Below, piece after piece: positions 1-35,444 of a stretch of DNA of 35,444 nt. This DNA is from an uncultured Planctomycetales bacterium (lineage in GTDB: Bacteria; Planctomycetota; UBA1135). The notes under the pieces were generated by a model that saw nothing but the letters and a program-made list of their open reading frames with translations, did no database searches and was not told the origin of the DNA. The number at the start of each line of letters is the position of its first letter. Positions within the stretch are counted from its first letter, which is position 1. Both the position numbers and the translations under genes were made by a program. The DNA lies in contig CAZJGH010000002.1 of NCBI GenBank assembly GCA_964545405.1, positions 1-35,444 on the forward strand, read 5' to 3'.

Positions 1-180
1 GATTGGGTACGCACCATGCGTGCTACTAAACCACAGCCAGGCTCACCGGGCGTGATTATTCCAGGTGACCCCGAACGCGAAGCCGAAGCCGTGCGTTGCA
101 AAGGGGGAATTCCAGTGGTGATGACCTTAGTGGAAGAACTGCGCACCATTTCCGAGCGCCTCAACATTCCACTGGATTGA
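1..180 (+). CDS. C-terminal fragment of a malate/L-lactate dehydrogenase-family (Ldh_2-type) oxidoreductase; 5' end lies outside the window
   Basis: Frame 1 is open from base 1 to TGA 178-180. The translation ...PGDPEREAEAVRCKGGIPVVMTLVEELRTISERLNIPLD resembles the PGE-x-E...R...GIP C-terminal tail of Ldh_2 enzymes (from memory, no search). Confidence 0.4.
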   Translation, partial: DWVRTMRATKPQPGSPGVIIPGDPEREAEAVRCKGGIPVVMTLVEELRTISERLNIPLD

Positions 181-209
181 GGATGCCTTGGGGGAGCTCT
201 GGTTTAATC

Positions 210-869
210 CTACCACTTCCATTTCTTCCATAGCTTCTTGTACTCCTTATCGCCGAGCTTCCAGCCATCGGCCCAGAGCTCGAACGTTTTATACTTCTCA
301 AGCGCTTTCTTATCGATACCTAAACTCTTAGCGGATTCATGCCACTCCTCCATCTTGGCCTGCATGTTCCATTCGAAGCCTTCGATCAAGAAGGTGTCAT
401 CGATAAGGTCGACAGTGATGGTGAATATCTCGTCTGACTTCTTCGAGTTCCACCAGACGGTGTGGATCTTCTCTGCCTTCTTCTGCTGCTTCTTCAGCAA
501 CTTGTCGTAGCCTACTTTTTCGTACCACGCCTCCACCGGGGCTACTCCACGGTAATCGTCACGAGCAGCCACCAATAAACCTAGAGGCTTATTTTTTGCG
601 AGCACCAGCTTCTTGCCGTAAGCCTTGCTCAACTCTTTCACAACTTTATCGCCCTGTTTCTCGATGGCTGCGACCAACGAAGCTGCATCCTTGGCAACAC
701 CGGGCGATACATCTTTCAAGGCACGCTCACCACCAGGCATCAAGCGCTGTGCCACCTGATAACTCAACGTAAGGGCGGGGCTGATTTCATACTGATAGGA
801 GTCGGGCCCCTTCTGCATGGCTAACTGTTGCGCCATGCGCAAAACGGTGGCCGCATCGCTGCTGGTCAT
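210..869 (-). CDS. hypothetical protein with Lys/Trp-rich C-terminus (KEYKKLWKKWKW); no family recognised
   Basis: 219-codon ORF. Its ATG overlaps the TGA of the upstream esterase gene (ATGA at 866-869). It ends at TAG 210-212, followed by GAT TAA. It looks more A/T-rich than its neighbours. Confidence 0.55.
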   Translation of the reverse strand: MTSSDAATVLRMAQQLAMQKGPDSYQYEISPALTLSYQVAQRLMPGGERALKDVSPGVAKDAASLVAAIEKQGDKVVKELSKAYGKKLVLAKNKPLGLLVAARDDYRGVAPVEAWYEKVGYDKLLKKQQKKAEKIHTVWWNSKKSDEIFTITVDLIDDTFLIEGFEWNMQAKMEEWHESAKSLGIDKKALEKYKTFELWADGWKLGDKEYKKLWKKWKW

Positions 870-1654
870 GCCTTCGCACCAATCGTGCCTTCGGTGACGC
901 GCGTTGAGTTCGGCCAGTGGTTGTAACCAGGCAGACGCAACAAGGCAACCAGATCCAAACCTTTGCCGTCCAGGTACTCGCGCCCGCCGACGGACTGGCG
1001 GTAAGGCACTACCGGATCCTTGGTGCCGTGCAGGAACAACACCGGCACGTCCTTCATCTTGCGACTGATTTCACTCCAACTCCAAACCCCACTGGCATGG
1101 GCAACCACCCCGCCGAGCATCTCTGGATGCTCTCCAGCAAAGTGCACTACGAAAAAGGAACCTTGGCTATGACCGTATAGGAAAACCTGGTCCACGGAGA
1201 ACCGCTCACGCATCTCCACCAAGAAATCGCGGAAGCTCTCGACGTCGTCTTTCTCCCCCAAGAACAAGCGCGTACCATTTGCGCCAGGGCTGGTGCCGTC
1301 GACCGAAATCAAAATATCGTTGCTACGTAGCGGATTCAGCTTCATGTGATGTTCGGTGAAGTTATTGAAATAACCCCAACGGTAATCGCCACCTGTGCCG
1401 TGCAAAATAACTGTCATTTGCCGAGGCTGCTCTGCGGAATACCCTTCCGGCAGTTGCTACATGTAGCGCAGGTCCCCTGCGGACTTACTCCAATAAGCTG
1501 TTGATGTTTTTGCAGCAGGACTTGGTGCAAGAAATTCCGGCCCGTCTTCCGCTTGAGGCGCAAAGGGCGTGAGAAGCAGTAAGGAAGCAAATAGGAGCAT
1601 TTCCCGATTAATGAAGAAAGAAAACAGAACAGCACGCAACGCGAGCCTTCGCAT
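866..1654 (-). CDS. secreted alpha/beta-hydrolase (carboxylesterase / PHB-depolymerase-like) interrupted by one in-frame TAG at 1457-1459; a pseudogene under code 11 unless TAG is read through
   Basis: ORF 1457-1654 has a signal-peptide-like N-terminus (MRRLALRAVLFSFF...LLLLTPFAPQA). ORF 866-1417 has VILHGTGGD, a GHSQG nucleophile elbow and LHGTKD. The two share one frame. The codons between TAG and the internal ATG read QLPEGYSAEQPRQ, the usual 'LP.GY....P..V.LHG' lead-in of this fold. Confidence 0.6.
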
Positions 1655-1829
1655 CTTAACCCCTGCTTCTGAAGCCGCGCTACCGAAATTTCATGATACG
1701 GGTCGCACAGTCACTATCTGGCTACAGAACGGGCCGCTTGTTGCGCGGCTCCGTGGCTGAACAACCGACCATCCACTCATGCCTTTGTCGAAAGCGACTG
1801 CAGCAGCATATAACCAGGAATTAGGTTCT

Positions 1830-3545
1830 TCACGGCTTGCTTGTCCAAACAACAGCCCCACCGAATAGCGTGATGACCGGTGCGCAGTTGCGCAACTGAT
1901 CTACCGGAACCGTCATGAGGTCGTCGGAAAAGACCACTAGGTCAGCACGGTATCCTGGAGTTAAACGACCGAGGTCGTGTTCACGGAATGCCGCGTAAGC
2001 CGGCCAGGTCGTCAGCATGTCAAGTGCCTCTTGACGCTGGAGCTGCTGCTCTGGATACCATCCACCATCAGGTTCGCCGTCGCGAGTCGCGCGAGTCACC
2101 GCCGCGATGAACAAGGCGACGGAGTCGAGTCGTTCGACCGGAGCGTCGGAACCTCCTGGGATGATGCAGCCTGCATCACGGAAGCTACGCCATGCATACG
2201 CACCGCGAACGCGTTCGGCTCCGAGTCGGTGCTCTGCCCAGGGCATATCACTGGTTTGGTGTTGCGCTTGCATCGCAGGAATAACTCCGAGAGTGGCGAA
2301 GCGTTCGAAATCGTCGGGGTGCACGACTTGTGCATGCTCGATGCGACACCGCAGGTCGAGTCCCGTCTCAGCCGAGCCCCTTGCCCCTAGTGCCTGCTCA
2401 TATACATCCAAGGCGGTCCTGTTACCGCGATCGCCGATGGCGTGAATCGCGACCTGAAAGCCAGCTTCGGCCGCATCCTTGACGATGCCATGCATGTCTT
2501 CCGGAGAAGTCAGCATCAATCCGATGTTGCCGTGGTCGTCGGAATATTCGTCGAGCAAGGCCGCGCCGCGTGAACCAAGAGCACCATCCGCATAGAGCTT
2601 CACTGACCTGATCGCGAGGGTGCCAGTAGCGCCGACGTCGGCTTGCGGGCCAGCTGCGAACCGACGTTCAAGCAGGGATGCATTCGAGCCATCGAGCATC
2701 TCATGCAGGCGCAAGCGTAAACGCCCCTCGGTCGCCATCGATTCGAGCAACGCCAGGGGGCCGGGGCCGATTCCGGCATCATGCACGGCTGTTATGCCTT
2801 GTTCATGCAAGGCCGCAGTAGCCAAACCGACTGCGCGCTCGACCGCCGCCAAAGTGGTTCCTGGCGCGGCGTTGTGTATCAGGCCCTCGGCATTATCGAC
2901 GAACACACCAGTGGGCTCGCCATCCGCATCACGCTCGATGCGGCCGCCTTCGGGATCGGGAGTCGACTTCGTGACGCCCGCAGCATCCATCGCCGCTTGA
3001 TTGGCAAGGATGGCGTGGCCGTCGATGCGCACCAGCACTACCGGACGATCTGGAATCGCGGCACTCAGATCATGATGTGTCGGGAACGACTTCTCTTGCC
3101 AATCATTCTGATCCCAACCGCGCCCCTGAATCCACTCGCCGGCAGGCAACTCCTCATGACGCTGTCGTGCCAACTCGACCACCTGCTGATATGAAGTAGT
3201 ACCGACCAGATCCAGCCCTTCAAGCGCGCTACCCAAACCTACAAGGTGGGCGTGTCCATCGGCGAAGCCTGGATACACCGGGCGCCCCTCCAAGTCGACC
3301 TTGGTCGTACCTTCCGCTGCCAAGGCCAATATCGCATCGCCTTCGCCGACGGCAAGAACGCGTCCATCAAGTATCGCGATGGCTTCGACGATGCGCTGTG
3401 GTTCATCCTGGGTGTATATGCGCCCGTTAAACAGCACCACGTCGGGAGGTGTGTCGGGTGTGGCATCGCCACCGCAGGATCCGAGAGCAGAAGTGAGGAC
3501 AAGCATCAAGAGGGTGCTCTTCAACATGAAGTATGATGGCAGCAT
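1830..3545 (-). CDS. amidohydrolase-3 family metal-dependent hydrolase (YtcJ-like), probable lipoprotein
   Basis: 571-codon ORF ending TGA. It has a GFADGHAHL metal-binding H-x-H motif and later HAIGD and GSDAP motifs. The N-terminus MLKSTLLMLVLTSALGSCGG has an L-G-S-C lipobox, so the true start is probably the ATG at 3525-3527 rather than 3543-3545. Confidence 0.8.
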   Translation of the reverse strand: MLPSYFMLKSTLLMLVLTSALGSCGGDATPDTPPDVVLFNGRIYTQDEPQRIVEAIAILDGRVLAVGEGDAILALAAEGTTKVDLEGRPVYPGFADGHAHLVGLGSALEGLDLVGTTSYQQVVELARQRHEELPAGEWIQGRGWDQNDWQEKSFPTHHDLSAAIPDRPVVLVRIDGHAILANQAAMDAAGVTKSTPDPEGGRIERDADGEPTGVFVDNAEGLIHNAAPGTTLAAVERAVGLATAALHEQGITAVHDAGIGPGPLALLESMATEGRLRLRLHEMLDGSNASLLERRFAAGPQADVGATGTLAIRSVKLYADGALGSRGAALLDEYSDDHGNIGLMLTSPEDMHGIVKDAAEAGFQVAIHAIGDRGNRTALDVYEQALGARGSAETGLDLRCRIEHAQVVHPDDFERFATLGVIPAMQAQHQTSDMPWAEHRLGAERVRGAYAWRSFRDAGCIIPGGSDAPVERLDSVALFIAAVTRATRDGEPDGGWYPEQQLQRQEALDMLTTWPAYAAFREHDLGRLTPGYRADLVVFSDDLMTVPVDQLRNCAPVITLFGGAVVWTSKP

Positions 3546-4737
3546 GTCATCCTTCTCTCAATACCTGTTCGTCGTTGCTGCCCTGGCGGCCACCAGCGTC
3601 ACCGCTGGAGCCCAGGAGCCGATTGAGGAGGCAGTCCCCGCGGCACCGCTCATTCAGCCTGGAGAACGTGCTGTCCCTGCACAGCCTGGAATGCGCGCAG
3701 TACCCGCGATGCCACTCATGCAGCCTGCGCAGACCAATGACGCCAGCGCCATCTCAGCCGATGCCGCGGCTTACGCTGGACTCAAGGCCGAATACGACTA
3801 GGTCTATTCCGCTTGGGTCAGCGAGATCATCGCCCTCGGCAAGCAAGAAGGGTTCGCAGGACCTTACCCGGAGGACCCTACCGGTGGTTTCTACCCAAGG
3901 TTCCGCACGGTTGCAGATACTGGCAACATCGATGCACGACTGTGGTGCCTGAAGAACTTCCACTACGACCCGACTCCGAGCAAGTATCGGAAACTCTGTT
4001 GGCAGGGTGAAGCCTTCAGCTTGGCCACCGCGTTGCGCGATGACGCCGATGGCAGTGCCAGACTGAGGCAGTCACTCCATTCGGGCCGAATGGTCGGCGG
4101 CGACAGGACCGTGGATAAGGTCCTGGTCTATATCCAGGAAACGACGGGGAGTGATGATGTGCGTCGCGCGACGATGGCCGCCCGCAGTGAACCCATGCTT
4201 GATCCGAATACCGAGTCGTTCCATGTAGGTCTCGAATTGGCAGAGGAAGTGATCGCTACTTGGCCAGACAGCGACGAGGCCGCACGCCTTGAAGGTCTGC
4301 TCAATGCACAGGACAACCTGAAGGTCGGTGGGACTCCTGCCGACTTCACTGGCACCGACGTCGATGGCAAGGAGATCAGTCTCTACGACTATCGTGGCAA
4401 GGTGGTGATCGTCGACTTCTGGGGCTTCTGGTGAGGCCCTTGCAAAGGTGAGCTCCCTCACCTCAAGGCGCTGGTCGAGCGCCACTCTGCAGAAGACTTC
4501 GCGATCCTTGGTATCAACACTGACGGAGACAAGGACAAGTTCCGTAAGGACTGTGAGAAGTTCGGTGTGACCTGGGACAACATCTTCAACGGCTCTACGC
4601 GTGGTGGTGTGCCAGGCGCTTGGGGCGTGACCGGATACCCGACCATGTACATCCTCGATCGTGATGGGGTCATCCGCTACATTGATGCTCGTGGGGAACG
4701 CCTGGAGAAGGTCGTCGATGGGCTCGTCGCCGAATAA
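3544..4737 (+). CDS. secreted TlpA/ResA-like thioredoxin-fold thiol:disulfide oxidoreductase. The frame contains an in-frame TAG (3799-3801) and an in-frame TGA (4432-4434) at the first Cys position of CxxC (candidate selenocysteine)
   Basis: One frame reads MSSFSQYLFVVAALAATSVTAGAQEP (signal peptide) ...LKAEYD-TAG-VYSAWVSEIIALGKQ...GKVVIVDFWGFW-TGA-GPCKGELPHLKAL...ILGINTDGD...GYPTMYILDRDGVIRYIDARG... up to TAA 4735-4737. No ATG/GTG/TTG lies in frame between 3802 and 4020, although that stretch has coding-like GC3. The ORF-track pieces are 3301-3801 and 4021-4434. Confidence 0.65.
4438..4468 (+). promoter_or_regulatory. stem-loop immediately 3' of the in-frame TGA; candidate bacterial SECIS element
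   Basis: CCTTG-caaa-GGTGAG-ctcc-CTCACC-t-CAAGG. That is a 6 bp perfect upper stem (4447-4452 / 4457-4462) and a 5 bp lower stem (4438-4442 / 4464-4468). The apical loop lies about 20 nt after the TGA. The CUCC loop lacks the G usual in bSECIS loops. Confidence 0.4.
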
Positions 4738-4924
4738 GAGGGGCTCCTTCCTCGTGAACGGTGTGATCGCCGCGGTTGTCCTGTTCTACGTCCTGCGCTT
4801 GAGTGCTGGCGACCGTCACCTGATCGACTGGATCGTGATCGCCCTAGTAAGTAGCGCGATCCTCTACAACGTGGTCAAGTTCGGCATGGCCCTTCAAGGC
4901 GCGGGCACCAGCGAAGAAGAGTAG
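4718..4924 (+). CDS. small two-helix membrane protein, hypothetical
   Basis: ATG 4718 gives MGSSPNKRGSFLVNGVIAAVVLFYVLRL...WIVIALVSSAILYNVV... with two hydrophobic spans and strong GC3 bias. It overlaps the 3' end of the TlpA-like gene by 20 nt and ends at TAG 4922-4924. Confidence 0.45.
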   Translation: MGSSPNKRGSFLVNGVIAAVVLFYVLRLSAGDRHLIDWIVIALVSSAILYNVVKFGMALQGAGTSEEE

Positions 4925-4925
4925 C

Positions 4926-6050
4926 TCAACTGGTGTGCTTCAACCCGACGCCACGTGCGGACAGGTGATCGAGAACCCTCTGAAGAAGTCCTGGTACGCG
5001 GCCGACGACTTCGCCTGGAGACACGCCAGCTTGGCTCCAACTGCCATCGATAATCAGTTCAGCAGCTGCAGTGCATGTATAGCCGGTGGTCCTTGCCATC
5101 GACGAGGTGCCGGTGACTTGGTCAGTGCGGTCATCCAGATGCCAAACATGCCGCACTGATTCGCCGTCCTCGATGCCTTCGATCGTGACTCGCATCACGG
5201 TCAACTCAGGTTCCCCTGGCTGCAGCTTCCAGCTGTCGAGCAAGACGCTCGAAGTCAGTTCACGTGGACTGACCTGCTTGCCGCCGACATCCACTGGCTT
5301 GTCATCAAGGAAGCCAGCCGCACGCAGGGCCAGCATCAGGTCGCGATGGCCCGGGTAACGCAGGGTCTTCTCGACCATGTCCGGGACATGCGGCATGGTG
5401 CGGATCAAGCTGCGCAAGCCATCGGTATTGAATGCCTCCAAGGTTCCGATGCCTTCGAACTCCACGAACTCCGGTTCGGACAGCGCCGGCTTCACGACTT
5501 CCTGACCATTGTGCACCATCCTTGCTGGTCGCAGGTATTCCTCGATCACGTCAAGTGGCGAGAATGGTGCCTTGTACTGGAACGGCATGTCCCGCTGGAT
5601 CGGCAAGCCCCCCACCAGGCACTCGAATCGCTGCACCTGCATCTGACTATCGTGCCAGCCGAAGATCAAGCCATCCAACCCAGGTGCGACACCGATGTCA
5701 GTGATGACGACTGCGCCGGTCTGCTTCGCCAGTGAATCAAGATCCAATGACTCCTCCGGGAAGAAGGAGATATCGGCGACTTTCTTGCCCGCTTCAACCA
5801 GGGTGCGCAGGGTCTGGAAGCCGAGAAAGCCTGGTACAGCGGAAATCACCAGGTCGGCATCAGCGACTGCAGCGGTGACGGCGCCCTTGTCGCGACAATC
5901 CAAGGCCCCGGTCGCGACGTTTTCTACACCGTCGAATTTATCAAGTGCTAGGTCACTGAAGTCAGTGGCGATCACCTGATGACGTTGCGCCAAGTCCAGG
6001 ACAATGGCGCTGCCGACCATGCCGGCACCCAAGACCAGGACCCGTGCCAC
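4926..6050 (-). CDS. saccharopine dehydrogenase-family NAD(P)-binding oxidoreductase
   Basis: 374 codons with a GTG start. The N-terminal Rossmann motif is VLVLGAGMVGSAIVLDL. Length and C-terminal half are typical of Sacchrp_dh N+C domain proteins. Ends TGA. Confidence 0.65.
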   Translation of the reverse strand: MARVLVLGAGMVGSAIVLDLAQRHQVIATDFSDLALDKFDGVENVATGALDCRDKGAVTAAVADADLVISAVPGFLGFQTLRTLVEAGKKVADISFFPEESLDLDSLAKQTGAVVITDIGVAPGLDGLIFGWHDSQMQVQRFECLVGGLPIQRDMPFQYKAPFSPLDVIEEYLRPARMVHNGQEVVKPALSEPEFVEFEGIGTLEAFNTDGLRSLIRTMPHVPDMVEKTLRYPGHRDLMLALRAAGFLDDKPVDVGGKQVSPRELTSSVLLDSWKLQPGEPELTVMRVTIEGIEDGESVRHVWHLDDRTDQVTGTSSMARTTGYTCTAAAELIIDGSWSQAGVSPGEVVGRVPGLLQRVLDHLSARGVGLKHTS

Positions 6051-6053
6051 TGC

Positions 6054-7208
6054 CTATTGCCAGGTCAGCCGCACGAAACGCGGCCGATAGATGTCCGCGT
6101 AGGTGAAGTGATCCCAGAACTCGAAGGTATTGGCGTTGTAACTGATCAACAACTCACCTGGTTCCGACAGGTGCGGATGCGCCTTGGCGTTGTAGGTGTA
6201 GACGTCGGCGATCGGTGGAGTCGGGATGTCGTAGATGACCTCGGTGTTGCCGAACGGCCCCCACGGAGTCGGGGCGATCTTCATGCCGATCTTGCCGGAC
6301 ATGGTGTCGAGCGAGAAGATGCAGGCGTAACGCCCATCTGGCATCGGCGTGACCGACAGCTCGTTGGAGATGCGCCCAGTCAAGGTTGCGCTGTCGTTGA
6401 TGTCGACGGACCAACCGTTGCCATCCCAATACTTCCAGGCATTGAAGTTCTCGAAGTTCTGCGGCAAGACCCGCGCGACCATCAGCTTCTTGACCTGATC
6501 CTCCAGTGAACCGTAGACATAGACGTAACCATCTGGAGCTGGTGCACCGGCCTCGACGGTATTGGCCATGATGCCGGCGCCGAAGAAGCCGGCGCTACGG
6601 GTAGGAGTCTCGAGCAAGGCGAGTGGGGTATCGACTTCAGTCGCTGCCGCGCGCGTGTACGGGCCATTCTTGTCCATGGTGAACAAGGTCATCCCGGCGC
6701 GTCCGAAGTTCCATCCAGGAGGGCCGTTATTGTGCTCCATGCGGTTGGCCAGCAGGTGGAACTTGTCTCCGATCACGACGCCATCCGAGAACCAGTACCA
6801 ATCACCGGATTGCGATAGCGGTGTGTTGGGCGTGAAGATCGATGCAGGCTGAGCACCGTGATCGTCCCAGAAGAAACTCACACCTTCGTTCAGGCCGTCC
6901 TTCGCCATGAAGCCCATGGTGTTGTTGACCATGCTGGTGTTGACTCGGCCACCGGCCGCATTGACGTCACCGATGAAGGTATCACTGAACGCGAACAGGG
7001 TACCGGCGCGACTCAAGCCACCAGGGCTATCGTTGCCATCCATCGGGAAGGAGAAGATGCCGTCGGCACCAGTCCATCCTGAAGTGGTGTCGAACAAACT
7101 GGTCCATTCCGGAGCAGGAGCCGTGGTGTAGCTGCTCTGAGCCGACGCCGAGACCGCGATCGACATGAGCGCTAGTGAGGGGAGGAGGTATCTATAAACG
7201 CACAACAT
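6054..7208 (-). CDS. secreted glycoside-hydrolase-like beta-propeller protein (DUF4185-like)
   Basis: Signal peptide MLCVYRYLLPSLALMSIAVSASAQS. Motifs GWTGADGIFS, FSDTFIGDV, WYWFSDGVV and a C-terminal ISYNANT...YRPRFVRL recall DUF4185 proteins (memory only). The start overlaps the hutI end by 17 nt. Ends at TAG 6054-6056. Confidence 0.55.
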   Translation of the reverse strand: MLCVYRYLLPSLALMSIAVSASAQSSYTTAPAPEWTSLFDTTSGWTGADGIFSFPMDGNDSPGGLSRAGTLFAFSDTFIGDVNAAGGRVNTSMVNNTMGFMAKDGLNEGVSFFWDDHGAQPASIFTPNTPLSQSGDWYWFSDGVVIGDKFHLLANRMEHNNGPPGWNFGRAGMTLFTMDKNGPYTRAAATEVDTPLALLETPTRSAGFFGAGIMANTVEAGAPAPDGYVYVYGSLEDQVKKLMVARVLPQNFENFNAWKYWDGNGWSVDINDSATLTGRISNELSVTPMPDGRYACIFSLDTMSGKIGMKIAPTPWGPFGNTEVIYDIPTPPIADVYTYNAKAHPHLSEPGELLISYNANTFEFWDHFTYADIYRPRFVRLTWQ

Positions 7209-8415
7209 CTCCTCCCCATATTACCTGTGAAACCGGATTCTCGCCGAAAGAATAGCCGAAATGAAACAGGTCAGGGAGAGCAAGGACGACCAGGTCTGCG
7301 TCGGCGCCGGGGCGCAGATGCCCCTTGCGGTCATCGATCCCAAGGCTGGCCGCAGCACCTAGAGTCACGCCGTGCATCACTTCCTCGGCGGTCAGGTTGA
7401 GTCGGATGCGGCCGAAGTGAGCTGCCTCGGGTAGGCTCGGCGTGTAGCTGGAGCCAGGGTTGAAATCAGTCGCGATGAAGTAAGGAACTCCGGCCTGGAG
7501 CAGCTTGCGCGCAGGGGCATCCTCTTTCTGTCGTAGGAAATGCGGAACCGATGGCAACAACCCCGCGTAGGTCCTGCCGCTCAAGGCCATCGCCTCGAGC
7601 CCAGCATCAGAAAGGACCTCGAGATGATCGACACATTCAGCACCGAGCTCCACCGCCAGCTCGACGCCGCCTAGTTGGTGGAACTGGTCAGCATGGATGC
7701 GCAACTTGAAGCCAAGCTCCAATGCGCGCTCACAGTAGCGGCGTGCTTGATCGACCGAGAATGCGCCATCTTCGATGAAGATATCCGCCGCGCGCGCGAT
7801 CCCCTGCTCCTTCACCGCTGGCAACATCTCATCACACAACAGGTCCAAGTACGCCGACGGATTGTCGCGGTACTCCTCGGGGAACATATGCGCACCGAGG
7901 AAGGTCGGAAAGACCTCCATGCCTACGGCTTCAGCAGCCTTCGACAAGACCTGCAATGACTTCAGTTCATCCTCGGTCGACAAACCGTATCCCGATTTAC
8001 CCTCCAAGGTGGTGGTGCCATGGTGACGCATGCGCTGCAGGTGTGCGCAGACGGTGTCGAACAGGTCTTCCGGGTCGGCGGAACGCACGTTGCGAACACT
8101 CGAAAGGATGCCGCCACCGCGGGCAGCGATCTCGAGGTAATCGACTCCCTGAGCACGCCAGTCGAACTCCTCGGCGCGACCGACCGCGAACACCGGATGC
8201 ACGTGAGCGTCGATGAATCCAGGTGCCACCACTCCACCGTAAGCATCGATCTCCCCGAGCGGGGACCAGCGCGTGCGTAGCTCAGGTTGGTGACCGATCT
8301 CGACGATCTTGCCGCCATCCACCACCACAGCATCGGCGCCGACCGGGGCTTGCGGATCCCACGACACGATCTCCGCAGCACTGTGGATCAACAACTGGCA
8401 ATGCTTTGTGGTCAT
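7192..8415 (-). CDS. hutI: imidazolonepropionase
   Basis: 407 codons with GFIDAHVHPVF, EGKSGYGL, RIHADQ and ATDFNPGS motifs characteristic of HutI. Ends at TAG 7192-7194. Confidence 0.85.
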   Translation of the reverse strand: MTTKHCQLLIHSAAEIVSWDPQAPVGADAVVVDGGKIVEIGHQPELRTRWSPLGEIDAYGGVVAPGFIDAHVHPVFAVGRAEEFDWRAQGVDYLEIAARGGGILSSVRNVRSADPEDLFDTVCAHLQRMRHHGTTTLEGKSGYGLSTEDELKSLQVLSKAAEAVGMEVFPTFLGAHMFPEEYRDNPSAYLDLLCDEMLPAVKEQGIARAADIFIEDGAFSVDQARRYCERALELGFKLRIHADQFHQLGGVELAVELGAECVDHLEVLSDAGLEAMALSGRTYAGLLPSVPHFLRQKEDAPARKLLQAGVPYFIATDFNPGSSYTPSLPEAAHFGRIRLNLTAEEVMHGVTLGAAASLGIDDRKGHLRPGADADLVVLALPDLFHFGYSFGENPVSQVIWGGDVVRL

Positions 8416-8430
8416 GCCAGGATTGTACCC

Positions 8431-10641
8431 TTACATGAAAGGCTCGATCTGCAACTCCAGGGTCGAGTAGCCATCAAGTTCGAAATGCTCAACCGTGATC
8501 TGCTTGGGGTTCGAACCGACGACCTTGATGATGGCTTCATCGATGGTCGGTGCATGCCAAGTCCAGTTCTCGATCAGGGGCTTGCCGTCGACCAGGACCC
8601 GTACTCCATCGTCCGATCGCATGCGAAACTTCCACATTCCTGGGTTGAGCTGCAAGGAGCTGGTAGCGATGGTGCCGAAGGCTTCGCTGCCGACGACGGT
8701 CTCGATGCCATTCAATTGCGGCAAGCCACCGGGACCGCCCATCCCGTAGATCAGGTTCAACTGCTCGACAGGGAAGGTGACCGCTGAGTCACCCTTCGCC
8801 CCGGCTCTCCAGGTCTGCTCATCCTCACGTGGATCGCAAGGGGAATTGAACACCGTGACCTGCCAATCGGCGAGCAGGAACCAGCCGCTGGCGGTGAACT
8901 CATCAGAACTCGTGGTGGCGATGAGTTGATACTCCGCGTACCCATCGTCGTCTGCAACAACTGCCGCCCTCCCATCCTTGACCTCGAGTCGCAAGCCGAA
9001 TGCCGCGGCACCATCAGGGTCGGCGAAAGCGAACTTCACCTCAGTCCCGATGGGCAGCAAGTCATATTCATGGCGAGCGCCGACCTTGGACACTTGACGA
9101 AGCATCGGCGCTTGATGATCCCATGGCCCCCACTCGGTCATGATGATCGCTTCACGACCCCCCAAGGCATCAATCTCAAGATTCAACGGCGCCGAGTCCG
9201 CCAGTCGCTGCTTCACCGACTTCCATGTGCTCTTGGCCTTGACCCCACTATCCATGACCGCGAGCCAACTCGAATCGATGCCGACTTCGGTCGACAACTC
9301 AGTCTGGGAAGGGTGTTCATTGTCGTTGTGCTGCGCAGCCACATGACCACGCAAGTGAACCGCCAATCCGTCACCGGTGAATCCGTTGTTCACGATGATG
9401 TTGCCCGTCGCAGGCAAGCAATTCGCAATCCCCCAAGGTGTTTCAGTGAGGCCAGACGGAAGACTCCAAAGATGTATGCCACATTTCGTGCTGGCGAACA
9501 CATTGCCCACGATGACGTTATTGCGACTGTGGTCGATGTTCACTCCACCGCGCTCCAAGCCGTAACCGGCGTCGCCATTGGCTTGGAAAAGGTTGCCCTC
9601 GATCAGCGTATCTTGGGAGAAACCACCCCAGAAACCGCAAATGGCATTCGCCTTGAACAGGTTGTTCTCGATTCTATTGTCGAAACCGAAGGTCAACTCA
9701 AGGCCATGTGCCGCGGCGTAACTGAGGTCATTACCTCGGAACAAGTTGCCATTGTTGCCGCGGCGCTCATAGCTGAAGTCATCCGAGGGTGCTGGTGCCT
9801 GACCGAGTGCCTCCCGGCCGGAGAAGGCGAAGATGCCATCTCCCCCATGGGTCACTGAGTTGTCGATGAATTGGTTGTTCGAACATTGCTCGAACATGAG
9901 GATGCCGGCTGAATCCTGGCCGCGGTTGTACACGCCATGGCTGTAGCCCCGGATACAGAAATCGAAGTGGTTCCCCTCGATCAGGTTGTCGCTGCTGCGC
10001 CACATGGCCAACCCCCAGCCGGATAGGAATGAACAGTCGTTGGCTCGAATGACCGACTTGGCGACGCGATCAAGGATGATGCCATTCTGCTGCTCCCTCG
10101 CCTTGACTCCCTGGATGTTCACTCCAGCCGATCTTTCGACGCACAAGCCAGCACCGTAGTTCTTGCGCCATTGCTGCTCGTCGTTGTCATGTGGCCACAA
10201 CCAATCACCGGAGTCCTCTGCTGCAGGAGTCGACTTCAGGTGCTGTCGGAAGTTGTGATGGATGGACATCCCATCGACAGTCAGGTCGTCGCACGAAGTT
10301 GCCAAGACGCCACAACGAAATCCACTGACCTCAACATTGCTGAGGGTCACACCGCGATGCCCGTCGATGCGCACTCCGATGCCGGTAAGTTGATCACCGC
10401 GCGAATCGTTGGAGGCACCGCGCAGGACCGTGCCGGGCTCGAACTCCACATGGATGTGGTCGGCAGCCACATGCAATACGCCATTGCCGTCGCTATCCGT
10501 GATCACGACATTAGGGGCAATACGCACTAAACAGGAAGCCGTGATCCTCGTATTGTCCTTTGAGACCTCAAGAATCGGCAATTCTGGGGTCTGGAAACCA
10601 CTCACCCCCAGAACCGCAGCACTCAGCATGGCAACCAACAT
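8431..10641 (-). CDS. secreted right-handed parallel beta-helix repeat protein with C-terminal PA14-like domain
   Basis: 736 codons. Repeated N/G-rich beta-helix turns (...IEGNHF, FIDNSVTHGGDGI, FRGNDL, IENNLF, IEGNLF, VIVGNVF, IIVNNGF). The C-terminus WKFRMRSDDGVRVLVDGKPLIENW is PA14-like. Ends TAA. Confidence 0.7.
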   Translation of the reverse strand: MLVAMLSAAVLGVSGFQTPELPILEVSKDNTRITASCLVRIAPNVVITDSDGNGVLHVAADHIHVEFEPGTVLRGASNDSRGDQLTGIGVRIDGHRGVTLSNVEVSGFRCGVLATSCDDLTVDGMSIHHNFRQHLKSTPAAEDSGDWLWPHDNDEQQWRKNYGAGLCVERSAGVNIQGVKAREQQNGIILDRVAKSVIRANDCSFLSGWGLAMWRSSDNLIEGNHFDFCIRGYSHGVYNRGQDSAGILMFEQCSNNQFIDNSVTHGGDGIFAFSGREALGQAPAPSDDFSYERRGNNGNLFRGNDLSYAAAHGLELTFGFDNRIENNLFKANAICGFWGGFSQDTLIEGNLFQANGDAGYGLERGGVNIDHSRNNVIVGNVFASTKCGIHLWSLPSGLTETPWGIANCLPATGNIIVNNGFTGDGLAVHLRGHVAAQHNDNEHPSQTELSTEVGIDSSWLAVMDSGVKAKSTWKSVKQRLADSAPLNLEIDALGGREAIIMTEWGPWDHQAPMLRQVSKVGARHEYDLLPIGTEVKFAFADPDGAAAFGLRLEVKDGRAAVVADDDGYAEYQLIATTSSDEFTASGWFLLADWQVTVFNSPCDPREDEQTWRAGAKGDSAVTFPVEQLNLIYGMGGPGGLPQLNGIETVVGSEAFGTIATSSLQLNPGMWKFRMRSDDGVRVLVDGKPLIENWTWHAPTIDEAIIKVVGSNPKQITVEHFELDGYSTLELQIEPFM

Positions 10642-10708
10642 CCGAGCAGCCTACCAAAGCTGCCAAGCGTGTATTATTTAGCCATCGCCGCAGACGCGGT
10701 CCACCATC

Positions 10709-12019
10709 TTGATTTCAACTGTCCTCCTTGGCGCATCTGAAACGGCCAACCCCGTTTCCGCCGACTTCCTGTTCGTGGTGCCGTCTGTCCTGTTGGTACT
10801 CGGTGCTGTACTCGGTGGTTTGCGCACGCTGCTACAGAGCCCTGCGCGCCCACGCCTGATGGAAGGCATCAATGAAGCCACGGCGAATAAGGTCGAGGAA
10901 GCCATCCTCAAGCATCCTTCGCTGCCTGCCGCAGCCGGCTTGGCGCGCCTGTTCCTGCTCGCAGCGGCGGTGTTGCTGCTGGTCAACGCGGTAGATTCAC
11001 TCGACACCCTACAACGCTGGCCGGTCGGCCTCGGCCTGGGGCTTCTAGGTGGTATTGCGCTCGAGGCCTTCCCGGCGTTGATCCTGCGCCAACGAGCTCG
11101 ACGATTGGTGATCTCCACCTTGCCGCTGGCCATCGCACTGACCTTCATCCTGCGCCCCATCACCTTGATGCTCGAACGGGTGCTGCATGTGCTCGGGGCT
11201 GATTCAGGCGACAACCTGGCCGAGACCCTGACCGCCGAACTGATTGATGTGGCAGCTGATCACGATCGTGACGAGGAGCTCGGCGAAAGCGAGAAGCGCA
11301 TGATTGGTCGCGTCATCGACCTATCCGACGCCGATGCCGCCAGCACCATGACCCCGCGCACCGAACTCACCGCGGTGCCGGTCGGAACTTCCCTGCATGG
11401 ATTCCTCCAAGTAGCCCTGGAGGAGGGCCATTCGCGGATTCCGGTGTTCGCCAAGGACCTGGACGACATCCGCGGGGTGCTCTATCTCAAGGACCTGATG
11501 CGCGTCCAGCTGGCCGGCGGCGACCTGTCCACTGAGCTCGTCGAGAACTACATGCGCGAGCCTTACTTCGTGCCGGAAACCAAGGAAGTGCCGGACCTGC
11601 TCGACGAGATGCGCCTGAAACGAATCCACCTGGCAGTGGCCGTCGATGAATATGGCGGCACCGCCGGAGTCGTGACCATCGAGGATCTGCTCGAGGAGAT
11701 CGTCGGTGAAATCCAGGATGAGCACGATGAATCCGAGGAGACCGCACGGATGACCCAGCTCGATGACGGCACCATGGAAGTCGAAGGGCGGGTATCGATC
11801 TACGACCTCAACGAGGCATTCGACTCCGACCTTCCAGAAGACGAGGATTACGACACCATCGCTGGGCTGCTGTTCGATCGTTTTGGCCACATCCCGGTAG
11901 CGGGCGAGAAACTCGACATCGATGGCATCCACCTCGAGGTCCTTGATGCTGACGACCGACGCATCCATAGCGTGCGGCTCGAACGCCGTGTTTCCCTCGA
12001 TGGTGGCATTAAGGCGTGA
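10709..12019 (+). CDS. HlyC/CorC (CNNM) family transporter: DUF21 membrane domain + CBS pair + CorC_HlyC domain
   Basis: TTG start and four hydrophobic spans, followed by the CBS region (MTPRTEL...GHSRIPVF...IRGVLYLKDL) and LAVAVDEYGGTAGVVTIEDLLEEIVGEIQDEHD. Its TGA overlaps the recO GTG (GTGA). Confidence 0.8.
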   Translation: MISTVLLGASETANPVSADFLFVVPSVLLVLGAVLGGLRTLLQSPARPRLMEGINEATANKVEEAILKHPSLPAAAGLARLFLLAAAVLLLVNAVDSLDTLQRWPVGLGLGLLGGIALEAFPALILRQRARRLVISTLPLAIALTFILRPITLMLERVLHVLGADSGDNLAETLTAELIDVAADHDRDEELGESEKRMIGRVIDLSDADAASTMTPRTELTAVPVGTSLHGFLQVALEEGHSRIPVFAKDLDDIRGVLYLKDLMRVQLAGGDLSTELVENYMREPYFVPETKEVPDLLDEMRLKRIHLAVAVDEYGGTAGVVTIEDLLEEIVGEIQDEHDESEETARMTQLDDGTMEVEGRVSIYDLNEAFDSDLPEDEDYDTIAGLLFDRFGHIPVAGEKLDIDGIHLEVLDADDRRIHSVRLERRVSLDGGIKA

Positions 12020-12771
12020 AGCGTCGACGTAGTCCGGCGATAGTGTTGCGGCGCTGGCCGTACTCCGAGAACTCGATGGTGGTGAGAGTGCTGACTCCAG
12101 AGCTTGGAGCGATCTCCTTGCTGGCGAAGGGAGTAAACCGCCTGAAGAGTGGCTCGCTGGGAGTACTCGACACTTGGGCGCTGGTCGAGGTCGAATTCGG
12201 CGGACGAGATGGCGCTGAGATGCTCAACCTGTACTCCTGCGAATTGCTCGACCGCATGTCTGGGCTAGCCACTGAGCAACCCCGCCTCGTCGTCGCGGCA
12301 ATCCTCGCTGAACTGGCCGAACTTGGCTCCCCCCCAGGCCAGTCGGCGGCACCACTTTTCTTATGGCTCCAGTCCAACCTTGAGCGCCTTGCCTGCGGCG
12401 AGCCGACCTTCTCCCTACTCGCAGCCGCAACGCTTAATTGCCTGTCTGAAATAGGCTTACGCCCGAATCTTGAAGTTGCAGAGGGGCCTAGTCACGGCTC
12501 AAAGCTTTGGTTTTCACCCGCTTCCGGCGGGGTCGTGGCCCCAGCAGATGGGATTCGGCCAGATGCCCACTCCAGGCCGATCTCAGGCACGACTCTCGAC
12601 CTCCTCAAGAGACTCCGCGACTACCCAGAAAAGCACTCTGACGCGGACTGTGGGGAAGTCGACCAATGCCTTACAATCTTGGGCGATTTCCTGCACTACC
12701 ACCTGGAACGCCCACCCAAGGCGTGGCACATGCTGCACCGCCACCTTGCACGCACCCCTAGTTGTCCGTGA
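12016..12771 (+). CDS. recO: DNA repair protein RecO
   Basis: The N-terminus PAIVLRRWPYSENSMVVRVLTPELGAISLLAKG is the RecO OB-fold signature. 251 codons; GTG start overlapping the upstream stop. Confidence 0.75.
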   Translation: MKRRRSPAIVLRRWPYSENSMVVRVLTPELGAISLLAKGVNRLKSGSLGVLDTWALVEVEFGGRDGAEMLNLYSCELLDRMSGLATEQPRLVVAAILAELAELGSPPGQSAAPLFLWLQSNLERLACGEPTFSLLAAATLNCLSEIGLRPNLEVAEGPSHGSKLWFSPASGGVVAPADGIRPDAHSRPISGTTLDLLKRLRDYPEKHSDADCGEVDQCLTILGDFLHYHLERPPKAWHMLHRHLARTPSCP

Positions 12772-13694
12772 AGCTCATCTACATTAATTTCCTTGTTGCC
12801 GCGCTGGCATGCTCATGCTCCGGTCCCGCGCAACAACTGTCCATCCACGATATTGCCGAGGCCAAGGTCCTCGCCGAGCAAGGTAACTACGATGCCGCCG
12901 ATGACATGCTCGATGGCTTCAACGTCGAGGATTTCGACCTAGCCACGCAGCTCGACTTCAACCTCTTGAAGGCACAGATTGCCGACGCACAAGACGACTG
13001 GAACACCGCCATCCGCTATTACGAGGCATACATGACCCAGGTCGGTCCCGCCGACAATGCCCGTAATGCTGAGCAGAGGCTTCTCGACTATGGCACGCAG
13101 CTACTCGATGGTGAGCTGCGCTTCATGTGGATCTTCACCGACCGCAGCCGGGGTGTACTAACCCTCGAGAACTTGGCGCTGCTCGGAACCACTACCAGCC
13201 GGCGCGCCGAAGCGATGGCCCGCGTGGCTGAATACCATTACTCCGAACAGGATTATGATGAGGCGCAGGTCTTCTACGCCGGCTTACTGCAGCCACAGTT
13301 CGCAGGTTTAGGCTGGGAAGATAGTGCGACTTTCCGTTTCGCGATGTGCTATTTCCGTCTGGTCAACGCCGACAAGTTGAGTGGCACTGGAATCATCTTC
13401 GCCATCGACCAACTCAATGCCTACCTCGAGACTTTCCCAGGTGGTCTGCATCGAGTCGAGGCTGCACAGCACGTCGAGACCTCACGCGACCTGCTCTCGC
13501 AATACCACCTGTCGGTCGGCGACTACTACCGACGTATCGGCAACCTTGATGGCGCCCATCACCACTACTCCTTAGGTGCAGGCCGTATCTCCTTGGGAGG
13601 TGCGTCCGTTTCCGAGCTGGTGAAGGACACCCCTACTGCCACTGTCAACGCCAACCGCCTGGCCCTGCTGCCACCGCGGACCTCTGACTCCTGA
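12762..13694 (+). CDS. bamD: TPR-containing outer-membrane assembly lipoprotein, BamD (YfiO)-like
   Basis: Hydrophobic N-terminus KLIYINFLVAALACSCSG; the likely start is the GTG at 12768. Helical-repeat body with a C-terminal LLSQYHLSVGDYYRRIGNLDGAHHHY resembling the BamD C-terminal TPR. Sits next to the lptE-like gene. Confidence 0.5.
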   Translation: MSVKLIYINFLVAALACSCSGPAQQLSIHDIAEAKVLAEQGNYDAADDMLDGFNVEDFDLATQLDFNLLKAQIADAQDDWNTAIRYYEAYMTQVGPADNARNAEQRLLDYGTQLLDGELRFMWIFTDRSRGVLTLENLALLGTTTSRRAEAMARVAEYHYSEQDYDEAQVFYAGLLQPQFAGLGWEDSATFRFAMCYFRLVNADKLSGTGIIFAIDQLNAYLETFPGGLHRVEAAQHVETSRDLLSQYHLSVGDYYRRIGNLDGAHHHYSLGAGRISLGGASVSELVKDTPTATVNANRLALLPPRTSDS

Positions 13695-14210
13695 TGCCTA
13701 CCGGCTCACCACGTGCCATACTCCTGTTGCTGATCGCTGCATGCTTTGCATCTTGCGGTTACAGGATGGTGCGTCCGGACGTCGGCGGCGGCCGCAGCGT
13801 GGCGATACCGACGGCCACCAACACCAGCAGCTGGCTAGGGCTTGAAGCCCCCCTGACCAAGGGGGTACGAGCCGACATGCAACGCCTGTTAGATATTCGC
13901 CTTGGCTCTGGCACTGACTCCGAATTCGTCCTAAAGACGGATATCTCCGACGTCGGCCGCAGCTCACGCCTGGCCTTGCGTTCTGGTGGTGCTGCAGTCG
14001 GTATCGCGACCATCGAAGTGCACTGGCAGCTTGAAGAGATGAGCGGCACCATGATCGGTGAAGGCGACATCCGCCGCTCGCTCGAATTCCTCACCTCTCT
14101 TGATGAGGACGCGTACTCAGCATTTGATGAACTAATCGCTGAGATTACGCAACAGATCGCCCTTGAAGTCGGTACTGAACTGGAACAACTGACAACACCG
14201 CGGAATACGA

Positions 14211-14221
<11 letters not shown>
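13694..14221 (+). CDS. lptE: LPS-assembly lipoprotein LptE-like
   Basis: Signal peptide with lipobox LLLLIAACFASC followed by GYRMV (compare CGFHLRG in LptE). About 175 aa. The ATG overlaps the upstream TGA (TGATG). Confidence 0.45.
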
Positions 14222-16523
<2,302 letters not shown>

Positions 16524-16536
16524 TAGACTGCCTCCC

Positions 16537-17655
16537 ATGGTGAAGCCGTGGGAGCTGCCTTGGGCCGATGCGCCACACCAAGCGATACCGCTTGATGGTG
16601 GCACGTGGCGTGGACCAGCGCCATTGAGTTCGATATGCCAAGGCGCGTTGGCGTCGATGGGAGTCAGGTTTCTCGGTTCACTCGCCGACGCTTCCGCCCA
16701 CTATCGACTCGATCGCGCTGCCGAACTCAGCACCGACATCGAATACGGCGACCTCGAGAACCCGGCCTACCGCTCCGGATGGATTGCCGCGCGGTTGGCT
16801 TCCGGTCACCGCGCGATGTCCCACCCACCTGCGGCACCCAAGCTGATGGGCATCCTCAACCTGAGCACGGATTCATTTTCCGATGGCCAGGTTGCCCTTG
16901 GTTCAGGATTCGACGTCCTTTATCGAGCCCAGTGCCTGCTGGCCGAGCAAGCTGACATCCTCGACCTCGGCGCGGAAAGCACTCGGCCAGGGGCGGCAGC
17001 CGTGCCTGATGAGCAACAGTTGGCTCCCCTACTCCCGGCGATCGAACAGCTCCTCCAGCTTGGCGTACCGATCTCCATCGACACTCGCAGTGCCGTCGTC
17101 GCGGCAGCCTGCTTGGATGCTGGTGCCCACATGATCAACGATGTCAGCGGCTTCAGCGATCCAGACATGGCGCCACTGATCGCCGCACGCCAATGCCGAG
17201 CTTTCGCGATGCACATGCGTGGCACTCCTGAGGACATGCAGGACCATTGCAACTACCGCTTCATGCTAGGTGAGATTGCCGACGACCTTATGGGCATCGC
17301 CTGCCGAGCCTTCGACTCCGGCATCGAATACCGACAACTGGCCCTGGACCCTGGGATCGGATTCTCGAAGACCGCAAGCCAATGCCGTGAACTGATCGCC
17401 AACCTCGGGTCACTACGAGCGCTGGGCCTACCGTTATTGGCCGGTCCATCACGCAAGTCCTTCATGTCCGACCTGCTGCCACATTGCCGACCTGACCAGC
17501 GTGATGGCGGCTCAGCTGGAGCAGCGGCGCTGTGTGCCGCCCAAGGTGCCAGCTTCATTCGTCTTCATCGCGGCGGCAGTTCCTGGGATGCCGTACGGGT
17601 CGCTGCAGCTTGCGCTTTCCCAAGCAATCACCCTGAGGAAGTCCTGCACACATGA
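16537..17655 (+). CDS. folP: dihydropteroate synthase with an N-terminal extension of ~100 aa
   Basis: Pterin-binding domain motifs GILNLSTDSFSDG, ILDLGAESTRPG, ISIDT, INDVSG and DPGIGF. The first ATG downstream of the ftsH stop is 16537. An alternative start MSHPP... lies about 95 codons later. Confidence 0.85.
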   Translation: MVKPWELPWADAPHQAIPLDGGTWRGPAPLSSICQGALASMGVRFLGSLADASAHYRLDRAAELSTDIEYGDLENPAYRSGWIAARLASGHRAMSHPPAAPKLMGILNLSTDSFSDGQVALGSGFDVLYRAQCLLAEQADILDLGAESTRPGAAAVPDEQQLAPLLPAIEQLLQLGVPISIDTRSAVVAAACLDAGAHMINDVSGFSDPDMAPLIAARQCRAFAMHMRGTPEDMQDHCNYRFMLGEIADDLMGIACRAFDSGIEYRQLALDPGIGFSKTASQCRELIANLGSLRALGLPLLAGPSRKSFMSDLLPHCRPDQRDGGSAGAAALCAAQGASFIRLHRGGSSWDAVRVAAACAFPSNHPEEVLHT

Positions 17656-18470
17656 GTATGTTCACGCTCACAGACGCCATCGAGATCATCCTCTTGGCGG
17701 TCGCTATCTACGGGATTTTGCGTTTCATCCGCAGCACACGGGGAGTTGGCGTGCTGCGTGGATTGTTCACCTTCACCATAGCCTTGGTGATGATGATCTG
17801 GCTGCTCGACAAGTTCGCTCCAGGCGGTGTCGACGCGATCAAGTACATCATGGATGCCGTGATCCCGTACTTCGCATTGATCATCGTGATCCTGTTCCAG
17901 GAGGAACTGCGCCATGGCATCAGTCGTTTCGGCCACAGCGGACTCTTGAGGTTGGGTGGCAACACCGCTGAATCGCCGACTGAGTTGGCGAAGATAGCTA
18001 CTTCGGCGAAGCGCCTCGCCAACCAAAGAGTCGGTGCCCTGATCGCCTTCCAACGGAACGTGTCGCTTAAGCCTTTCAGCGAAGGGGCCGTCGGCCTTGA
18101 CCTGCCCATCACTTCCATCCTCATGGAAACGATCTTCTTCCCTGGCGGGCCGCTTCACGATGGCGGCTTGGTGGTGAAGGGTAAACGGATCACCGCTGCT
18201 AGTTGCGTGTTCCCATTGACAGCCAACCCTGACATCGCCAGGCGCTTGGGCACCCGTCACCGAGCTGCACTCGGGCTATCCGAGAGGACCGATGCCGTGA
18301 TCCTGGTGGTCAGCGAAGAGACCGGTGAGATCTCGCTGGCCGCGGATGGCGTTCTGCACAAGCCGATTCCACAGGACATGCTGGAGAAACGCCTCAGTGA
18401 GCTATTGAAGACAGAATCGAAGATAACCGCCGAGGATCACGAGACCGTCAGCGTGGAGATGGGCGCATGA
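17652..18470 (+). CDS. cdaA: diadenylate cyclase CdaA (DisA_N / DAC domain, three N-terminal TM helices)
   Basis: DAC motifs GALIAF, LHDGGLVV, GTRHRAALGLSE and VVSEETGEISLA. ATGA overlaps with both folP and the downstream gene. Confidence 0.9.
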   Translation: MSMFTLTDAIEIILLAVAIYGILRFIRSTRGVGVLRGLFTFTIALVMMIWLLDKFAPGGVDAIKYIMDAVIPYFALIIVILFQEELRHGISRFGHSGLLRLGGNTAESPTELAKIATSAKRLANQRVGALIAFQRNVSLKPFSEGAVGLDLPITSILMETIFFPGGPLHDGGLVVKGKRITAASCVFPLTANPDIARRLGTRHRAALGLSERTDAVILVVSEETGEISLAADGVLHKPIPQDMLEKRLSELLKTESKITAEDHETVSVEMGA

Positions 18471-19615
18471 GACAAGCCATCGAATTCCTCATCAACGATT
18501 GGCGCCGCAAACTGGTCGCACTGGCCATCGGGTTCGCGCTTTGGTCATGGATCGAAGGACGCATCGCTGTCGAGCGCGAAGTCATCCTTAGCGTCGCCTC
18601 GACCTCAGAAGACATCGGCACCCCAGCCGACTTCGAGCTGTTGATCCAGGCCCCAGATGGATGGGTGCTCACCGAACCGATGATCGGCCAACCGATCACG
18701 GTGTGGTTGAACGGTTCAGAATCAGAGTTGCAGAGCTTCGCCACCCGCCAGTGCGCAGCAAGCCTCAAGGTGGATTTCTCAGCGCCACCGGCTACCCAGG
18801 TATCGGTGACGATCCCGATCGGCCCGGAAGAGCTCGACTGGTTGCGCCCACGCGACGCGGAGCTGTTGCTCAAGAACGTCCCCGAAGACAAGAAGTACCT
18901 CAAGGAGCTGGTATTCCAGCGGGTCAAGTCCGAGACCATCCAGTTGTCGTCACGTGACATAGACTTGATCGGGCAACCATCTGATGCATGGATGGTCAAG
19001 CGGGACGAACTCCGCTTCGAACCCAATACGGTCACGATTACCGGTCCTCAACGCGCCGTCACCAGGCTGCGGATGAGGATTGACGCTGCCAAAGCCGATC
19101 CCACCGGCGATCCGTCGAGACTCCTCAACACGTTCGAGATTCCTGGTGGCACGCGGACCAACGTCAATCGGATGCAGTCACTCCACCTGGATCTGCAGCG
19201 CGAAGGCATCCGGATGGATCCACCAGTAGTGAAGGTCTTCGCTGACATTCGGATGCGCAATCCCGTCAGCCTCACCCTCAACCGCGCTTTCGACGACCTC
19301 CACATCCTGCCGGCGACCGACATGTCCGCCTGGAGCCGCGGCTCATGGGAACCGCAACCCTGGGTCGTCGAGATGCCTGATGTCGAAGGCGACGACGAGG
19401 TCATCAACGAGAAATGGATTACCGATCACGTGATCCTGGTCCTGCCGCTGCACCTGCTAGACACCACGCTCGCCACCGAGCTCAACGTTCGGATCGAGCC
19501 GCACATCTTCGGGTTCGAGTCGGAAGAGAAGCAGAGGTTCTACGAACAGCACCTGATAATCCGACCACAGACCCCCGGTGGCGACCTAATCCCGTATAGC
19601 AAGTCCAATGAGTAA
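18467..19615 (+). CDS. cdaR: YbbR-domain protein, CdaA regulator (CdaR)-like
   Basis: N-terminal TM (KLVALAIGFALWSWI) followed by a beta-rich repeated body. Sits in the conserved position between cdaA and glmM. Start/stop overlaps on both sides. Confidence 0.55.
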   Translation: MRQAIEFLINDWRRKLVALAIGFALWSWIEGRIAVEREVILSVASTSEDIGTPADFELLIQAPDGWVLTEPMIGQPITVWLNGSESELQSFATRQCAASLKVDFSAPPATQVSVTIPIGPEELDWLRPRDAELLLKNVPEDKKYLKELVFQRVKSETIQLSSRDIDLIGQPSDAWMVKRDELRFEPNTVTITGPQRAVTRLRMRIDAAKADPTGDPSRLLNTFEIPGGTRTNVNRMQSLHLDLQREGIRMDPPVVKVFADIRMRNPVSLTLNRAFDDLHILPATDMSAWSRGSWEPQPWVVEMPDVEGDDEVINEKWITDHVILVLPLHLLDTTLATELNVRIEPHIFGFESEEKQRFYEQHLIIRPQTPGGDLIPYSKSNE

Positions 19616-20978
19616 CCCGCGATTATTCGGCACCGATGGCATGCGTGGCAAGGCAGGTATCTACCCGCTGGTTCCGGAGCTGCTGGAACGCCTCGGCTTC
19701 GTGTTAGCCACTCGAATCCATGTCGACGACCCCGACATGCGCGATGTTCGACACCGCGTCCTCATCGGTCACGATGGACGCGAAAGCGGTGAGACCCTGG
19801 TTGCAGCGATCGCCGCTGGGCTCACTCGTGGCGGTATCGATGTGGATGTGGTTGGGCTCGCCCCTACCCCGTGCATCGCTTACCTCACCTTCTCCGGTCC
19901 CTATCAGGCTGGCATCGTCATTTCTGCTTCACATAATCCCGCTGACGACAACGGGGTGAAACTATTGGGTCGCAATGGCACCAAGCTGGCTGACGCCCTT
20001 GAGGAAGAACTCGAGTCGGCACTTCTGCATGATGAGGAACTGGCTGACGCTAAGCATCAGGGAGAAATCTCAAGACGCAAGAACCTGGTCGCTGATTACA
20101 TCGATTGGTTGAGAGGAGAGGCTTTCCCTGATCTCGACCTCAGCGGCACTCGAGTACTTATTGATTGTGCCAACGGCGCTGCCTCCGAGCTTGCCCCGCG
20201 TGTCCTGAAGGCCTTCGGGGCCGAGTCCGTCCTTATCCATGACCACCCTGATGGCCGCAACATCAACGCCGACTGCGGAGCCTTGCACCCTGAAGTCGCC
20301 GCCGCAGCTATTGCTGGCAGTGGTTGCGACTTAGGCCTCAGTCTAGATGGCGACGCTGATCGTGGCATGCTGTGCGACAGTACCGGTCGCATCCTCGATG
20401 GCGACGCGATCCTGGCCGGCTTAGGCGAATCCATGTGCCGCAATGGAGAGTTGAAGGACAACACGGTCGTTGCCACAGTGATGAGCAACTTAGCCCTGGA
20501 ACAGCGATTGACGGCGGCAGGAGGCACTTTGTTGCGTGCTGCAGTGGGCGATCGCTACGTCGCAGCGATGATGCGTGAGGGTGACTTCCAGCTCGGCGGC
20601 GAGAAGTCAGGGCACATCCTCTTCGGAGATGATCACGGCTTCCGCGGCGACGGGATCTATACCCTGCTGCGTGTCCTTCAGGTCATCAATCGTGATGGTC
20701 TTAAACCTGAGGAGTTCGCTGGCGGCTACGAGGACCTGCCTCAGAAGCTCGTCAACCTTCCCGTGACCTGCCGCAAATCTCTCGATGATATGCCACATCT
20801 ATCGGCTGCCTGCGCGGCCGTCGATGCTGAGTTGGGCGAACGTGGCCGCACTGTGGTCCGATTCTCGGGAACCGAACTGCGCCTGCGCTTGATGGTCGAG
20901 GCCACCTCAATCGACTTGGTCGACACCGCCCTCGAACAACTCGAGGCAGCCGTGCAGCAAGAGAACATCCTGGCTTAA
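19608..20978 (+). CDS. glmM: phosphoglucosamine mutase
   Basis: FGTDGMRG N-terminus, active-site SASHNPADDNG, DGDADR metal loop and GGEKSGH. 456 codons. Ends TAA. Confidence 0.95.
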   Translation: MSNPRLFGTDGMRGKAGIYPLVPELLERLGFVLATRIHVDDPDMRDVRHRVLIGHDGRESGETLVAAIAAGLTRGGIDVDVVGLAPTPCIAYLTFSGPYQAGIVISASHNPADDNGVKLLGRNGTKLADALEEELESALLHDEELADAKHQGEISRRKNLVADYIDWLRGEAFPDLDLSGTRVLIDCANGAASELAPRVLKAFGAESVLIHDHPDGRNINADCGALHPEVAAAAIAGSGCDLGLSLDGDADRGMLCDSTGRILDGDAILAGLGESMCRNGELKDNTVVATVMSNLALEQRLTAAGGTLLRAAVGDRYVAAMMREGDFQLGGEKSGHILFGDDHGFRGDGIYTLLRVLQVINRDGLKPEEFAGGYEDLPQKLVNLPVTCRKSLDDMPHLSAACAAVDAELGERGRTVVRFSGTELRLRLMVEATSIDLVDTALEQLEAAVQQENILA

Positions 20979-20981
20979 GTC

Positions 20982-21623
20982 ATGTCGAAACTCGTGCTCG
21001 CATTCGAACTTTCGGGCAAGATCTGCACCGCATCACTTGGCACCGATGCCGACCTCGTGGAGCATGATTTCAGTGTAACGCGTGGCCGGGGATTGATCGA
21101 GGCAACCGACAAGCTGGTCGATATCGCGGGCGCCTCTCGGAAGAACATTGGTGCCCTAGTCGTAGGTGTCGGCCCTGGTTCCTACACGGGATTGCGCATC
21201 GCCTGCAGTGCCGCGACAGCGTTGGCCATGGCCCTCGATATCCCAGCGATCGGCATCAACTCCTTCGAGGCAGCCGCCTTCGCTCGGGACCTCGATGGTC
21301 CTCTTCACATCCTGTTGGATGCATATCGCAATGAGGTATACCACGCCTGCTTCGAGCGCCAAGGCGATACGCTACTGACCCATCAAGAGGCTCAAGTGGT
21401 CAGCCGTGAAGACGCCGCTGCGGCAGTCGGACAGGGACAATCGTTTTTGGGCGATTCGCGGTTTGCAGGGCCCGGAAGCCATCTAATCGGCAATTCTGAC
21501 ACGACCTCCAGTGCCCTATTGCGGCTCGCGTTCGCGCGAGGATTGAATACTGACGGCAGCGGAATGAAGCCAGCCCTACCAGCGACTCCGCTTTACTTGC
21601 GGCCTGCGGCTTTCAAGCCTTGA
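20982..21623 (+). CDS. tsaB: tRNA threonylcarbamoyladenosine (t6A) biosynthesis protein TsaB (YeaZ)
   Basis: VGVGPGSYTGLRIACSAATALA is the TsaB/YeaZ signature. 213 codons. Ends TGA. Confidence 0.75.
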   Translation: MSKLVLAFELSGKICTASLGTDADLVEHDFSVTRGRGLIEATDKLVDIAGASRKNIGALVVGVGPGSYTGLRIACSAATALAMALDIPAIGINSFEAAAFARDLDGPLHILLDAYRNEVYHACFERQGDTLLTHQEAQVVSREDAAAAVGQGQSFLGDSRFAGPGSHLIGNSDTTSSALLRLAFARGLNTDGSGMKPALPATPLYLRPAAFKP

Positions 21624-21635
21624 GCTGAATTAGAA

Positions 21636-21666
21636 GAAGGCATGGCGCCGAAGCGACCATGCCTTC
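21636..21666. terminator. strong hairpin between convergent tsaB and the histone-fold gene; probable intrinsic terminator (better U-tract on the minus strand)
   Basis: GAAGGCATGG-CGC-cgaa-GCG-a-CCATGCCTTC has 10 bp perfect arms plus a 3 bp extension. On the minus strand it is followed by TTCTAATTC. A second small hairpin GCTCGT-aag-ACGAGC lies at 21671-21685. Confidence 0.6.
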
Positions 21667-21693
21667 AGGTGCTCGTAAGACGAGCCGATCTTC

Positions 21694-22011
21694 TTACAGA
21701 TCCTGTGGACGCAGAGTCTTGCGGCCGTTCTTGGTTGGGCGGTTGTCAGCAGCCTTGATTGGATCGCGTACGTATGCGTCGAGTGCGCCGTAGAAGTCGC
21801 CGGAAACGTTGCACTTGGCAACAGCGTTCTTGGTGCGGCTCTTGGAAATGATCAGCTCAGTGATCTTGGCCTTCTTGGACTTGCCCTTCTTGGCGCCTTT
21901 CTTGGCAGCCTTCTTAGGAGCGGCCTTCTTCTTAGTGGCCTTCTTCTTAGGAGCAGCCTTCTTGGTGGCCTTCTTGGTTACTTTCTTAGCAGCTTTCTTT
22001 TTGGCAGCCAT
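21694..22011 (-). CDS. histone-fold DNA-binding protein (bacterial alpha3-truncated / DUF1931-like fold) with ~45-aa Lys/Ala-rich H1-like N-terminal tail
   Basis: The ATG at 22009-22011 gives MAAKKKAAKKVTKKATKKAAPKKKATKKKAAPKKAAKKGAKKGKSKKAK, then ITELIISKSRTKNAVAKCNVSGDFYGALDAYVRDPIKAADNRPTKNGRKTLRPQDL and TAA. The NGRKT-x4-DL end matches the histone L2/alpha3 signature GRKT(I/V)xxxD(I/L). The rest of the 443-aa ORF (to 23025) is antisense shadow. Confidence 0.7.
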   Translation of the reverse strand: MAAKKKAAKKVTKKATKKAAPKKKATKKKAAPKKAAKKGAKKGKSKKAKITELIISKSRTKNAVAKCNVSGDFYGALDAYVRDPIKAADNRPTKNGRKTLRPQDL

Positions 22012-22103
22012 GATGTTTTTGTGGTTTGATGTTGGCGTTTCCGCAAGAGGCGGAAACGGAGGAAAGTGGTGAAAGAACGGCGTATTCGCCATTCCCTGCG
22101 CGG

Positions 22104-22133
22104 ATTGTGTAATAACAGATAGGCCAAAGTCAA
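22104..22133 (-). promoter_or_regulatory. candidate sigma70-type promoter for the histone-fold gene
   Basis: The minus strand reads TTGACT (22128-22133), then 18 nt, then CACAAT (22104-22109). This predicts a ~90-nt leader containing hairpin 22037-22057. Confidence 0.3.
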
Positions 22134-22188
22134 CCGGAAATGCCGAATTTGGCCAGGAAATCCAAATTCTGGCACGTATGCTCTTATC

Positions 22189-23304
22189 GTGATTATCCAC
22201 GCCACCCTCCTCATTGCCATTCTCCAGGGCAGTGCTGAACTCCCACAGGACCAACAAGAAGTGGTCTTGTCGGAGCAGGACCAGAATATTCTGCGACGTT
22301 TCGACTCCCTGCCGGAAGAAGAACAGCAACGAATCGCCATCGAGCTGCAGGAAGCAGTTCTCGAGTTGGAACATCCGCTGTGCGATGCCGCGCGGTCCTT
22401 GCTCAATGACCGCAAATTGCGTAATGCAGAGCAACAGCGCAAGGGCGACCTGCAGGTCTACTCGCCACAGGAATATGCGCCGAAGTTGAAGCTTCGCACC
22501 AAGACCCTGAAGCCCACCAGCAAGACCTGGAAGACCTTCGAGAAACGATATTTTCGCAATGGTCTCGCTGACCGGAGCGCTTCCTGGGACTGGGATTACG
22601 GGCGCAATCTGCTGCTTAAGCCTGGAATTCGACAGCCGAGGGATGTCGTCATCGATTTCCTGGCAGGCCGCTGGCCACAAGATGGCAAGGTCGCTGCCTA
22701 TGCCGAAGGTGCCCTTGACCGTGACAAGGACATGGATGCAGCAGCTGATTATTTCGCCCATGCCTACCGGGACAGGGATGGCAAGGTCTACCAACAGATA
22801 CCTCTTTATGAGATCTGGAATGCGCAGACGACCTTCGGCATCTCCGATGTCGAATCCATCGCATTCATGCGCAATGTCGCCGATGACGACCGTTATGTAT
22901 CGCCGATTCCCGGCAAGTTCCATGACCGCATCTACGCTCAGATCGAGGAACGATTCGAGATCTACCGCGACTATCGGAGCCTGCGCTTCGCGATCGCACA
23001 GAGGTTCGTCGCACCCACCGGCCAACTACCTGTGCAGTTTCGAGGAATCAGCGAGACCATCGACAAGGCTTGGGTGCTGATGGAACACAAGCCACGGCGC
23101 ATGGCTGCATTCCTCGAACGCCATCCGACTCGCAAGCTTTTCCTGTCAGCCCTCGCCGAGGAGATGCCAGCAAAGGGCAAGGAAGGTGAGCTCGCCCACT
23201 GGGCCGAACACCAGGAAGCCCGCGCCACGCTGCCAGGCATCATGCGCGGTGCAGCGCTTGAGTTCCTCGCCGACGAGGGGCTGCTTGGTTTCCGGCGTAG
23301 ATAG
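22189..23304 (+). CDS. hypothetical protein, 371 aa, no family recognised
   Basis: GTG start. Strong GC3 bias in this frame, unlike the overlapping minus-strand ORF. Balanced composition with W/Y-rich motifs (SWDWDYGRN, DYFAHAYRDRDGKVY). Ends at TAG 23302-23304. Confidence 0.6.
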   Translation: MIIHATLLIAILQGSAELPQDQQEVVLSEQDQNILRRFDSLPEEEQQRIAIELQEAVLELEHPLCDAARSLLNDRKLRNAEQQRKGDLQVYSPQEYAPKLKLRTKTLKPTSKTWKTFEKRYFRNGLADRSASWDWDYGRNLLLKPGIRQPRDVVIDFLAGRWPQDGKVAAYAEGALDRDKDMDAAADYFAHAYRDRDGKVYQQIPLYEIWNAQTTFGISDVESIAFMRNVADDDRYVSPIPGKFHDRIYAQIEERFEIYRDYRSLRFAIAQRFVAPTGQLPVQFRGISETIDKAWVLMEHKPRRMAAFLERHPTRKLFLSALAEEMPAKGKEGELAHWAEHQEARATLPGIMRGAALEFLADEGLLGFRRR

Positions 23305-23319
23305 GTTTACCCTGGAGCC

Positions 23320-24486
23320 TTGGATTCACAACACCGCGCCTGGGCGGAGATCGATCTCGGAGCTTTCCGCCGTAACCTCAAGCGGGTCCGCTTGCAGGCC
23401 GGAAAGGCTTCGGTCTGGCCGGTACTGAAGGCCAACGCCTACGGCCATGGGGCGGTCGCCATCGCCCGTACCTGCGCGGAAGAAGGGGTCGAACGTTTAG
23501 GGGTCGGTGATAGCAGTGAAGCAATGCAACTGCGTTACAGCGGCGTAGATCTGCCCTTGCTCGTGCTTGGAACCGTGATCGACGCTGAAGTTCCCTACCT
23601 TCTTGAGCATGAGGTTGAAGTTGGGGTCCATTCGGAAAGCCGGGTCCACAAGCTGGGAACCTTGGCGCGTGAACACGGCAAGGTACTAGGTGTGCACTTG
23701 AAGGTCGATACAGGTCTCGGAAGGCTTGGTGTACGACCTGAAGCTGTTCTCAGGGTCGCGCGTGCGATCGCTGCCGAACCTGGCCTGCAGTTACGTGGGT
23801 TGATGACCCATTTCGCCAACAGCCAAGGGGCACGCAGTGGCTACACCGATGGCCAGCAGGCATTGTTCCTGGCAGCTGCAGCTGAAGTCAGCGATGCACT
23901 CGGTCAACGCCCGACCCTGCATTGTTCAAACTCAGCCGCATTGTTCACCGGGCTACACCCGGTCGGCGACGCTGTGCGCCCAGGGATATCCTTGTTTGGG
24001 ATTCAGCCGCAGGATATCGGCGGCGACGCTGGTCTAGAGCCGGTGTTGTAGCTTCGCACCCAGATCGTCTTCATCAAGGACGTACCGACCGGCACTCCGA
24101 TCGGCTACGACGGGAGATGGACTTCGCATCTGCCCACCACTCGCGTGGCAACCCTTCCGATTGGCTACAACGATGGCGTGCCTTATCGGATCGGCTTGGG
24201 CGGCAACGGCCAGGTATTGGTACGCGGACAAAGATGTCCGTTGATCGGGGCTGTTTCGATGGACTATTGCACCGTCGACATCTCTCATGTCACTGACGCC
24301 GACATCGGCGACGTCGTGACCCTGATCGGAGCGGATGGGCGCGAGCGCCTTAGCGCCTGCGATGTGGCTCGTGTCGCTGGCACTATCCCATACGAGATCA
24401 CCTGCCGCCTAGGATCCCGCGTGAAGCGCTGTTATCTGGAAGAAAGTCCCAACCGCACCTCGCCTTCACCCGTCATTCCAACATGA
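23320..24486 (+). CDS. alr: alanine racemase interrupted by one in-frame TAG at 24049-24051; a pseudogene under code 11 unless TAG is read through
   Basis: The N-terminal barrel carries WAEIDLGAF and the PLP-lysine motif VLKANAYGHGA. After LEPVL-TAG the same frame continues LRTQIVFIKDVPTGTPIGYDGRW...ATLPIGYNDGVPYR...GAVSMDY, which is the C-terminal beta domain. TTG start. The TGA overlaps the next ATG (ATGA). Confidence 0.8.
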
Positions 24487-27400
24487 AGTTCAGGCTGCCG
24501 CGGAGCTTGGTAGGACGCTTATCAGTGCTGTTTTGTGCGCTGCTGAGCATCAGTGCCTTCGTACCGCTGCCACTGCCGCTGGGCTTGGTGAACCAAGCGA
24601 TAGCCCTGCGCGCACCCGAGTTAAGCCTGCAAGCCTCCGCTGCCCACATCACTTGGGGCCGCGGGCTGGTCAGCTTGGTGGACTTGCGCCTGGCGCATGA
24701 GGATTCCGATCGAGCAAGGGTCGATCGCCTGGATCTCGCCCTTGACCTGTGGCCGGCCAGCTCGGCATTCGGCAGACCTATTCGGCTACAGATAAACGAA
24801 GCTGAAGGGTCTCTCGATCAAACCGTGGTCGATTCCCTGCTCAAGTTGGGTTCCGATGATTCCTCGCCCTTCCCACTGGCGATTGAAGTGACTGACTCAT
24901 CGTTGCGCTGGACAGATTCCGGCAATAACGATTATCTGATCACTGACGTCCGGGCTTATGGACATATGTCACCCGATGGAGCGCGCGTCGAGGTGCACGG
25001 CAACTGCCAACTTCCAGCGATCGGTGGCTTTGAAGTACGCGGCAGTGCGGGCGTTGGCCTACACGATTGGGTGATCGACATCCAAGCCGATGCGGTCCTT
25101 GTCAGTGATTGGCAGGGATTTCAACTAGCCCTGCCCGATGATGTGGAGAACCTCGATTGGAATGGCGGTCGATTTGATTTCCGCGCGGTGGCCAACGGTC
25201 ACGATCTCGAACTTAAGGATGTGGTCGTCGATGGCACGGCGAGCTTGGCGCGTTTCGTGGTGGAACAACCACGCCTCCATGTGAGTGATGTCGAAGTCGC
25301 CTTCAATGGCAGCCTGACCAGCGGCCTACGCTGCCGAGTGAAAGGGGCTGAGCAGCATTCCGGCTTCGCGATGGAGATCGAGACCACTCTAGATGATGAT
25401 CTCAAGCCGAACATCGAGGTTAGCGCCGCTTCGACTGATGTAGAGGTAGATGCGGAAACACTGGTGTGGCTGACTGAGCTCTTGCCCAATGTCGGTGAGA
25501 TCGTCACGGCGCTCGAACCACGCGGATTCCCCTTCGCGGCATTCGACTGTTCGTGGAGTCAGGCCGATGGTTTCGATTGGTGCCTCTTGGTGGAACCGAA
25601 TGGCATCAATGTCACCTATCGCGGCATCCTCGACGATGAAGGACAGCGCTTCTCCTTCCCCTACCCAGCAACTGATTGCATGGGTAGCGTTGTCGCCAGT
25701 AGCGATGGGGTCTTGTTCCATGGGCAAGCCGTGATCGGCGGTAGCGGCAGTGCCAACGCTGTCGGGATCATCGATTTCCGCGAACCCAGCTTCCTGGACA
25801 TCGACATCAAGGCGCGCGAGGTCCCCTTGGATCAGCGTGTGTCCCATGCGATCACTGGTAACCCTGTAATCGCCAACCTGTGGCGAGAGCTCGGCTCCCC
25901 AGACCAGGGCCTTGCTGATGCCGATGTCGAGATTCGTTACGTCGGGGATGAGTTCCTCATTCGTGTCGCTGGCAACGCCGCGGACATTTCCGTACTGCCA
26001 TCTATCTTGCCGATCCGCGCCGACGTCGACCACGCTTGGTTCGATTGGGTTCCTGGTAAGGCCCGCTTCGGTGCCAGCATGCACGCACTCGGCGGTGGCA
26101 TTTGGGTCGACGGAAGTGCCCACGATGTCGTCAACCGTGATGTACCTGAGATCCGCCTCACCCTGCGTGGACGCGGATTCGACGCCACCCACTCTGAACT
26201 CCGCATCCTCGAATCCTACCTGCCACTGCCGCAAGGCCTATCCGAGTTCGAGTTGTCTGGTGACGTCTTCTACGACCTGCACCTGGTGAAGCCTTTGGAT
26301 GAGACCAGTCCTGCCCACATCTCAGGACAACTCGTCACGGAAGGGGCGAACTTGAGGTGGCCAGCGCTCGGGCTTGATTTCATCCACCTCTACTCTCGCG
26401 CGGGATTCGCCGGCCATGGGGCAGATATGCAGATCGGAGTGGCCCGGTCCTGGTCGCAAGTAGACGGCGGAACCGTCAACGGCAGCCTGATGATGACCAG
26501 TGCTGGTGCCAACTCGAAGGCGGTCGCGGAGGGCCGCCAGCTGAGATTGAGCAACGACTTGTTGTCCAACTTGCAGGACCTCAGTGGTCAGAAGCCGTGG
26601 GGACGGCATCTCGAATGGCAGGGATCGGTGAACATGCTTGCCGAGGTGGATCCTTTCCAACCCACAGTCATCGAATCACACATGGACTTCCACCCGTTGG
26701 TTGTTCGTGCCCCTGGCATGGTCGAAGACGTGACCTTTGAGATCGGTGGGAGGATCGAGATCGGCGGAGAGATGACTCCGAACGGCAGTAACTTCCCCTT
26801 CTTCAACGCCAATGCCATCACCCTGACAGGAGCTGGCGTCGACTTGTCAGTGCAAGACCTCAGTGCTTTCTTCGATGACACCGGCTTGCAGGTAGAAGCC
26901 GTGTGTGGCTCTTCCGCCGGCATTGAACTGTCATCGCGATTGCCGCAACTTGTCGACGAGGAGACCATGCTGGCCCTTGAGGAGATCGGCCTCGGTGGCA
27001 TGGTGCGGCCAAACAACCTGCAAGTACTCGCGACCCTCCCCTACGATGACCCGATGCATTTCAGGGCGAATGGTGGCCTCATCATGGAGGACGTCACCCT
27101 AGCTGCTGGGGCAAGTCCGCTTACCAATGGCTATGCGGAGATCGAGGTGCGAGATGCTCGGTGGAATGGTGCCCAAGATTTTGCCGCTGAGCTTGAGTTC
27201 AGCAACGGTAGCGCCAAGGTAGGTGGCCTTGCCATGGAACATGCCAATGCACACGTCGACGTCAACCCGGACAGGGTCATTTGGACCGACGTCAACGCGG
27301 AGATGCTCGGTGGACGCCTGCACACCAACGGCAGCGACGCCGATGGCACTGAAGTGAGCGGCTTATTCCGCCTCGACTTCGATCCGAGTGCGCCGATGCA

Positions 27401-27989
27401 GGCGAATTACTTCGTCACTGGTATGCAACTGGAGCGGATGCGTGACGAACTTGGTCTCGGCGGACCTCTGGCTGGAGTCGTCAGCGGCTTCGTCGACGTC
27501 ACCCTGCCCTCGACCTCCCCTACCTTCGCCTCTGGACGCGGTTGGTTCCACATCAATGGCGGTGCCCTCGGGACAGTTCCGGTATTGAAGACCATCTGGC
27601 GTGTTGCCGGGATCAGTCCTCCGATTTTCGATGAAGGTGATGTCGCATTCCGCCTCAATGGTCAGGGCCGACTTTATGTCGATGAGTTCTCACTGCAGCA
27701 CCCGCTCCTGAGGGTGACCGGCGAAGGCTCGATGGACATGGATACCCGGCTGCGCTTGAAGGTTACATTGCGCACCTTCGGCTTCGTCGGACGACTTCCG
27801 ATCCTCAAGGACCTAATCGACCTGCTCATCGAGCAGCAGGTCTACGGCCCGGCCGAAGCACCAATCATCACCCACCGCGCTGGCGGCAAGTTGTTCGGCG
27901 ATGATTTCGCGCCTCCGCCATTCCCGTTGTGGGTGCCAGGCGGACCACAACCTGATTGGCGAATATCACCAATCTTCCCGGTGGAGTAA
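24483..27989 (+). CDS. AsmA-family / TamB-like large envelope protein (N-terminal membrane anchor, long beta-rich body)
   Basis: 1168 codons. N-terminal TM LSVLFCALLSISAFVPLPL. The C-terminal segment FHINGGALG...FRLNGQGRLYVDEFSLQHPLLRVTGEGSMDMDTRLRLKVTL resembles the AsmA_2 C-terminal region (memory only). Confidence 0.5.
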   Translation: MKFRLPRSLVGRLSVLFCALLSISAFVPLPLPLGLVNQAIALRAPELSLQASAAHITWGRGLVSLVDLRLAHEDSDRARVDRLDLALDLWPASSAFGRPIRLQINEAEGSLDQTVVDSLLKLGSDDSSPFPLAIEVTDSSLRWTDSGNNDYLITDVRAYGHMSPDGARVEVHGNCQLPAIGGFEVRGSAGVGLHDWVIDIQADAVLVSDWQGFQLALPDDVENLDWNGGRFDFRAVANGHDLELKDVVVDGTASLARFVVEQPRLHVSDVEVAFNGSLTSGLRCRVKGAEQHSGFAMEIETTLDDDLKPNIEVSAASTDVEVDAETLVWLTELLPNVGEIVTALEPRGFPFAAFDCSWSQADGFDWCLLVEPNGINVTYRGILDDEGQRFSFPYPATDCMGSVVASSDGVLFHGQAVIGGSGSANAVGIIDFREPSFLDIDIKAREVPLDQRVSHAITGNPVIANLWRELGSPDQGLADADVEIRYVGDEFLIRVAGNAADISVLPSILPIRADVDHAWFDWVPGKARFGASMHALGGGIWVDGSAHDVVNRDVPEIRLTLRGRGFDATHSELRILESYLPLPQGLSEFELSGDVFYDLHLVKPLDETSPAHISGQLVTEGANLRWPALGLDFIHLYSRAGFAGHGADMQIGVARSWSQVDGGTVNGSLMMTSAGANSKAVAEGRQLRLSNDLLSNLQDLSGQKPWGRHLEWQGSVNMLAEVDPFQPTVIESHMDFHPLVVRAPGMVEDVTFEIGGRIEIGGEMTPNGSNFPFFNANAITLTGAGVDLSVQDLSAFFDDTGLQVEAVCGSSAGIELSSRLPQLVDEETMLALEEIGLGGMVRPNNLQVLATLPYDDPMHFRANGGLIMEDVTLAAGASPLTNGYAEIEVRDARWNGAQDFAAELEFSNGSAKVGGLAMEHANAHVDVNPDRVIWTDVNAEMLGGRLHTNGSDADGTEVSGLFRLDFDPSAPMQANYFVTGMQLERMRDELGLGGPLAGVVSGFVDVTLPSTSPTFASGRGWFHINGGALGTVPVLKTIWRVAGISPPIFDEGDVAFRLNGQGRLYVDEFSLQHPLLRVTGEGSMDMDTRLRLKVTLRTFGFVGRLPILKDLIDLLIEQQVYGPAEAPIITHRAGGKLFGDDFAPPPFPLWVPGGPQPDWRISPIFPVE

Positions 27990-28051
27990 GTGCACCTGTT
28001 CTGGTGCCGTCGCGCACTTAGAATGATGCCTTCCTGAACCAGGAGATTCCA

Positions 28052-29140
28052 ATGTTGCATGCTGTAATCATGGCCGGCGGATCCGGCACCCGCTTTTGGC
28101 CTGAAAGCCGTGGCCACCGTCCCAAACAACTTCTGCCGATCACAGGTGGGGCATCGATGTTGGCGGAAACCGTCAGCCGTCTGCAACCACTGATCCCAGC
28201 TGAACGCACTTGGATCGTCACCAATGCACAGCAGGTGGAAGGCGTAAGGAATGCGTGCCCGGAACTCCCAGCTGCCAACATCCTGGTCGAGCCGTGTGCC
28301 CGCAATACCGCCCCTTGTGTTGGCTTGGCTGCGGCAGTGGTACATGCCGCCGACCCTGAGGCGATCATGGCAGTCCTGCCTGCAGATCACGCGATCTCGC
28401 CTAACGAAGAGTTTCAACGCAGCCTCATGGCCGGTGCCCACGCTGCCGCCACTCCAGGCACCTTCGTGACCTTCGGCATTCCACCGACCTACCCTGCGAC
28501 CGGATACGGCTACATCCAAAGCGCGGGCCTAGCTGGAACCCATGAGGGGCTCGACTGTTTCATGGTCGACAGCTTCCGTGAAAAGCCCGACAAGGCCACC
28601 GCTGAGGCATTCCTTGCTGAAGGTGGCTACTTCTGGAACGCCGGCATCTTCGTATGGAGCACCGCGACCATCCTCGATGCGATCCGCACCCATATGGAAG
28701 ACCTCGCAGTCGGGCTCGATGGCATCACTCCGACCATCGGCACCGACGGATTCCAGGCCGCGGTCGACGAGGCCTACCCGAGCTTTCCTTCAGTTCCGGT
28801 CGACATCGGCATCATGGAGAAGGTCGAGGGCGTACAAGTCCTATCCACTCCGTATCGCTGGAGCGATGTCGGTTCATGGAAGGCTCTCTACGATGAGGTC
28901 GAGCATGATGAGAACGGCAATGCCGGCATCTTCGCCCAAGGCGGCACCTTGCTCGCCGAGGATTCGAAAGGCATCCTGGCCTACAGTTCCGAACCACAGA
29001 TCATAGCCGTACTCGGAATGGAAGATGTGGTCGTAGTACGAACTGCCGACGCGATCCTGGTGGCACCACGTGATCGTTCGGAAGAGGTCAAGAAGTTCGT
29101 CGAGCACTTGCGCGCTGAAGGTCGCGAGGACGTGCTTTGA
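28052..29140 (+). CDS. manC: mannose-1-phosphate guanylyltransferase (GDP-mannose pyrophosphorylase; nucleotidyltransferase domain only)
   Basis: N-terminus AVIMAGGSGTRFWPESRGHRPKQLL. 362 codons. AGGAG at 28041-28045 lies 6 nt before the ATG. The TGA overlaps the ruvX TTG start. Confidence 0.85.
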   Translation: MLHAVIMAGGSGTRFWPESRGHRPKQLLPITGGASMLAETVSRLQPLIPAERTWIVTNAQQVEGVRNACPELPAANILVEPCARNTAPCVGLAAAVVHAADPEAIMAVLPADHAISPNEEFQRSLMAGAHAAATPGTFVTFGIPPTYPATGYGYIQSAGLAGTHEGLDCFMVDSFREKPDKATAEAFLAEGGYFWNAGIFVWSTATILDAIRTHMEDLAVGLDGITPTIGTDGFQAAVDEAYPSFPSVPVDIGIMEKVEGVQVLSTPYRWSDVGSWKALYDEVEHDENGNAGIFAQGGTLLAEDSKGILAYSSEPQIIAVLGMEDVVVVRTADAILVAPRDRSEEVKKFVEHLRAEGREDVL

Positions 29141-29562
29141 TCGGCAGGACGCTGGCAGTCGACTATGGCTTGAAGCGCACAGGCCTGGCGGTCTGTGATG
29201 CGCTCGGCATCGCTGCCCATCCGATCGAAGCAATCGTCTCCACCAGTCTCGATGAGACCGTAGGTGCGATCGTCGCACTGGTATCCGAACGTGAGGTGAA
29301 ACGAGTCGTCGTCGGCATGCCATACCTACCTGATGGCCGCGAGGGCGAGCAGGTCAAGAACGTCTTCGTCTTCCTTGATGCCCTACGTGCCAAGTTGCCT
29401 GAAGGCGTGGCCCTCACCCATCAAGACGAGCGCCACACCACCAAGGAAGCTCGTGTCCTGTTGCGCGAGACCGGTCTGCGCGGCAAGAAGGCCAAGGCAA
29501 AGTTGGATAGCGTCGCTGCAACGGTAATCCTGAGGCAGTTCCTGGAAGAACACTCAGATTAG
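29137..29562 (+). CDS. ruvX: YqgF/RuvX putative pre-16S rRNA nuclease (Holliday junction resolvase-like)
   Basis: TLAVDYGLKRTGLAVCD N-terminus and DERHTTKEA motif. 141 codons. TTG start. Ends at TAG 29560-29562. Confidence 0.8.
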   Translation: MIGRTLAVDYGLKRTGLAVCDALGIAAHPIEAIVSTSLDETVGAIVALVSEREVKRVVVGMPYLPDGREGEQVKNVFVFLDALRAKLPEGVALTHQDERHTTKEARVLLRETGLRGKKAKAKLDSVAATVILRQFLEEHSD

Positions 29563-29620
29563 GGCAGCCTGCACCCGTTTGCCTAGGCACACGGAATACG
29601 AAGCTTGACTACAATATGCT

Positions 29621-29985
29621 TGAGTGTCGTCTGGGCGGCCGCGGGTGGTTTCGTGCCACACGAGGAAAGTCCGGGCTCCATAGGGCGCGATGGTGGCTAA
29701 CTGCCACCGAAGGAAACTTCAGGGAAAGTGCCACAGAAAGCAAACCGCCTAAGCGTTTCGGCGCCGGTAAGGGTGAAAGGGTGAGGTAAGAGCTCACCGC
29801 GCGCTTGGTGACAAGCGTGGCAGGGTAAACCCCATCTGGAGAAAGTTCATGTAGGGAGGATAGGTGCGGCCCGCATCGCTTGAACCTCCGGGTAGAACGT
29901 TCGAGGCCTGTGGCAACGCAGGCCCTAGAGAAATGGTCGCTGCCTTTTCGAAGGTACAAGATCCGGCTTATAGGACGACACTCAC
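29621..29985 (+). ncRNA. rnpB: RNase P RNA, bacterial type A
   Basis: P1 pairing GAGTGTCGTC (29622-29631) with GACGACACTC (29975-29984). Universal P4 strands GAGGAAAGTCCGGGCTCC (29662-29679) and ACAAGATCCGGCTTATAGG. Also ACAGAAAGCAAACCGCC, GGTAAGGGTGAAAGGGTGAGGTAAGAGCTCACC and GGGTAAACCCCA. TACAAT at 29610-29615 is a possible -10 element, and a T5 run follows the 3' end. Confidence 0.95.
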
Positions 29986-30150
29986 TTTTTCTCCGACAGA
30001 CGCGGCAACTATTGCATCAGCCTAAGCCACTCGCGTTGACCATCAACATGACACCACAATATCTTGTGCCCAAAATGCAGTCCTAGTTTTCAACAATTCC
30101 CCAACATCTGGTAGTTTTCACTTGCCAGAATCCCAAATATCGGCAGAATC

Positions 30151-30795
30151 GTGTCAGTCATGGAGTTCGTCTGGGTCGTACCACGTCAAATCCTCTTCCC
30201 CGAGGCCACCCCCCATGGGCTGATTGCCCTTGAGCCAAAGGAATTGGAGGATCGTTTCCTCGCGCCGGCCCGCGAGTCTGGCTTCTTCATTGAACGCCGT
30301 TATGCCGAGTCCCACCCTGAGTACAAGCAGCCGATTCCTTATGTGGCTGTCTGTCGAGGCGACTCGGTGCTGTGCCTGACGCGCCTTTCCACCCAAGGGG
30401 AGCAGAGATTGCACGGCAAGCGTTCGATTGGGGTCGGTGGTCACATCAATCCGTGTGACCTTGATGATGGCGACCTGTTCGCCAGCGCCTGCTCACGCGA
30501 GCTGCATGAGGAATTAGTCCTGCCAGAGGTTCAGCTCCCGCTGACACCGATCGGCCTGCTTAACGACGACACCACTGCCGTGGGTGCGGTGCATGTCGGC
30601 CTGGTCTACCGCCTCGATGCCTCCGACATCGAAGTGGACATTCGCGAAACATCAGCGATGGCCGGCGACTTCGAGTCGCTTGCTTCCCTCCGCGATCTCG
30701 CTGCTACGCCCGAGTCTCCCTTCGAGACTTGGTCCACCCTGCTGCTCCGCTCAGGCGCCCTTGACTTCTCCGAAGAAGTCGTGGTCAACGCCTGA
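30151..30795 (+). CDS. Nudix-like hydrolase-fold protein (degenerate Nudix box)
   Basis: GVGGHINPCDLDDGDLFASACSRELHEELVL approximates GX5EX7REUXEEXGU. 214 codons, starting at GTG 30151 or ATG 30160. Ends TGA. Confidence 0.5.
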   Translation: MSVMEFVWVVPRQILFPEATPHGLIALEPKELEDRFLAPARESGFFIERRYAESHPEYKQPIPYVAVCRGDSVLCLTRLSTQGEQRLHGKRSIGVGGHINPCDLDDGDLFASACSRELHEELVLPEVQLPLTPIGLLNDDTTAVGAVHVGLVYRLDASDIEVDIRETSAMAGDFESLASLRDLAATPESPFETWSTLLLRSGALDFSEEVVVNA

Positions 30796-30835
30796 GGCAA
30801 AAACTAGCTAAACGTTTCCCCAAAAAAAATAAAAC

Positions 30836-31063
30836 ATGGTTCGTCCAGTACCAGAGTCCGAACTTCCTGAGCCTTCAGAGCTCTCCTCCCGCCTAAAGGA
30901 AGGCATGAGTAAATACTCCGTGCGTCTACGCTTTCGCGATGGACGCGAAGAGCAAGGGGCAATCACATTCGTTGAGCGCCTTGGTCGTGGACGAATCATT
31001 GACATCGAACGTGAATTCGCGATGGACTTCTCCATCGCCGATCTAGATTCGATTGAGTACTAG
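30836..31063 (+). CDS. small hypothetical protein (75 aa)
   Basis: ATG-initiated ORF with coding-like composition. No family recognised. Ends at TAG 31061-31063. Confidence 0.35.
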   Translation: MVRPVPESELPEPSELSSRLKEGMSKYSVRLRFRDGREEQGAITFVERLGRGRIIDIEREFAMDFSIADLDSIEY

Positions 31064-31083
31064 ATATCACGGGTAGGCGACTC

Positions 31084-32721
31084 CTACTCGACAGGCACGG
31101 CAACCACGTTGGACACGAAGTCTATGGGGTTGCCGAGCACGAACGCGAAGTGAAACGTGCGGCCTACCATACTGCTCGCCAAGGGGCCGAGAGTATCTCC
31201 GGTCACCGTCGCGTTGCCAGCTGAATCCAGTTGGCCTGAAAAGCCGACCAAGCCAGGCATCCCGGCGTTCACGCGCGTGTGCCTTGACACAGAATCCCAG
31301 TTGAGCGGCAGTAACATCCCCCCTGGCAGTACAGTTCCAGGACTAGTCCCAGAGATGGTGCCGTACAGGGCATAGTCGCGACCGGCATTGGACTGACCGC
31401 AGACCAAGTTGAAGGTCAAGCTGCCGCCGACCGCAGCGGTAATCGAAGCATCACCGGGCCATAGAGACCTTTCATAGCGTCGAACTTTGAATACTGCGTT
31501 CTGAGAGGGGTTCGGCAGCTGGTTAGTCCAGGTCCAGACCGTATTACCCTGGTCATCAACCTCGAAAATACGTCCACTGGTCCCCTCGCAGATGAGGGTG
31601 TTGCCATTGGCCATGCGTTCCGTACCGGAAATATGGTCGCCGTAGAAACTCGTCAGCGGTGACCCGAAGTAAGTCCAGGTCAGATTAGTCGGACCGAAAG
31701 CGGCACCGGGGGTGAGTGAATAGTTGCCGAGTGCATCTACTGGTGGAGTGAACTCATCTATCGAAGACCAGTTTCCGGTCGGGCGACCTGGACCGTTATT
31801 GAACACCAACAAGTTGCCGCCGCCTGGAAGATCCGCATCGATCCACTGGATGTCATGCTGACTGAACAGCATCTGGTCAGCAGCGGAACCGCGGTCATAA
31901 GCAGCAGGGTTACCCCAGCGATAGAGCAGGTCGCCACCTTTGCCGGAATTACCGCCGCTATGAGATGCAGCTTCGGCAGTGGTGGTGGAGTGGTCGATTA
32001 TCCAGATCTCTGAAAGAGCACGGGAACTCAAGACGATCTGATCGAACTGTTCGTTGTAATCGATGGTGTTGAGATGAATCCAATCGCCATTGCGCGGGAT
32101 CGAATAAGGAAAGTTCAGGTCCACCAGCTGAGGATTATCAGCCACCACTCCGTGGTTTGGTTTCCCTGCATCGAAGTCCTGCACGATGTGATCCCACAGG
32201 TGCCACTCCCAAACGATGGTACCGGTCGATGGCTCGACTTCCATGACCATCTCAGACCAGAACACGCTGCCCGACGTGACTATCGGATCGCGCCCGGCTG
32301 CAAGCGCACCCGAATAGGACATGTCTTCCCAGGCGATCATCAGGATGTTGCCGTTCGGTAACTCCTCGACATCGTGGTGAAGCAAGTGATCATCTGAGGC
32401 ATAAGTGAAATCCCATATCTCAGTACCATCCCACGCCAACTCATGGACTCCGCCGCCGCCGCCACCGAGATTGCTCGCGGCAAAATTCCCATGACGATAA
32501 GTGCGCAAGAGATTGCCGTTCTCCATCAAGTAGACCGCTTGGCCAGGGCGAGCAGTATCAGCCCAAGTGTGGGCGATATTCTGACTGCCATCCAGGAGAT
32601 AAGTGCTGGTTGAGTTGGATGGGGCGAATAACGTCAACCCCTCTTGCGGGCTTGCCTGGGGGCTCGCGGCGACGAGCGGGGCGAGGAGAAAGAGTAAAAA
32701 CATGGTTGGTGAGACCAACAC
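31084..32721 (-). CDS. secreted arylsulfotransferase (ASST)-like beta-propeller protein
   Basis: Signal peptide MFLLFLLAPLVAASPQA. LMENGNLL, HHDVEELPNGNILMIAWE, WIHLNTIDYN and NTLICEG motifs are typical of the ASST family. Ends at TAG 31084-31086. Confidence 0.65.
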   Translation of the reverse strand: MLVSPTMFLLFLLAPLVAASPQASPQEGLTLFAPSNSTSTYLLDGSQNIAHTWADTARPGQAVYLMENGNLLRTYRHGNFAASNLGGGGGGVHELAWDGTEIWDFTYASDDHLLHHDVEELPNGNILMIAWEDMSYSGALAAGRDPIVTSGSVFWSEMVMEVEPSTGTIVWEWHLWDHIVQDFDAGKPNHGVVADNPQLVDLNFPYSIPRNGDWIHLNTIDYNEQFDQIVLSSRALSEIWIIDHSTTTAEAASHSGGNSGKGGDLLYRWGNPAAYDRGSAADQMLFSQHDIQWIDADLPGGGNLLVFNNGPGRPTGNWSSIDEFTPPVDALGNYSLTPGAAFGPTNLTWTYFGSPLTSFYGDHISGTERMANGNTLICEGTSGRIFEVDDQGNTVWTWTNQLPNPSQNAVFKVRRYERSLWPGDASITAAVGGSLTFNLVCGQSNAGRDYALYGTISGTSPGTVLPGGMLLPLNWDSVSRHTRVNAGMPGLVGFSGQLDSAGNATVTGDTLGPLASSMVGRTFHFAFVLGNPIDFVSNVVAVPVE

Positions 32722-32757
32722 TAAGTTAACCGATTGGTTCTGGAGCGCCAGTCGGCC

Positions 32758-33552
32758 CTAATCGATCAAGGCAGTGTTGCCACTGAAAACCCTAGCGCTG
32801 GAGTCCCTTATCCAGCCTATCAGGCAAATCCCAGCAGCATCGGCGGTTTCTACCGCAAGCGAAGTTGGCATGCCTATGCCGGCCACCAAGGGAATGCCCG
32901 CCAACCAGGCCTTCTGCACCAGTTCAAAGCTGATTCTCCCGCTCAACAACAACCCAAGGGGATTGTTCAGGGGGTATTTGTCGGCCAACAGACGGGCACC
33001 CAGCAGCTTATCGACGGAGTTGTGCCGTCCGACGTCTTCTGCGACATCAAGCAGATCGCTGCCAGCGGTGTAATCCCAAATAGCCGCCCCATGACATCCA
33101 GCAGTCTTGGCGAAGAGTGGTTGCCGCTGTCCAAGTTGATCGACCGCCGCGAGCAATGACTCAAGGCTAAGGCTGTCGGGTGCTGGTGCAGCGAGCGGAG
33201 GGCAATCCTTGTGAAGCTCTGAAATCGACTGGGTACCGCAAATGCCGCAAGCGGATGTGCCTGGACTAAGGCGTGGCGACAGACTGATGCCCTCTGCCAA
33301 AGCCGCGTTGACGATATTGTCAGCGGGATTGCCAGTCTGCGGATCAGCACATACATCCAATGCCAGTAGGTCGTCGCGATTATGGACCAAACCTTCGGCG
33401 CACAGGAAACCGGCTACCAGATCTCGATCACGCCCTGGTGTCCGCATCAGGACGGCGTAGGAGGTACCTCGAACCCTGATTTCCAAGGGCTCTTCGACGG
33501 CAAAGGCTAGCTGGGGCAAGTAGGAGTCAGACATTCCCTTCGCCAAGACCAT
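32758..33552 (-). CDS. fdhD: formate dehydrogenase accessory sulfurtransferase FdhD
   Basis: Active-site loop GTSACGICG and the VGRHNSVDKLLG motif. 264 codons. Ends at TAG 32758-32760. Confidence 0.85.
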   Translation of the reverse strand: MVLAKGMSDSYLPQLAFAVEEPLEIRVRGTSYAVLMRTPGRDRDLVAGFLCAEGLVHNRDDLLALDVCADPQTGNPADNIVNAALAEGISLSPRLSPGTSACGICGTQSISELHKDCPPLAAPAPDSLSLESLLAAVDQLGQRQPLFAKTAGCHGAAIWDYTAGSDLLDVAEDVGRHNSVDKLLGARLLADKYPLNNPLGLLLSGRISFELVQKAWLAGIPLVAGIGMPTSLAVETADAAGICLIGWIRDSSARVFSGNTALID

Positions 33553-33617
33553 GCCACAAAAGGGAGAGCGGTCCGGTGGACCTAACCACCGGACCGCTAT
33601 TTGAACCCATGCGCCTA

Positions 33618-33962
33618 CTAGCGCAGAAAGGTGGCGTAGTCGGCTTCATCGAAACCAAGAATCGCCTTTTCACCGCGTGCCAGCAATGGGCGGCGGATCA
33701 TGTCAGGATTGGCTCGCAGAAGATCGACGACCTCTTTCTTGGTCTTGAAGGTGGCACTCTCGATCGAGTGCTCCTTGTAACCTTTCGCACGCTTGTTGAA
33801 AGCGCCTTTGGGGTCTTGTGCGTCGACTGCTTTTTCTAGGAGCTTCTTGGCGGGAGGACTTTTCATAATGTCCAGGACCTCGAAAGAAACATCCTTCTTT
33901 TCCAGGTACTTGACTGCCTTTAGGCAAGACTTGCACTTGGGCTTGATGTAGAGCTTAACCAC
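33618..33962 (-). CDS. ArsC/Spx/MgsR-family protein (CxxC)
   Basis: GTG start. VKLYIKPKCKSCLKAVKYLEKKDVSFEVLDI...LLRANPDMIRRPLLARGEKAILGF matches the ArsC-family layout with an N-terminal CKSC. Ends in tandem TAG TAG (33615-33620). Confidence 0.7.
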   Translation of the reverse strand: MVKLYIKPKCKSCLKAVKYLEKKDVSFEVLDIMKSPPAKKLLEKAVDAQDPKGAFNKRAKGYKEHSIESATFKTKKEVVDLLRANPDMIRRPLLARGEKAILGFDEADYATFLR

Positions 33963-34092
33963 GCTGTTTCCAGTATTGAGTTTCAGGCGGGTGCCATCTT
34001 GCCTTCAAAAAAGGCAGCGGCTCGCCGCGGTAGCCAGACAGTTTACCCAGAATTGGCAAATTCGACAAGACTATATTTTTGCCTCAGGATAG

Positions 34093-34116
34093 AAAAAAAA
34101 ACGCCTGCAAATAGGC
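34093..34116 (-). terminator. weak candidate intrinsic terminator after the pseudo-receiver gene
   Basis: The minus strand reads GCCT-atttgc-AGGC followed by T9 (A-run 34093-34101 on the plus strand). The stem is only 4 bp. Confidence 0.3.
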
Positions 34117-34127
34117 CTGAAAGACCC

Positions 34128-34538
34128 TTATTTGTTGTCTTCAAGGGCTGAGAAACCCTGCAACAACCTAACCAGATTCGAGGCGAATCTTGAGCGCGGA
34201 ACCACGTCAACGCCAAGTGCCGCAGCTCCAGAGATCAGCTCTTCCTTCTCGTGCGAGCAGAAGGCCATCAAAGTCCAACTGTTGGTTCGCTCATCAGCAA
34301 GCAGTGCTGGTAGAACCGCCAAGGCATCGAAATCTTCCTCCTCGAGCTCGATGACCAGACCGAGGGTAGTTGCCTGCAGGATCCGTTCTTGGAAGTCAGC
34401 AATGTCATCGCCTACATCAAGCACCACGGCATCATGGCCGACCGCGTTCAGGGTCGTGCAAATGCGGTTCCGGAAGAAATCTTCCGAAACAAGGACCACA
34501 ACAGGTGGGCCTAGGCTCTCAAGGGGTTCATCTGTCAT
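34128..34538 (-). CDS. stand-alone receiver-like (pseudo-receiver) domain protein
   Basis: CheY-like pattern VVVLVSEDFF...GLVIELEEED...LMAFCSH...VVPRS, with Glu where the phospho-accepting Asp is expected and no conserved K-P. Lies downstream of the hybrid kinase. Ends TAA. Confidence 0.4.
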   Translation of the reverse strand: MTDEPLESLGPPVVVLVSEDFFRNRICTTLNAVGHDAVVLDVGDDIADFQERILQATTLGLVIELEEEDFDALAVLPALLADERTNSWTLMAFCSHEKEELISGAAALGVDVVPRSRFASNLVRLLQGFSALEDNK

Positions 34539-34616
34539 CTCTGATGAAGGAGGTTACTCCGGTACAATCGGCCCAAAGTTCCCTCGCGTAAACCTCGATT
34601 GGAGAAAACCTTGCAA

Positions 34617-35444
34617 CTAAGCAAGAACCGAAGCCAGGACCTTCTGCAGTTGGCTGAGAGTGTATGGCTTGGCTACGAACGCGGCAAAATCGACGTCTCC
34701 GAGTCGGCTTGTAACGTCTTGAGCTGAGTAGCCGCTCGTCATCACTACCGGTACAGAGAGGCTGATGCCCTGCAGGTGCCGCAGGGTCTCCTCTCCATCC
34801 ATATTCGGCATAGTCAGGTCGAGAAGGACCAGACTGAGCTCGTGGTGATTATTCCTGTACAACTCGATCGCCTCCCCTCCATCTGAGGCAGGGATGATGT
34901 CGAAGCCGAGCCGGTTGAGCATCTCAGCAGCCAGTGCCAGGACCGTTGGATCGTCGTCGACCAGCAGCACCTTGCCACCGCTGTCCAGGACATTAGGCGC
35001 AGGTGTTTTCGACGGCTCCTCCGCAGGCACTGTTTCAGCTCTGGGGGCGGTCGGGGCGGTCGGGAAAAGCACCTGAAACATGGATCCCCTTCCAGGAGTA
35101 GTATCGATTGATATCCCACCCTTACAGGACCGAATAATCCCCAATAGCGAGGCTAGTCCTAACCCCCTGCCGGTGAACTTGGTGGAGAAGAATGGATCGT
35201 AGATTCGTTCGAGGACATCCTCGGTCATGCCACAACCGTCATCCTTGACCCTGAGGAAGATGTAATCGCCGGCCACTGGAACGTCGAGTCCATAACGACT
35301 CATGCCAGGTTCAGAATGCTGGACCCCAGTCGTGACCAGGACCTGTCCACCGCCTTGCTCCTCAACCGCCTCCGAGGCATTGACGATCAGGTTCATGATG
35401 ACCTGCCTGACCTGAGTCGGGTCACCCTCGCATGGCGGGAGGTC
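34617..35444 (-). CDS. hybrid sensor histidine kinase, C-terminal part (HATPase_c + receiver); N-terminus lies outside the window
   Basis: N box NLIVNASEA, G1 DDGCGM, FDPFFSTK, and G2 GRGLGLA. Then the receiver domain VLLVDDD...LVLLDLTMPNMDG...VVMTSGY...AKPY. The frame stays open to the window edge. Ends at TAG 34617-34619. Confidence 0.85.
   Translation of the reverse strand, partial: DLPPCEGDPTQVRQVIMNLIVNASEAVEEQGGGQVLVTTGVQHSEPGMSRYGLDVPVAGDYIFLRVKDDGCGMTEDVLERIYDPFFSTKFTGRGLGLASLLGIIRSCKGGISIDTTPGRGSMFQVLFPTAPTAPRAETVPAEEPSKTPAPNVLDSGGKVLLVDDDPTVLALAAEMLNRLGFDIIPASDGGEAIELYRNNHHELSLVLLDLTMPNMDGEETLRHLQGISLSVPVVMTSGYSAQDVTSRLGDVDFAAFVAKPYTLSQLQKVLASVLA

Follow-up and report, generated by a model that had tools for sequence, protein, structure and literature searches.

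In bacteria with amber suppression or ambiguous decoding, such as supD- and supE-type strains and the pyrrolysine (Pyl)-decoding Acetohalobium, TAG serves as a terminator and also occurs in frame. A different kind of recoding is found in bacterial thioredoxin-fold (AhpC/TSA, TlpA-like) selenoproteins of the U-x-x-C type. Metagenome-assembled genomes (MAGs), in turn, contain nonsense and frameshift lesions that represent low-coverage consensus errors or strain-specific pseudogenes. The window analysed here, a 35,444-nucleotide stretch of one MAG contig, comes from an uncultured marine Planctomycetota bacterium and resembles the first group in that TAG is used as a terminator and also lies in frame within genes. 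However, these in-frame TAGs are not conserved, do not correspond to a single residue and do not lie in methyltransferase genes, one of them demonstrably alternates with a sense codon between contigs, and no suppressor or pyl genes are present within the 35 kb examined. The resemblance to MAG lesions is closer. The TAGs are isolated and unconserved, with a sense allele in near-identical contigs, they are grouped with other damaging substitutions and adjoin a contig break, and one affected gene is also frameshifted. Nothing distinguishes them from such lesions, the only oddity being that three of the four lesions fall inside a 4.8-kb stretch without a counterpart in any other assembly. We conclude that the three internal TAGs are probably contig-specific loss-of-function lesions, unrelated to one another, in an organism for which TAG is an ordinary stop. 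The features discussed are listed in the table.

Features of the window discussed in the text (positions in nucleotides from the first letter of the window).
Feature	Position	Strand	Description
Esterase gene, broken	210..1654	-	alpha/beta hydrolase plus ~200-aa C-terminal domain; TAG and frameshift
1-nt deletion, frameshift	882..886	-	GAA GGC AC- GAT TGG in the window; TE-A-I-D-W in homologues
In-frame TAG at conserved Trp	1457..1459	-	LRY[MIV]-W in homologues; G-to-A change
TlpA/AhpC-TSA-like secreted thiol-disulfide oxidoreductase, predicted selenoprotein gene	3526..4737	+	Pfam AhpC-TSA/Redoxin match
In-frame TAG, TlpA-like gene	3799..3801	+	non-catalytic N-terminal region
TGA, predicted selenocysteine codon	4432..4434	+	FWGFW-U-GPC, first Cys of CxxC motif
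Hairpin, likely bacterial SECIS	4446..4463	+	begins 12 nt past the UGA
Second cluster, four contig-specific substitutions	21732..21762	-	histone-fold gene 21694-22092; Ala>Pro twice, Glu>Lys, Glu>Asp
Alanine racemase gene alr	23320..24486	+	both Pfam domains complete; one in-frame TAG at codon 244
Three contig-specific substitutions	24036..24054	+	24036 C>A, 24050 C>A, 24054 G>T; cluster of 19 nt

The window encodes about 30 proteins, whose genes end in TGA (13), TAG (10) or TAA (7). The initial annotation had tallied TGA 15, TAG 11 and TAA 7 for 33 coding sequences; it was right that TAG is a common terminator, and its totals were too high because gene fragments had been counted separately. 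An ORF at 29609-29959 on the minus strand overlaps the RNase P RNA and was left out of the count as spurious. The Pfam profiles of the TAG-terminated HutI, RuvX, FdhD and ArsC proteins are covered to their last positions, so that these proteins have normal C-termini, as had been proposed for HutI. Of five relatives checked, four end the DUF4185 orthologue in TAG and one in TAA. The ArsC gene ends in tandem TAG TAG as first described, with two rather than three further in-frame TAGs downstream, both inside a terminator-like hairpin. Three other TAGs, at 6054 (between the DUF4185 and saccharopine dehydrogenase genes), 23302 (between a 371-aa hypothetical gene at 22189-23304 and alr) and 32758 (between FdhD and an arylsulfotransferase), were considered as internal codons and rejected, each being flanked by complete, unrelated genes that happen to share a frame; at 6054, the only one of the three junctions so compared, the genes are not in frame in relatives. 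These TAGs are true terminators. Apart from the three interrupted genes, the remaining ~27 genes of the window are full length.

A simple reassignment of TAG had already been rejected on first reading and that judgement holds: under reassignment few genes or none should terminate in TAG, whereas here it closes 10 of the ~30 genes, with profile-complete C-termini. The same gene ends bear on the proposal that TAG is partly read through, by means of an amber suppressor tRNA(CUA) or a weak RF1, with the three interrupted genes still yielding full-length protein. The tandem stop of ArsC speaks for this proposal. Against it, a third of the genes end in TAG, and in three of these (at 6054, 23302 and 32758) the frame continues into the following gene and no second stop intervenes.

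As first reported, in-frame TAGs interrupt an esterase gene, a TlpA-like gene and alr (24049-24051, plus strand), and the bases that follow them are C, G and C. All three internal stops are TAG, with no TAA and no TGA other than at the selenocysteine site, and, the frameshift of the esterase aside, the three genes have their full length; both observations are compatible with readthrough. However, codon usage accounts for the uniformity. Computed from the codons of the window, 53.5% of single-base nonsense changes yield TAG, which gives a probability of 0.15 that three of three do so, within chance expectation. The reason is that TAG-adjacent codons are abundant in the codon usage of this 59% GC sequence (GAG 406, AAG 297, TTG 261, CAG 210, TGG 164 and TCG 125).

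The clearest of the three cases is alr. The middle substitution of the 19-nt cluster (24050 C>A) converts the invariant Ser codon TCG to TAG. Two contigs from other samples, L001 (JGI 3300009008) and L171 (ENA SAMN10231914), are 99.87-99.92% identical to the window where they overlap it and read C, C and G at 24036, 24050 and 24054, that is, TCG at the codon in question. Sense alleles had been named beforehand as counting against recoding, and one is present here, at the only site open to such a check. A further intact copy of 388 aa is on record (P0191), Ser244 is invariant in 30 orthologues (51-100% identity, all ~388 aa), and every relative has an intact alr. Apart from this contig, the TAG haplotype is recorded in a single place: L087, a 1,161-nt scaffold of SAMN10231913 that terminates 17 nt past the TAG. 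The two assemblies probably share the same reads, and the occurrence of the haplotype in both means that some reads do carry TAG. Taken together, the intact copies, the three transversions within 19 nt and the break in L087 make it likely that the alr TAG is an artefact or a minor allele: the change of TCG to TAG, within a small patch of transversions and at the point where a second assembly of the same sample stops, would be an error of the consensus or an allele that is rare and specific to the sample.

This patch is not the only one. Across the 23.7 kb of independent coverage, the window differs from near-identical contigs at nine positions (five missense, one nonsense and three synonymous). 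Seven of them are packed into two clusters, one of 19 nt and one of 31 nt, and eight are transversions. The second cluster lies in a histone-fold gene. At three of its four altered positions the residues of L001 agree with the PDB homologue 9f2c_A, and two of the missense changes place prolines in a histone-fold helix where that homologue has Ala, which indicates that the cluster reflects local sequence quality. Error spread evenly along the contig does not suffice, however. A uniform rate of 3.8e-4 per nt, taken from the independently covered part, predicts ~0.4 nonsense codons per window (P(≥3) ~0.007) as against the three present, and a uniform random-error model on its own was therefore rejected; the explanation has to join local error with real decay. 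The first 4.8 kb, which no independent contig covers, contain the frameshift as well as two of the TAGs, and this excess requires that the sequence is poorer there or that genes are truly decaying. No exact protein match is on record for the 210-869 ORF, for the DUF4185 protein or for the amidohydrolase translated from either of two possible starts, and homology searches for near-identical copies gave at best 70% identity for the esterase and 60% for the N-terminus of the TlpA-like protein. Scans of metagenomes and GTDB genomes with the amidohydrolase recovered relatives of at most 74% identity, which were used for synteny and orthologues and not for alleles.

The esterase gene carries two lesions. 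Its TAG replaces a Trp found in six of the six homologues inspected, encoded by TGG in the nearest relative. The window had been described as free of frameshifts over about 35 kb and its interrupted genes as otherwise intact, but neither statement holds for the esterase, in which a single nucleotide is missing near 882-886. In tblastn the 454-aa homologue P0002 aligns as two HSPs in different frames (1546-887 and 881-231), and intact homologues of 454-459 aa span both pieces. Since one homologue runs across both frames, the 210-869 ORF, whose end does read TAG GAT TAA as noted earlier, is the C-terminal half of the esterase gene and not a gene of its own. The orthologue of the nearest relative has been frameshifted independently, in the same way in six contigs, and in the relatives found through the amidohydrolase scans the esterase does not occur in synteny. 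Since the gene is disabled twice over and its homologues are intact, the balance tips slightly towards a real pseudogene: the gene may be decaying through two independent events, a change of TGG to TAG and the 1-nt deletion. A frameshift in one of the three genes also speaks against readthrough. The suggestion that C-to-T type damage (CAG or TGG to TAG) produced the internal stops fits the esterase site alone, where the change is G-to-A; in alr it is C-to-A.

In the TlpA-like gene the TAG occupies a variable position, with Ala in six closer homologues and Lys, Thr or Arg in three more distant ones. Full-length orthologues are available from L002/L089 (63% identity) and L090; the codon is GCC in the two orthologues read as DNA, and neither L002 nor L090 has TAG in this gene. 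No near-identical copy of the region is on record. A single nonsense change would account for this site, and the chances that it is an error or a real mutation appear to us about even.

The same gene contains the only internal TGA of the window, which the initial annotation correctly placed at a selenocysteine-type position. It is a separate feature from the TAG question. The TGA stands for the first Cys of a CxxC motif and is conserved in orthologues, among them those of L002 and L090; all nine database homologues end exactly at FWGFW, that is, they are cut at the UGA. Over the 66 nt after the UGA, which include the hairpin, only one or two positions differ among three genomes whose proteins are ~60% identical. 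With a redox Cys position, a conserved UGA and a SECIS-like hairpin, the codon is, as far as can be read from the DNA, a genuine and conserved selenocysteine codon. It matches described thioredoxin-fold selenoproteins in that UGA takes the place of the first CxxC Cys throughout the family and in the hairpin that begins 12 nt downstream within an extremely conserved nucleotide stretch, and the family members found here all belong to uncultured Planctomycetota.

An organism that recodes UGA as selenocysteine in this very gene might be thought to read TAG as a non-standard residue as well, either pyrrolysine or selenocysteine inserted at UAG. We regard this as extremely improbable. The interrupted genes encode an esterase, a TlpA-like redoxin and alanine racemase, none of them a methylamine methyltransferase, and Pfam scans of the window ORFs found no MtmB, MtbB, MttB or Pyl families. 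The TAGs align to Ser, Trp and Ala rather than to Cys or selenocysteine positions, they are unconserved in orthologues in contrast to the UGA, and they lack a hairpin comparable to the one that follows it.

Readthrough by suppression fares little better. The residues found in homologues at the three sites (invariant Ser in alr, conserved Trp in the esterase and variable Ala, Lys, Thr or Arg in the TlpA-like gene) do not point to one consistent amino acid, as reassignment would require. TAG is kept in orthologues at none of the three sites, alr being TCG in L001 and L171 and the TlpA-like orthologues having no TAG, and no in-frame TAG was found in ~20 orthologous genes of at least four related MAGs. 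The 100 nt after each TAG fold like shuffled sequences (z -0.86, -0.85 and -0.26) and show no readthrough-stimulating structure. Scans of the window and of 12 related loci found no tRNA genes, a result that is uninformative on suppressors elsewhere in the genome, and the literature on TAG recoding in Planctomycetota and on the sample accessions yielded nothing relevant. With the sense allele of alr, these observations leave the context-dependent leakiness or suppressor put forward in the initial annotation unsupported, and we consider readthrough of the three genes very unlikely. Even less probable is a strain in which a weak amber suppressor or attenuated RF1 tolerates TAG nonsense codons and lets them accumulate preferentially while TAG still ends most genes; if true, ambiguous decoding of TAG would then occur naturally in a bacterium without involvement of the Pyl system.

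The evidence supports instead the two other options raised at the outset, error and decay. Whether a given lesion is an error or a real mutation we infer from its surroundings, and the answer may differ from gene to gene. It is conceivable, if unlikely, that none of the four lesions is an error and that the three TAGs, like the frameshift, have become fixed in a viable strain with a degenerating genome, for example through relaxed selection or in a hypermutator lineage, so that the three genes are genuine pseudogenes. The esterase, with its two lesions and the independent frameshift of its nearest orthologue, would fit such a genome, as would the excess of lesions over a uniform error rate and the presence of the alr TAG haplotype in two assemblies. 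On the other side, the Ser of alr is invariant and the gene is intact in all relatives and in the near-identical contigs of other samples, ~27 other genes are full length, and the tight clustering, the eight transversions among nine differences and the helix-breaking Ala-to-Pro changes are unusual for natural variants at 99.9% identity. Unrelated, contig-specific defects thus remain the explanation that we prefer.

Unrelated defects in a genome that otherwise reads TAG as a stop make the finding an ordinary one; the organism uses the standard bacterial code with selenocysteine at UGA. Natural context-dependent readthrough of TAG in a free-living bacterium would, if real, be a notable finding about the genetic code, and the evidence here is against it. 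The lesson is one of data quality: a single MAG contig can hold nonsense and frameshift lesions that mimic recoding, and the mimicry is quickly exposed by near-identical contigs from other samples and by the residues of homologues at each site. What genuine recoding looks like is illustrated by the selenocysteine UGA of the same TlpA-like gene, which is conserved, occupies a functional position and has a conserved hairpin downstream.

All three in-frame TAG codons described in the initial annotation were found, in the esterase, the TlpA-like gene and the alanine racemase (alr) gene, and recounting the bases immediately 3' of them again gave C, G and C. The window (35,444 nt, ~59% GC) carries about 30 protein genes and one RNase P RNA; a 116-aa ORF opposite the latter (29609-29959, minus strand) is spurious. 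TAG is indeed a common terminator: the gene map gives terminal stops of TGA 13, TAG 10 and TAA 7, where the earlier tally, with gene fragments counted separately, was 15/11/7 for 33 CDS. Its role as a true terminator is confirmed by HutI, RuvX, FdhD and ArsC, TAG-ended genes whose Pfam matches extend to the very end of the profile. A perfect GC-rich, terminator-like inverted repeat, GCGGTCCGGTGG ... CCACCGGACCGC (33570-33617, minus strand), lies just past the ArsC TAG TAG and contains the extra in-frame TAGs previously listed after this gene.

Features bearing on stop-codon use in the window
Feature	Position	Strand	Remarks
Alpha/beta-hydrolase esterase, in-frame TAG	1457-1459	-	
TlpA/AhpC-TSA-like gene	3526-4737	+	
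TlpA/AhpC-TSA-like gene, in-frame TAG	3799-3801	+	
TlpA/AhpC-TSA-like gene, internal TGA	4432-4434		Sec-type position
7-bp hairpin	4446-4463	+	12 nt downstream of UGA, inside conserved 66 nt
TAG junction, no second stop	6054		DUF4185, then saccharopine dehydrogenase
TAG junction, no second stop	23302		371-aa hypothetical gene (22189-23304), then alr
Alanine racemase, in-frame TAG	24049-24051	+	third position of C-terminal domain's Pfam match
RNase P RNA, bacterial class A	29623-29986	+	298 bits
TAG junction, no second stop	32758		FdhD, then arylsulfotransferase

The observation was largely correct but incomplete, and the statement that about 35 kb contain no frameshifts was wrong. Homologues of the esterase (454-459 aa) align with 1546-887 in one frame and with 881-231 in another; therefore, the 210-869 ORF is not a separate gene but encodes the C-terminal half of the esterase. 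At the frameshift site, 570 nt downstream of the TAG, the DNA reads GAA GGC AC- GAT TGG against T-E-A-I-D-W in the homologues. The TAG aligns with Trp in all six homologues inspected, encoded by TGG in the nearest relative (a change of G to A). The orthologue of that relative (about 70% identity; locus L169, 6001-7397) is itself split, by a separate 1-nt deletion within a G run that directly follows the catalytic motif GHSQG. Six contigs of independent assemblies show exactly this split, and so decay of the gene seems to be under way independently in related lineages. In a third relative (protein P0031) the esterase looks truncated, judged from the protein sequence alone. The two lesions found here, and the independent ones in relatives, suggest that the gene is dispensable and in decay, and we lean towards regarding the window copy as a real pseudogene.

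Several contigs of other metagenome assemblies (JGI 3300008954 and 3300009008; ENA assemblies of SAMN10231912, SAMN10231913 and SAMN10231914) match parts of the window at 99.87-100% identity. Because those of SAMN10231913 show 100% identity in every case, the window contig is most likely a product of the reads of that sample. Contig L001 (JGI 3300009008; 10,094 nt) shows 8 differences from the window (99.92% identity) and has TCG (Ser) at the alr TAG codon, alr being called as an intact 388-aa protein. Here the TAG sits in a 19-nt stretch that holds three differences (24036 C>A, 24050 C>A and 24054 G>T); L171, a contig of SAMN10231914, agrees with L001 in carrying C, C, G at these positions, and P0191 is an additional intact copy. 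The TAG haplotype is otherwise on record only in L087, a scaffold of 1161 nt from SAMN10231913, which breaks off 17 nt past the TAG. All 30 orthologues compared, each about 388 aa long and 51-100% identical, have Ser at this position (Ser244), and both Pfam domains of the window copy are complete despite the TAG. L001 and L171 both stop at exactly 24557, within a YhdP-like gene, which may reflect a recurrent assembly break (strain variation or a repeat) or reads common to both.

Over the 23.7 kb covered by contigs of other samples there are nine window-specific differences (five missense, one nonsense and three synonymous), of which eight are transversions and seven fall within two clusters, 24036-24054 and 21732-21762. 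Both synonymous changes in alr give Leu codons that are less used (CTA and CTT). The second cluster introduces four substitutions into a histone-fold gene (two Ala-to-Pro changes, one Glu-to-Lys and one Glu-to-Asp), and at three of these positions the L001 residue is that of the PDB homologue 9f2c_A. This clustered, transversion-rich and selection-blind pattern appears to resemble local consensus errors rather than natural variation between 99.9%-identical genomes, and the alr TAG is probably an artefact or a minor allele. The histone-fold gene (21694-22092, minus strand) encodes a small protein whose Lys/Ala-rich N-terminal tail resembles histone H1 and precedes a histone-fold-like C-terminal domain; there is a match to 9f2c_A (E = 6e-4) and a weak one to histone H2A, and the protein may be a bacterial histone.

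At a uniform error rate of 3.8e-4 per nt, only ~0.4 nonsense codons would be expected in the whole window, with P(3 or more) ~0.007. The first 4.8 kb, which hold two TAGs and the frameshift, are the one part of the window without coverage by another assembly; this stretch either is locally poor sequence or carries real decay. The TlpA-like TAG, in the non-catalytic N-terminal region, aligns with Ala in the six closer homologues (codon GCC in both orthologues examined at the DNA level) and with Lys, Thr or Arg in the three more distant ones. No orthologue compared has a stop at this position and the searched collections hold no near-identical copy of the region; sequence error and real mutation are both considered, neither being preferred. 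For the lesions as a whole we favour a mixture of an artefact or minor allele in alr and a real esterase pseudogene.

The proposal that TAG is leaky in this organism is unsupported, and genuine amber suppression is very improbable. The internal TAGs correspond to three different residues and are conserved in no orthologue, one (alr) is polymorphic with a sense codon, and another lies in a gene, the esterase, that is also frameshifted. The relatives in which gene order is conserved are MAGs of uncultured marine Planctomycetota (60-87% amino-acid identity); some 20 orthologous genes, compared in at least four related MAGs, lack in-frame TAG, and the DUF4185 gene ends in TAG in four of the five relatives checked. 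Folds of the 100 nt after each TAG have z-scores of -0.26 to -0.86, and the window contains no tRNA gene. That all three stops are TAG is compatible with chance, since 53.5% of single-base nonsense changes give TAG at this codon usage and P is therefore 0.15. Three TAG-ended genes share their frame with the gene that follows, which would be risky under readthrough; at the one junction checked, 6054, the frame is not kept in relatives, and so these arrangements are probably chance. Error or decay, the other reading offered initially, is supported.

The internal TGA, by contrast, is a genuine selenocysteine (Sec) codon, as its Sec-type position had suggested. The gene belongs to a TlpA/AhpC-TSA-like selenoprotein family (FWGFW-U-GPC) of uncultured Planctomycetota; all nine database homologues end exactly at FWGFW, where gene callers stop at UGA, and the TGA is kept in the relatives' loci L002 and L090. 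Although the proteins of the window, L002 and L090 are about 60% identical, the 66 nt that follow the UGA vary at only 1-2 positions, and the conserved hairpin region is likely a bacterial SECIS. The TAG finding as a whole is ordinary: the Sec TGA shows the marks of real recoding in this lineage, whereas the TAG sites show none of them.

Follow-up and report, generated by a model that had tools for sequence, protein, structure and literature searches.

A probable selenocysteine codon in the redox motif of a putatively exported TlpA/ResA-like redoxin from Planctomycetota

Known relatives and the gene in the window

Redoxins with selenocysteine (Sec) in their active site have been described before. 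The 'Prx-like thiol:disulfide oxidoreductase' or 'Prx-like 1' proteins (pfam00578, UxxC motif), reported by Zhang, Gladyshev and colleagues, are an established selenoprotein family (PMC1794560, PMC2398784, PMC13188914). Among planctomycetes, Kim et al. 2016 listed Sec candidates of strain P1 described as 'thiol-disulfide isomerase-like thioredoxin' and split into two adjacent genes (PMC4807772, Table S9). The closest NCBI match of these candidates has Cys, bSECISearch reported no SECIS for them, and a selA/selB/selD set was demonstrated in the strain (PMC4807772). As for the RNA signal, the bSECIS model specifies a loop of 3-9 nt, a stem of 4-16 bp, a G in the first two loop positions and an MFE <= -7.5 kcal/mol. 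The distance from the UGA to the apical loop is given as 16-37 nt for 'most' elements (PMC13188914).

The gene described here lies in a 35,444-nt stretch of planctomycete DNA, referred to below as the window. Its features are listed in Table 1. It very probably encodes an exported thiol-disulfide oxidoreductase whose nucleophile is a Sec specified by an in-frame UGA and decoded via a downstream bSECIS. The gene adds a member to a known family type, the Prx-like/TlpA-like UxxC selenoproteins, and the principles of selenoprotein biology are unchanged by it. An earlier note on this DNA, made from the sequence, had pointed out that UxxC thioredoxin-fold selenoproteins were already known, in agreement with the published Prx-like family (PMC2398784, PMC1794560).

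Table 1. Positions of the gene, its parts and its RNA elements in the window
Feature	Position	Strand	Basis or remark
Full gene, inferred from orthologues	3526..4737	+	403 codons; interrupted by TAG 3799-3801 and TGA 4432-4434
Predicted Sec-type signal peptide (MKYDGSMSSFSQYLFVVAALAATSVTAGA ahead of QEP)	3526..3612	+	Hydrophobic core and A-x-A, by inspection
In-frame TAG (premature stop), private to the window copy	3799..3801	+	Orthologue codons here are sense
All-alpha helical-repeat N-terminal domain, function unassigned	3802..4317	+	AlphaFold2 model
Thioredoxin-fold redoxin domain (TlpA/ResA-like)	4339..4683	+	Pfam PF00578, PF08534 and PF13905, all above cut-offs
Probable Sec codon (UGA) for the nucleophile, residue 1 of the redox motif U-G-P-C	4432..4434	+	Orthologues and Cys-homologue alignment
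Putative SECIS footprint, 17 codons (51 nt)	4435..4485	+	Near absence of synonymous change in orthologues
TGC, resolving Cys of the UxxC motif	4441..4443	+	Column C306, invariant in alignments A1 and A2
Hairpin h1, AGGUGAG-CUCC-CUCACCU, 7 bp	4446..4463	+	4-nt loop, beginning 18 nt 3' of the UGA
Hairpin hB, GGCGCU-GGUCG-AGCGCC, 6 bp	4467..4483	+	5-nt loop, beginning 38 nt 3' of the UGA
True stop TAA	4735..4737	+	Equivalent end position in orthologues

From the N- to the C-terminus, the gene specifies a signal peptide, a Pro/Ala-rich linker, an alpha-helical domain and a TlpA/ResA-like thioredoxin-fold domain. The signal peptide is conserved in eight database homologues (P0001-P0005 and P0007-P0009) and suggests that the protein is exported. 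The orthologues P0001-P0005 share the MKYDG.../signal-peptide start and run uninterrupted as far as ...DFWGFW. The gene order around the locus is common to four of the orthologous loci (L001, L005, L006 and L008). Genes for cytochrome c or copper chaperones are absent from the neighbourhood, both in the window and in the region of these four loci. The N-terminal domain was modelled as nine helices with a pLDDT of ~90 across residues 31-160 (AlphaFold2, alignment A4). It has no Pfam match, and a fold search of the PDB gave weak TPR-like matches, none with E <= 0.001. When the two parts of the frame are joined across the TGA, the protein matches AhpC-TSA (PF00578) at 70.4 bits (cut-off 26) and Redoxin (PF08534) at 57 bits (cut-off 26.6). 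Both matches cover aa 272-391 and span the TGA without interruption, and the Thioredoxin_8 match is likewise one uninterrupted stretch across it.

The resemblance to the Prx-like family is clear in several respects. In both cases, the protein is a thioredoxin-fold redoxin with PF00578 as best Pfam match and Sec first in UxxC, the Sec aligns with Cys in many homologues, and standard callers break the gene in two. In contrast to that family, the protein carries an all-alpha N-terminal domain of ~170 residues without Pfam match, a predicted signal peptide and an invariant DFWGFW-U-GPC, and most of its occurrences are in Planctomycetota MAGs. The Prx-like assignment is a provisional one, made on the shared Pfam domain and motif; the reference sequence of that family is WP_010940744.1. 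The extracytoplasmic thiol-disulfide reductases TlpA (Bradyrhizobium), ResA (Bacillus subtilis) and CcmG/DsbE have the same fold. They also share the motif layout (W-C-x-P-C after beta-1, G(I/V)N.D and the cis-Pro Y-P-T) and the predicted export signal. The closest PDB sequence relatives of the redoxin domain are 2lja, ResA (4nmu, 1.8e-18; 1st9) and TlpA (1jfu, 3.4e-12). The differences are that Sec replaces the nucleophilic Cys and that the helical domain is additional. The protein is not considered a ResA or TlpA equivalog because its NCBIfam scores are far under the cut-offs (ResA NF002854, 76.4 bits vs 170; TlpA NF047696, 57.7 bits vs 230).

Two NCBIfam families of Sec-containing ResA/TlpA-like redoxins were also considered. 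The protein is a member of neither the ResA-like WAxxUGC motif-containing proteins (NF041054, 25.7 bits vs a cut-off of 300) nor the TUGYCR motif thioredoxin-fold selenoproteins (NF053656, 21.3 bits vs 100). Its motif is WGFW-U-GPC, not WAxxUGC or TUGYCR. The strain P1 candidates belong to the same phylum and protein type, a likeness that is drawn from their published description.

The in-frame TGA and its conservation

The TGA directly follows ...GKVVIVDFWGFW, and the same frame goes on GPCKGELPHLKALVERHSAEDFAILGINTDGD...GYPTMYILDRDGVIRYIDARG... to the terminal TAA. The translation thus bears out the earlier note, which had described a frame open through the TGA. The codon is conserved. It is present in 11/11 orthologous loci fetched, all from planctomycete MAGs and 36-67% identical, and the orthologue DNA 3' of it holds 101-110 conserved in-frame codons that make up a complete redoxin fold. 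Assemblies that carry an orthologue include GCA_024230235.1, GCA_024229395.1 and GCA_030595825.1. It is kept in L001-L015 and L017, of which L014, L015 and L017 are further Sec forms found by genome scan at 33-38% identity. Moreover, soil, marine and freshwater metagenomes contain at least 120 contigs with FWGFW-TGA-GPC, all of them with the frame open. The subfamily is carried mainly by Planctomycetota MAGs, and in two loci (L010 and L011) a second UGPC redoxin adjoins the orthologue.

Homologues with Cys indicate what the codon stands for. The TGA column corresponds to the first Cys of CxxC in the Cys-containing proteins P0011 and P0012, and the codon in this column is TGC or TGT in L016 and L019-L030. 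The genome scan also returned homologues that share the N-terminal domain but have Cys (L016, L019, L020, L022 and L023), which align in the same way. The placement of the TGA at the first Cys of CxxC in a TlpA/ResA-like redoxin, as first proposed from the sequence, is supported by the alignment to Cys homologues, in which the thioredoxin fold is continuous across the site. The residue inserted at the UGA is probably Sec, and the catalytic nucleophile would then be selenocysteine in the motif W-U-G-P-C. In the literature, experimental Se incorporation for the DFWGFW-U-GPC subfamily was not found.

Gene callers treat the codon as a stop. Nine homologue proteins of 39-60% identity all terminate exactly at ...DFWGFW, and all database copies examined are truncated 'hypothetical protein' entries with this ending and no domain match. 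The expectation that a standard caller would split or truncate the gene was thus correct. Recognition of the Sec codon restores the full redoxin and enlarges the Planctomycetota selenoproteome. The UGA recoding is site-specific and not a global reassignment, because TGA ends 11/24 confident genes of the window and is their commonest stop; TAG ends 8/24.

The window itself holds no selA, selB, selC or selD, according to Pfam and, for tRNA-Sec, ARAGORN, as the earlier note had stated. ARAGORN found no tRNA-Sec in ~982 kb of fetched loci, which consist of short flanks only and are uninformative for that reason. Complete selA/selB/selD sets are known from some Planctomycetes (PMC4807772). The fdhD gene to which attention had been drawn is indeed present at 32758-33552 (PF02634). 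It is irrelevant here, and no formate dehydrogenase adjoins it.

RNA structure downstream of the UGA

The sequence 3' of the TGA is constrained at the RNA level. In five orthologues, 15/16 degenerate codons that are invariant at the amino acid level are also nucleotide-identical in the footprint, vs 16/75 in the flanking sequence (Fisher p = 7e-8). The native fold of the footprint is more stable than that of synonymous recodings (p = 0.0375). Sec and Cys forms also differ in downstream folding, with -21.8 vs -15.1 kcal/mol (p = 5e-9).

A single hairpin at 4438-4468 had been proposed in the earlier note. These 31 nt do fold in isolation (-14.0 kcal/mol, z = -3.95), and the upper stem GGUGAG/CUCACC recurs in relatives in shifting registers. 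However, conservation does not extend to the lower stem CCUUG/CAAGG, and the MFE fold of the 56-nt context consists of two adjacent hairpins, h1 and hB. In a fixed register, the single hairpin was rejected: 49.6% of cells pair across 55 relatives, which is within the range of slid controls, and a slide of -3 does better.

Hairpin h1 (-8.8 kcal/mol, z = -3.6) corresponds to the upper stem of the hairpin first proposed, which was retained as a lineage-specific structure. It exceeds synonymous recodings in stability (p = 0.014). An equivalent is found in most relatives, in a register that varies between lineages. In this region, Sec forms fold at -9.8 vs -4.1 kcal/mol for Cys forms (p = 3e-9). 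Hairpin hB (-11.9 kcal/mol, z = -3.5; recoding p = 0.033) shows covariation in addition. Pairing holds in 77.3% of cells over 55 sequences, vs 22-47% in slid controls, compensatory changes are seen in 7/8 pairs, and the observed score was reached by 0/500 shuffles. The loop residues G43 U44 are present in 53/55 sequences. Because the covariation and the conserved GU belong to hB, this hairpin is taken as the likelier SelB contact and is the more likely candidate for the SelB-binding loop.

Both hairpins agree with the bSECIS model in loop size, stem length and MFE, and each departs from it in one respect. The CUCC loop of h1 has no G, as had been noted earlier, and its spacing of 18 nt is in range. 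The loop of hB, which had been overlooked, supplies the G and fits the G[G/U] pattern (GGUCG); its spacing is 1 nt beyond 16-37 nt. Agreement with the loop pattern depends on which of the two hairpins is functional. Like the E. coli fdhF bSECIS and the general model, the locus has a stable hairpin directly downstream of the UGA inside the coding sequence, but there are two hairpins instead of one. Rfam was of little help. A gathering-threshold scan of the whole window returned RNase P RNA alone, and a permissive scan of 4380-4560 gave chance-level matches only, Rfam being without a usable bacterial SECIS model.

In the proposed mechanism, the UGA would be read as Sec and not as a stop because the mRNA at 4435-4485 would form a bacterial SECIS. 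SelB with GTP and Sec-tRNA(Sec) would bind this element and bring Sec into the A site. Hairpin h1 lies where the minimal SECIS of E. coli fdhF is found, while hB, with its GGUCG loop, would be the likelier point of SelB contact; on the covariation data, SelB presumably binds hB.

RNAalifold found no consensus structure for all 91 distinct 'UGPC...PH..LV' sequences. This is explained by the mutually exclusive hairpins mixed in the family, and the sequences were hence classified first. At least three hairpin arrangements are seen in the family and its paralogues. In other lineages of the same protein family, a hairpin hA (CACGAGC-GGUC-GCUCGUG) has its GGUC loop 31 nt after the UGA (+35). The second architecture is the h1 and hB pair. 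In distant Sec-form paralogues (L033, L037, L038 and L051), textbook bSECIS hairpins bear GGU/GUU loops 20-22 nt after the UGA (+23). It is conceivable, though on balance doubtful, that genes of the window type use a non-canonical two-hairpin bSECIS, with the GU loop of hB 38-39 nt after the UGA and h1 as a spacer or positioning element, and that the same family switched among at least three SECIS architectures. The 'no SECIS' result for the strain P1 candidates fits the departures of the present hairpins from the model, and a two-hairpin bSECIS, if true, would explain it for planctomycete TlpA-like candidates. The family offers a clean natural dataset on the drift of a bacterial SECIS inside coding sequence, for which the standard bSECIS model is borderline.

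Competing readings and the premature TAG

The output of gene callers corresponds to a reading in which the TGA is an ordinary stop and two products are made, a helical protein ending in ...DFWGFW and a small C-terminal fragment. Databases do list the pieces separately (P0001-P0009, and downstream calls of 62-100 aa in L005, L008, L010 and L011), and no stop is more frequent in the window than TGA. Nevertheless, the cut would fall inside the thioredoxin fold, between the two residues of the redox motif, neither piece would be a functional redoxin, and the Cys-containing homologues are continuous at this point. Over 130 sequences keep the frame conserved beyond the TGA without sharing a conserved start codon there, and the RNA structure constraint lies exactly at the site. 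Two separate products are thus very improbable. Slightly more room, yet still little, is left for a UGA read through without Sec, for instance by a near-cognate Trp or Cys tRNA with stimulation by the downstream hairpins and independently of SelB. This would suit the lack of sel genes in the window and of tRNA-Sec in the fetched loci, as well as the incomplete fit of the hairpins to the bSECIS model. On the other hand, the recoded position is that of the redox-active Cys, and Sec/Cys exchange is the classic selenoprotein signature (PMC1794560). Trp as nucleophile would abolish catalysis, the four distant paralogues bear textbook bSECIS hairpins, and class-I relatives carry the GGUC loop.

A sequencing error or private mutation of TGC/TGT in this contig has next to no probability. 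Two further apparent lesions in the window, a frameshift near 884 and the TAG at 3799, lend the idea some plausibility. However, orthologues from independent assemblies and studies all carry this same TGA, as do the metagenome contigs, and on the comparative data this reading can be regarded as already refuted. Decoding of the UGA as Sec remains the best explanation for the family.

In correction of the earlier note, the gene starts at 3526, and it carries an in-frame TAG that had been overlooked. The TAG cuts the gene after codon 91. At this site, the orthologues have ordinary, variable sense codons (Ala GCN, Lys AAA, Thr and Arg CGC). The next in-frame start 3' of it is TTG 4021, beyond which no signal peptide is found. 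The window copy as sequenced would therefore not make the enzyme. It may be dead or mis-sequenced, as the TAG is absent from the orthologues. Pyrrolysine or another read-through of the TAG was rejected on account of the variable sense codons of the orthologues and of the frequency of TAG as a stop here.

The window copy may be a recently inactivated selenoprotein pseudogene, at odds somewhat short of even. On this reading, the TAG is real, translation ends past the signal peptide and linker, and the UGA/SECIS part is an intact relic. The TAG stands in frame where all orthologues carry a sense codon, TAG is an ordinary stop in the window, and the first in-frame start after it, TTG 4021, is not followed by a signal peptide. 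A nearby gene 2.9 kb off is also broken by a 1-nt deletion. Furthermore, divergence from L006/L008 is 7-8 percentage points higher for the window copy than for L001, the largest such gap among 5 genes compared, and the window copy deviates at 7/126 otherwise invariant columns vs 0-2 for the others. Against inactivation, the 311 codons past the TAG are open save for the Sec UGA, every deviation at the invariant columns is conservative (R>K, N>D, V>I and similar), and the SECIS region is nucleotide-identical to that of the orthologues. A single-base assembly error would look alike. The Sec reading of the UGA concerns the family as a whole, and the extra TAG matters when the window gene is counted as functional. 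The 1-nt deletion near 884 frameshifts a neighbouring gene ~2.9-3 kb away.

The redoxin gene and its in-frame UGA

The frame encoding ...YDYRGKVVIVDFWGFW runs directly into a TGA at 4432-4434 and continues beyond it as GPCKGELPHLKALVERHSAEDFAILGINTDGD...GYPTMYILDRDGVIRYIDARGERLEKVVDGLVAE up to a TAA at 4735-4737, as the earlier note had correctly read from the translation. With Cys substituted for the TGA, the joined protein matches the Pfam families AhpC-TSA (70.4 bits), Redoxin (57 bits) and Thioredoxin_8 over a single stretch, aa 272-391, unbroken across the TGA. By sequence, the solved structures nearest to it are 2lja, 4nmu, 1st9 and 1jfu, all thiol-disulfide oxidoreductases of the ResA/TlpA type. 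Both results bear out the proposed TlpA/ResA-like redoxin. The gene start was set by the starts of the orthologues. The N-terminus (MKYDGSMSSFSQYLFVVAALAATSVTAGA, then QEP) is, by inspection, a predicted signal peptide. Next come a Pro/Ala-rich linker and a confidently predicted helical-repeat domain (pLDDT about 90) that falls in no Pfam family and whose structural matches are all weak and TPR-like. Within the family, this domain carries the conserved motifs ARLWCL(R/K)(N/Y)F and W(Q/K)GEA.SLATA. Immediately 3' of the gene lies a small hydrophobic ORF without a Pfam match.

Comparisons with relatives indicate that the UGA is decoded. Used as the query of a homology search, the joined protein retrieved nine proteins (39-60% identity), all nine ending exactly at ...DFWGFW and none with a Pfam domain. 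In the contigs fetched for these homologues (L001-L011, several syntenic with the window), the stop is TGA in every case, and the frame past it runs for 101-110 codons with a conserved second half, GPC(K/R)GE(L/F)PH...GYPT...DG.GVIR. Scanning one genome from each GTDB species revealed further Sec forms, i.e., with TGA at the first position of the motif, in Planctomycetota MAGs (L014, L015, L017; 33-38% identity), and more distant Sec-form paralogues in Phycisphaerales and Armatimonadota. Cys forms (TGC or TGT there) with an N-terminal domain identical in type were also found (L016, L019, L020, L022, L023). At the DNA level, the pattern FWGFW-TGA-GPC occurs in at least 120 metagenome contigs, and the frame is open past the TGA in all 120. 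The protein alignment (A1) suggested in the note places the TGA column on the first Cys of CxxC in the Cys homologues P0011 and P0012. TGA is the most frequent ordinary stop in the window (11/24 genes); therefore, the recoding is site-specific.

Coordinates of the features described (window positions unless a fetched locus, L, is named)
Feature	Position	Strand	Remarks
Redoxin gene start (ATG)	3526	+	from orthologue starts
N-terminal domain	3802-4317	+	all-alpha helical repeat, ~170 residues
h1 hairpin	4446-4463	+	AGGUGAG-CUCC-CUCACCU, -8.8 kcal/mol
hB hairpin	4467-4483	+	GGCGCU-GGUCG-AGCGCC, -11.9 kcal/mol
Small ORF	4760-4924	+	54 codons from GTG
Alpha/beta-hydrolase gene, broken	210-1417	-	two ORFs, 866-1417 and 210-869; 1-nt deletion near 884
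fdhD (FdhD/NarQ)	32758-33552	-	PF02634; adjoins arylsulfotransferase-family gene (PF05935), pair spanning 31084-33552
RNase P RNA, bacterial class A, full length	29623-29986	+	Rfam RF00010, 298 bits
Second Sec redoxin	L010 1458-2588; L011 3137-4267		TGA at 1689 (L010) and 3368 (L011); ...LVEFWATW-U-GPCIASMPH...
Cys/Sec pair	L037/L038		Cys 3121/3124, Sec 3734
Cys/Sec pair	L033		Cys 3187, Sec 3824
Cys/Sec pair	L051		Cys 3097, Sec 3872
Cys/Sec pair	L015		Sec 816, Cys 3853
Cys/Sec pair	L017		Sec 3550, Cys 4782

The RNA element downstream of the UGA

Synonymous sites were compared among five orthologues whose proteins are 61-67% identical to that of the window copy. Over codons +1 to +17 (4435-4485), 15 of the 16 amino-acid-invariant degenerate codons are nucleotide-identical, versus 16/75 in the flanks (Fisher p = 7e-8). 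To judge from the sequences, these frozen codons are the footprint of a functional RNA. Folded in context, the region forms two adjacent hairpins, h1 and hB, both more stable than synonymous recodings with the same peptide and the codon usage of the window (p = 0.014 and 0.033, respectively). Mean downstream MFE is -21.8 kcal/mol in Sec forms versus -15.1 kcal/mol in Cys forms sharing the FWG[FY]WC motif (p = 5e-9), and the difference also holds for each hairpin region taken separately.

Covariation of hB was assessed in 55 distinct sequences without the class-I motif (...PHERSLV...), in a fixed register pairing columns 35-42 with 46-53 (T of TGA = 1). Pairing reaches 77.3% of cells versus 22-47% in slid controls. 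Compensatory changes occur in 7/8 pairs, e.g., GCG...CGC to ACG...CGU or AAG...C to AAA...U, in which synonymous third positions compensate, and none of 500 shuffles reached the observed score. The loop G43 U44 is kept in 53 of the 55 sequences. Most relatives have a hairpin at the place of h1, with both register (i+j = 40 to 48) and loop varying. The hairpin proposed in the note (4438-4468) has h1 as its upper stem, but the exact structure with the lower stem CCUUG/CAAGG is not conserved; tried as a fixed structure, it has 49.6% of its cells paired, which does not exceed the values of slid controls. The proposed SECIS spans two hairpins, and the better supported of them, hB, had gone unseen in the note. 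We infer that hB is more likely the SelB contact than h1, which would then act as an accessory or positioning hairpin.

The bSECIS model requires a loop of 3-9 nt, a stem of 4-16 bp, G in the first two loop positions, a distance of 16-37 nt from the UGA and MFE <= -7.5 kcal/mol (PMC13188914). Against this model, h1 fails solely on the loop G, the very point on which the note had hedged, and hB solely on spacing, by 1 nt. No Rfam family matches the element downstream of the TGA. A large part of the family has a different hairpin, exclusive of h1/hB: CACGAGC-GGUC-GCUCGUG, of 7 bp, whose GGUC loop occupies +35 to +38 (31 nt past the UGA). This hairpin was found in 36 distinct metagenome and genome loci with ...PHERSLV... 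(e.g., L017, L068, L070, L073), where Arg-Ser is always CGG UCG, giving the GGUC loop. This is a SECIS solution unlike that of the window within one protein family. A sister subfamily, ...EFWGFW-U-GPCxxGSLP... (26 distinct metagenome contigs, including L056, L060, L063 and L066), is extended at the C-terminus by about 310 aa and has a small hairpin of the classic kind, CCGGCA-GUU-UGCCGG, some 20 nt past the UGA. In more distant paralogues, the hairpins are textbook ones, their GGU or GUU loops lying at +23 to +27. This SECIS heterogeneity, together with the borderline geometry, is a mildly novel angle.

Integrity of the window copy and Sec machinery

A premature stop in the window copy goes beyond the earlier note. 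As sequenced, the gene is cut after codon 91 because of an in-frame TAG at 3799-3801 (between ...KAEYD and VYSAWV...), a normal stop here (8/24 genes). All orthologues are continuous at this codon, with GCN, AAA or CGC instead, and the first in-frame start after the TAG is TTG 4021. The copy may be a recent pseudogene, or the TAG may be an assembly error. Few further signs of decay are seen: the 311 codons after the TAG are open, Sec UGA excepted, and only 7 of the 126 columns invariant in six other family members are changed, all seven conservatively. The gene is somewhat more diverged than predicted from its neighbours. An alpha/beta-hydrolase gene 2.9 kb upstream, which in orthologous contigs is one uninterrupted ORF of 402 aa (L001 6868-8076), is also broken, a second damaged gene less than 3 kb from the TAG. 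Nine other neighbour genes compared are intact. The two lesions could be local sequence errors or real gene decay.

As the note had cautioned, selA, selB, selC and selD were not found in the 35,444-nt window. About 1 Mb of flanks of the fetched loci also yielded no tRNA-Sec. Complete Sec-insertion gene sets have been described in some Planctomycetes, namely strains P1 and P2, Gemmata and Isosphaera; strain P1 also has selenoprotein candidates, split "thiol-disulfide isomerase-like thioredoxin" genes, in which bSECISearch detected no SECIS (PMC4807772). The fdhD gene, which the note had linked to formate dehydrogenases, is real but has no bearing on Sec. Its neighbour is an arylsulfotransferase, and the window contains neither a formate dehydrogenase nor the catalytic subunit of any other molybdoenzyme.

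Family placement and related redoxins

The note's interpretation is right in substance, including its remark that the class was already known. Thioredoxin-fold UxxC selenoproteins of pfam00578 are an established, abundant family, "Prx-like thiol:disulfide oxidoreductase" or "Prx-like 1" (PMC2398784, PMC1794560, PMC13188914), with 225 Sec members and 2,740 Cys homologues in GOS alone (PMC2398784). The window protein agrees with it in domain (pfam00578) and motif (UxxC). With the class already known, this is a new member rather than a new class; the value of the finding is mainly for annotation. The protein scores far below the cut-offs of ResA and TlpA and of the NCBIfam Sec redoxin families WAxxUGC_long and TUGYCR; it is neither an equivalog of the first two nor a member of the other two. 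Peculiar to its subfamily are the invariant DFWGFW-U-GPC, the all-alpha, weakly TPR-like N-terminal domain and the occurrence in Planctomycetota.

L010 and L011 have another redoxin gene, ...EFWATW-U-GPC..., next to the family orthologue on its upstream side; hence, these organisms have more than one such gene. In this second gene, the thioredoxin domain comes first, followed by a helical TPR-like tail; gene callers divide it into 60-aa and 292-aa genes, and it falls outside NCBIfam NF041054. In several Armatimonadota, Phycisphaerales and Planctomycetota genomes, one contig bears both a Cys form and a Sec form of these redoxins, side by side. Selenium-dependent switching is known for other Sec/Cys pairs and, by analogy, could operate here. 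Finally, P0010 (ENA contig, 1411 nt), called from just past the Sec codon (MGEMPHLKALVERH...), runs on into a carboxypeptidase-regulatory-like domain (PF13620) and is a domain-fusion variant of the family.

Follow-up and report, generated by a model that had tools for sequence, protein, structure and literature searches.

The question raised by this locus is whether the product of a single bacterial gene can depend on the decoding of two different stop codons. Within the analyzed DNA, a complete Planctomycetales contig of 35,444 nt in the NCBI records which is referred to in its entirety as the window, a TlpA-like redox gene is interrupted in frame by a TAG as well as by a TGA. Both stops were evaluated in terms of the coding signal around them, their conservation in relatives, their occurrence in other assemblies and the usage of TAG throughout the window.

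Architecture of the interrupted gene

As delimited by translation, Pfam and syntenic orthologues, the whole interrupted gene extends over 3526..4737 of the plus strand, to which the coordinates of all its parts refer, and comprises 403 codons including the TAG and the selenocysteine (Sec) TGA. Its in-frame translation reads MKYDGSM...AAYAGLKAEYD*VYSAWVSEIIALGKQEGFAGPYPEDPTGGFYPRF...DFWGFW*GPCKGELPH...LVAE*, the stops being an amber codon TAG at 3799-3801 (codon 92), a TGA at 4432-4434 and the terminator TAA at 4735-4737. The stretch from TAG to TGA accounts for 210 codons, from VYSAWVSEIIALGKQEGF... to ...VIVDFWGFW; past the TGA, the frame continues with GPCKGELPH... and then 100 more codons to the TAA. 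The encoded parts are, in this order, a signal peptide, a Pro/Ala linker, an all-alpha N-domain and a ResA/TlpA-type thioredoxin fold with a U-x-x-C motif.

The predicted Sec-type signal peptide (MKYDGSMSSFSQYLFVVAALAATSVTAGA / QEP; 3526..3612) was recognized by inspection, its hydrophobic core leading into an A-x-A-like site. The orthologues have equivalent N-termini, and those of the wider family likewise appear hydrophobic with an A-x-A-like site, both judged by inspection only. The Pro/Ala-rich linker (3613..3798), differing in length between orthologues, contains the three AVPA-x-P repeats pointed out in the preliminary description of this DNA, namely AVPAAP, AVPAQP, and AVPAMP, and includes at its end the onset of the first conserved helix (L..EYD). 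Behind the TAG follows the N-domain (3802..4317), an all-alpha helical-repeat domain of nine helices in the AlphaFold2 model; for the product of 3802-4431, pLDDT was above 90 over most of residues 30-170. The ~170 residues between linker and redox domain matched no Pfam family, and a fold search against the PDB gave weak TPR-like matches only, none of them at E <= 0.001.

The thioredoxin-fold (AhpC-TSA/Redoxin) domain was located at 4339..4683 (Pfam residues 272-386). On the gene product, Pfam assigned AhpC-TSA (1.8e-19; 70.4 bits, cut-off 26) and Redoxin (2.4e-15; 57 bits) to residues 272-391, a range in which Thioredoxin_8 was placed as well, and these redox domains span the UGA position. 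The best NCBIfam matches were ResA and TlpA, both remaining under their equivalog cut-offs, and no NCBIfam model reaches its cut-off for the family characterized by the FW-U-GPC motif. Of the features by which TlpA/ResA proteins are recognized, a thioredoxin fold of the AhpC-TSA/Redoxin type with a C-x-x-C-type motif is found. Assigned from predicted features, the gene product would best be explained as an exported ResA/TlpA-like thiol:disulfide oxidoreductase in which an active-site Cys is replaced by Sec.

The 73 codons following the TAG (3802..4020) are devoid of ATG, GTG, and TTG, the earliest possible start being the TTG at 4021, and still encode N-domain residues such as ARLWCL and WQGEAFSLATA. 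The coding bias claimed for them in the preliminary description was recovered in a likelihood analysis of codon usage, which gave +0.20 bits/codon for the gene frame vs. -0.36 and -0.40 for the other two plus frames. This value lies inside the range of 73-codon windows of the other genes of the window (0.30 +/- 0.18), and the gene frame ranked first in four out of four segments of the gene. The coding signal is thus not lost in 3802-4020, and 22 invariant residues of the homologue alignment fall within this stretch. An exact look-up of the product of the TTG-4021 open reading frame (ORF), as well as of the amidohydrolase, retrieved no match. Since the part downstream of the TAG is equipped with neither start codon nor leader, the full-length product would require decoding of UAG and UGA on one mRNA, as had been stated beforehand.

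Several features were recorded alongside. When extended to their longest ORFs, the selenoprotein gene and the divergently oriented Amidohydro_3 gene (minus strand, ATG at 3545) overlap by 20 nt at their starts (3526-3545), the JGI call of the latter being six codons shorter. Directly downstream of the selenoprotein gene lies a small hydrophobic ORF with GTG start (4754-4924, plus strand, 56 aa), which was also called by JGI in the contigs L082 and L084; at the corresponding site, the loci L009 and L010 contain short ORFs. Farther away, at 29623-29986, a bacterial RNase P RNA of class A (298 bits) is located between ruvX and a 214-aa ORF.

The TGA as a conserved selenocysteine codon

The family comparison covered 78 loci, mostly from Planctomycetota metagenome-assembled genomes (MAGs) and a few from Armatimonadota. 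The codon following DFWGFW (4432..4434 in the window gene) is TGA in 74 of them and a Cys codon (TGC/TGT) in the remaining four, resulting in the redox motif U/C-G-P-C. All database homologues had been ended by gene callers at ...DFWGFW, while their loci translate on through the TGA to GPC and a complete thioredoxin fold. Among the 70 family sequences not running off a contig end, 60 encode 100-119 codons of thioredoxin fold past the TGA.

A candidate bacterial SECIS hairpin (AGGUGAG-CUCC-CUCACCU, 4446..4463, -9.5 kcal/mol) starts 14 nt after the U of the UGA. Hairpins of -5 kcal/mol or better, located 9-36 nt after this U, were found in 57 out of 62 distinct family sequences, with a mean of -9.2 kcal/mol compared with -5.8 for shuffles. 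Stem sequences vary while pairing is kept (GUGAG/CUCAC, GUGCG/CGCAC, GUGGC/GCCAC, GGGGG/CCCCC). Because the register of this hairpin differs between subfamilies, it was missed by the RNAalifold consensus, in place of which per-sequence folding was used. The loop of the window hairpin, CUCC, is without the usual G, and the corresponding 66-nt stretch of the window reaches a z-score of only -1.5. RNAalifold revealed a second conserved hairpin with a GGUC-containing loop (GGCGCU-GGUCG-AGCGCC, 4467..4483), the helix of which is kept in 14-15 of 16 sequences with two compensatory pairs, a pattern confounded by the conserved KALVER peptide encoded there. The genes selA, selB, selC, and selD were not found within the 35-kb window.

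As predicted from this sequence comparison, TGA 4432 is a standard, conserved case of bacterial selenocysteine recoding in a U-x-x-C motif; the UGA is programmed and ancient. The family is often multi-copy, with two copies per locus in L020, L022, L038, and L048. In each of these, two FW-U-xxC selenoprotein paralogues lie inside one 8-kb locus, and the paralogues there include a short form that has ~90-115 codons before Sec, starts with a signal peptide of its own and shows the motif FW-U-SAC.

Authenticity of the amber codon

The in-frame TAG at 3799-3801, on which the preliminary description was built, is found in the translation and in four further contigs. The 91-aa product that the TAG terminates is encoded in exactly this form on L082 (JGI 3300009008), L084 (JGI 3300008954), L083 (ENA SAMN10231912), and L085 (ENA SAMN10231914). 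These contigs are 99.93-99.97% identical to the window with zero differences inside the gene, all reading GAC TAG GTC, and stem from two separate assembly efforts, JGI and ENA, covering at least two BioSamples besides that of the window, which itself is 100% identical to contigs from SAMN10231913. A protein search returned no intact allele of the TlpA-like gene; the same search did return one for the alanine racemase gene alr.

Recurring in identical form on these four contigs, the TAG has to be more than an accidental artefact. The idea of an intact gene with a sense codon at this position, the TAG stemming from sequencing or assembly, could draw on doubtful spots of the assembly and on a TAG in alr, which occurs only in the window's own sample and within a cluster of three differences. 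Given the identical TAG on the JGI and ENA contigs, with no difference across the whole gene, we regard this idea as hardly credible. A systematic base-calling error caused by a motif shared around the three in-frame TAGs of the window (GACTAGGTC, TGTAGC) was considered and dismissed, as no common motif exists and the TAG of the tlpA-like gene is reproduced across assemblies. The TAG at 3799-3801 is genuine and present in every contig recovered from this population.

The sole population variant seen in the gene, a T>P change, comes from one contig of 856 nt. With a diversity among the contigs below 0.1%, clonal descent instead of selection may account for all copies having the TAG.

The amber position in relatives

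Eight homologues (43-61% identity, including one from a Planctomycetes MAG) share the entire architecture, and their loci are syntenic with the window, showing the order Amidohydro_3 (divergent), this gene, Sacchrp_dh, DUF4185, and Amidohydro_1. In agreement with the earlier reading of the downstream part as leaderless, the homologues are continuous across the TAG position with equivalent N-termini, and none of the homologues and family members compared begins downstream of it with its own leader. The position of the TAG is occupied by Ala in six of the eight homologues, by Thr in one and by Arg in one; distant family members have Asp or Ala there, with the L..EY(D)-x-AY..W helix around it being the same. 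In the five orthologous loci that were translated in full, the frame is uninterrupted at this position, the Sec TGA being the sole in-frame stop. UAG was absent from this position in all eight homologues and in the distant members examined, i.e., the conservation expected for a pyrrolysine codon is not found. The residue concerned is variable and non-catalytic and is situated in a helix far from the redox site. Given sense codons in all orthologues, the TAG at 3799-3801 is lineage-specific.

A local double frameshift instead of a stop was ruled out by the equal alignment length on both sides (EYD*VYSAW vs. EYNAEYSAW). A search for closer relatives that could reveal the ancestral codon, conducted in GTDB genomes and JGI metagenomes, gave none above ~55-61% amino-acid identity.

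These homologues also bear on a split product, re-initiated at TTG 4021 or ATG 4090, which would lack a leader and stay in the cytoplasm as a redox selenoprotein. In its favor, neither the thioredoxin domain nor the Sec codon is damaged, and gene callers do call the ORF from ATG 4090 (4090..4434). Re-initiation would, however, cost the product 73-96 conserved N-domain codons, among them those for the invariant motifs ARLWCL and WQGEAFSLATA, as well as the predicted signal peptide that all family members have. Moreover, no homologue begins there, and the restart site is 220-290 nt away from the stop, making this explanation very improbable.

A second family member carries an in-frame TAG of its own. 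It is encoded at L036:2329-2331 on contig CAZSCC010000388.1 of an unrelated Planctomycetales MAG, 23 codons before the Sec TGA (…DFEAKD*DGKAFKLSDYRGK…), at a position held by an invariant Val in the clade of the window gene.

Further lesions within the window

Two other genes of the window are affected by in-frame TAGs. The first is an alpha/beta-hydrolase gene (~210-1654, minus strand), located 2 kb upstream of the TlpA-like gene and forming one 402-residue protein in relatives. Its lesions are a TGG>TAG change at 1457-1459, by which a conserved Trp is lost, and a 1-nt deletion near 887/888. Both are common to L082, and the TAG is also present in L083; L082 adds a CAA>TAA change at 1163-1165 inside the G-H-S-Q-G nucleophile motif. 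The hydrolase gene is unambiguously a fixed, decaying multi-lesion pseudogene, the lesions of which are not all TAG. The population therefore carries decaying genes, and not only amber lesions.

The second is alr (23320-24486) with an in-frame TAG at 24049-24051. At this site the JGI contigs L087 and L088 read TCG (Ser) and encode a full-length Alr of 388 residues, in line with Ser in all close relatives; the TAG allele was detected only in sample SAMN10231913 (window and L086). Compared with L087/L088, the window exhibits three clustered G:C>T:A differences at 24036, 24050, and 24054 (within 19 bp). The alr TAG is sample-specific, being either a minor allele or a low-coverage error, and is therefore no evidence for recoding. 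Comparison of assemblies across samples in this way separates real nonsense alleles (tlpA-like gene, hydrolase) from sample-specific ones (alr) without the need for reads.

A second cluster of differences in this part of the window, four within 31 bp vs. L087 (21732-21762; T/C, G/C, G/C, G/C), coincides with the 3' end of a small histone-like gene rich in Lys and Ala, which is encoded on the minus strand. The spectrum of differences is odd, with JGI having C at 10 out of 11 sites at which window and JGI disagree in that part of the contig.

TAG usage and the case for UAG decoding

TAG ends 8 of the 28 window genes (29%) and 24 of the 70 family genes. In the DUF4185 gene, the conserved C-terminus ...LTWQ is followed by TAG, and its orthologues end there in TAG or TAA. 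Readthrough of several TAG terminators of the window would fuse the next genes, adding 375, 248, and 557 extra codons. In total, only three in-frame TAGs were encountered in ~10,000 codons of the window, one of them in the frameshifted gene and one sample-specific. TAG is thereby shown to be a working normal terminator in this genome, and a global, code-15-like reassignment was rejected on the basis of this usage and the conserved C-termini.

Programmed or otherwise efficient UAG decoding, mediated by a suppressor tRNA, pyrrolysine machinery or a weak RF1, would yield the full-length exported selenoprotein. Compatible with it are the otherwise intact gene with all invariant residues kept, the presence of the TAG in all five assemblies, the additional in-frame TAGs at 1457-1459 and 24049-24051 as well as in L036, and the existence of organisms using both Sec and pyrrolysine (Pyl) among marine Deltaproteobacteria (PMC8318568). 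On the other hand, no orthologue has a TAG at this variable, non-catalytic position, and TAG ends 29% of the window genes, several of which would be fused upon readthrough. Furthermore, the hydrolase TAG is accompanied by a frameshift, plus a TAA in one contig, and the alr TAG is missing from the sister samples, which have TCG. Neither tRNA genes nor pyl-like Pfam matches were found in the 35-kb window, and a full-text literature search for pyrrolysine use in Planctomycetes found no report. The testable features of Pyl recoding or TAG reassignment all failed, TAG being unconserved in orthologues and undepleted as terminator. Altogether, we consider such efficient decoding unlikely.

The accumulation of three TAGs could itself be taken as the sign of a special mechanism, an idea that was rejected. 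Random single-base nonsense changes on the codon usage of the window result in TAG in 53% of the cases, so that repeated TAGs need no special explanation; at this frequency, the probability of three out of three is ~0.15, and a TAA lesion is also found in L082.

A related reading, in which UAG is decoded at a useful rate through a suppressor or Pyl-type tRNA or a weak RF1, so that the amber codon is tolerated and one mRNA needs both UAG and UGA recoding, appears unlikely as well. If true, the in-frame TAGs of the hydrolase, of alr (in one sample) and of L036 would add to the indications that Planctomycetota decode UAG ambiguously. Dual recoding of UAG and UGA has no positive support in our data, and the implication of the preliminary description that the UAG is a second programmed bypass found no support, with a UAG unique to one population, at a variable residue, in a genome that uses TAG as normal terminator, and next to a pseudogene.

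A probable young nonsense lesion in a selenoprotein gene

Apart from the TAG and the Sec TGA, the reading frame of the TlpA-like gene is free of premature stops, and frameshifts are absent as well. At otherwise invariant columns of the alignment, it has four private substitutions, all conservative; seven were counted in another homologue. Compared with the outgroup pair, the gene shows an identity of 0.43 vs. 0.42 for the sister homologues, i.e., its divergence is not raised. In terms of stops, frameshifts, divergence and coding potential, no relaxed constraint was detected downstream of the TAG. As the gene is otherwise intact, the lesion appears to be young. The lesion-free remainder fits a very recent mutation, and it is equally what a functional read-through gene would show.

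Taken together, a nonsense mutation to amber has probably struck this ResA/TlpA-like selenoprotein gene only recently, turning it into a very young pseudogene for which termination and loss of function are presumed. In the intact gene, Sec would be read from TGA 4432 with the help of the downstream hairpin. A single amber mutation would then have arisen at codon 92 in the planctomycete population, upon which translation would end at the TAG, with a signal peptide and linker of 91 residues being released. Except for a trace from basal near-cognate readthrough, no redox domain would be made, and the exported selenoprotein would be lost. With the family being often multi-copy, the loss of one copy is plausibly tolerable, and it would be in keeping with the decay of the neighboring hydrolase gene. 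Dual recoding would have been remarkable; since the evidence points to an ordinary young pseudogene, the TAG as such matters little.

Comparison with known systems

The interrupted gene resembles ordinary bacterial nonsense pseudogenes in having a single premature stop at a codon that is sense in orthologues, and in its neighborhood to a gene with multiple lesions. It differs from them by the lack of a second lesion and of detectable relaxed constraint, its loss of function being presumed.

To our knowledge, organisms with both Sec and Pyl are the only natural precedent for the proposed double decoding of UAG and UGA. In marine Deltaproteobacteria of this kind, described in 2021, UGA and UAG are both decoded as amino acids, with UAG residing at conserved positions of methylamine methyltransferases in a genome with pyl genes (PMC8318568). 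In contrast, the UAG of the window is unique to one population, affects a variable residue of an unrelated protein, and belongs to a genome in which TAG is a common terminator.

The closest likeness is to the thioredoxin-fold selenoproteins, of which a "Prx-like thiol:disulfide oxidoreductase" and a "thiol:disulfide interchange protein" are known bacterial families (Zhang et al. 2006, PMC1794560). As in these and in the ResA-like WAxxUGC family of NCBIfam (NF041054), Sec encoded by UGA takes the place of the first Cys of C-x-x-C within a ResA/TlpA/AhpC-TSA fold, Cys homologues exist, and a hairpin follows the UGA. Unlike them, the window gene has the FW-U-GPC motif, a predicted signal peptide, a Pfam-less helical-repeat domain of ~170 residues, and the premature TAG. 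It is part of a large ResA/TlpA-like FW-U-GPC selenoprotein family (loci L001-L075), mostly from Planctomycetota, the public entries of which stop at the Sec codon and are either Pfam-less or named "hypothetical protein". The gene is thus a new, as yet unannotated member of the thioredoxin-fold selenoproteins, distinguished by its FW-U-GPC motif together with the helical N-domain.

Follow-up and report, generated by a model that had tools for sequence, protein, structure and literature searches.

How an alanine racemase is built is well described. Enzymes of the Alr/DadX family belong to PLP fold-type III, and the solved members (1SFT and 1BD0 from Geobacillus, and 4Y2W) join an N-terminal barrel that holds the PLP lysine to a C-terminal beta domain that holds a catalytic tyrosine. 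A fold-type III barrel may also stand alone, as YggS/PLPBP is a single-domain PLP-binding protein. Moreover, an in-frame stop codon may be decoded in a programmed fashion, by pyrrolysine insertion, by suppressor tRNAs, or by leaky termination, and bacterial ribosomes typically pass a stop spontaneously in fewer than 1% of cases. Here, we analyze a stretch of 35,444 nucleotides from an uncultured Planctomycetales bacterium, hereafter the window, in which a gene for alanine racemase (alr) is interrupted by an in-frame TAG. The encoded protein resembles the solved enzymes in having both domains, the PLP lysine, the catalytic Tyr, and a length of 388 amino acids, and it differs in that codon 244 is TAG rather than Ser in this contig, while sibling contigs encode a normal enzyme. 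A first-pass annotation of the window offered amber readthrough or suppression, a very recent nonsense pseudogene, or a consensus or population-variant error as possible explanations. We find that the TAG is truly in the sequence, yet as biology it is most likely unreal and is at most a rare dead allele. An assembly, consensus, or read error is the explanation that we favor, with a probability of roughly 0.62, and the TAG is almost certainly not a programmed feature of the species.

Results

The alr frame runs from a TTG at 23320 to the TGA at 24484-24486, and the TAG at 24049-24051 is its sole interruption (Table 1). Neither a frameshift nor a second stop was found inside the gene (23320-24486). 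Residues 1 to 243 match Ala_racemase_N (PF01168) over positions 1 to 220 of the 220 in the Pfam model (E = 2.7e-63), the 144 codons 3' of the TAG match Ala_racemase_C (PF00842) over positions 4 to 127 of 127 (E = 1.8e-40), and the TAG falls between the two domains. Both the frame and the Pfam matches therefore bear out the original description of a gene split between its domains and free of any other lesion. The joined protein aligns over its full length with solved alanine racemases (E of ~1e-55). Within that alignment, K37 in the motif VLKANAYGHG corresponds to Lys39, the PLP lysine of the Geobacillus enzyme (1SFT/1BD0), and lies 5' of the TAG; Y263 aligns to Tyr265 of the same enzyme, the second catalytic residue, and lies 3' of it. 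Both residues are invariant across 21 aligned sequences. Two records derive from the NCBI contig of 35444 bp, a 243-aa product (23320-24048) and a 113-aa product (24145-24486), and when a protein search with the C-terminal half of alr looked for fragments spanning codon 244, its sole match was the 113-aa call of the window itself.

The immediate surroundings of the TAG and of the alr terminus are also as first described. Immediately 3' of the TAG stands a C, and the next gene opens with an ATG at 24483 that forms the overlap ATGA (24483-24486) with the alr TGA. The overlap had been taken to indicate translational coupling that would need ribosomes to reach the alr 3' end. The anatomy of that argument stands, but the same overlap of the downstream ATG and the alr TGA is found in contigs with intact alr, and the argument applies equally to the intact allele.

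Table 1. Coordinates of the features under discussion within the window
Feature	Coordinates	Strand	Comment
TlpA-like thioredoxin-fold gene	3526-4737	+	In-frame TGA 4432-4434; in-frame TAG 3799-3801
Second window-private patch	21732..21762	- (in gene 21694-22092)	4 differences in 31 nt vs L001
Upstream gene	22189..23304	+	371 aa, no Pfam match; TAG end 15 nt before alr start, same frame
alr (alanine racemase)	23320..24486	+	388 codons including TAG; Pfam and alignment
N-terminal PLP-binding barrel (Ala_racemase_N)	23320..24048	+	Holds PLP lysine K37; 243 aa
alr difference patch	24036..24054	+	All 3 differences of window alr vs L001, L002, L004, and L005
In-frame TAG	24049..24051	+	Codon 244; TCG (Ser244) in relatives; C>A at 24050
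C-terminal beta domain (Ala_racemase_C)	24052..24483	+	Holds catalytic Tyr263 (24106-24108)
Downstream gene	24483..27989	+	1168 aa; weak YhdP/AsmA-like match below Pfam cut-off

What codon 244 encodes in other assemblies of the same population is a serine. Four contigs, from JGI 3300009008 (L001), JGI 3300008954 (L002), and the ENA assemblies of SAMN10231914 (L004) and SAMN10231912 (L005), are 99.87 to 99.92% identical to the window over 2.3 to 10.1 kb. At positions 24036/24050/24054 all four read C/C/G where the window reads A/A/T, and codon 244 is TCG (Ser) in each of these four other metagenome assemblies. Thus, the single uninterrupted frame characteristic of Alr, broken in the window at codon 244, is present in L001, L002, L004, and L005. 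The same four contigs are matched by a degenerate 54-nt pattern that spans all three variant sites; the pattern had no match in a metagenome DNA collection, which evidently lacks these samples. The literature likewise gave no match to the identifiers of the samples and contigs. The first-pass annotation had held that a sense codon in sister sequences would indicate an assembly or strain error, and TCG is what the sister sequences carry. Of its several explanations, a consensus or population-variant error is the one to which these four contigs lend weight.

More distant relatives agree. A protein search with alr returned a 388-aa product that was 99% identical, followed by a graded series of planctomycete orthologues, and the 90%-identity cluster of the closest match contains three full-length proteins with Ser together with the window's own 243-aa fragment. 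Ser occupies the column of codon 244 in 1SFT (FSLHS) and in 20 of 20 aligned orthologues from planctomycetes, which agrees with the small residue named for this column in the first-pass annotation. The motif was located in 22 relatives, and codon 244 is tabulated there as TCG in 10, TCC in 7, AGC in 3, and GCG in 2; Ser encoded by TCG, TCC, or AGC is also given as 18 of 22. None of the 22 relatives has a stop codon at the site, and alr is intact in every relative examined. A scan of a genome collection with the alr protein turned up no conspecific genome; its best matches were metagenome-assembled genomes (MAGs) 84% and 82% identical (Ust_12 and Arabian9_MAG_16).

The TAG does not differ from its relatives alone. 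The window has A for C at 24036 (Leu, synonymous), A for C at 24050 (Ser to stop), and T for G at 24054 (Leu, synonymous), and these three are the sole differences in the 1167 nt of alr; nothing else differs in the 2293 nt that L004 has in common with the window. Three of three random differences would fall within 19 nt with a chance of ~2e-4. Moreover, all three changes are A/C or G/T exchanges. On the HiSeq, A/C and G/T are the two commonest classes of miscall (29.2% and 26.8%), both dyes of each pair are read on one laser, and densely packed substitution errors occur in low-quality read tails (~6.5%) (PMC3334598). The exchange pattern is compatible with miscalls, if the present data came from such a platform, and does not prove them.

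Several other sources of clustered change were rejected. 8-Oxoguanine damage on one template strand is ruled out by the mixed polarity of the changes (C>A, C>A, and G>T), and mutagenesis by a diversity-generating retroelement (DGR) is ruled out since C/G positions, not A, are altered. Clustering of the kind left by a cytosine deaminase is unconvincing, with a TC context at 4 of 7 sites. Finally, import of a divergent allele would need a donor that itself had the stop, and no relative has one.

The truncated 243-aa product is encoded by one other contig only, a 1161-bp scaffold (L003) from the ENA assembly of SAMN10231913. L003 is identical to positions 22908-24068 of the window and ends 14 nt past the last variant, with the patch inside its last 33 nt. 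Contigs of the organism in that assembly are 1.1 to 3.1 kb long, and neighboring contigs overlap by 11 nt (L092/L086) and 20 nt (L098/L003), which suggests gaps in coverage at which the end of a contig is the end of a read. If so, the end of L003 may be the sort of spot where a poor read tail would leave mismatches, judging from the contigs. The A/A/T haplotype is therefore present in two assemblies, the window and L003, that were possibly built from the same reads.

The window contig carries error-like patches, and alr is not the only gene affected. On the minus strand at 21694-22092, four differences from L001 at 21732, 21738, 21745, and 21762 lie within 31 nt, a clustering with a chance of ~1.5e-6. 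Their combined effect on a Lys-rich nucleoid-type protein is A111P, E116D, A119P, and E121K, all in its conserved C-terminal domain, and two prolines are thereby put into a conserved helix. More than 20 planctomycete genomes keep the pattern VR.AI..AE.RA..NGRKTLRP in this region, and L001 and L098 keep the A, E, and A too. L098, which comes from SAMN10231913, shows none of the four changes of the second patch, and its base at 22250 is also the normal one. The second patch consists of one C>T and three C>G changes, unlike the A/C and G/T pattern expected of miscalls. Two further differences are private to the window, at 22250 (D for A) and at 2808 (L for F), neither being found in other contigs. 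The second patch and the differences at 22250 and 2808 look like consensus errors of this contig.

The gene that holds the second patch deserves a brief description of its own. Its 132-aa product combines a middle part that is rich in Lys and Ala and resembles histone H1 with a highly conserved C-terminal domain (…IISKSRTK…NVSGDFY…AE.RA..NGRKTLRPQDL). Among the planctomycete loci that were fetched around alr, at least 22 have this gene close to it, and no Pfam match for the protein is on record in the precomputed gene tables.

How often a stop might arise in such a contig by accident can be estimated. The window has 9 private differences in 19.6 kb of comparable sequence, or 4.6e-4 per nt, and 3.1% of the possible coding substitutions in the window create a stop. 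The expected number of chance nonsense codons for a contig of this size is ~0.44, and the probability of at least one is ~0.36. We conclude that a stray stop in a contig of this size is unremarkable. Contigs of the population from other assemblies (L001, L002, L005, L087, L091, L098, and L099) each have private differences too, about 1 per 1 to 3 kb relative to the window. These are mostly transversions and are mostly nonsynonymous where translated; in L091, two of them adjoin at 4768-4769. The pattern suggests low coverage of the organism, and a slightly noisy consensus for it, in every one of these metagenomes.

Whether the patch could instead be genuine must be weighed with more care. The TAG might be a real and very recent nonsense allele of a strain or subpopulation in one sample (SAMN10231913), and we regard this as doubtful but as the alternative to be taken most seriously. 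The product of such an allele is predicted to be a 243-aa barrel without racemase activity, as Tyr263 is missing, and its carriers would either be on the way out or obtain D-alanine from another enzyme or from neighboring cells. No second racemase was found within the 35-kb window. The occurrence of the haplotype in both the window and L003 speaks for a real allele, and two assemblies with the same three bases mean that at least one read has them. With many assemblers, a k-mer that occurs a single time is discarded, and this would speak for two or more supporting reads. Were the window's sample to differ from that of L003, the A/A/T haplotype would be in two samples and would be real. Moreover, the window alr has no decay besides the patch, as befits a very young mutation, and the two changes linked to the stop are synonymous and yield codons that relatives use (CTA in L007; CTT in L017 and L018). 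The latter is slightly more like natural variation than like error, and by our own estimate it would arise under random error with a chance of ~0.16. Finally, the window has other gene lesions that are apparently real, and real decay is thus not far-fetched: a TAG in a TlpA-like gene, found in seven other contigs, and a frameshift in a hydrolase gene, found also in L087, make this a species with two lesions in every covering contig.

Against a real allele stand the form of the patch and its setting. Three linked transversions in 19 nt, in a gene otherwise identical, would be unusual for point mutation between near-clonal strains, and a recombination donor would encounter the difficulty of the stop given above. 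The one other contig to carry the TAG comes to an end just beyond it, the second damaging patch is absent from the same sample's own assembly, and alr is unbroken in all relatives. We infer that the patch is technical and not a real rare allele. Of the earlier proposal of a recent nonsense pseudogene, what survives is an allele private to one sample.

Within the window, TAG serves as an ordinary stop codon. It terminates 7 of the 25 other scored genes, with domain matches that run to the protein ends, and for three of the seven TAG-ended genes the frame leads on into the gene that follows; the one immediately 5' of alr is among these three. Efficient or general suppression of TAG would therefore fuse unrelated proteins, and the TAG that ends 22189-23304 is a working terminator adjoining alr. 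Global reassignment of TAG is ruled out by this usage. The tRNA scan found no tRNA gene in the window and no CUA anticodon in the 15 loci scanned. Moreover, the 91 nt from the alr TAG onward fold no better than shuffled sequences (z = +0.41), and the only Rfam match in the window is RNase P RNA.

Translation through the alr TAG is thus highly improbable, whether it relied on an amber-suppressing tRNA or on near-cognate decoding in the weak TAG-C context, either of which would yield full-length Alr and carry ribosomes to the ATGA; the same judgment covers the variant in which the species tolerates amber codons in general. The fourth base C, the intact domain downstream, and the coupled next gene are what readthrough would predict, and a second in-frame TAG, at 3799 in the TlpA-like gene, occurs in all covering contigs and has conserved residues on both sides. 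A stop that is missing from the four near-identical contigs and from all orthologues, however, is hard to reconcile with readthrough, as are the routine use of TAG as a terminator, the lack of a stimulatory structure downstream, and the result of the tRNA scan. The suggestion of amber readthrough or suppression in the first-pass annotation fails on these grounds.

That the barrel and the beta domain are made as two polypeptides that assemble into a racemase is scarcely credible: both Pfam domains are complete and the 243-aa and 113-aa pieces are recorded separately, but no relative is split at this point, and the lack of any in-frame ATG, GTG, or TTG between the TAG and a GTG at 24145 nearly refutes the idea, as a piece restarted there would be without residues 245 to 275. 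Tyr263 is among the residues lost, since it lies between the TAG and that first restart. Thus, the observation that both halves keep their catalytic motifs was correct, but the halves cannot work apart.

The TlpA-like gene has two in-frame stops that differ in character. Its TGA falls exactly at the first Cys of a CxxC motif (VVIVDFWGFW-TGA-GPCKGELPHL). All of the 12 closest homologues are annotated as proteins that stop after DFWGFW, and L094 continues past its TGA with an identical GPCKGELPHL. A 7-bp hairpin at 4446-4463 begins 11 nt after the TGA, with a fold z score of only -1.66. The TGA is probably a selenocysteine codon in a UxxC protein. The TAG at 3799-3801 (…LKAEYD-TAG-VYSAWV…) is followed five codons later by an invariant Trp, and a start codon is absent from the 73 codons after it. 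It is present in 7 of 7 other contigs that cover the site (L087 to L093), from seven assemblies, and orthologues have sense residues in its column, mostly Ala (GCG in L094). Either the gene is a pseudogene population-wide or the TAG is read through, and this stop is more deserving of follow-up than that of alr. A capacity for amber suppression in this marine planctomycete, whereby the alr TAG would be a real allele kept viable, TAG 3799 would be read through, and UAG and a UGA for selenocysteine would share one mRNA, is to our minds a slimmer prospect still than readthrough at alr.

Other features of the window were also recorded. An alpha/beta-hydrolase gene at 210-1417, on the minus strand, is a single 402-aa open reading frame in L094 and is here divided into parts of 183 and 219 aa by a 1-nt frameshift near 885-889 (…TEG|TIGAKA* vs. 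…SEGLDWCEAM…). The frameshift is probably real, as L087 is identical across the site. An RNase P RNA of class A lies at 29623-29986 on the plus strand and is full length (298 bits; E = 7e-97). A conserved run on the plus strand at 14211-21623 encodes FtsH, FolP (Pterin_bind), a CdaA-like diadenylate cyclase, a 382-aa protein without a Pfam match, a phosphoglucosamine-mutase-like protein with PGM_PMM domains I to IV, and a TsaB-like protein. The order of cyclase, unassigned gene, and mutase presumably resembles that of the cdaA-cdaR-glmM operon of Firmicutes. An exact look-up of a 571-aa amidohydrolase open reading frame found nothing on record; the start call differs.

Discussion

Why a gene for a two-domain enzyme should contain a stop codon is most simply answered by the contigs themselves. 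The alr TAG is private and part of a cluster, other assemblies have a sense codon in its place, the contig has a second bad patch, and this DNA uses TAG as a normal stop. If the patch is an error, as we favor, then the alr of the species would be ordinary and intact, with Ser (TCG) at codon 244, and the 19-nt patch would have entered the consensus from a poor read, or from a few, where coverage of one metagenome sample was thin. Readthrough, suppression, or a split enzyme would have no part in expression of the gene, and the ribosome would pass a Ser codon on its way to the ATGA junction. Two features expected of consensus error are found here, as the changes are clustered and private to one dataset and a further error-like patch occurs in the contig.

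The TAG is of little consequence for alr and is best treated as a contig flaw or a rare dead allele. For MAG contigs from thinly covered populations, however, there is a practical lesson, namely that an in-frame stop should first be checked against near-identical contigs of sibling samples, and recoding proposed only afterward. The same comparison of contigs singled out TAG 3799 as the stop that survives.

How the locus relates to known systems depends on which part of it is considered. The truncated 243-aa product would, like YggS/PLPBP, be a lone barrel with a PLP lysine and would lack the second catalytic base. It is no YggS orthologue, however, as it is 100% identical to residues 1 to 243 of the full-length Alr of the sibling contigs. 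Programmed amber decoding, by any of the three routes named at the outset, shares with alr an in-frame TAG followed by a part that looks functional; the alr TAG differs in that the stop is not conserved, no machinery is in sight, TAG is a common terminator, and no signal lies downstream. Consensus error in a low-coverage metagenome, of the kind left by poor Illumina tails, is another likeness. The second patch departs from that model in its substitution pattern, and coverage and base quality are deduced here from the contigs. The alr patch itself resembles such errors in being private, clustered, made of A/C and G/T exchanges, situated 15 to 33 nt from the end of L003, and accompanied by a second patch in the same contig.
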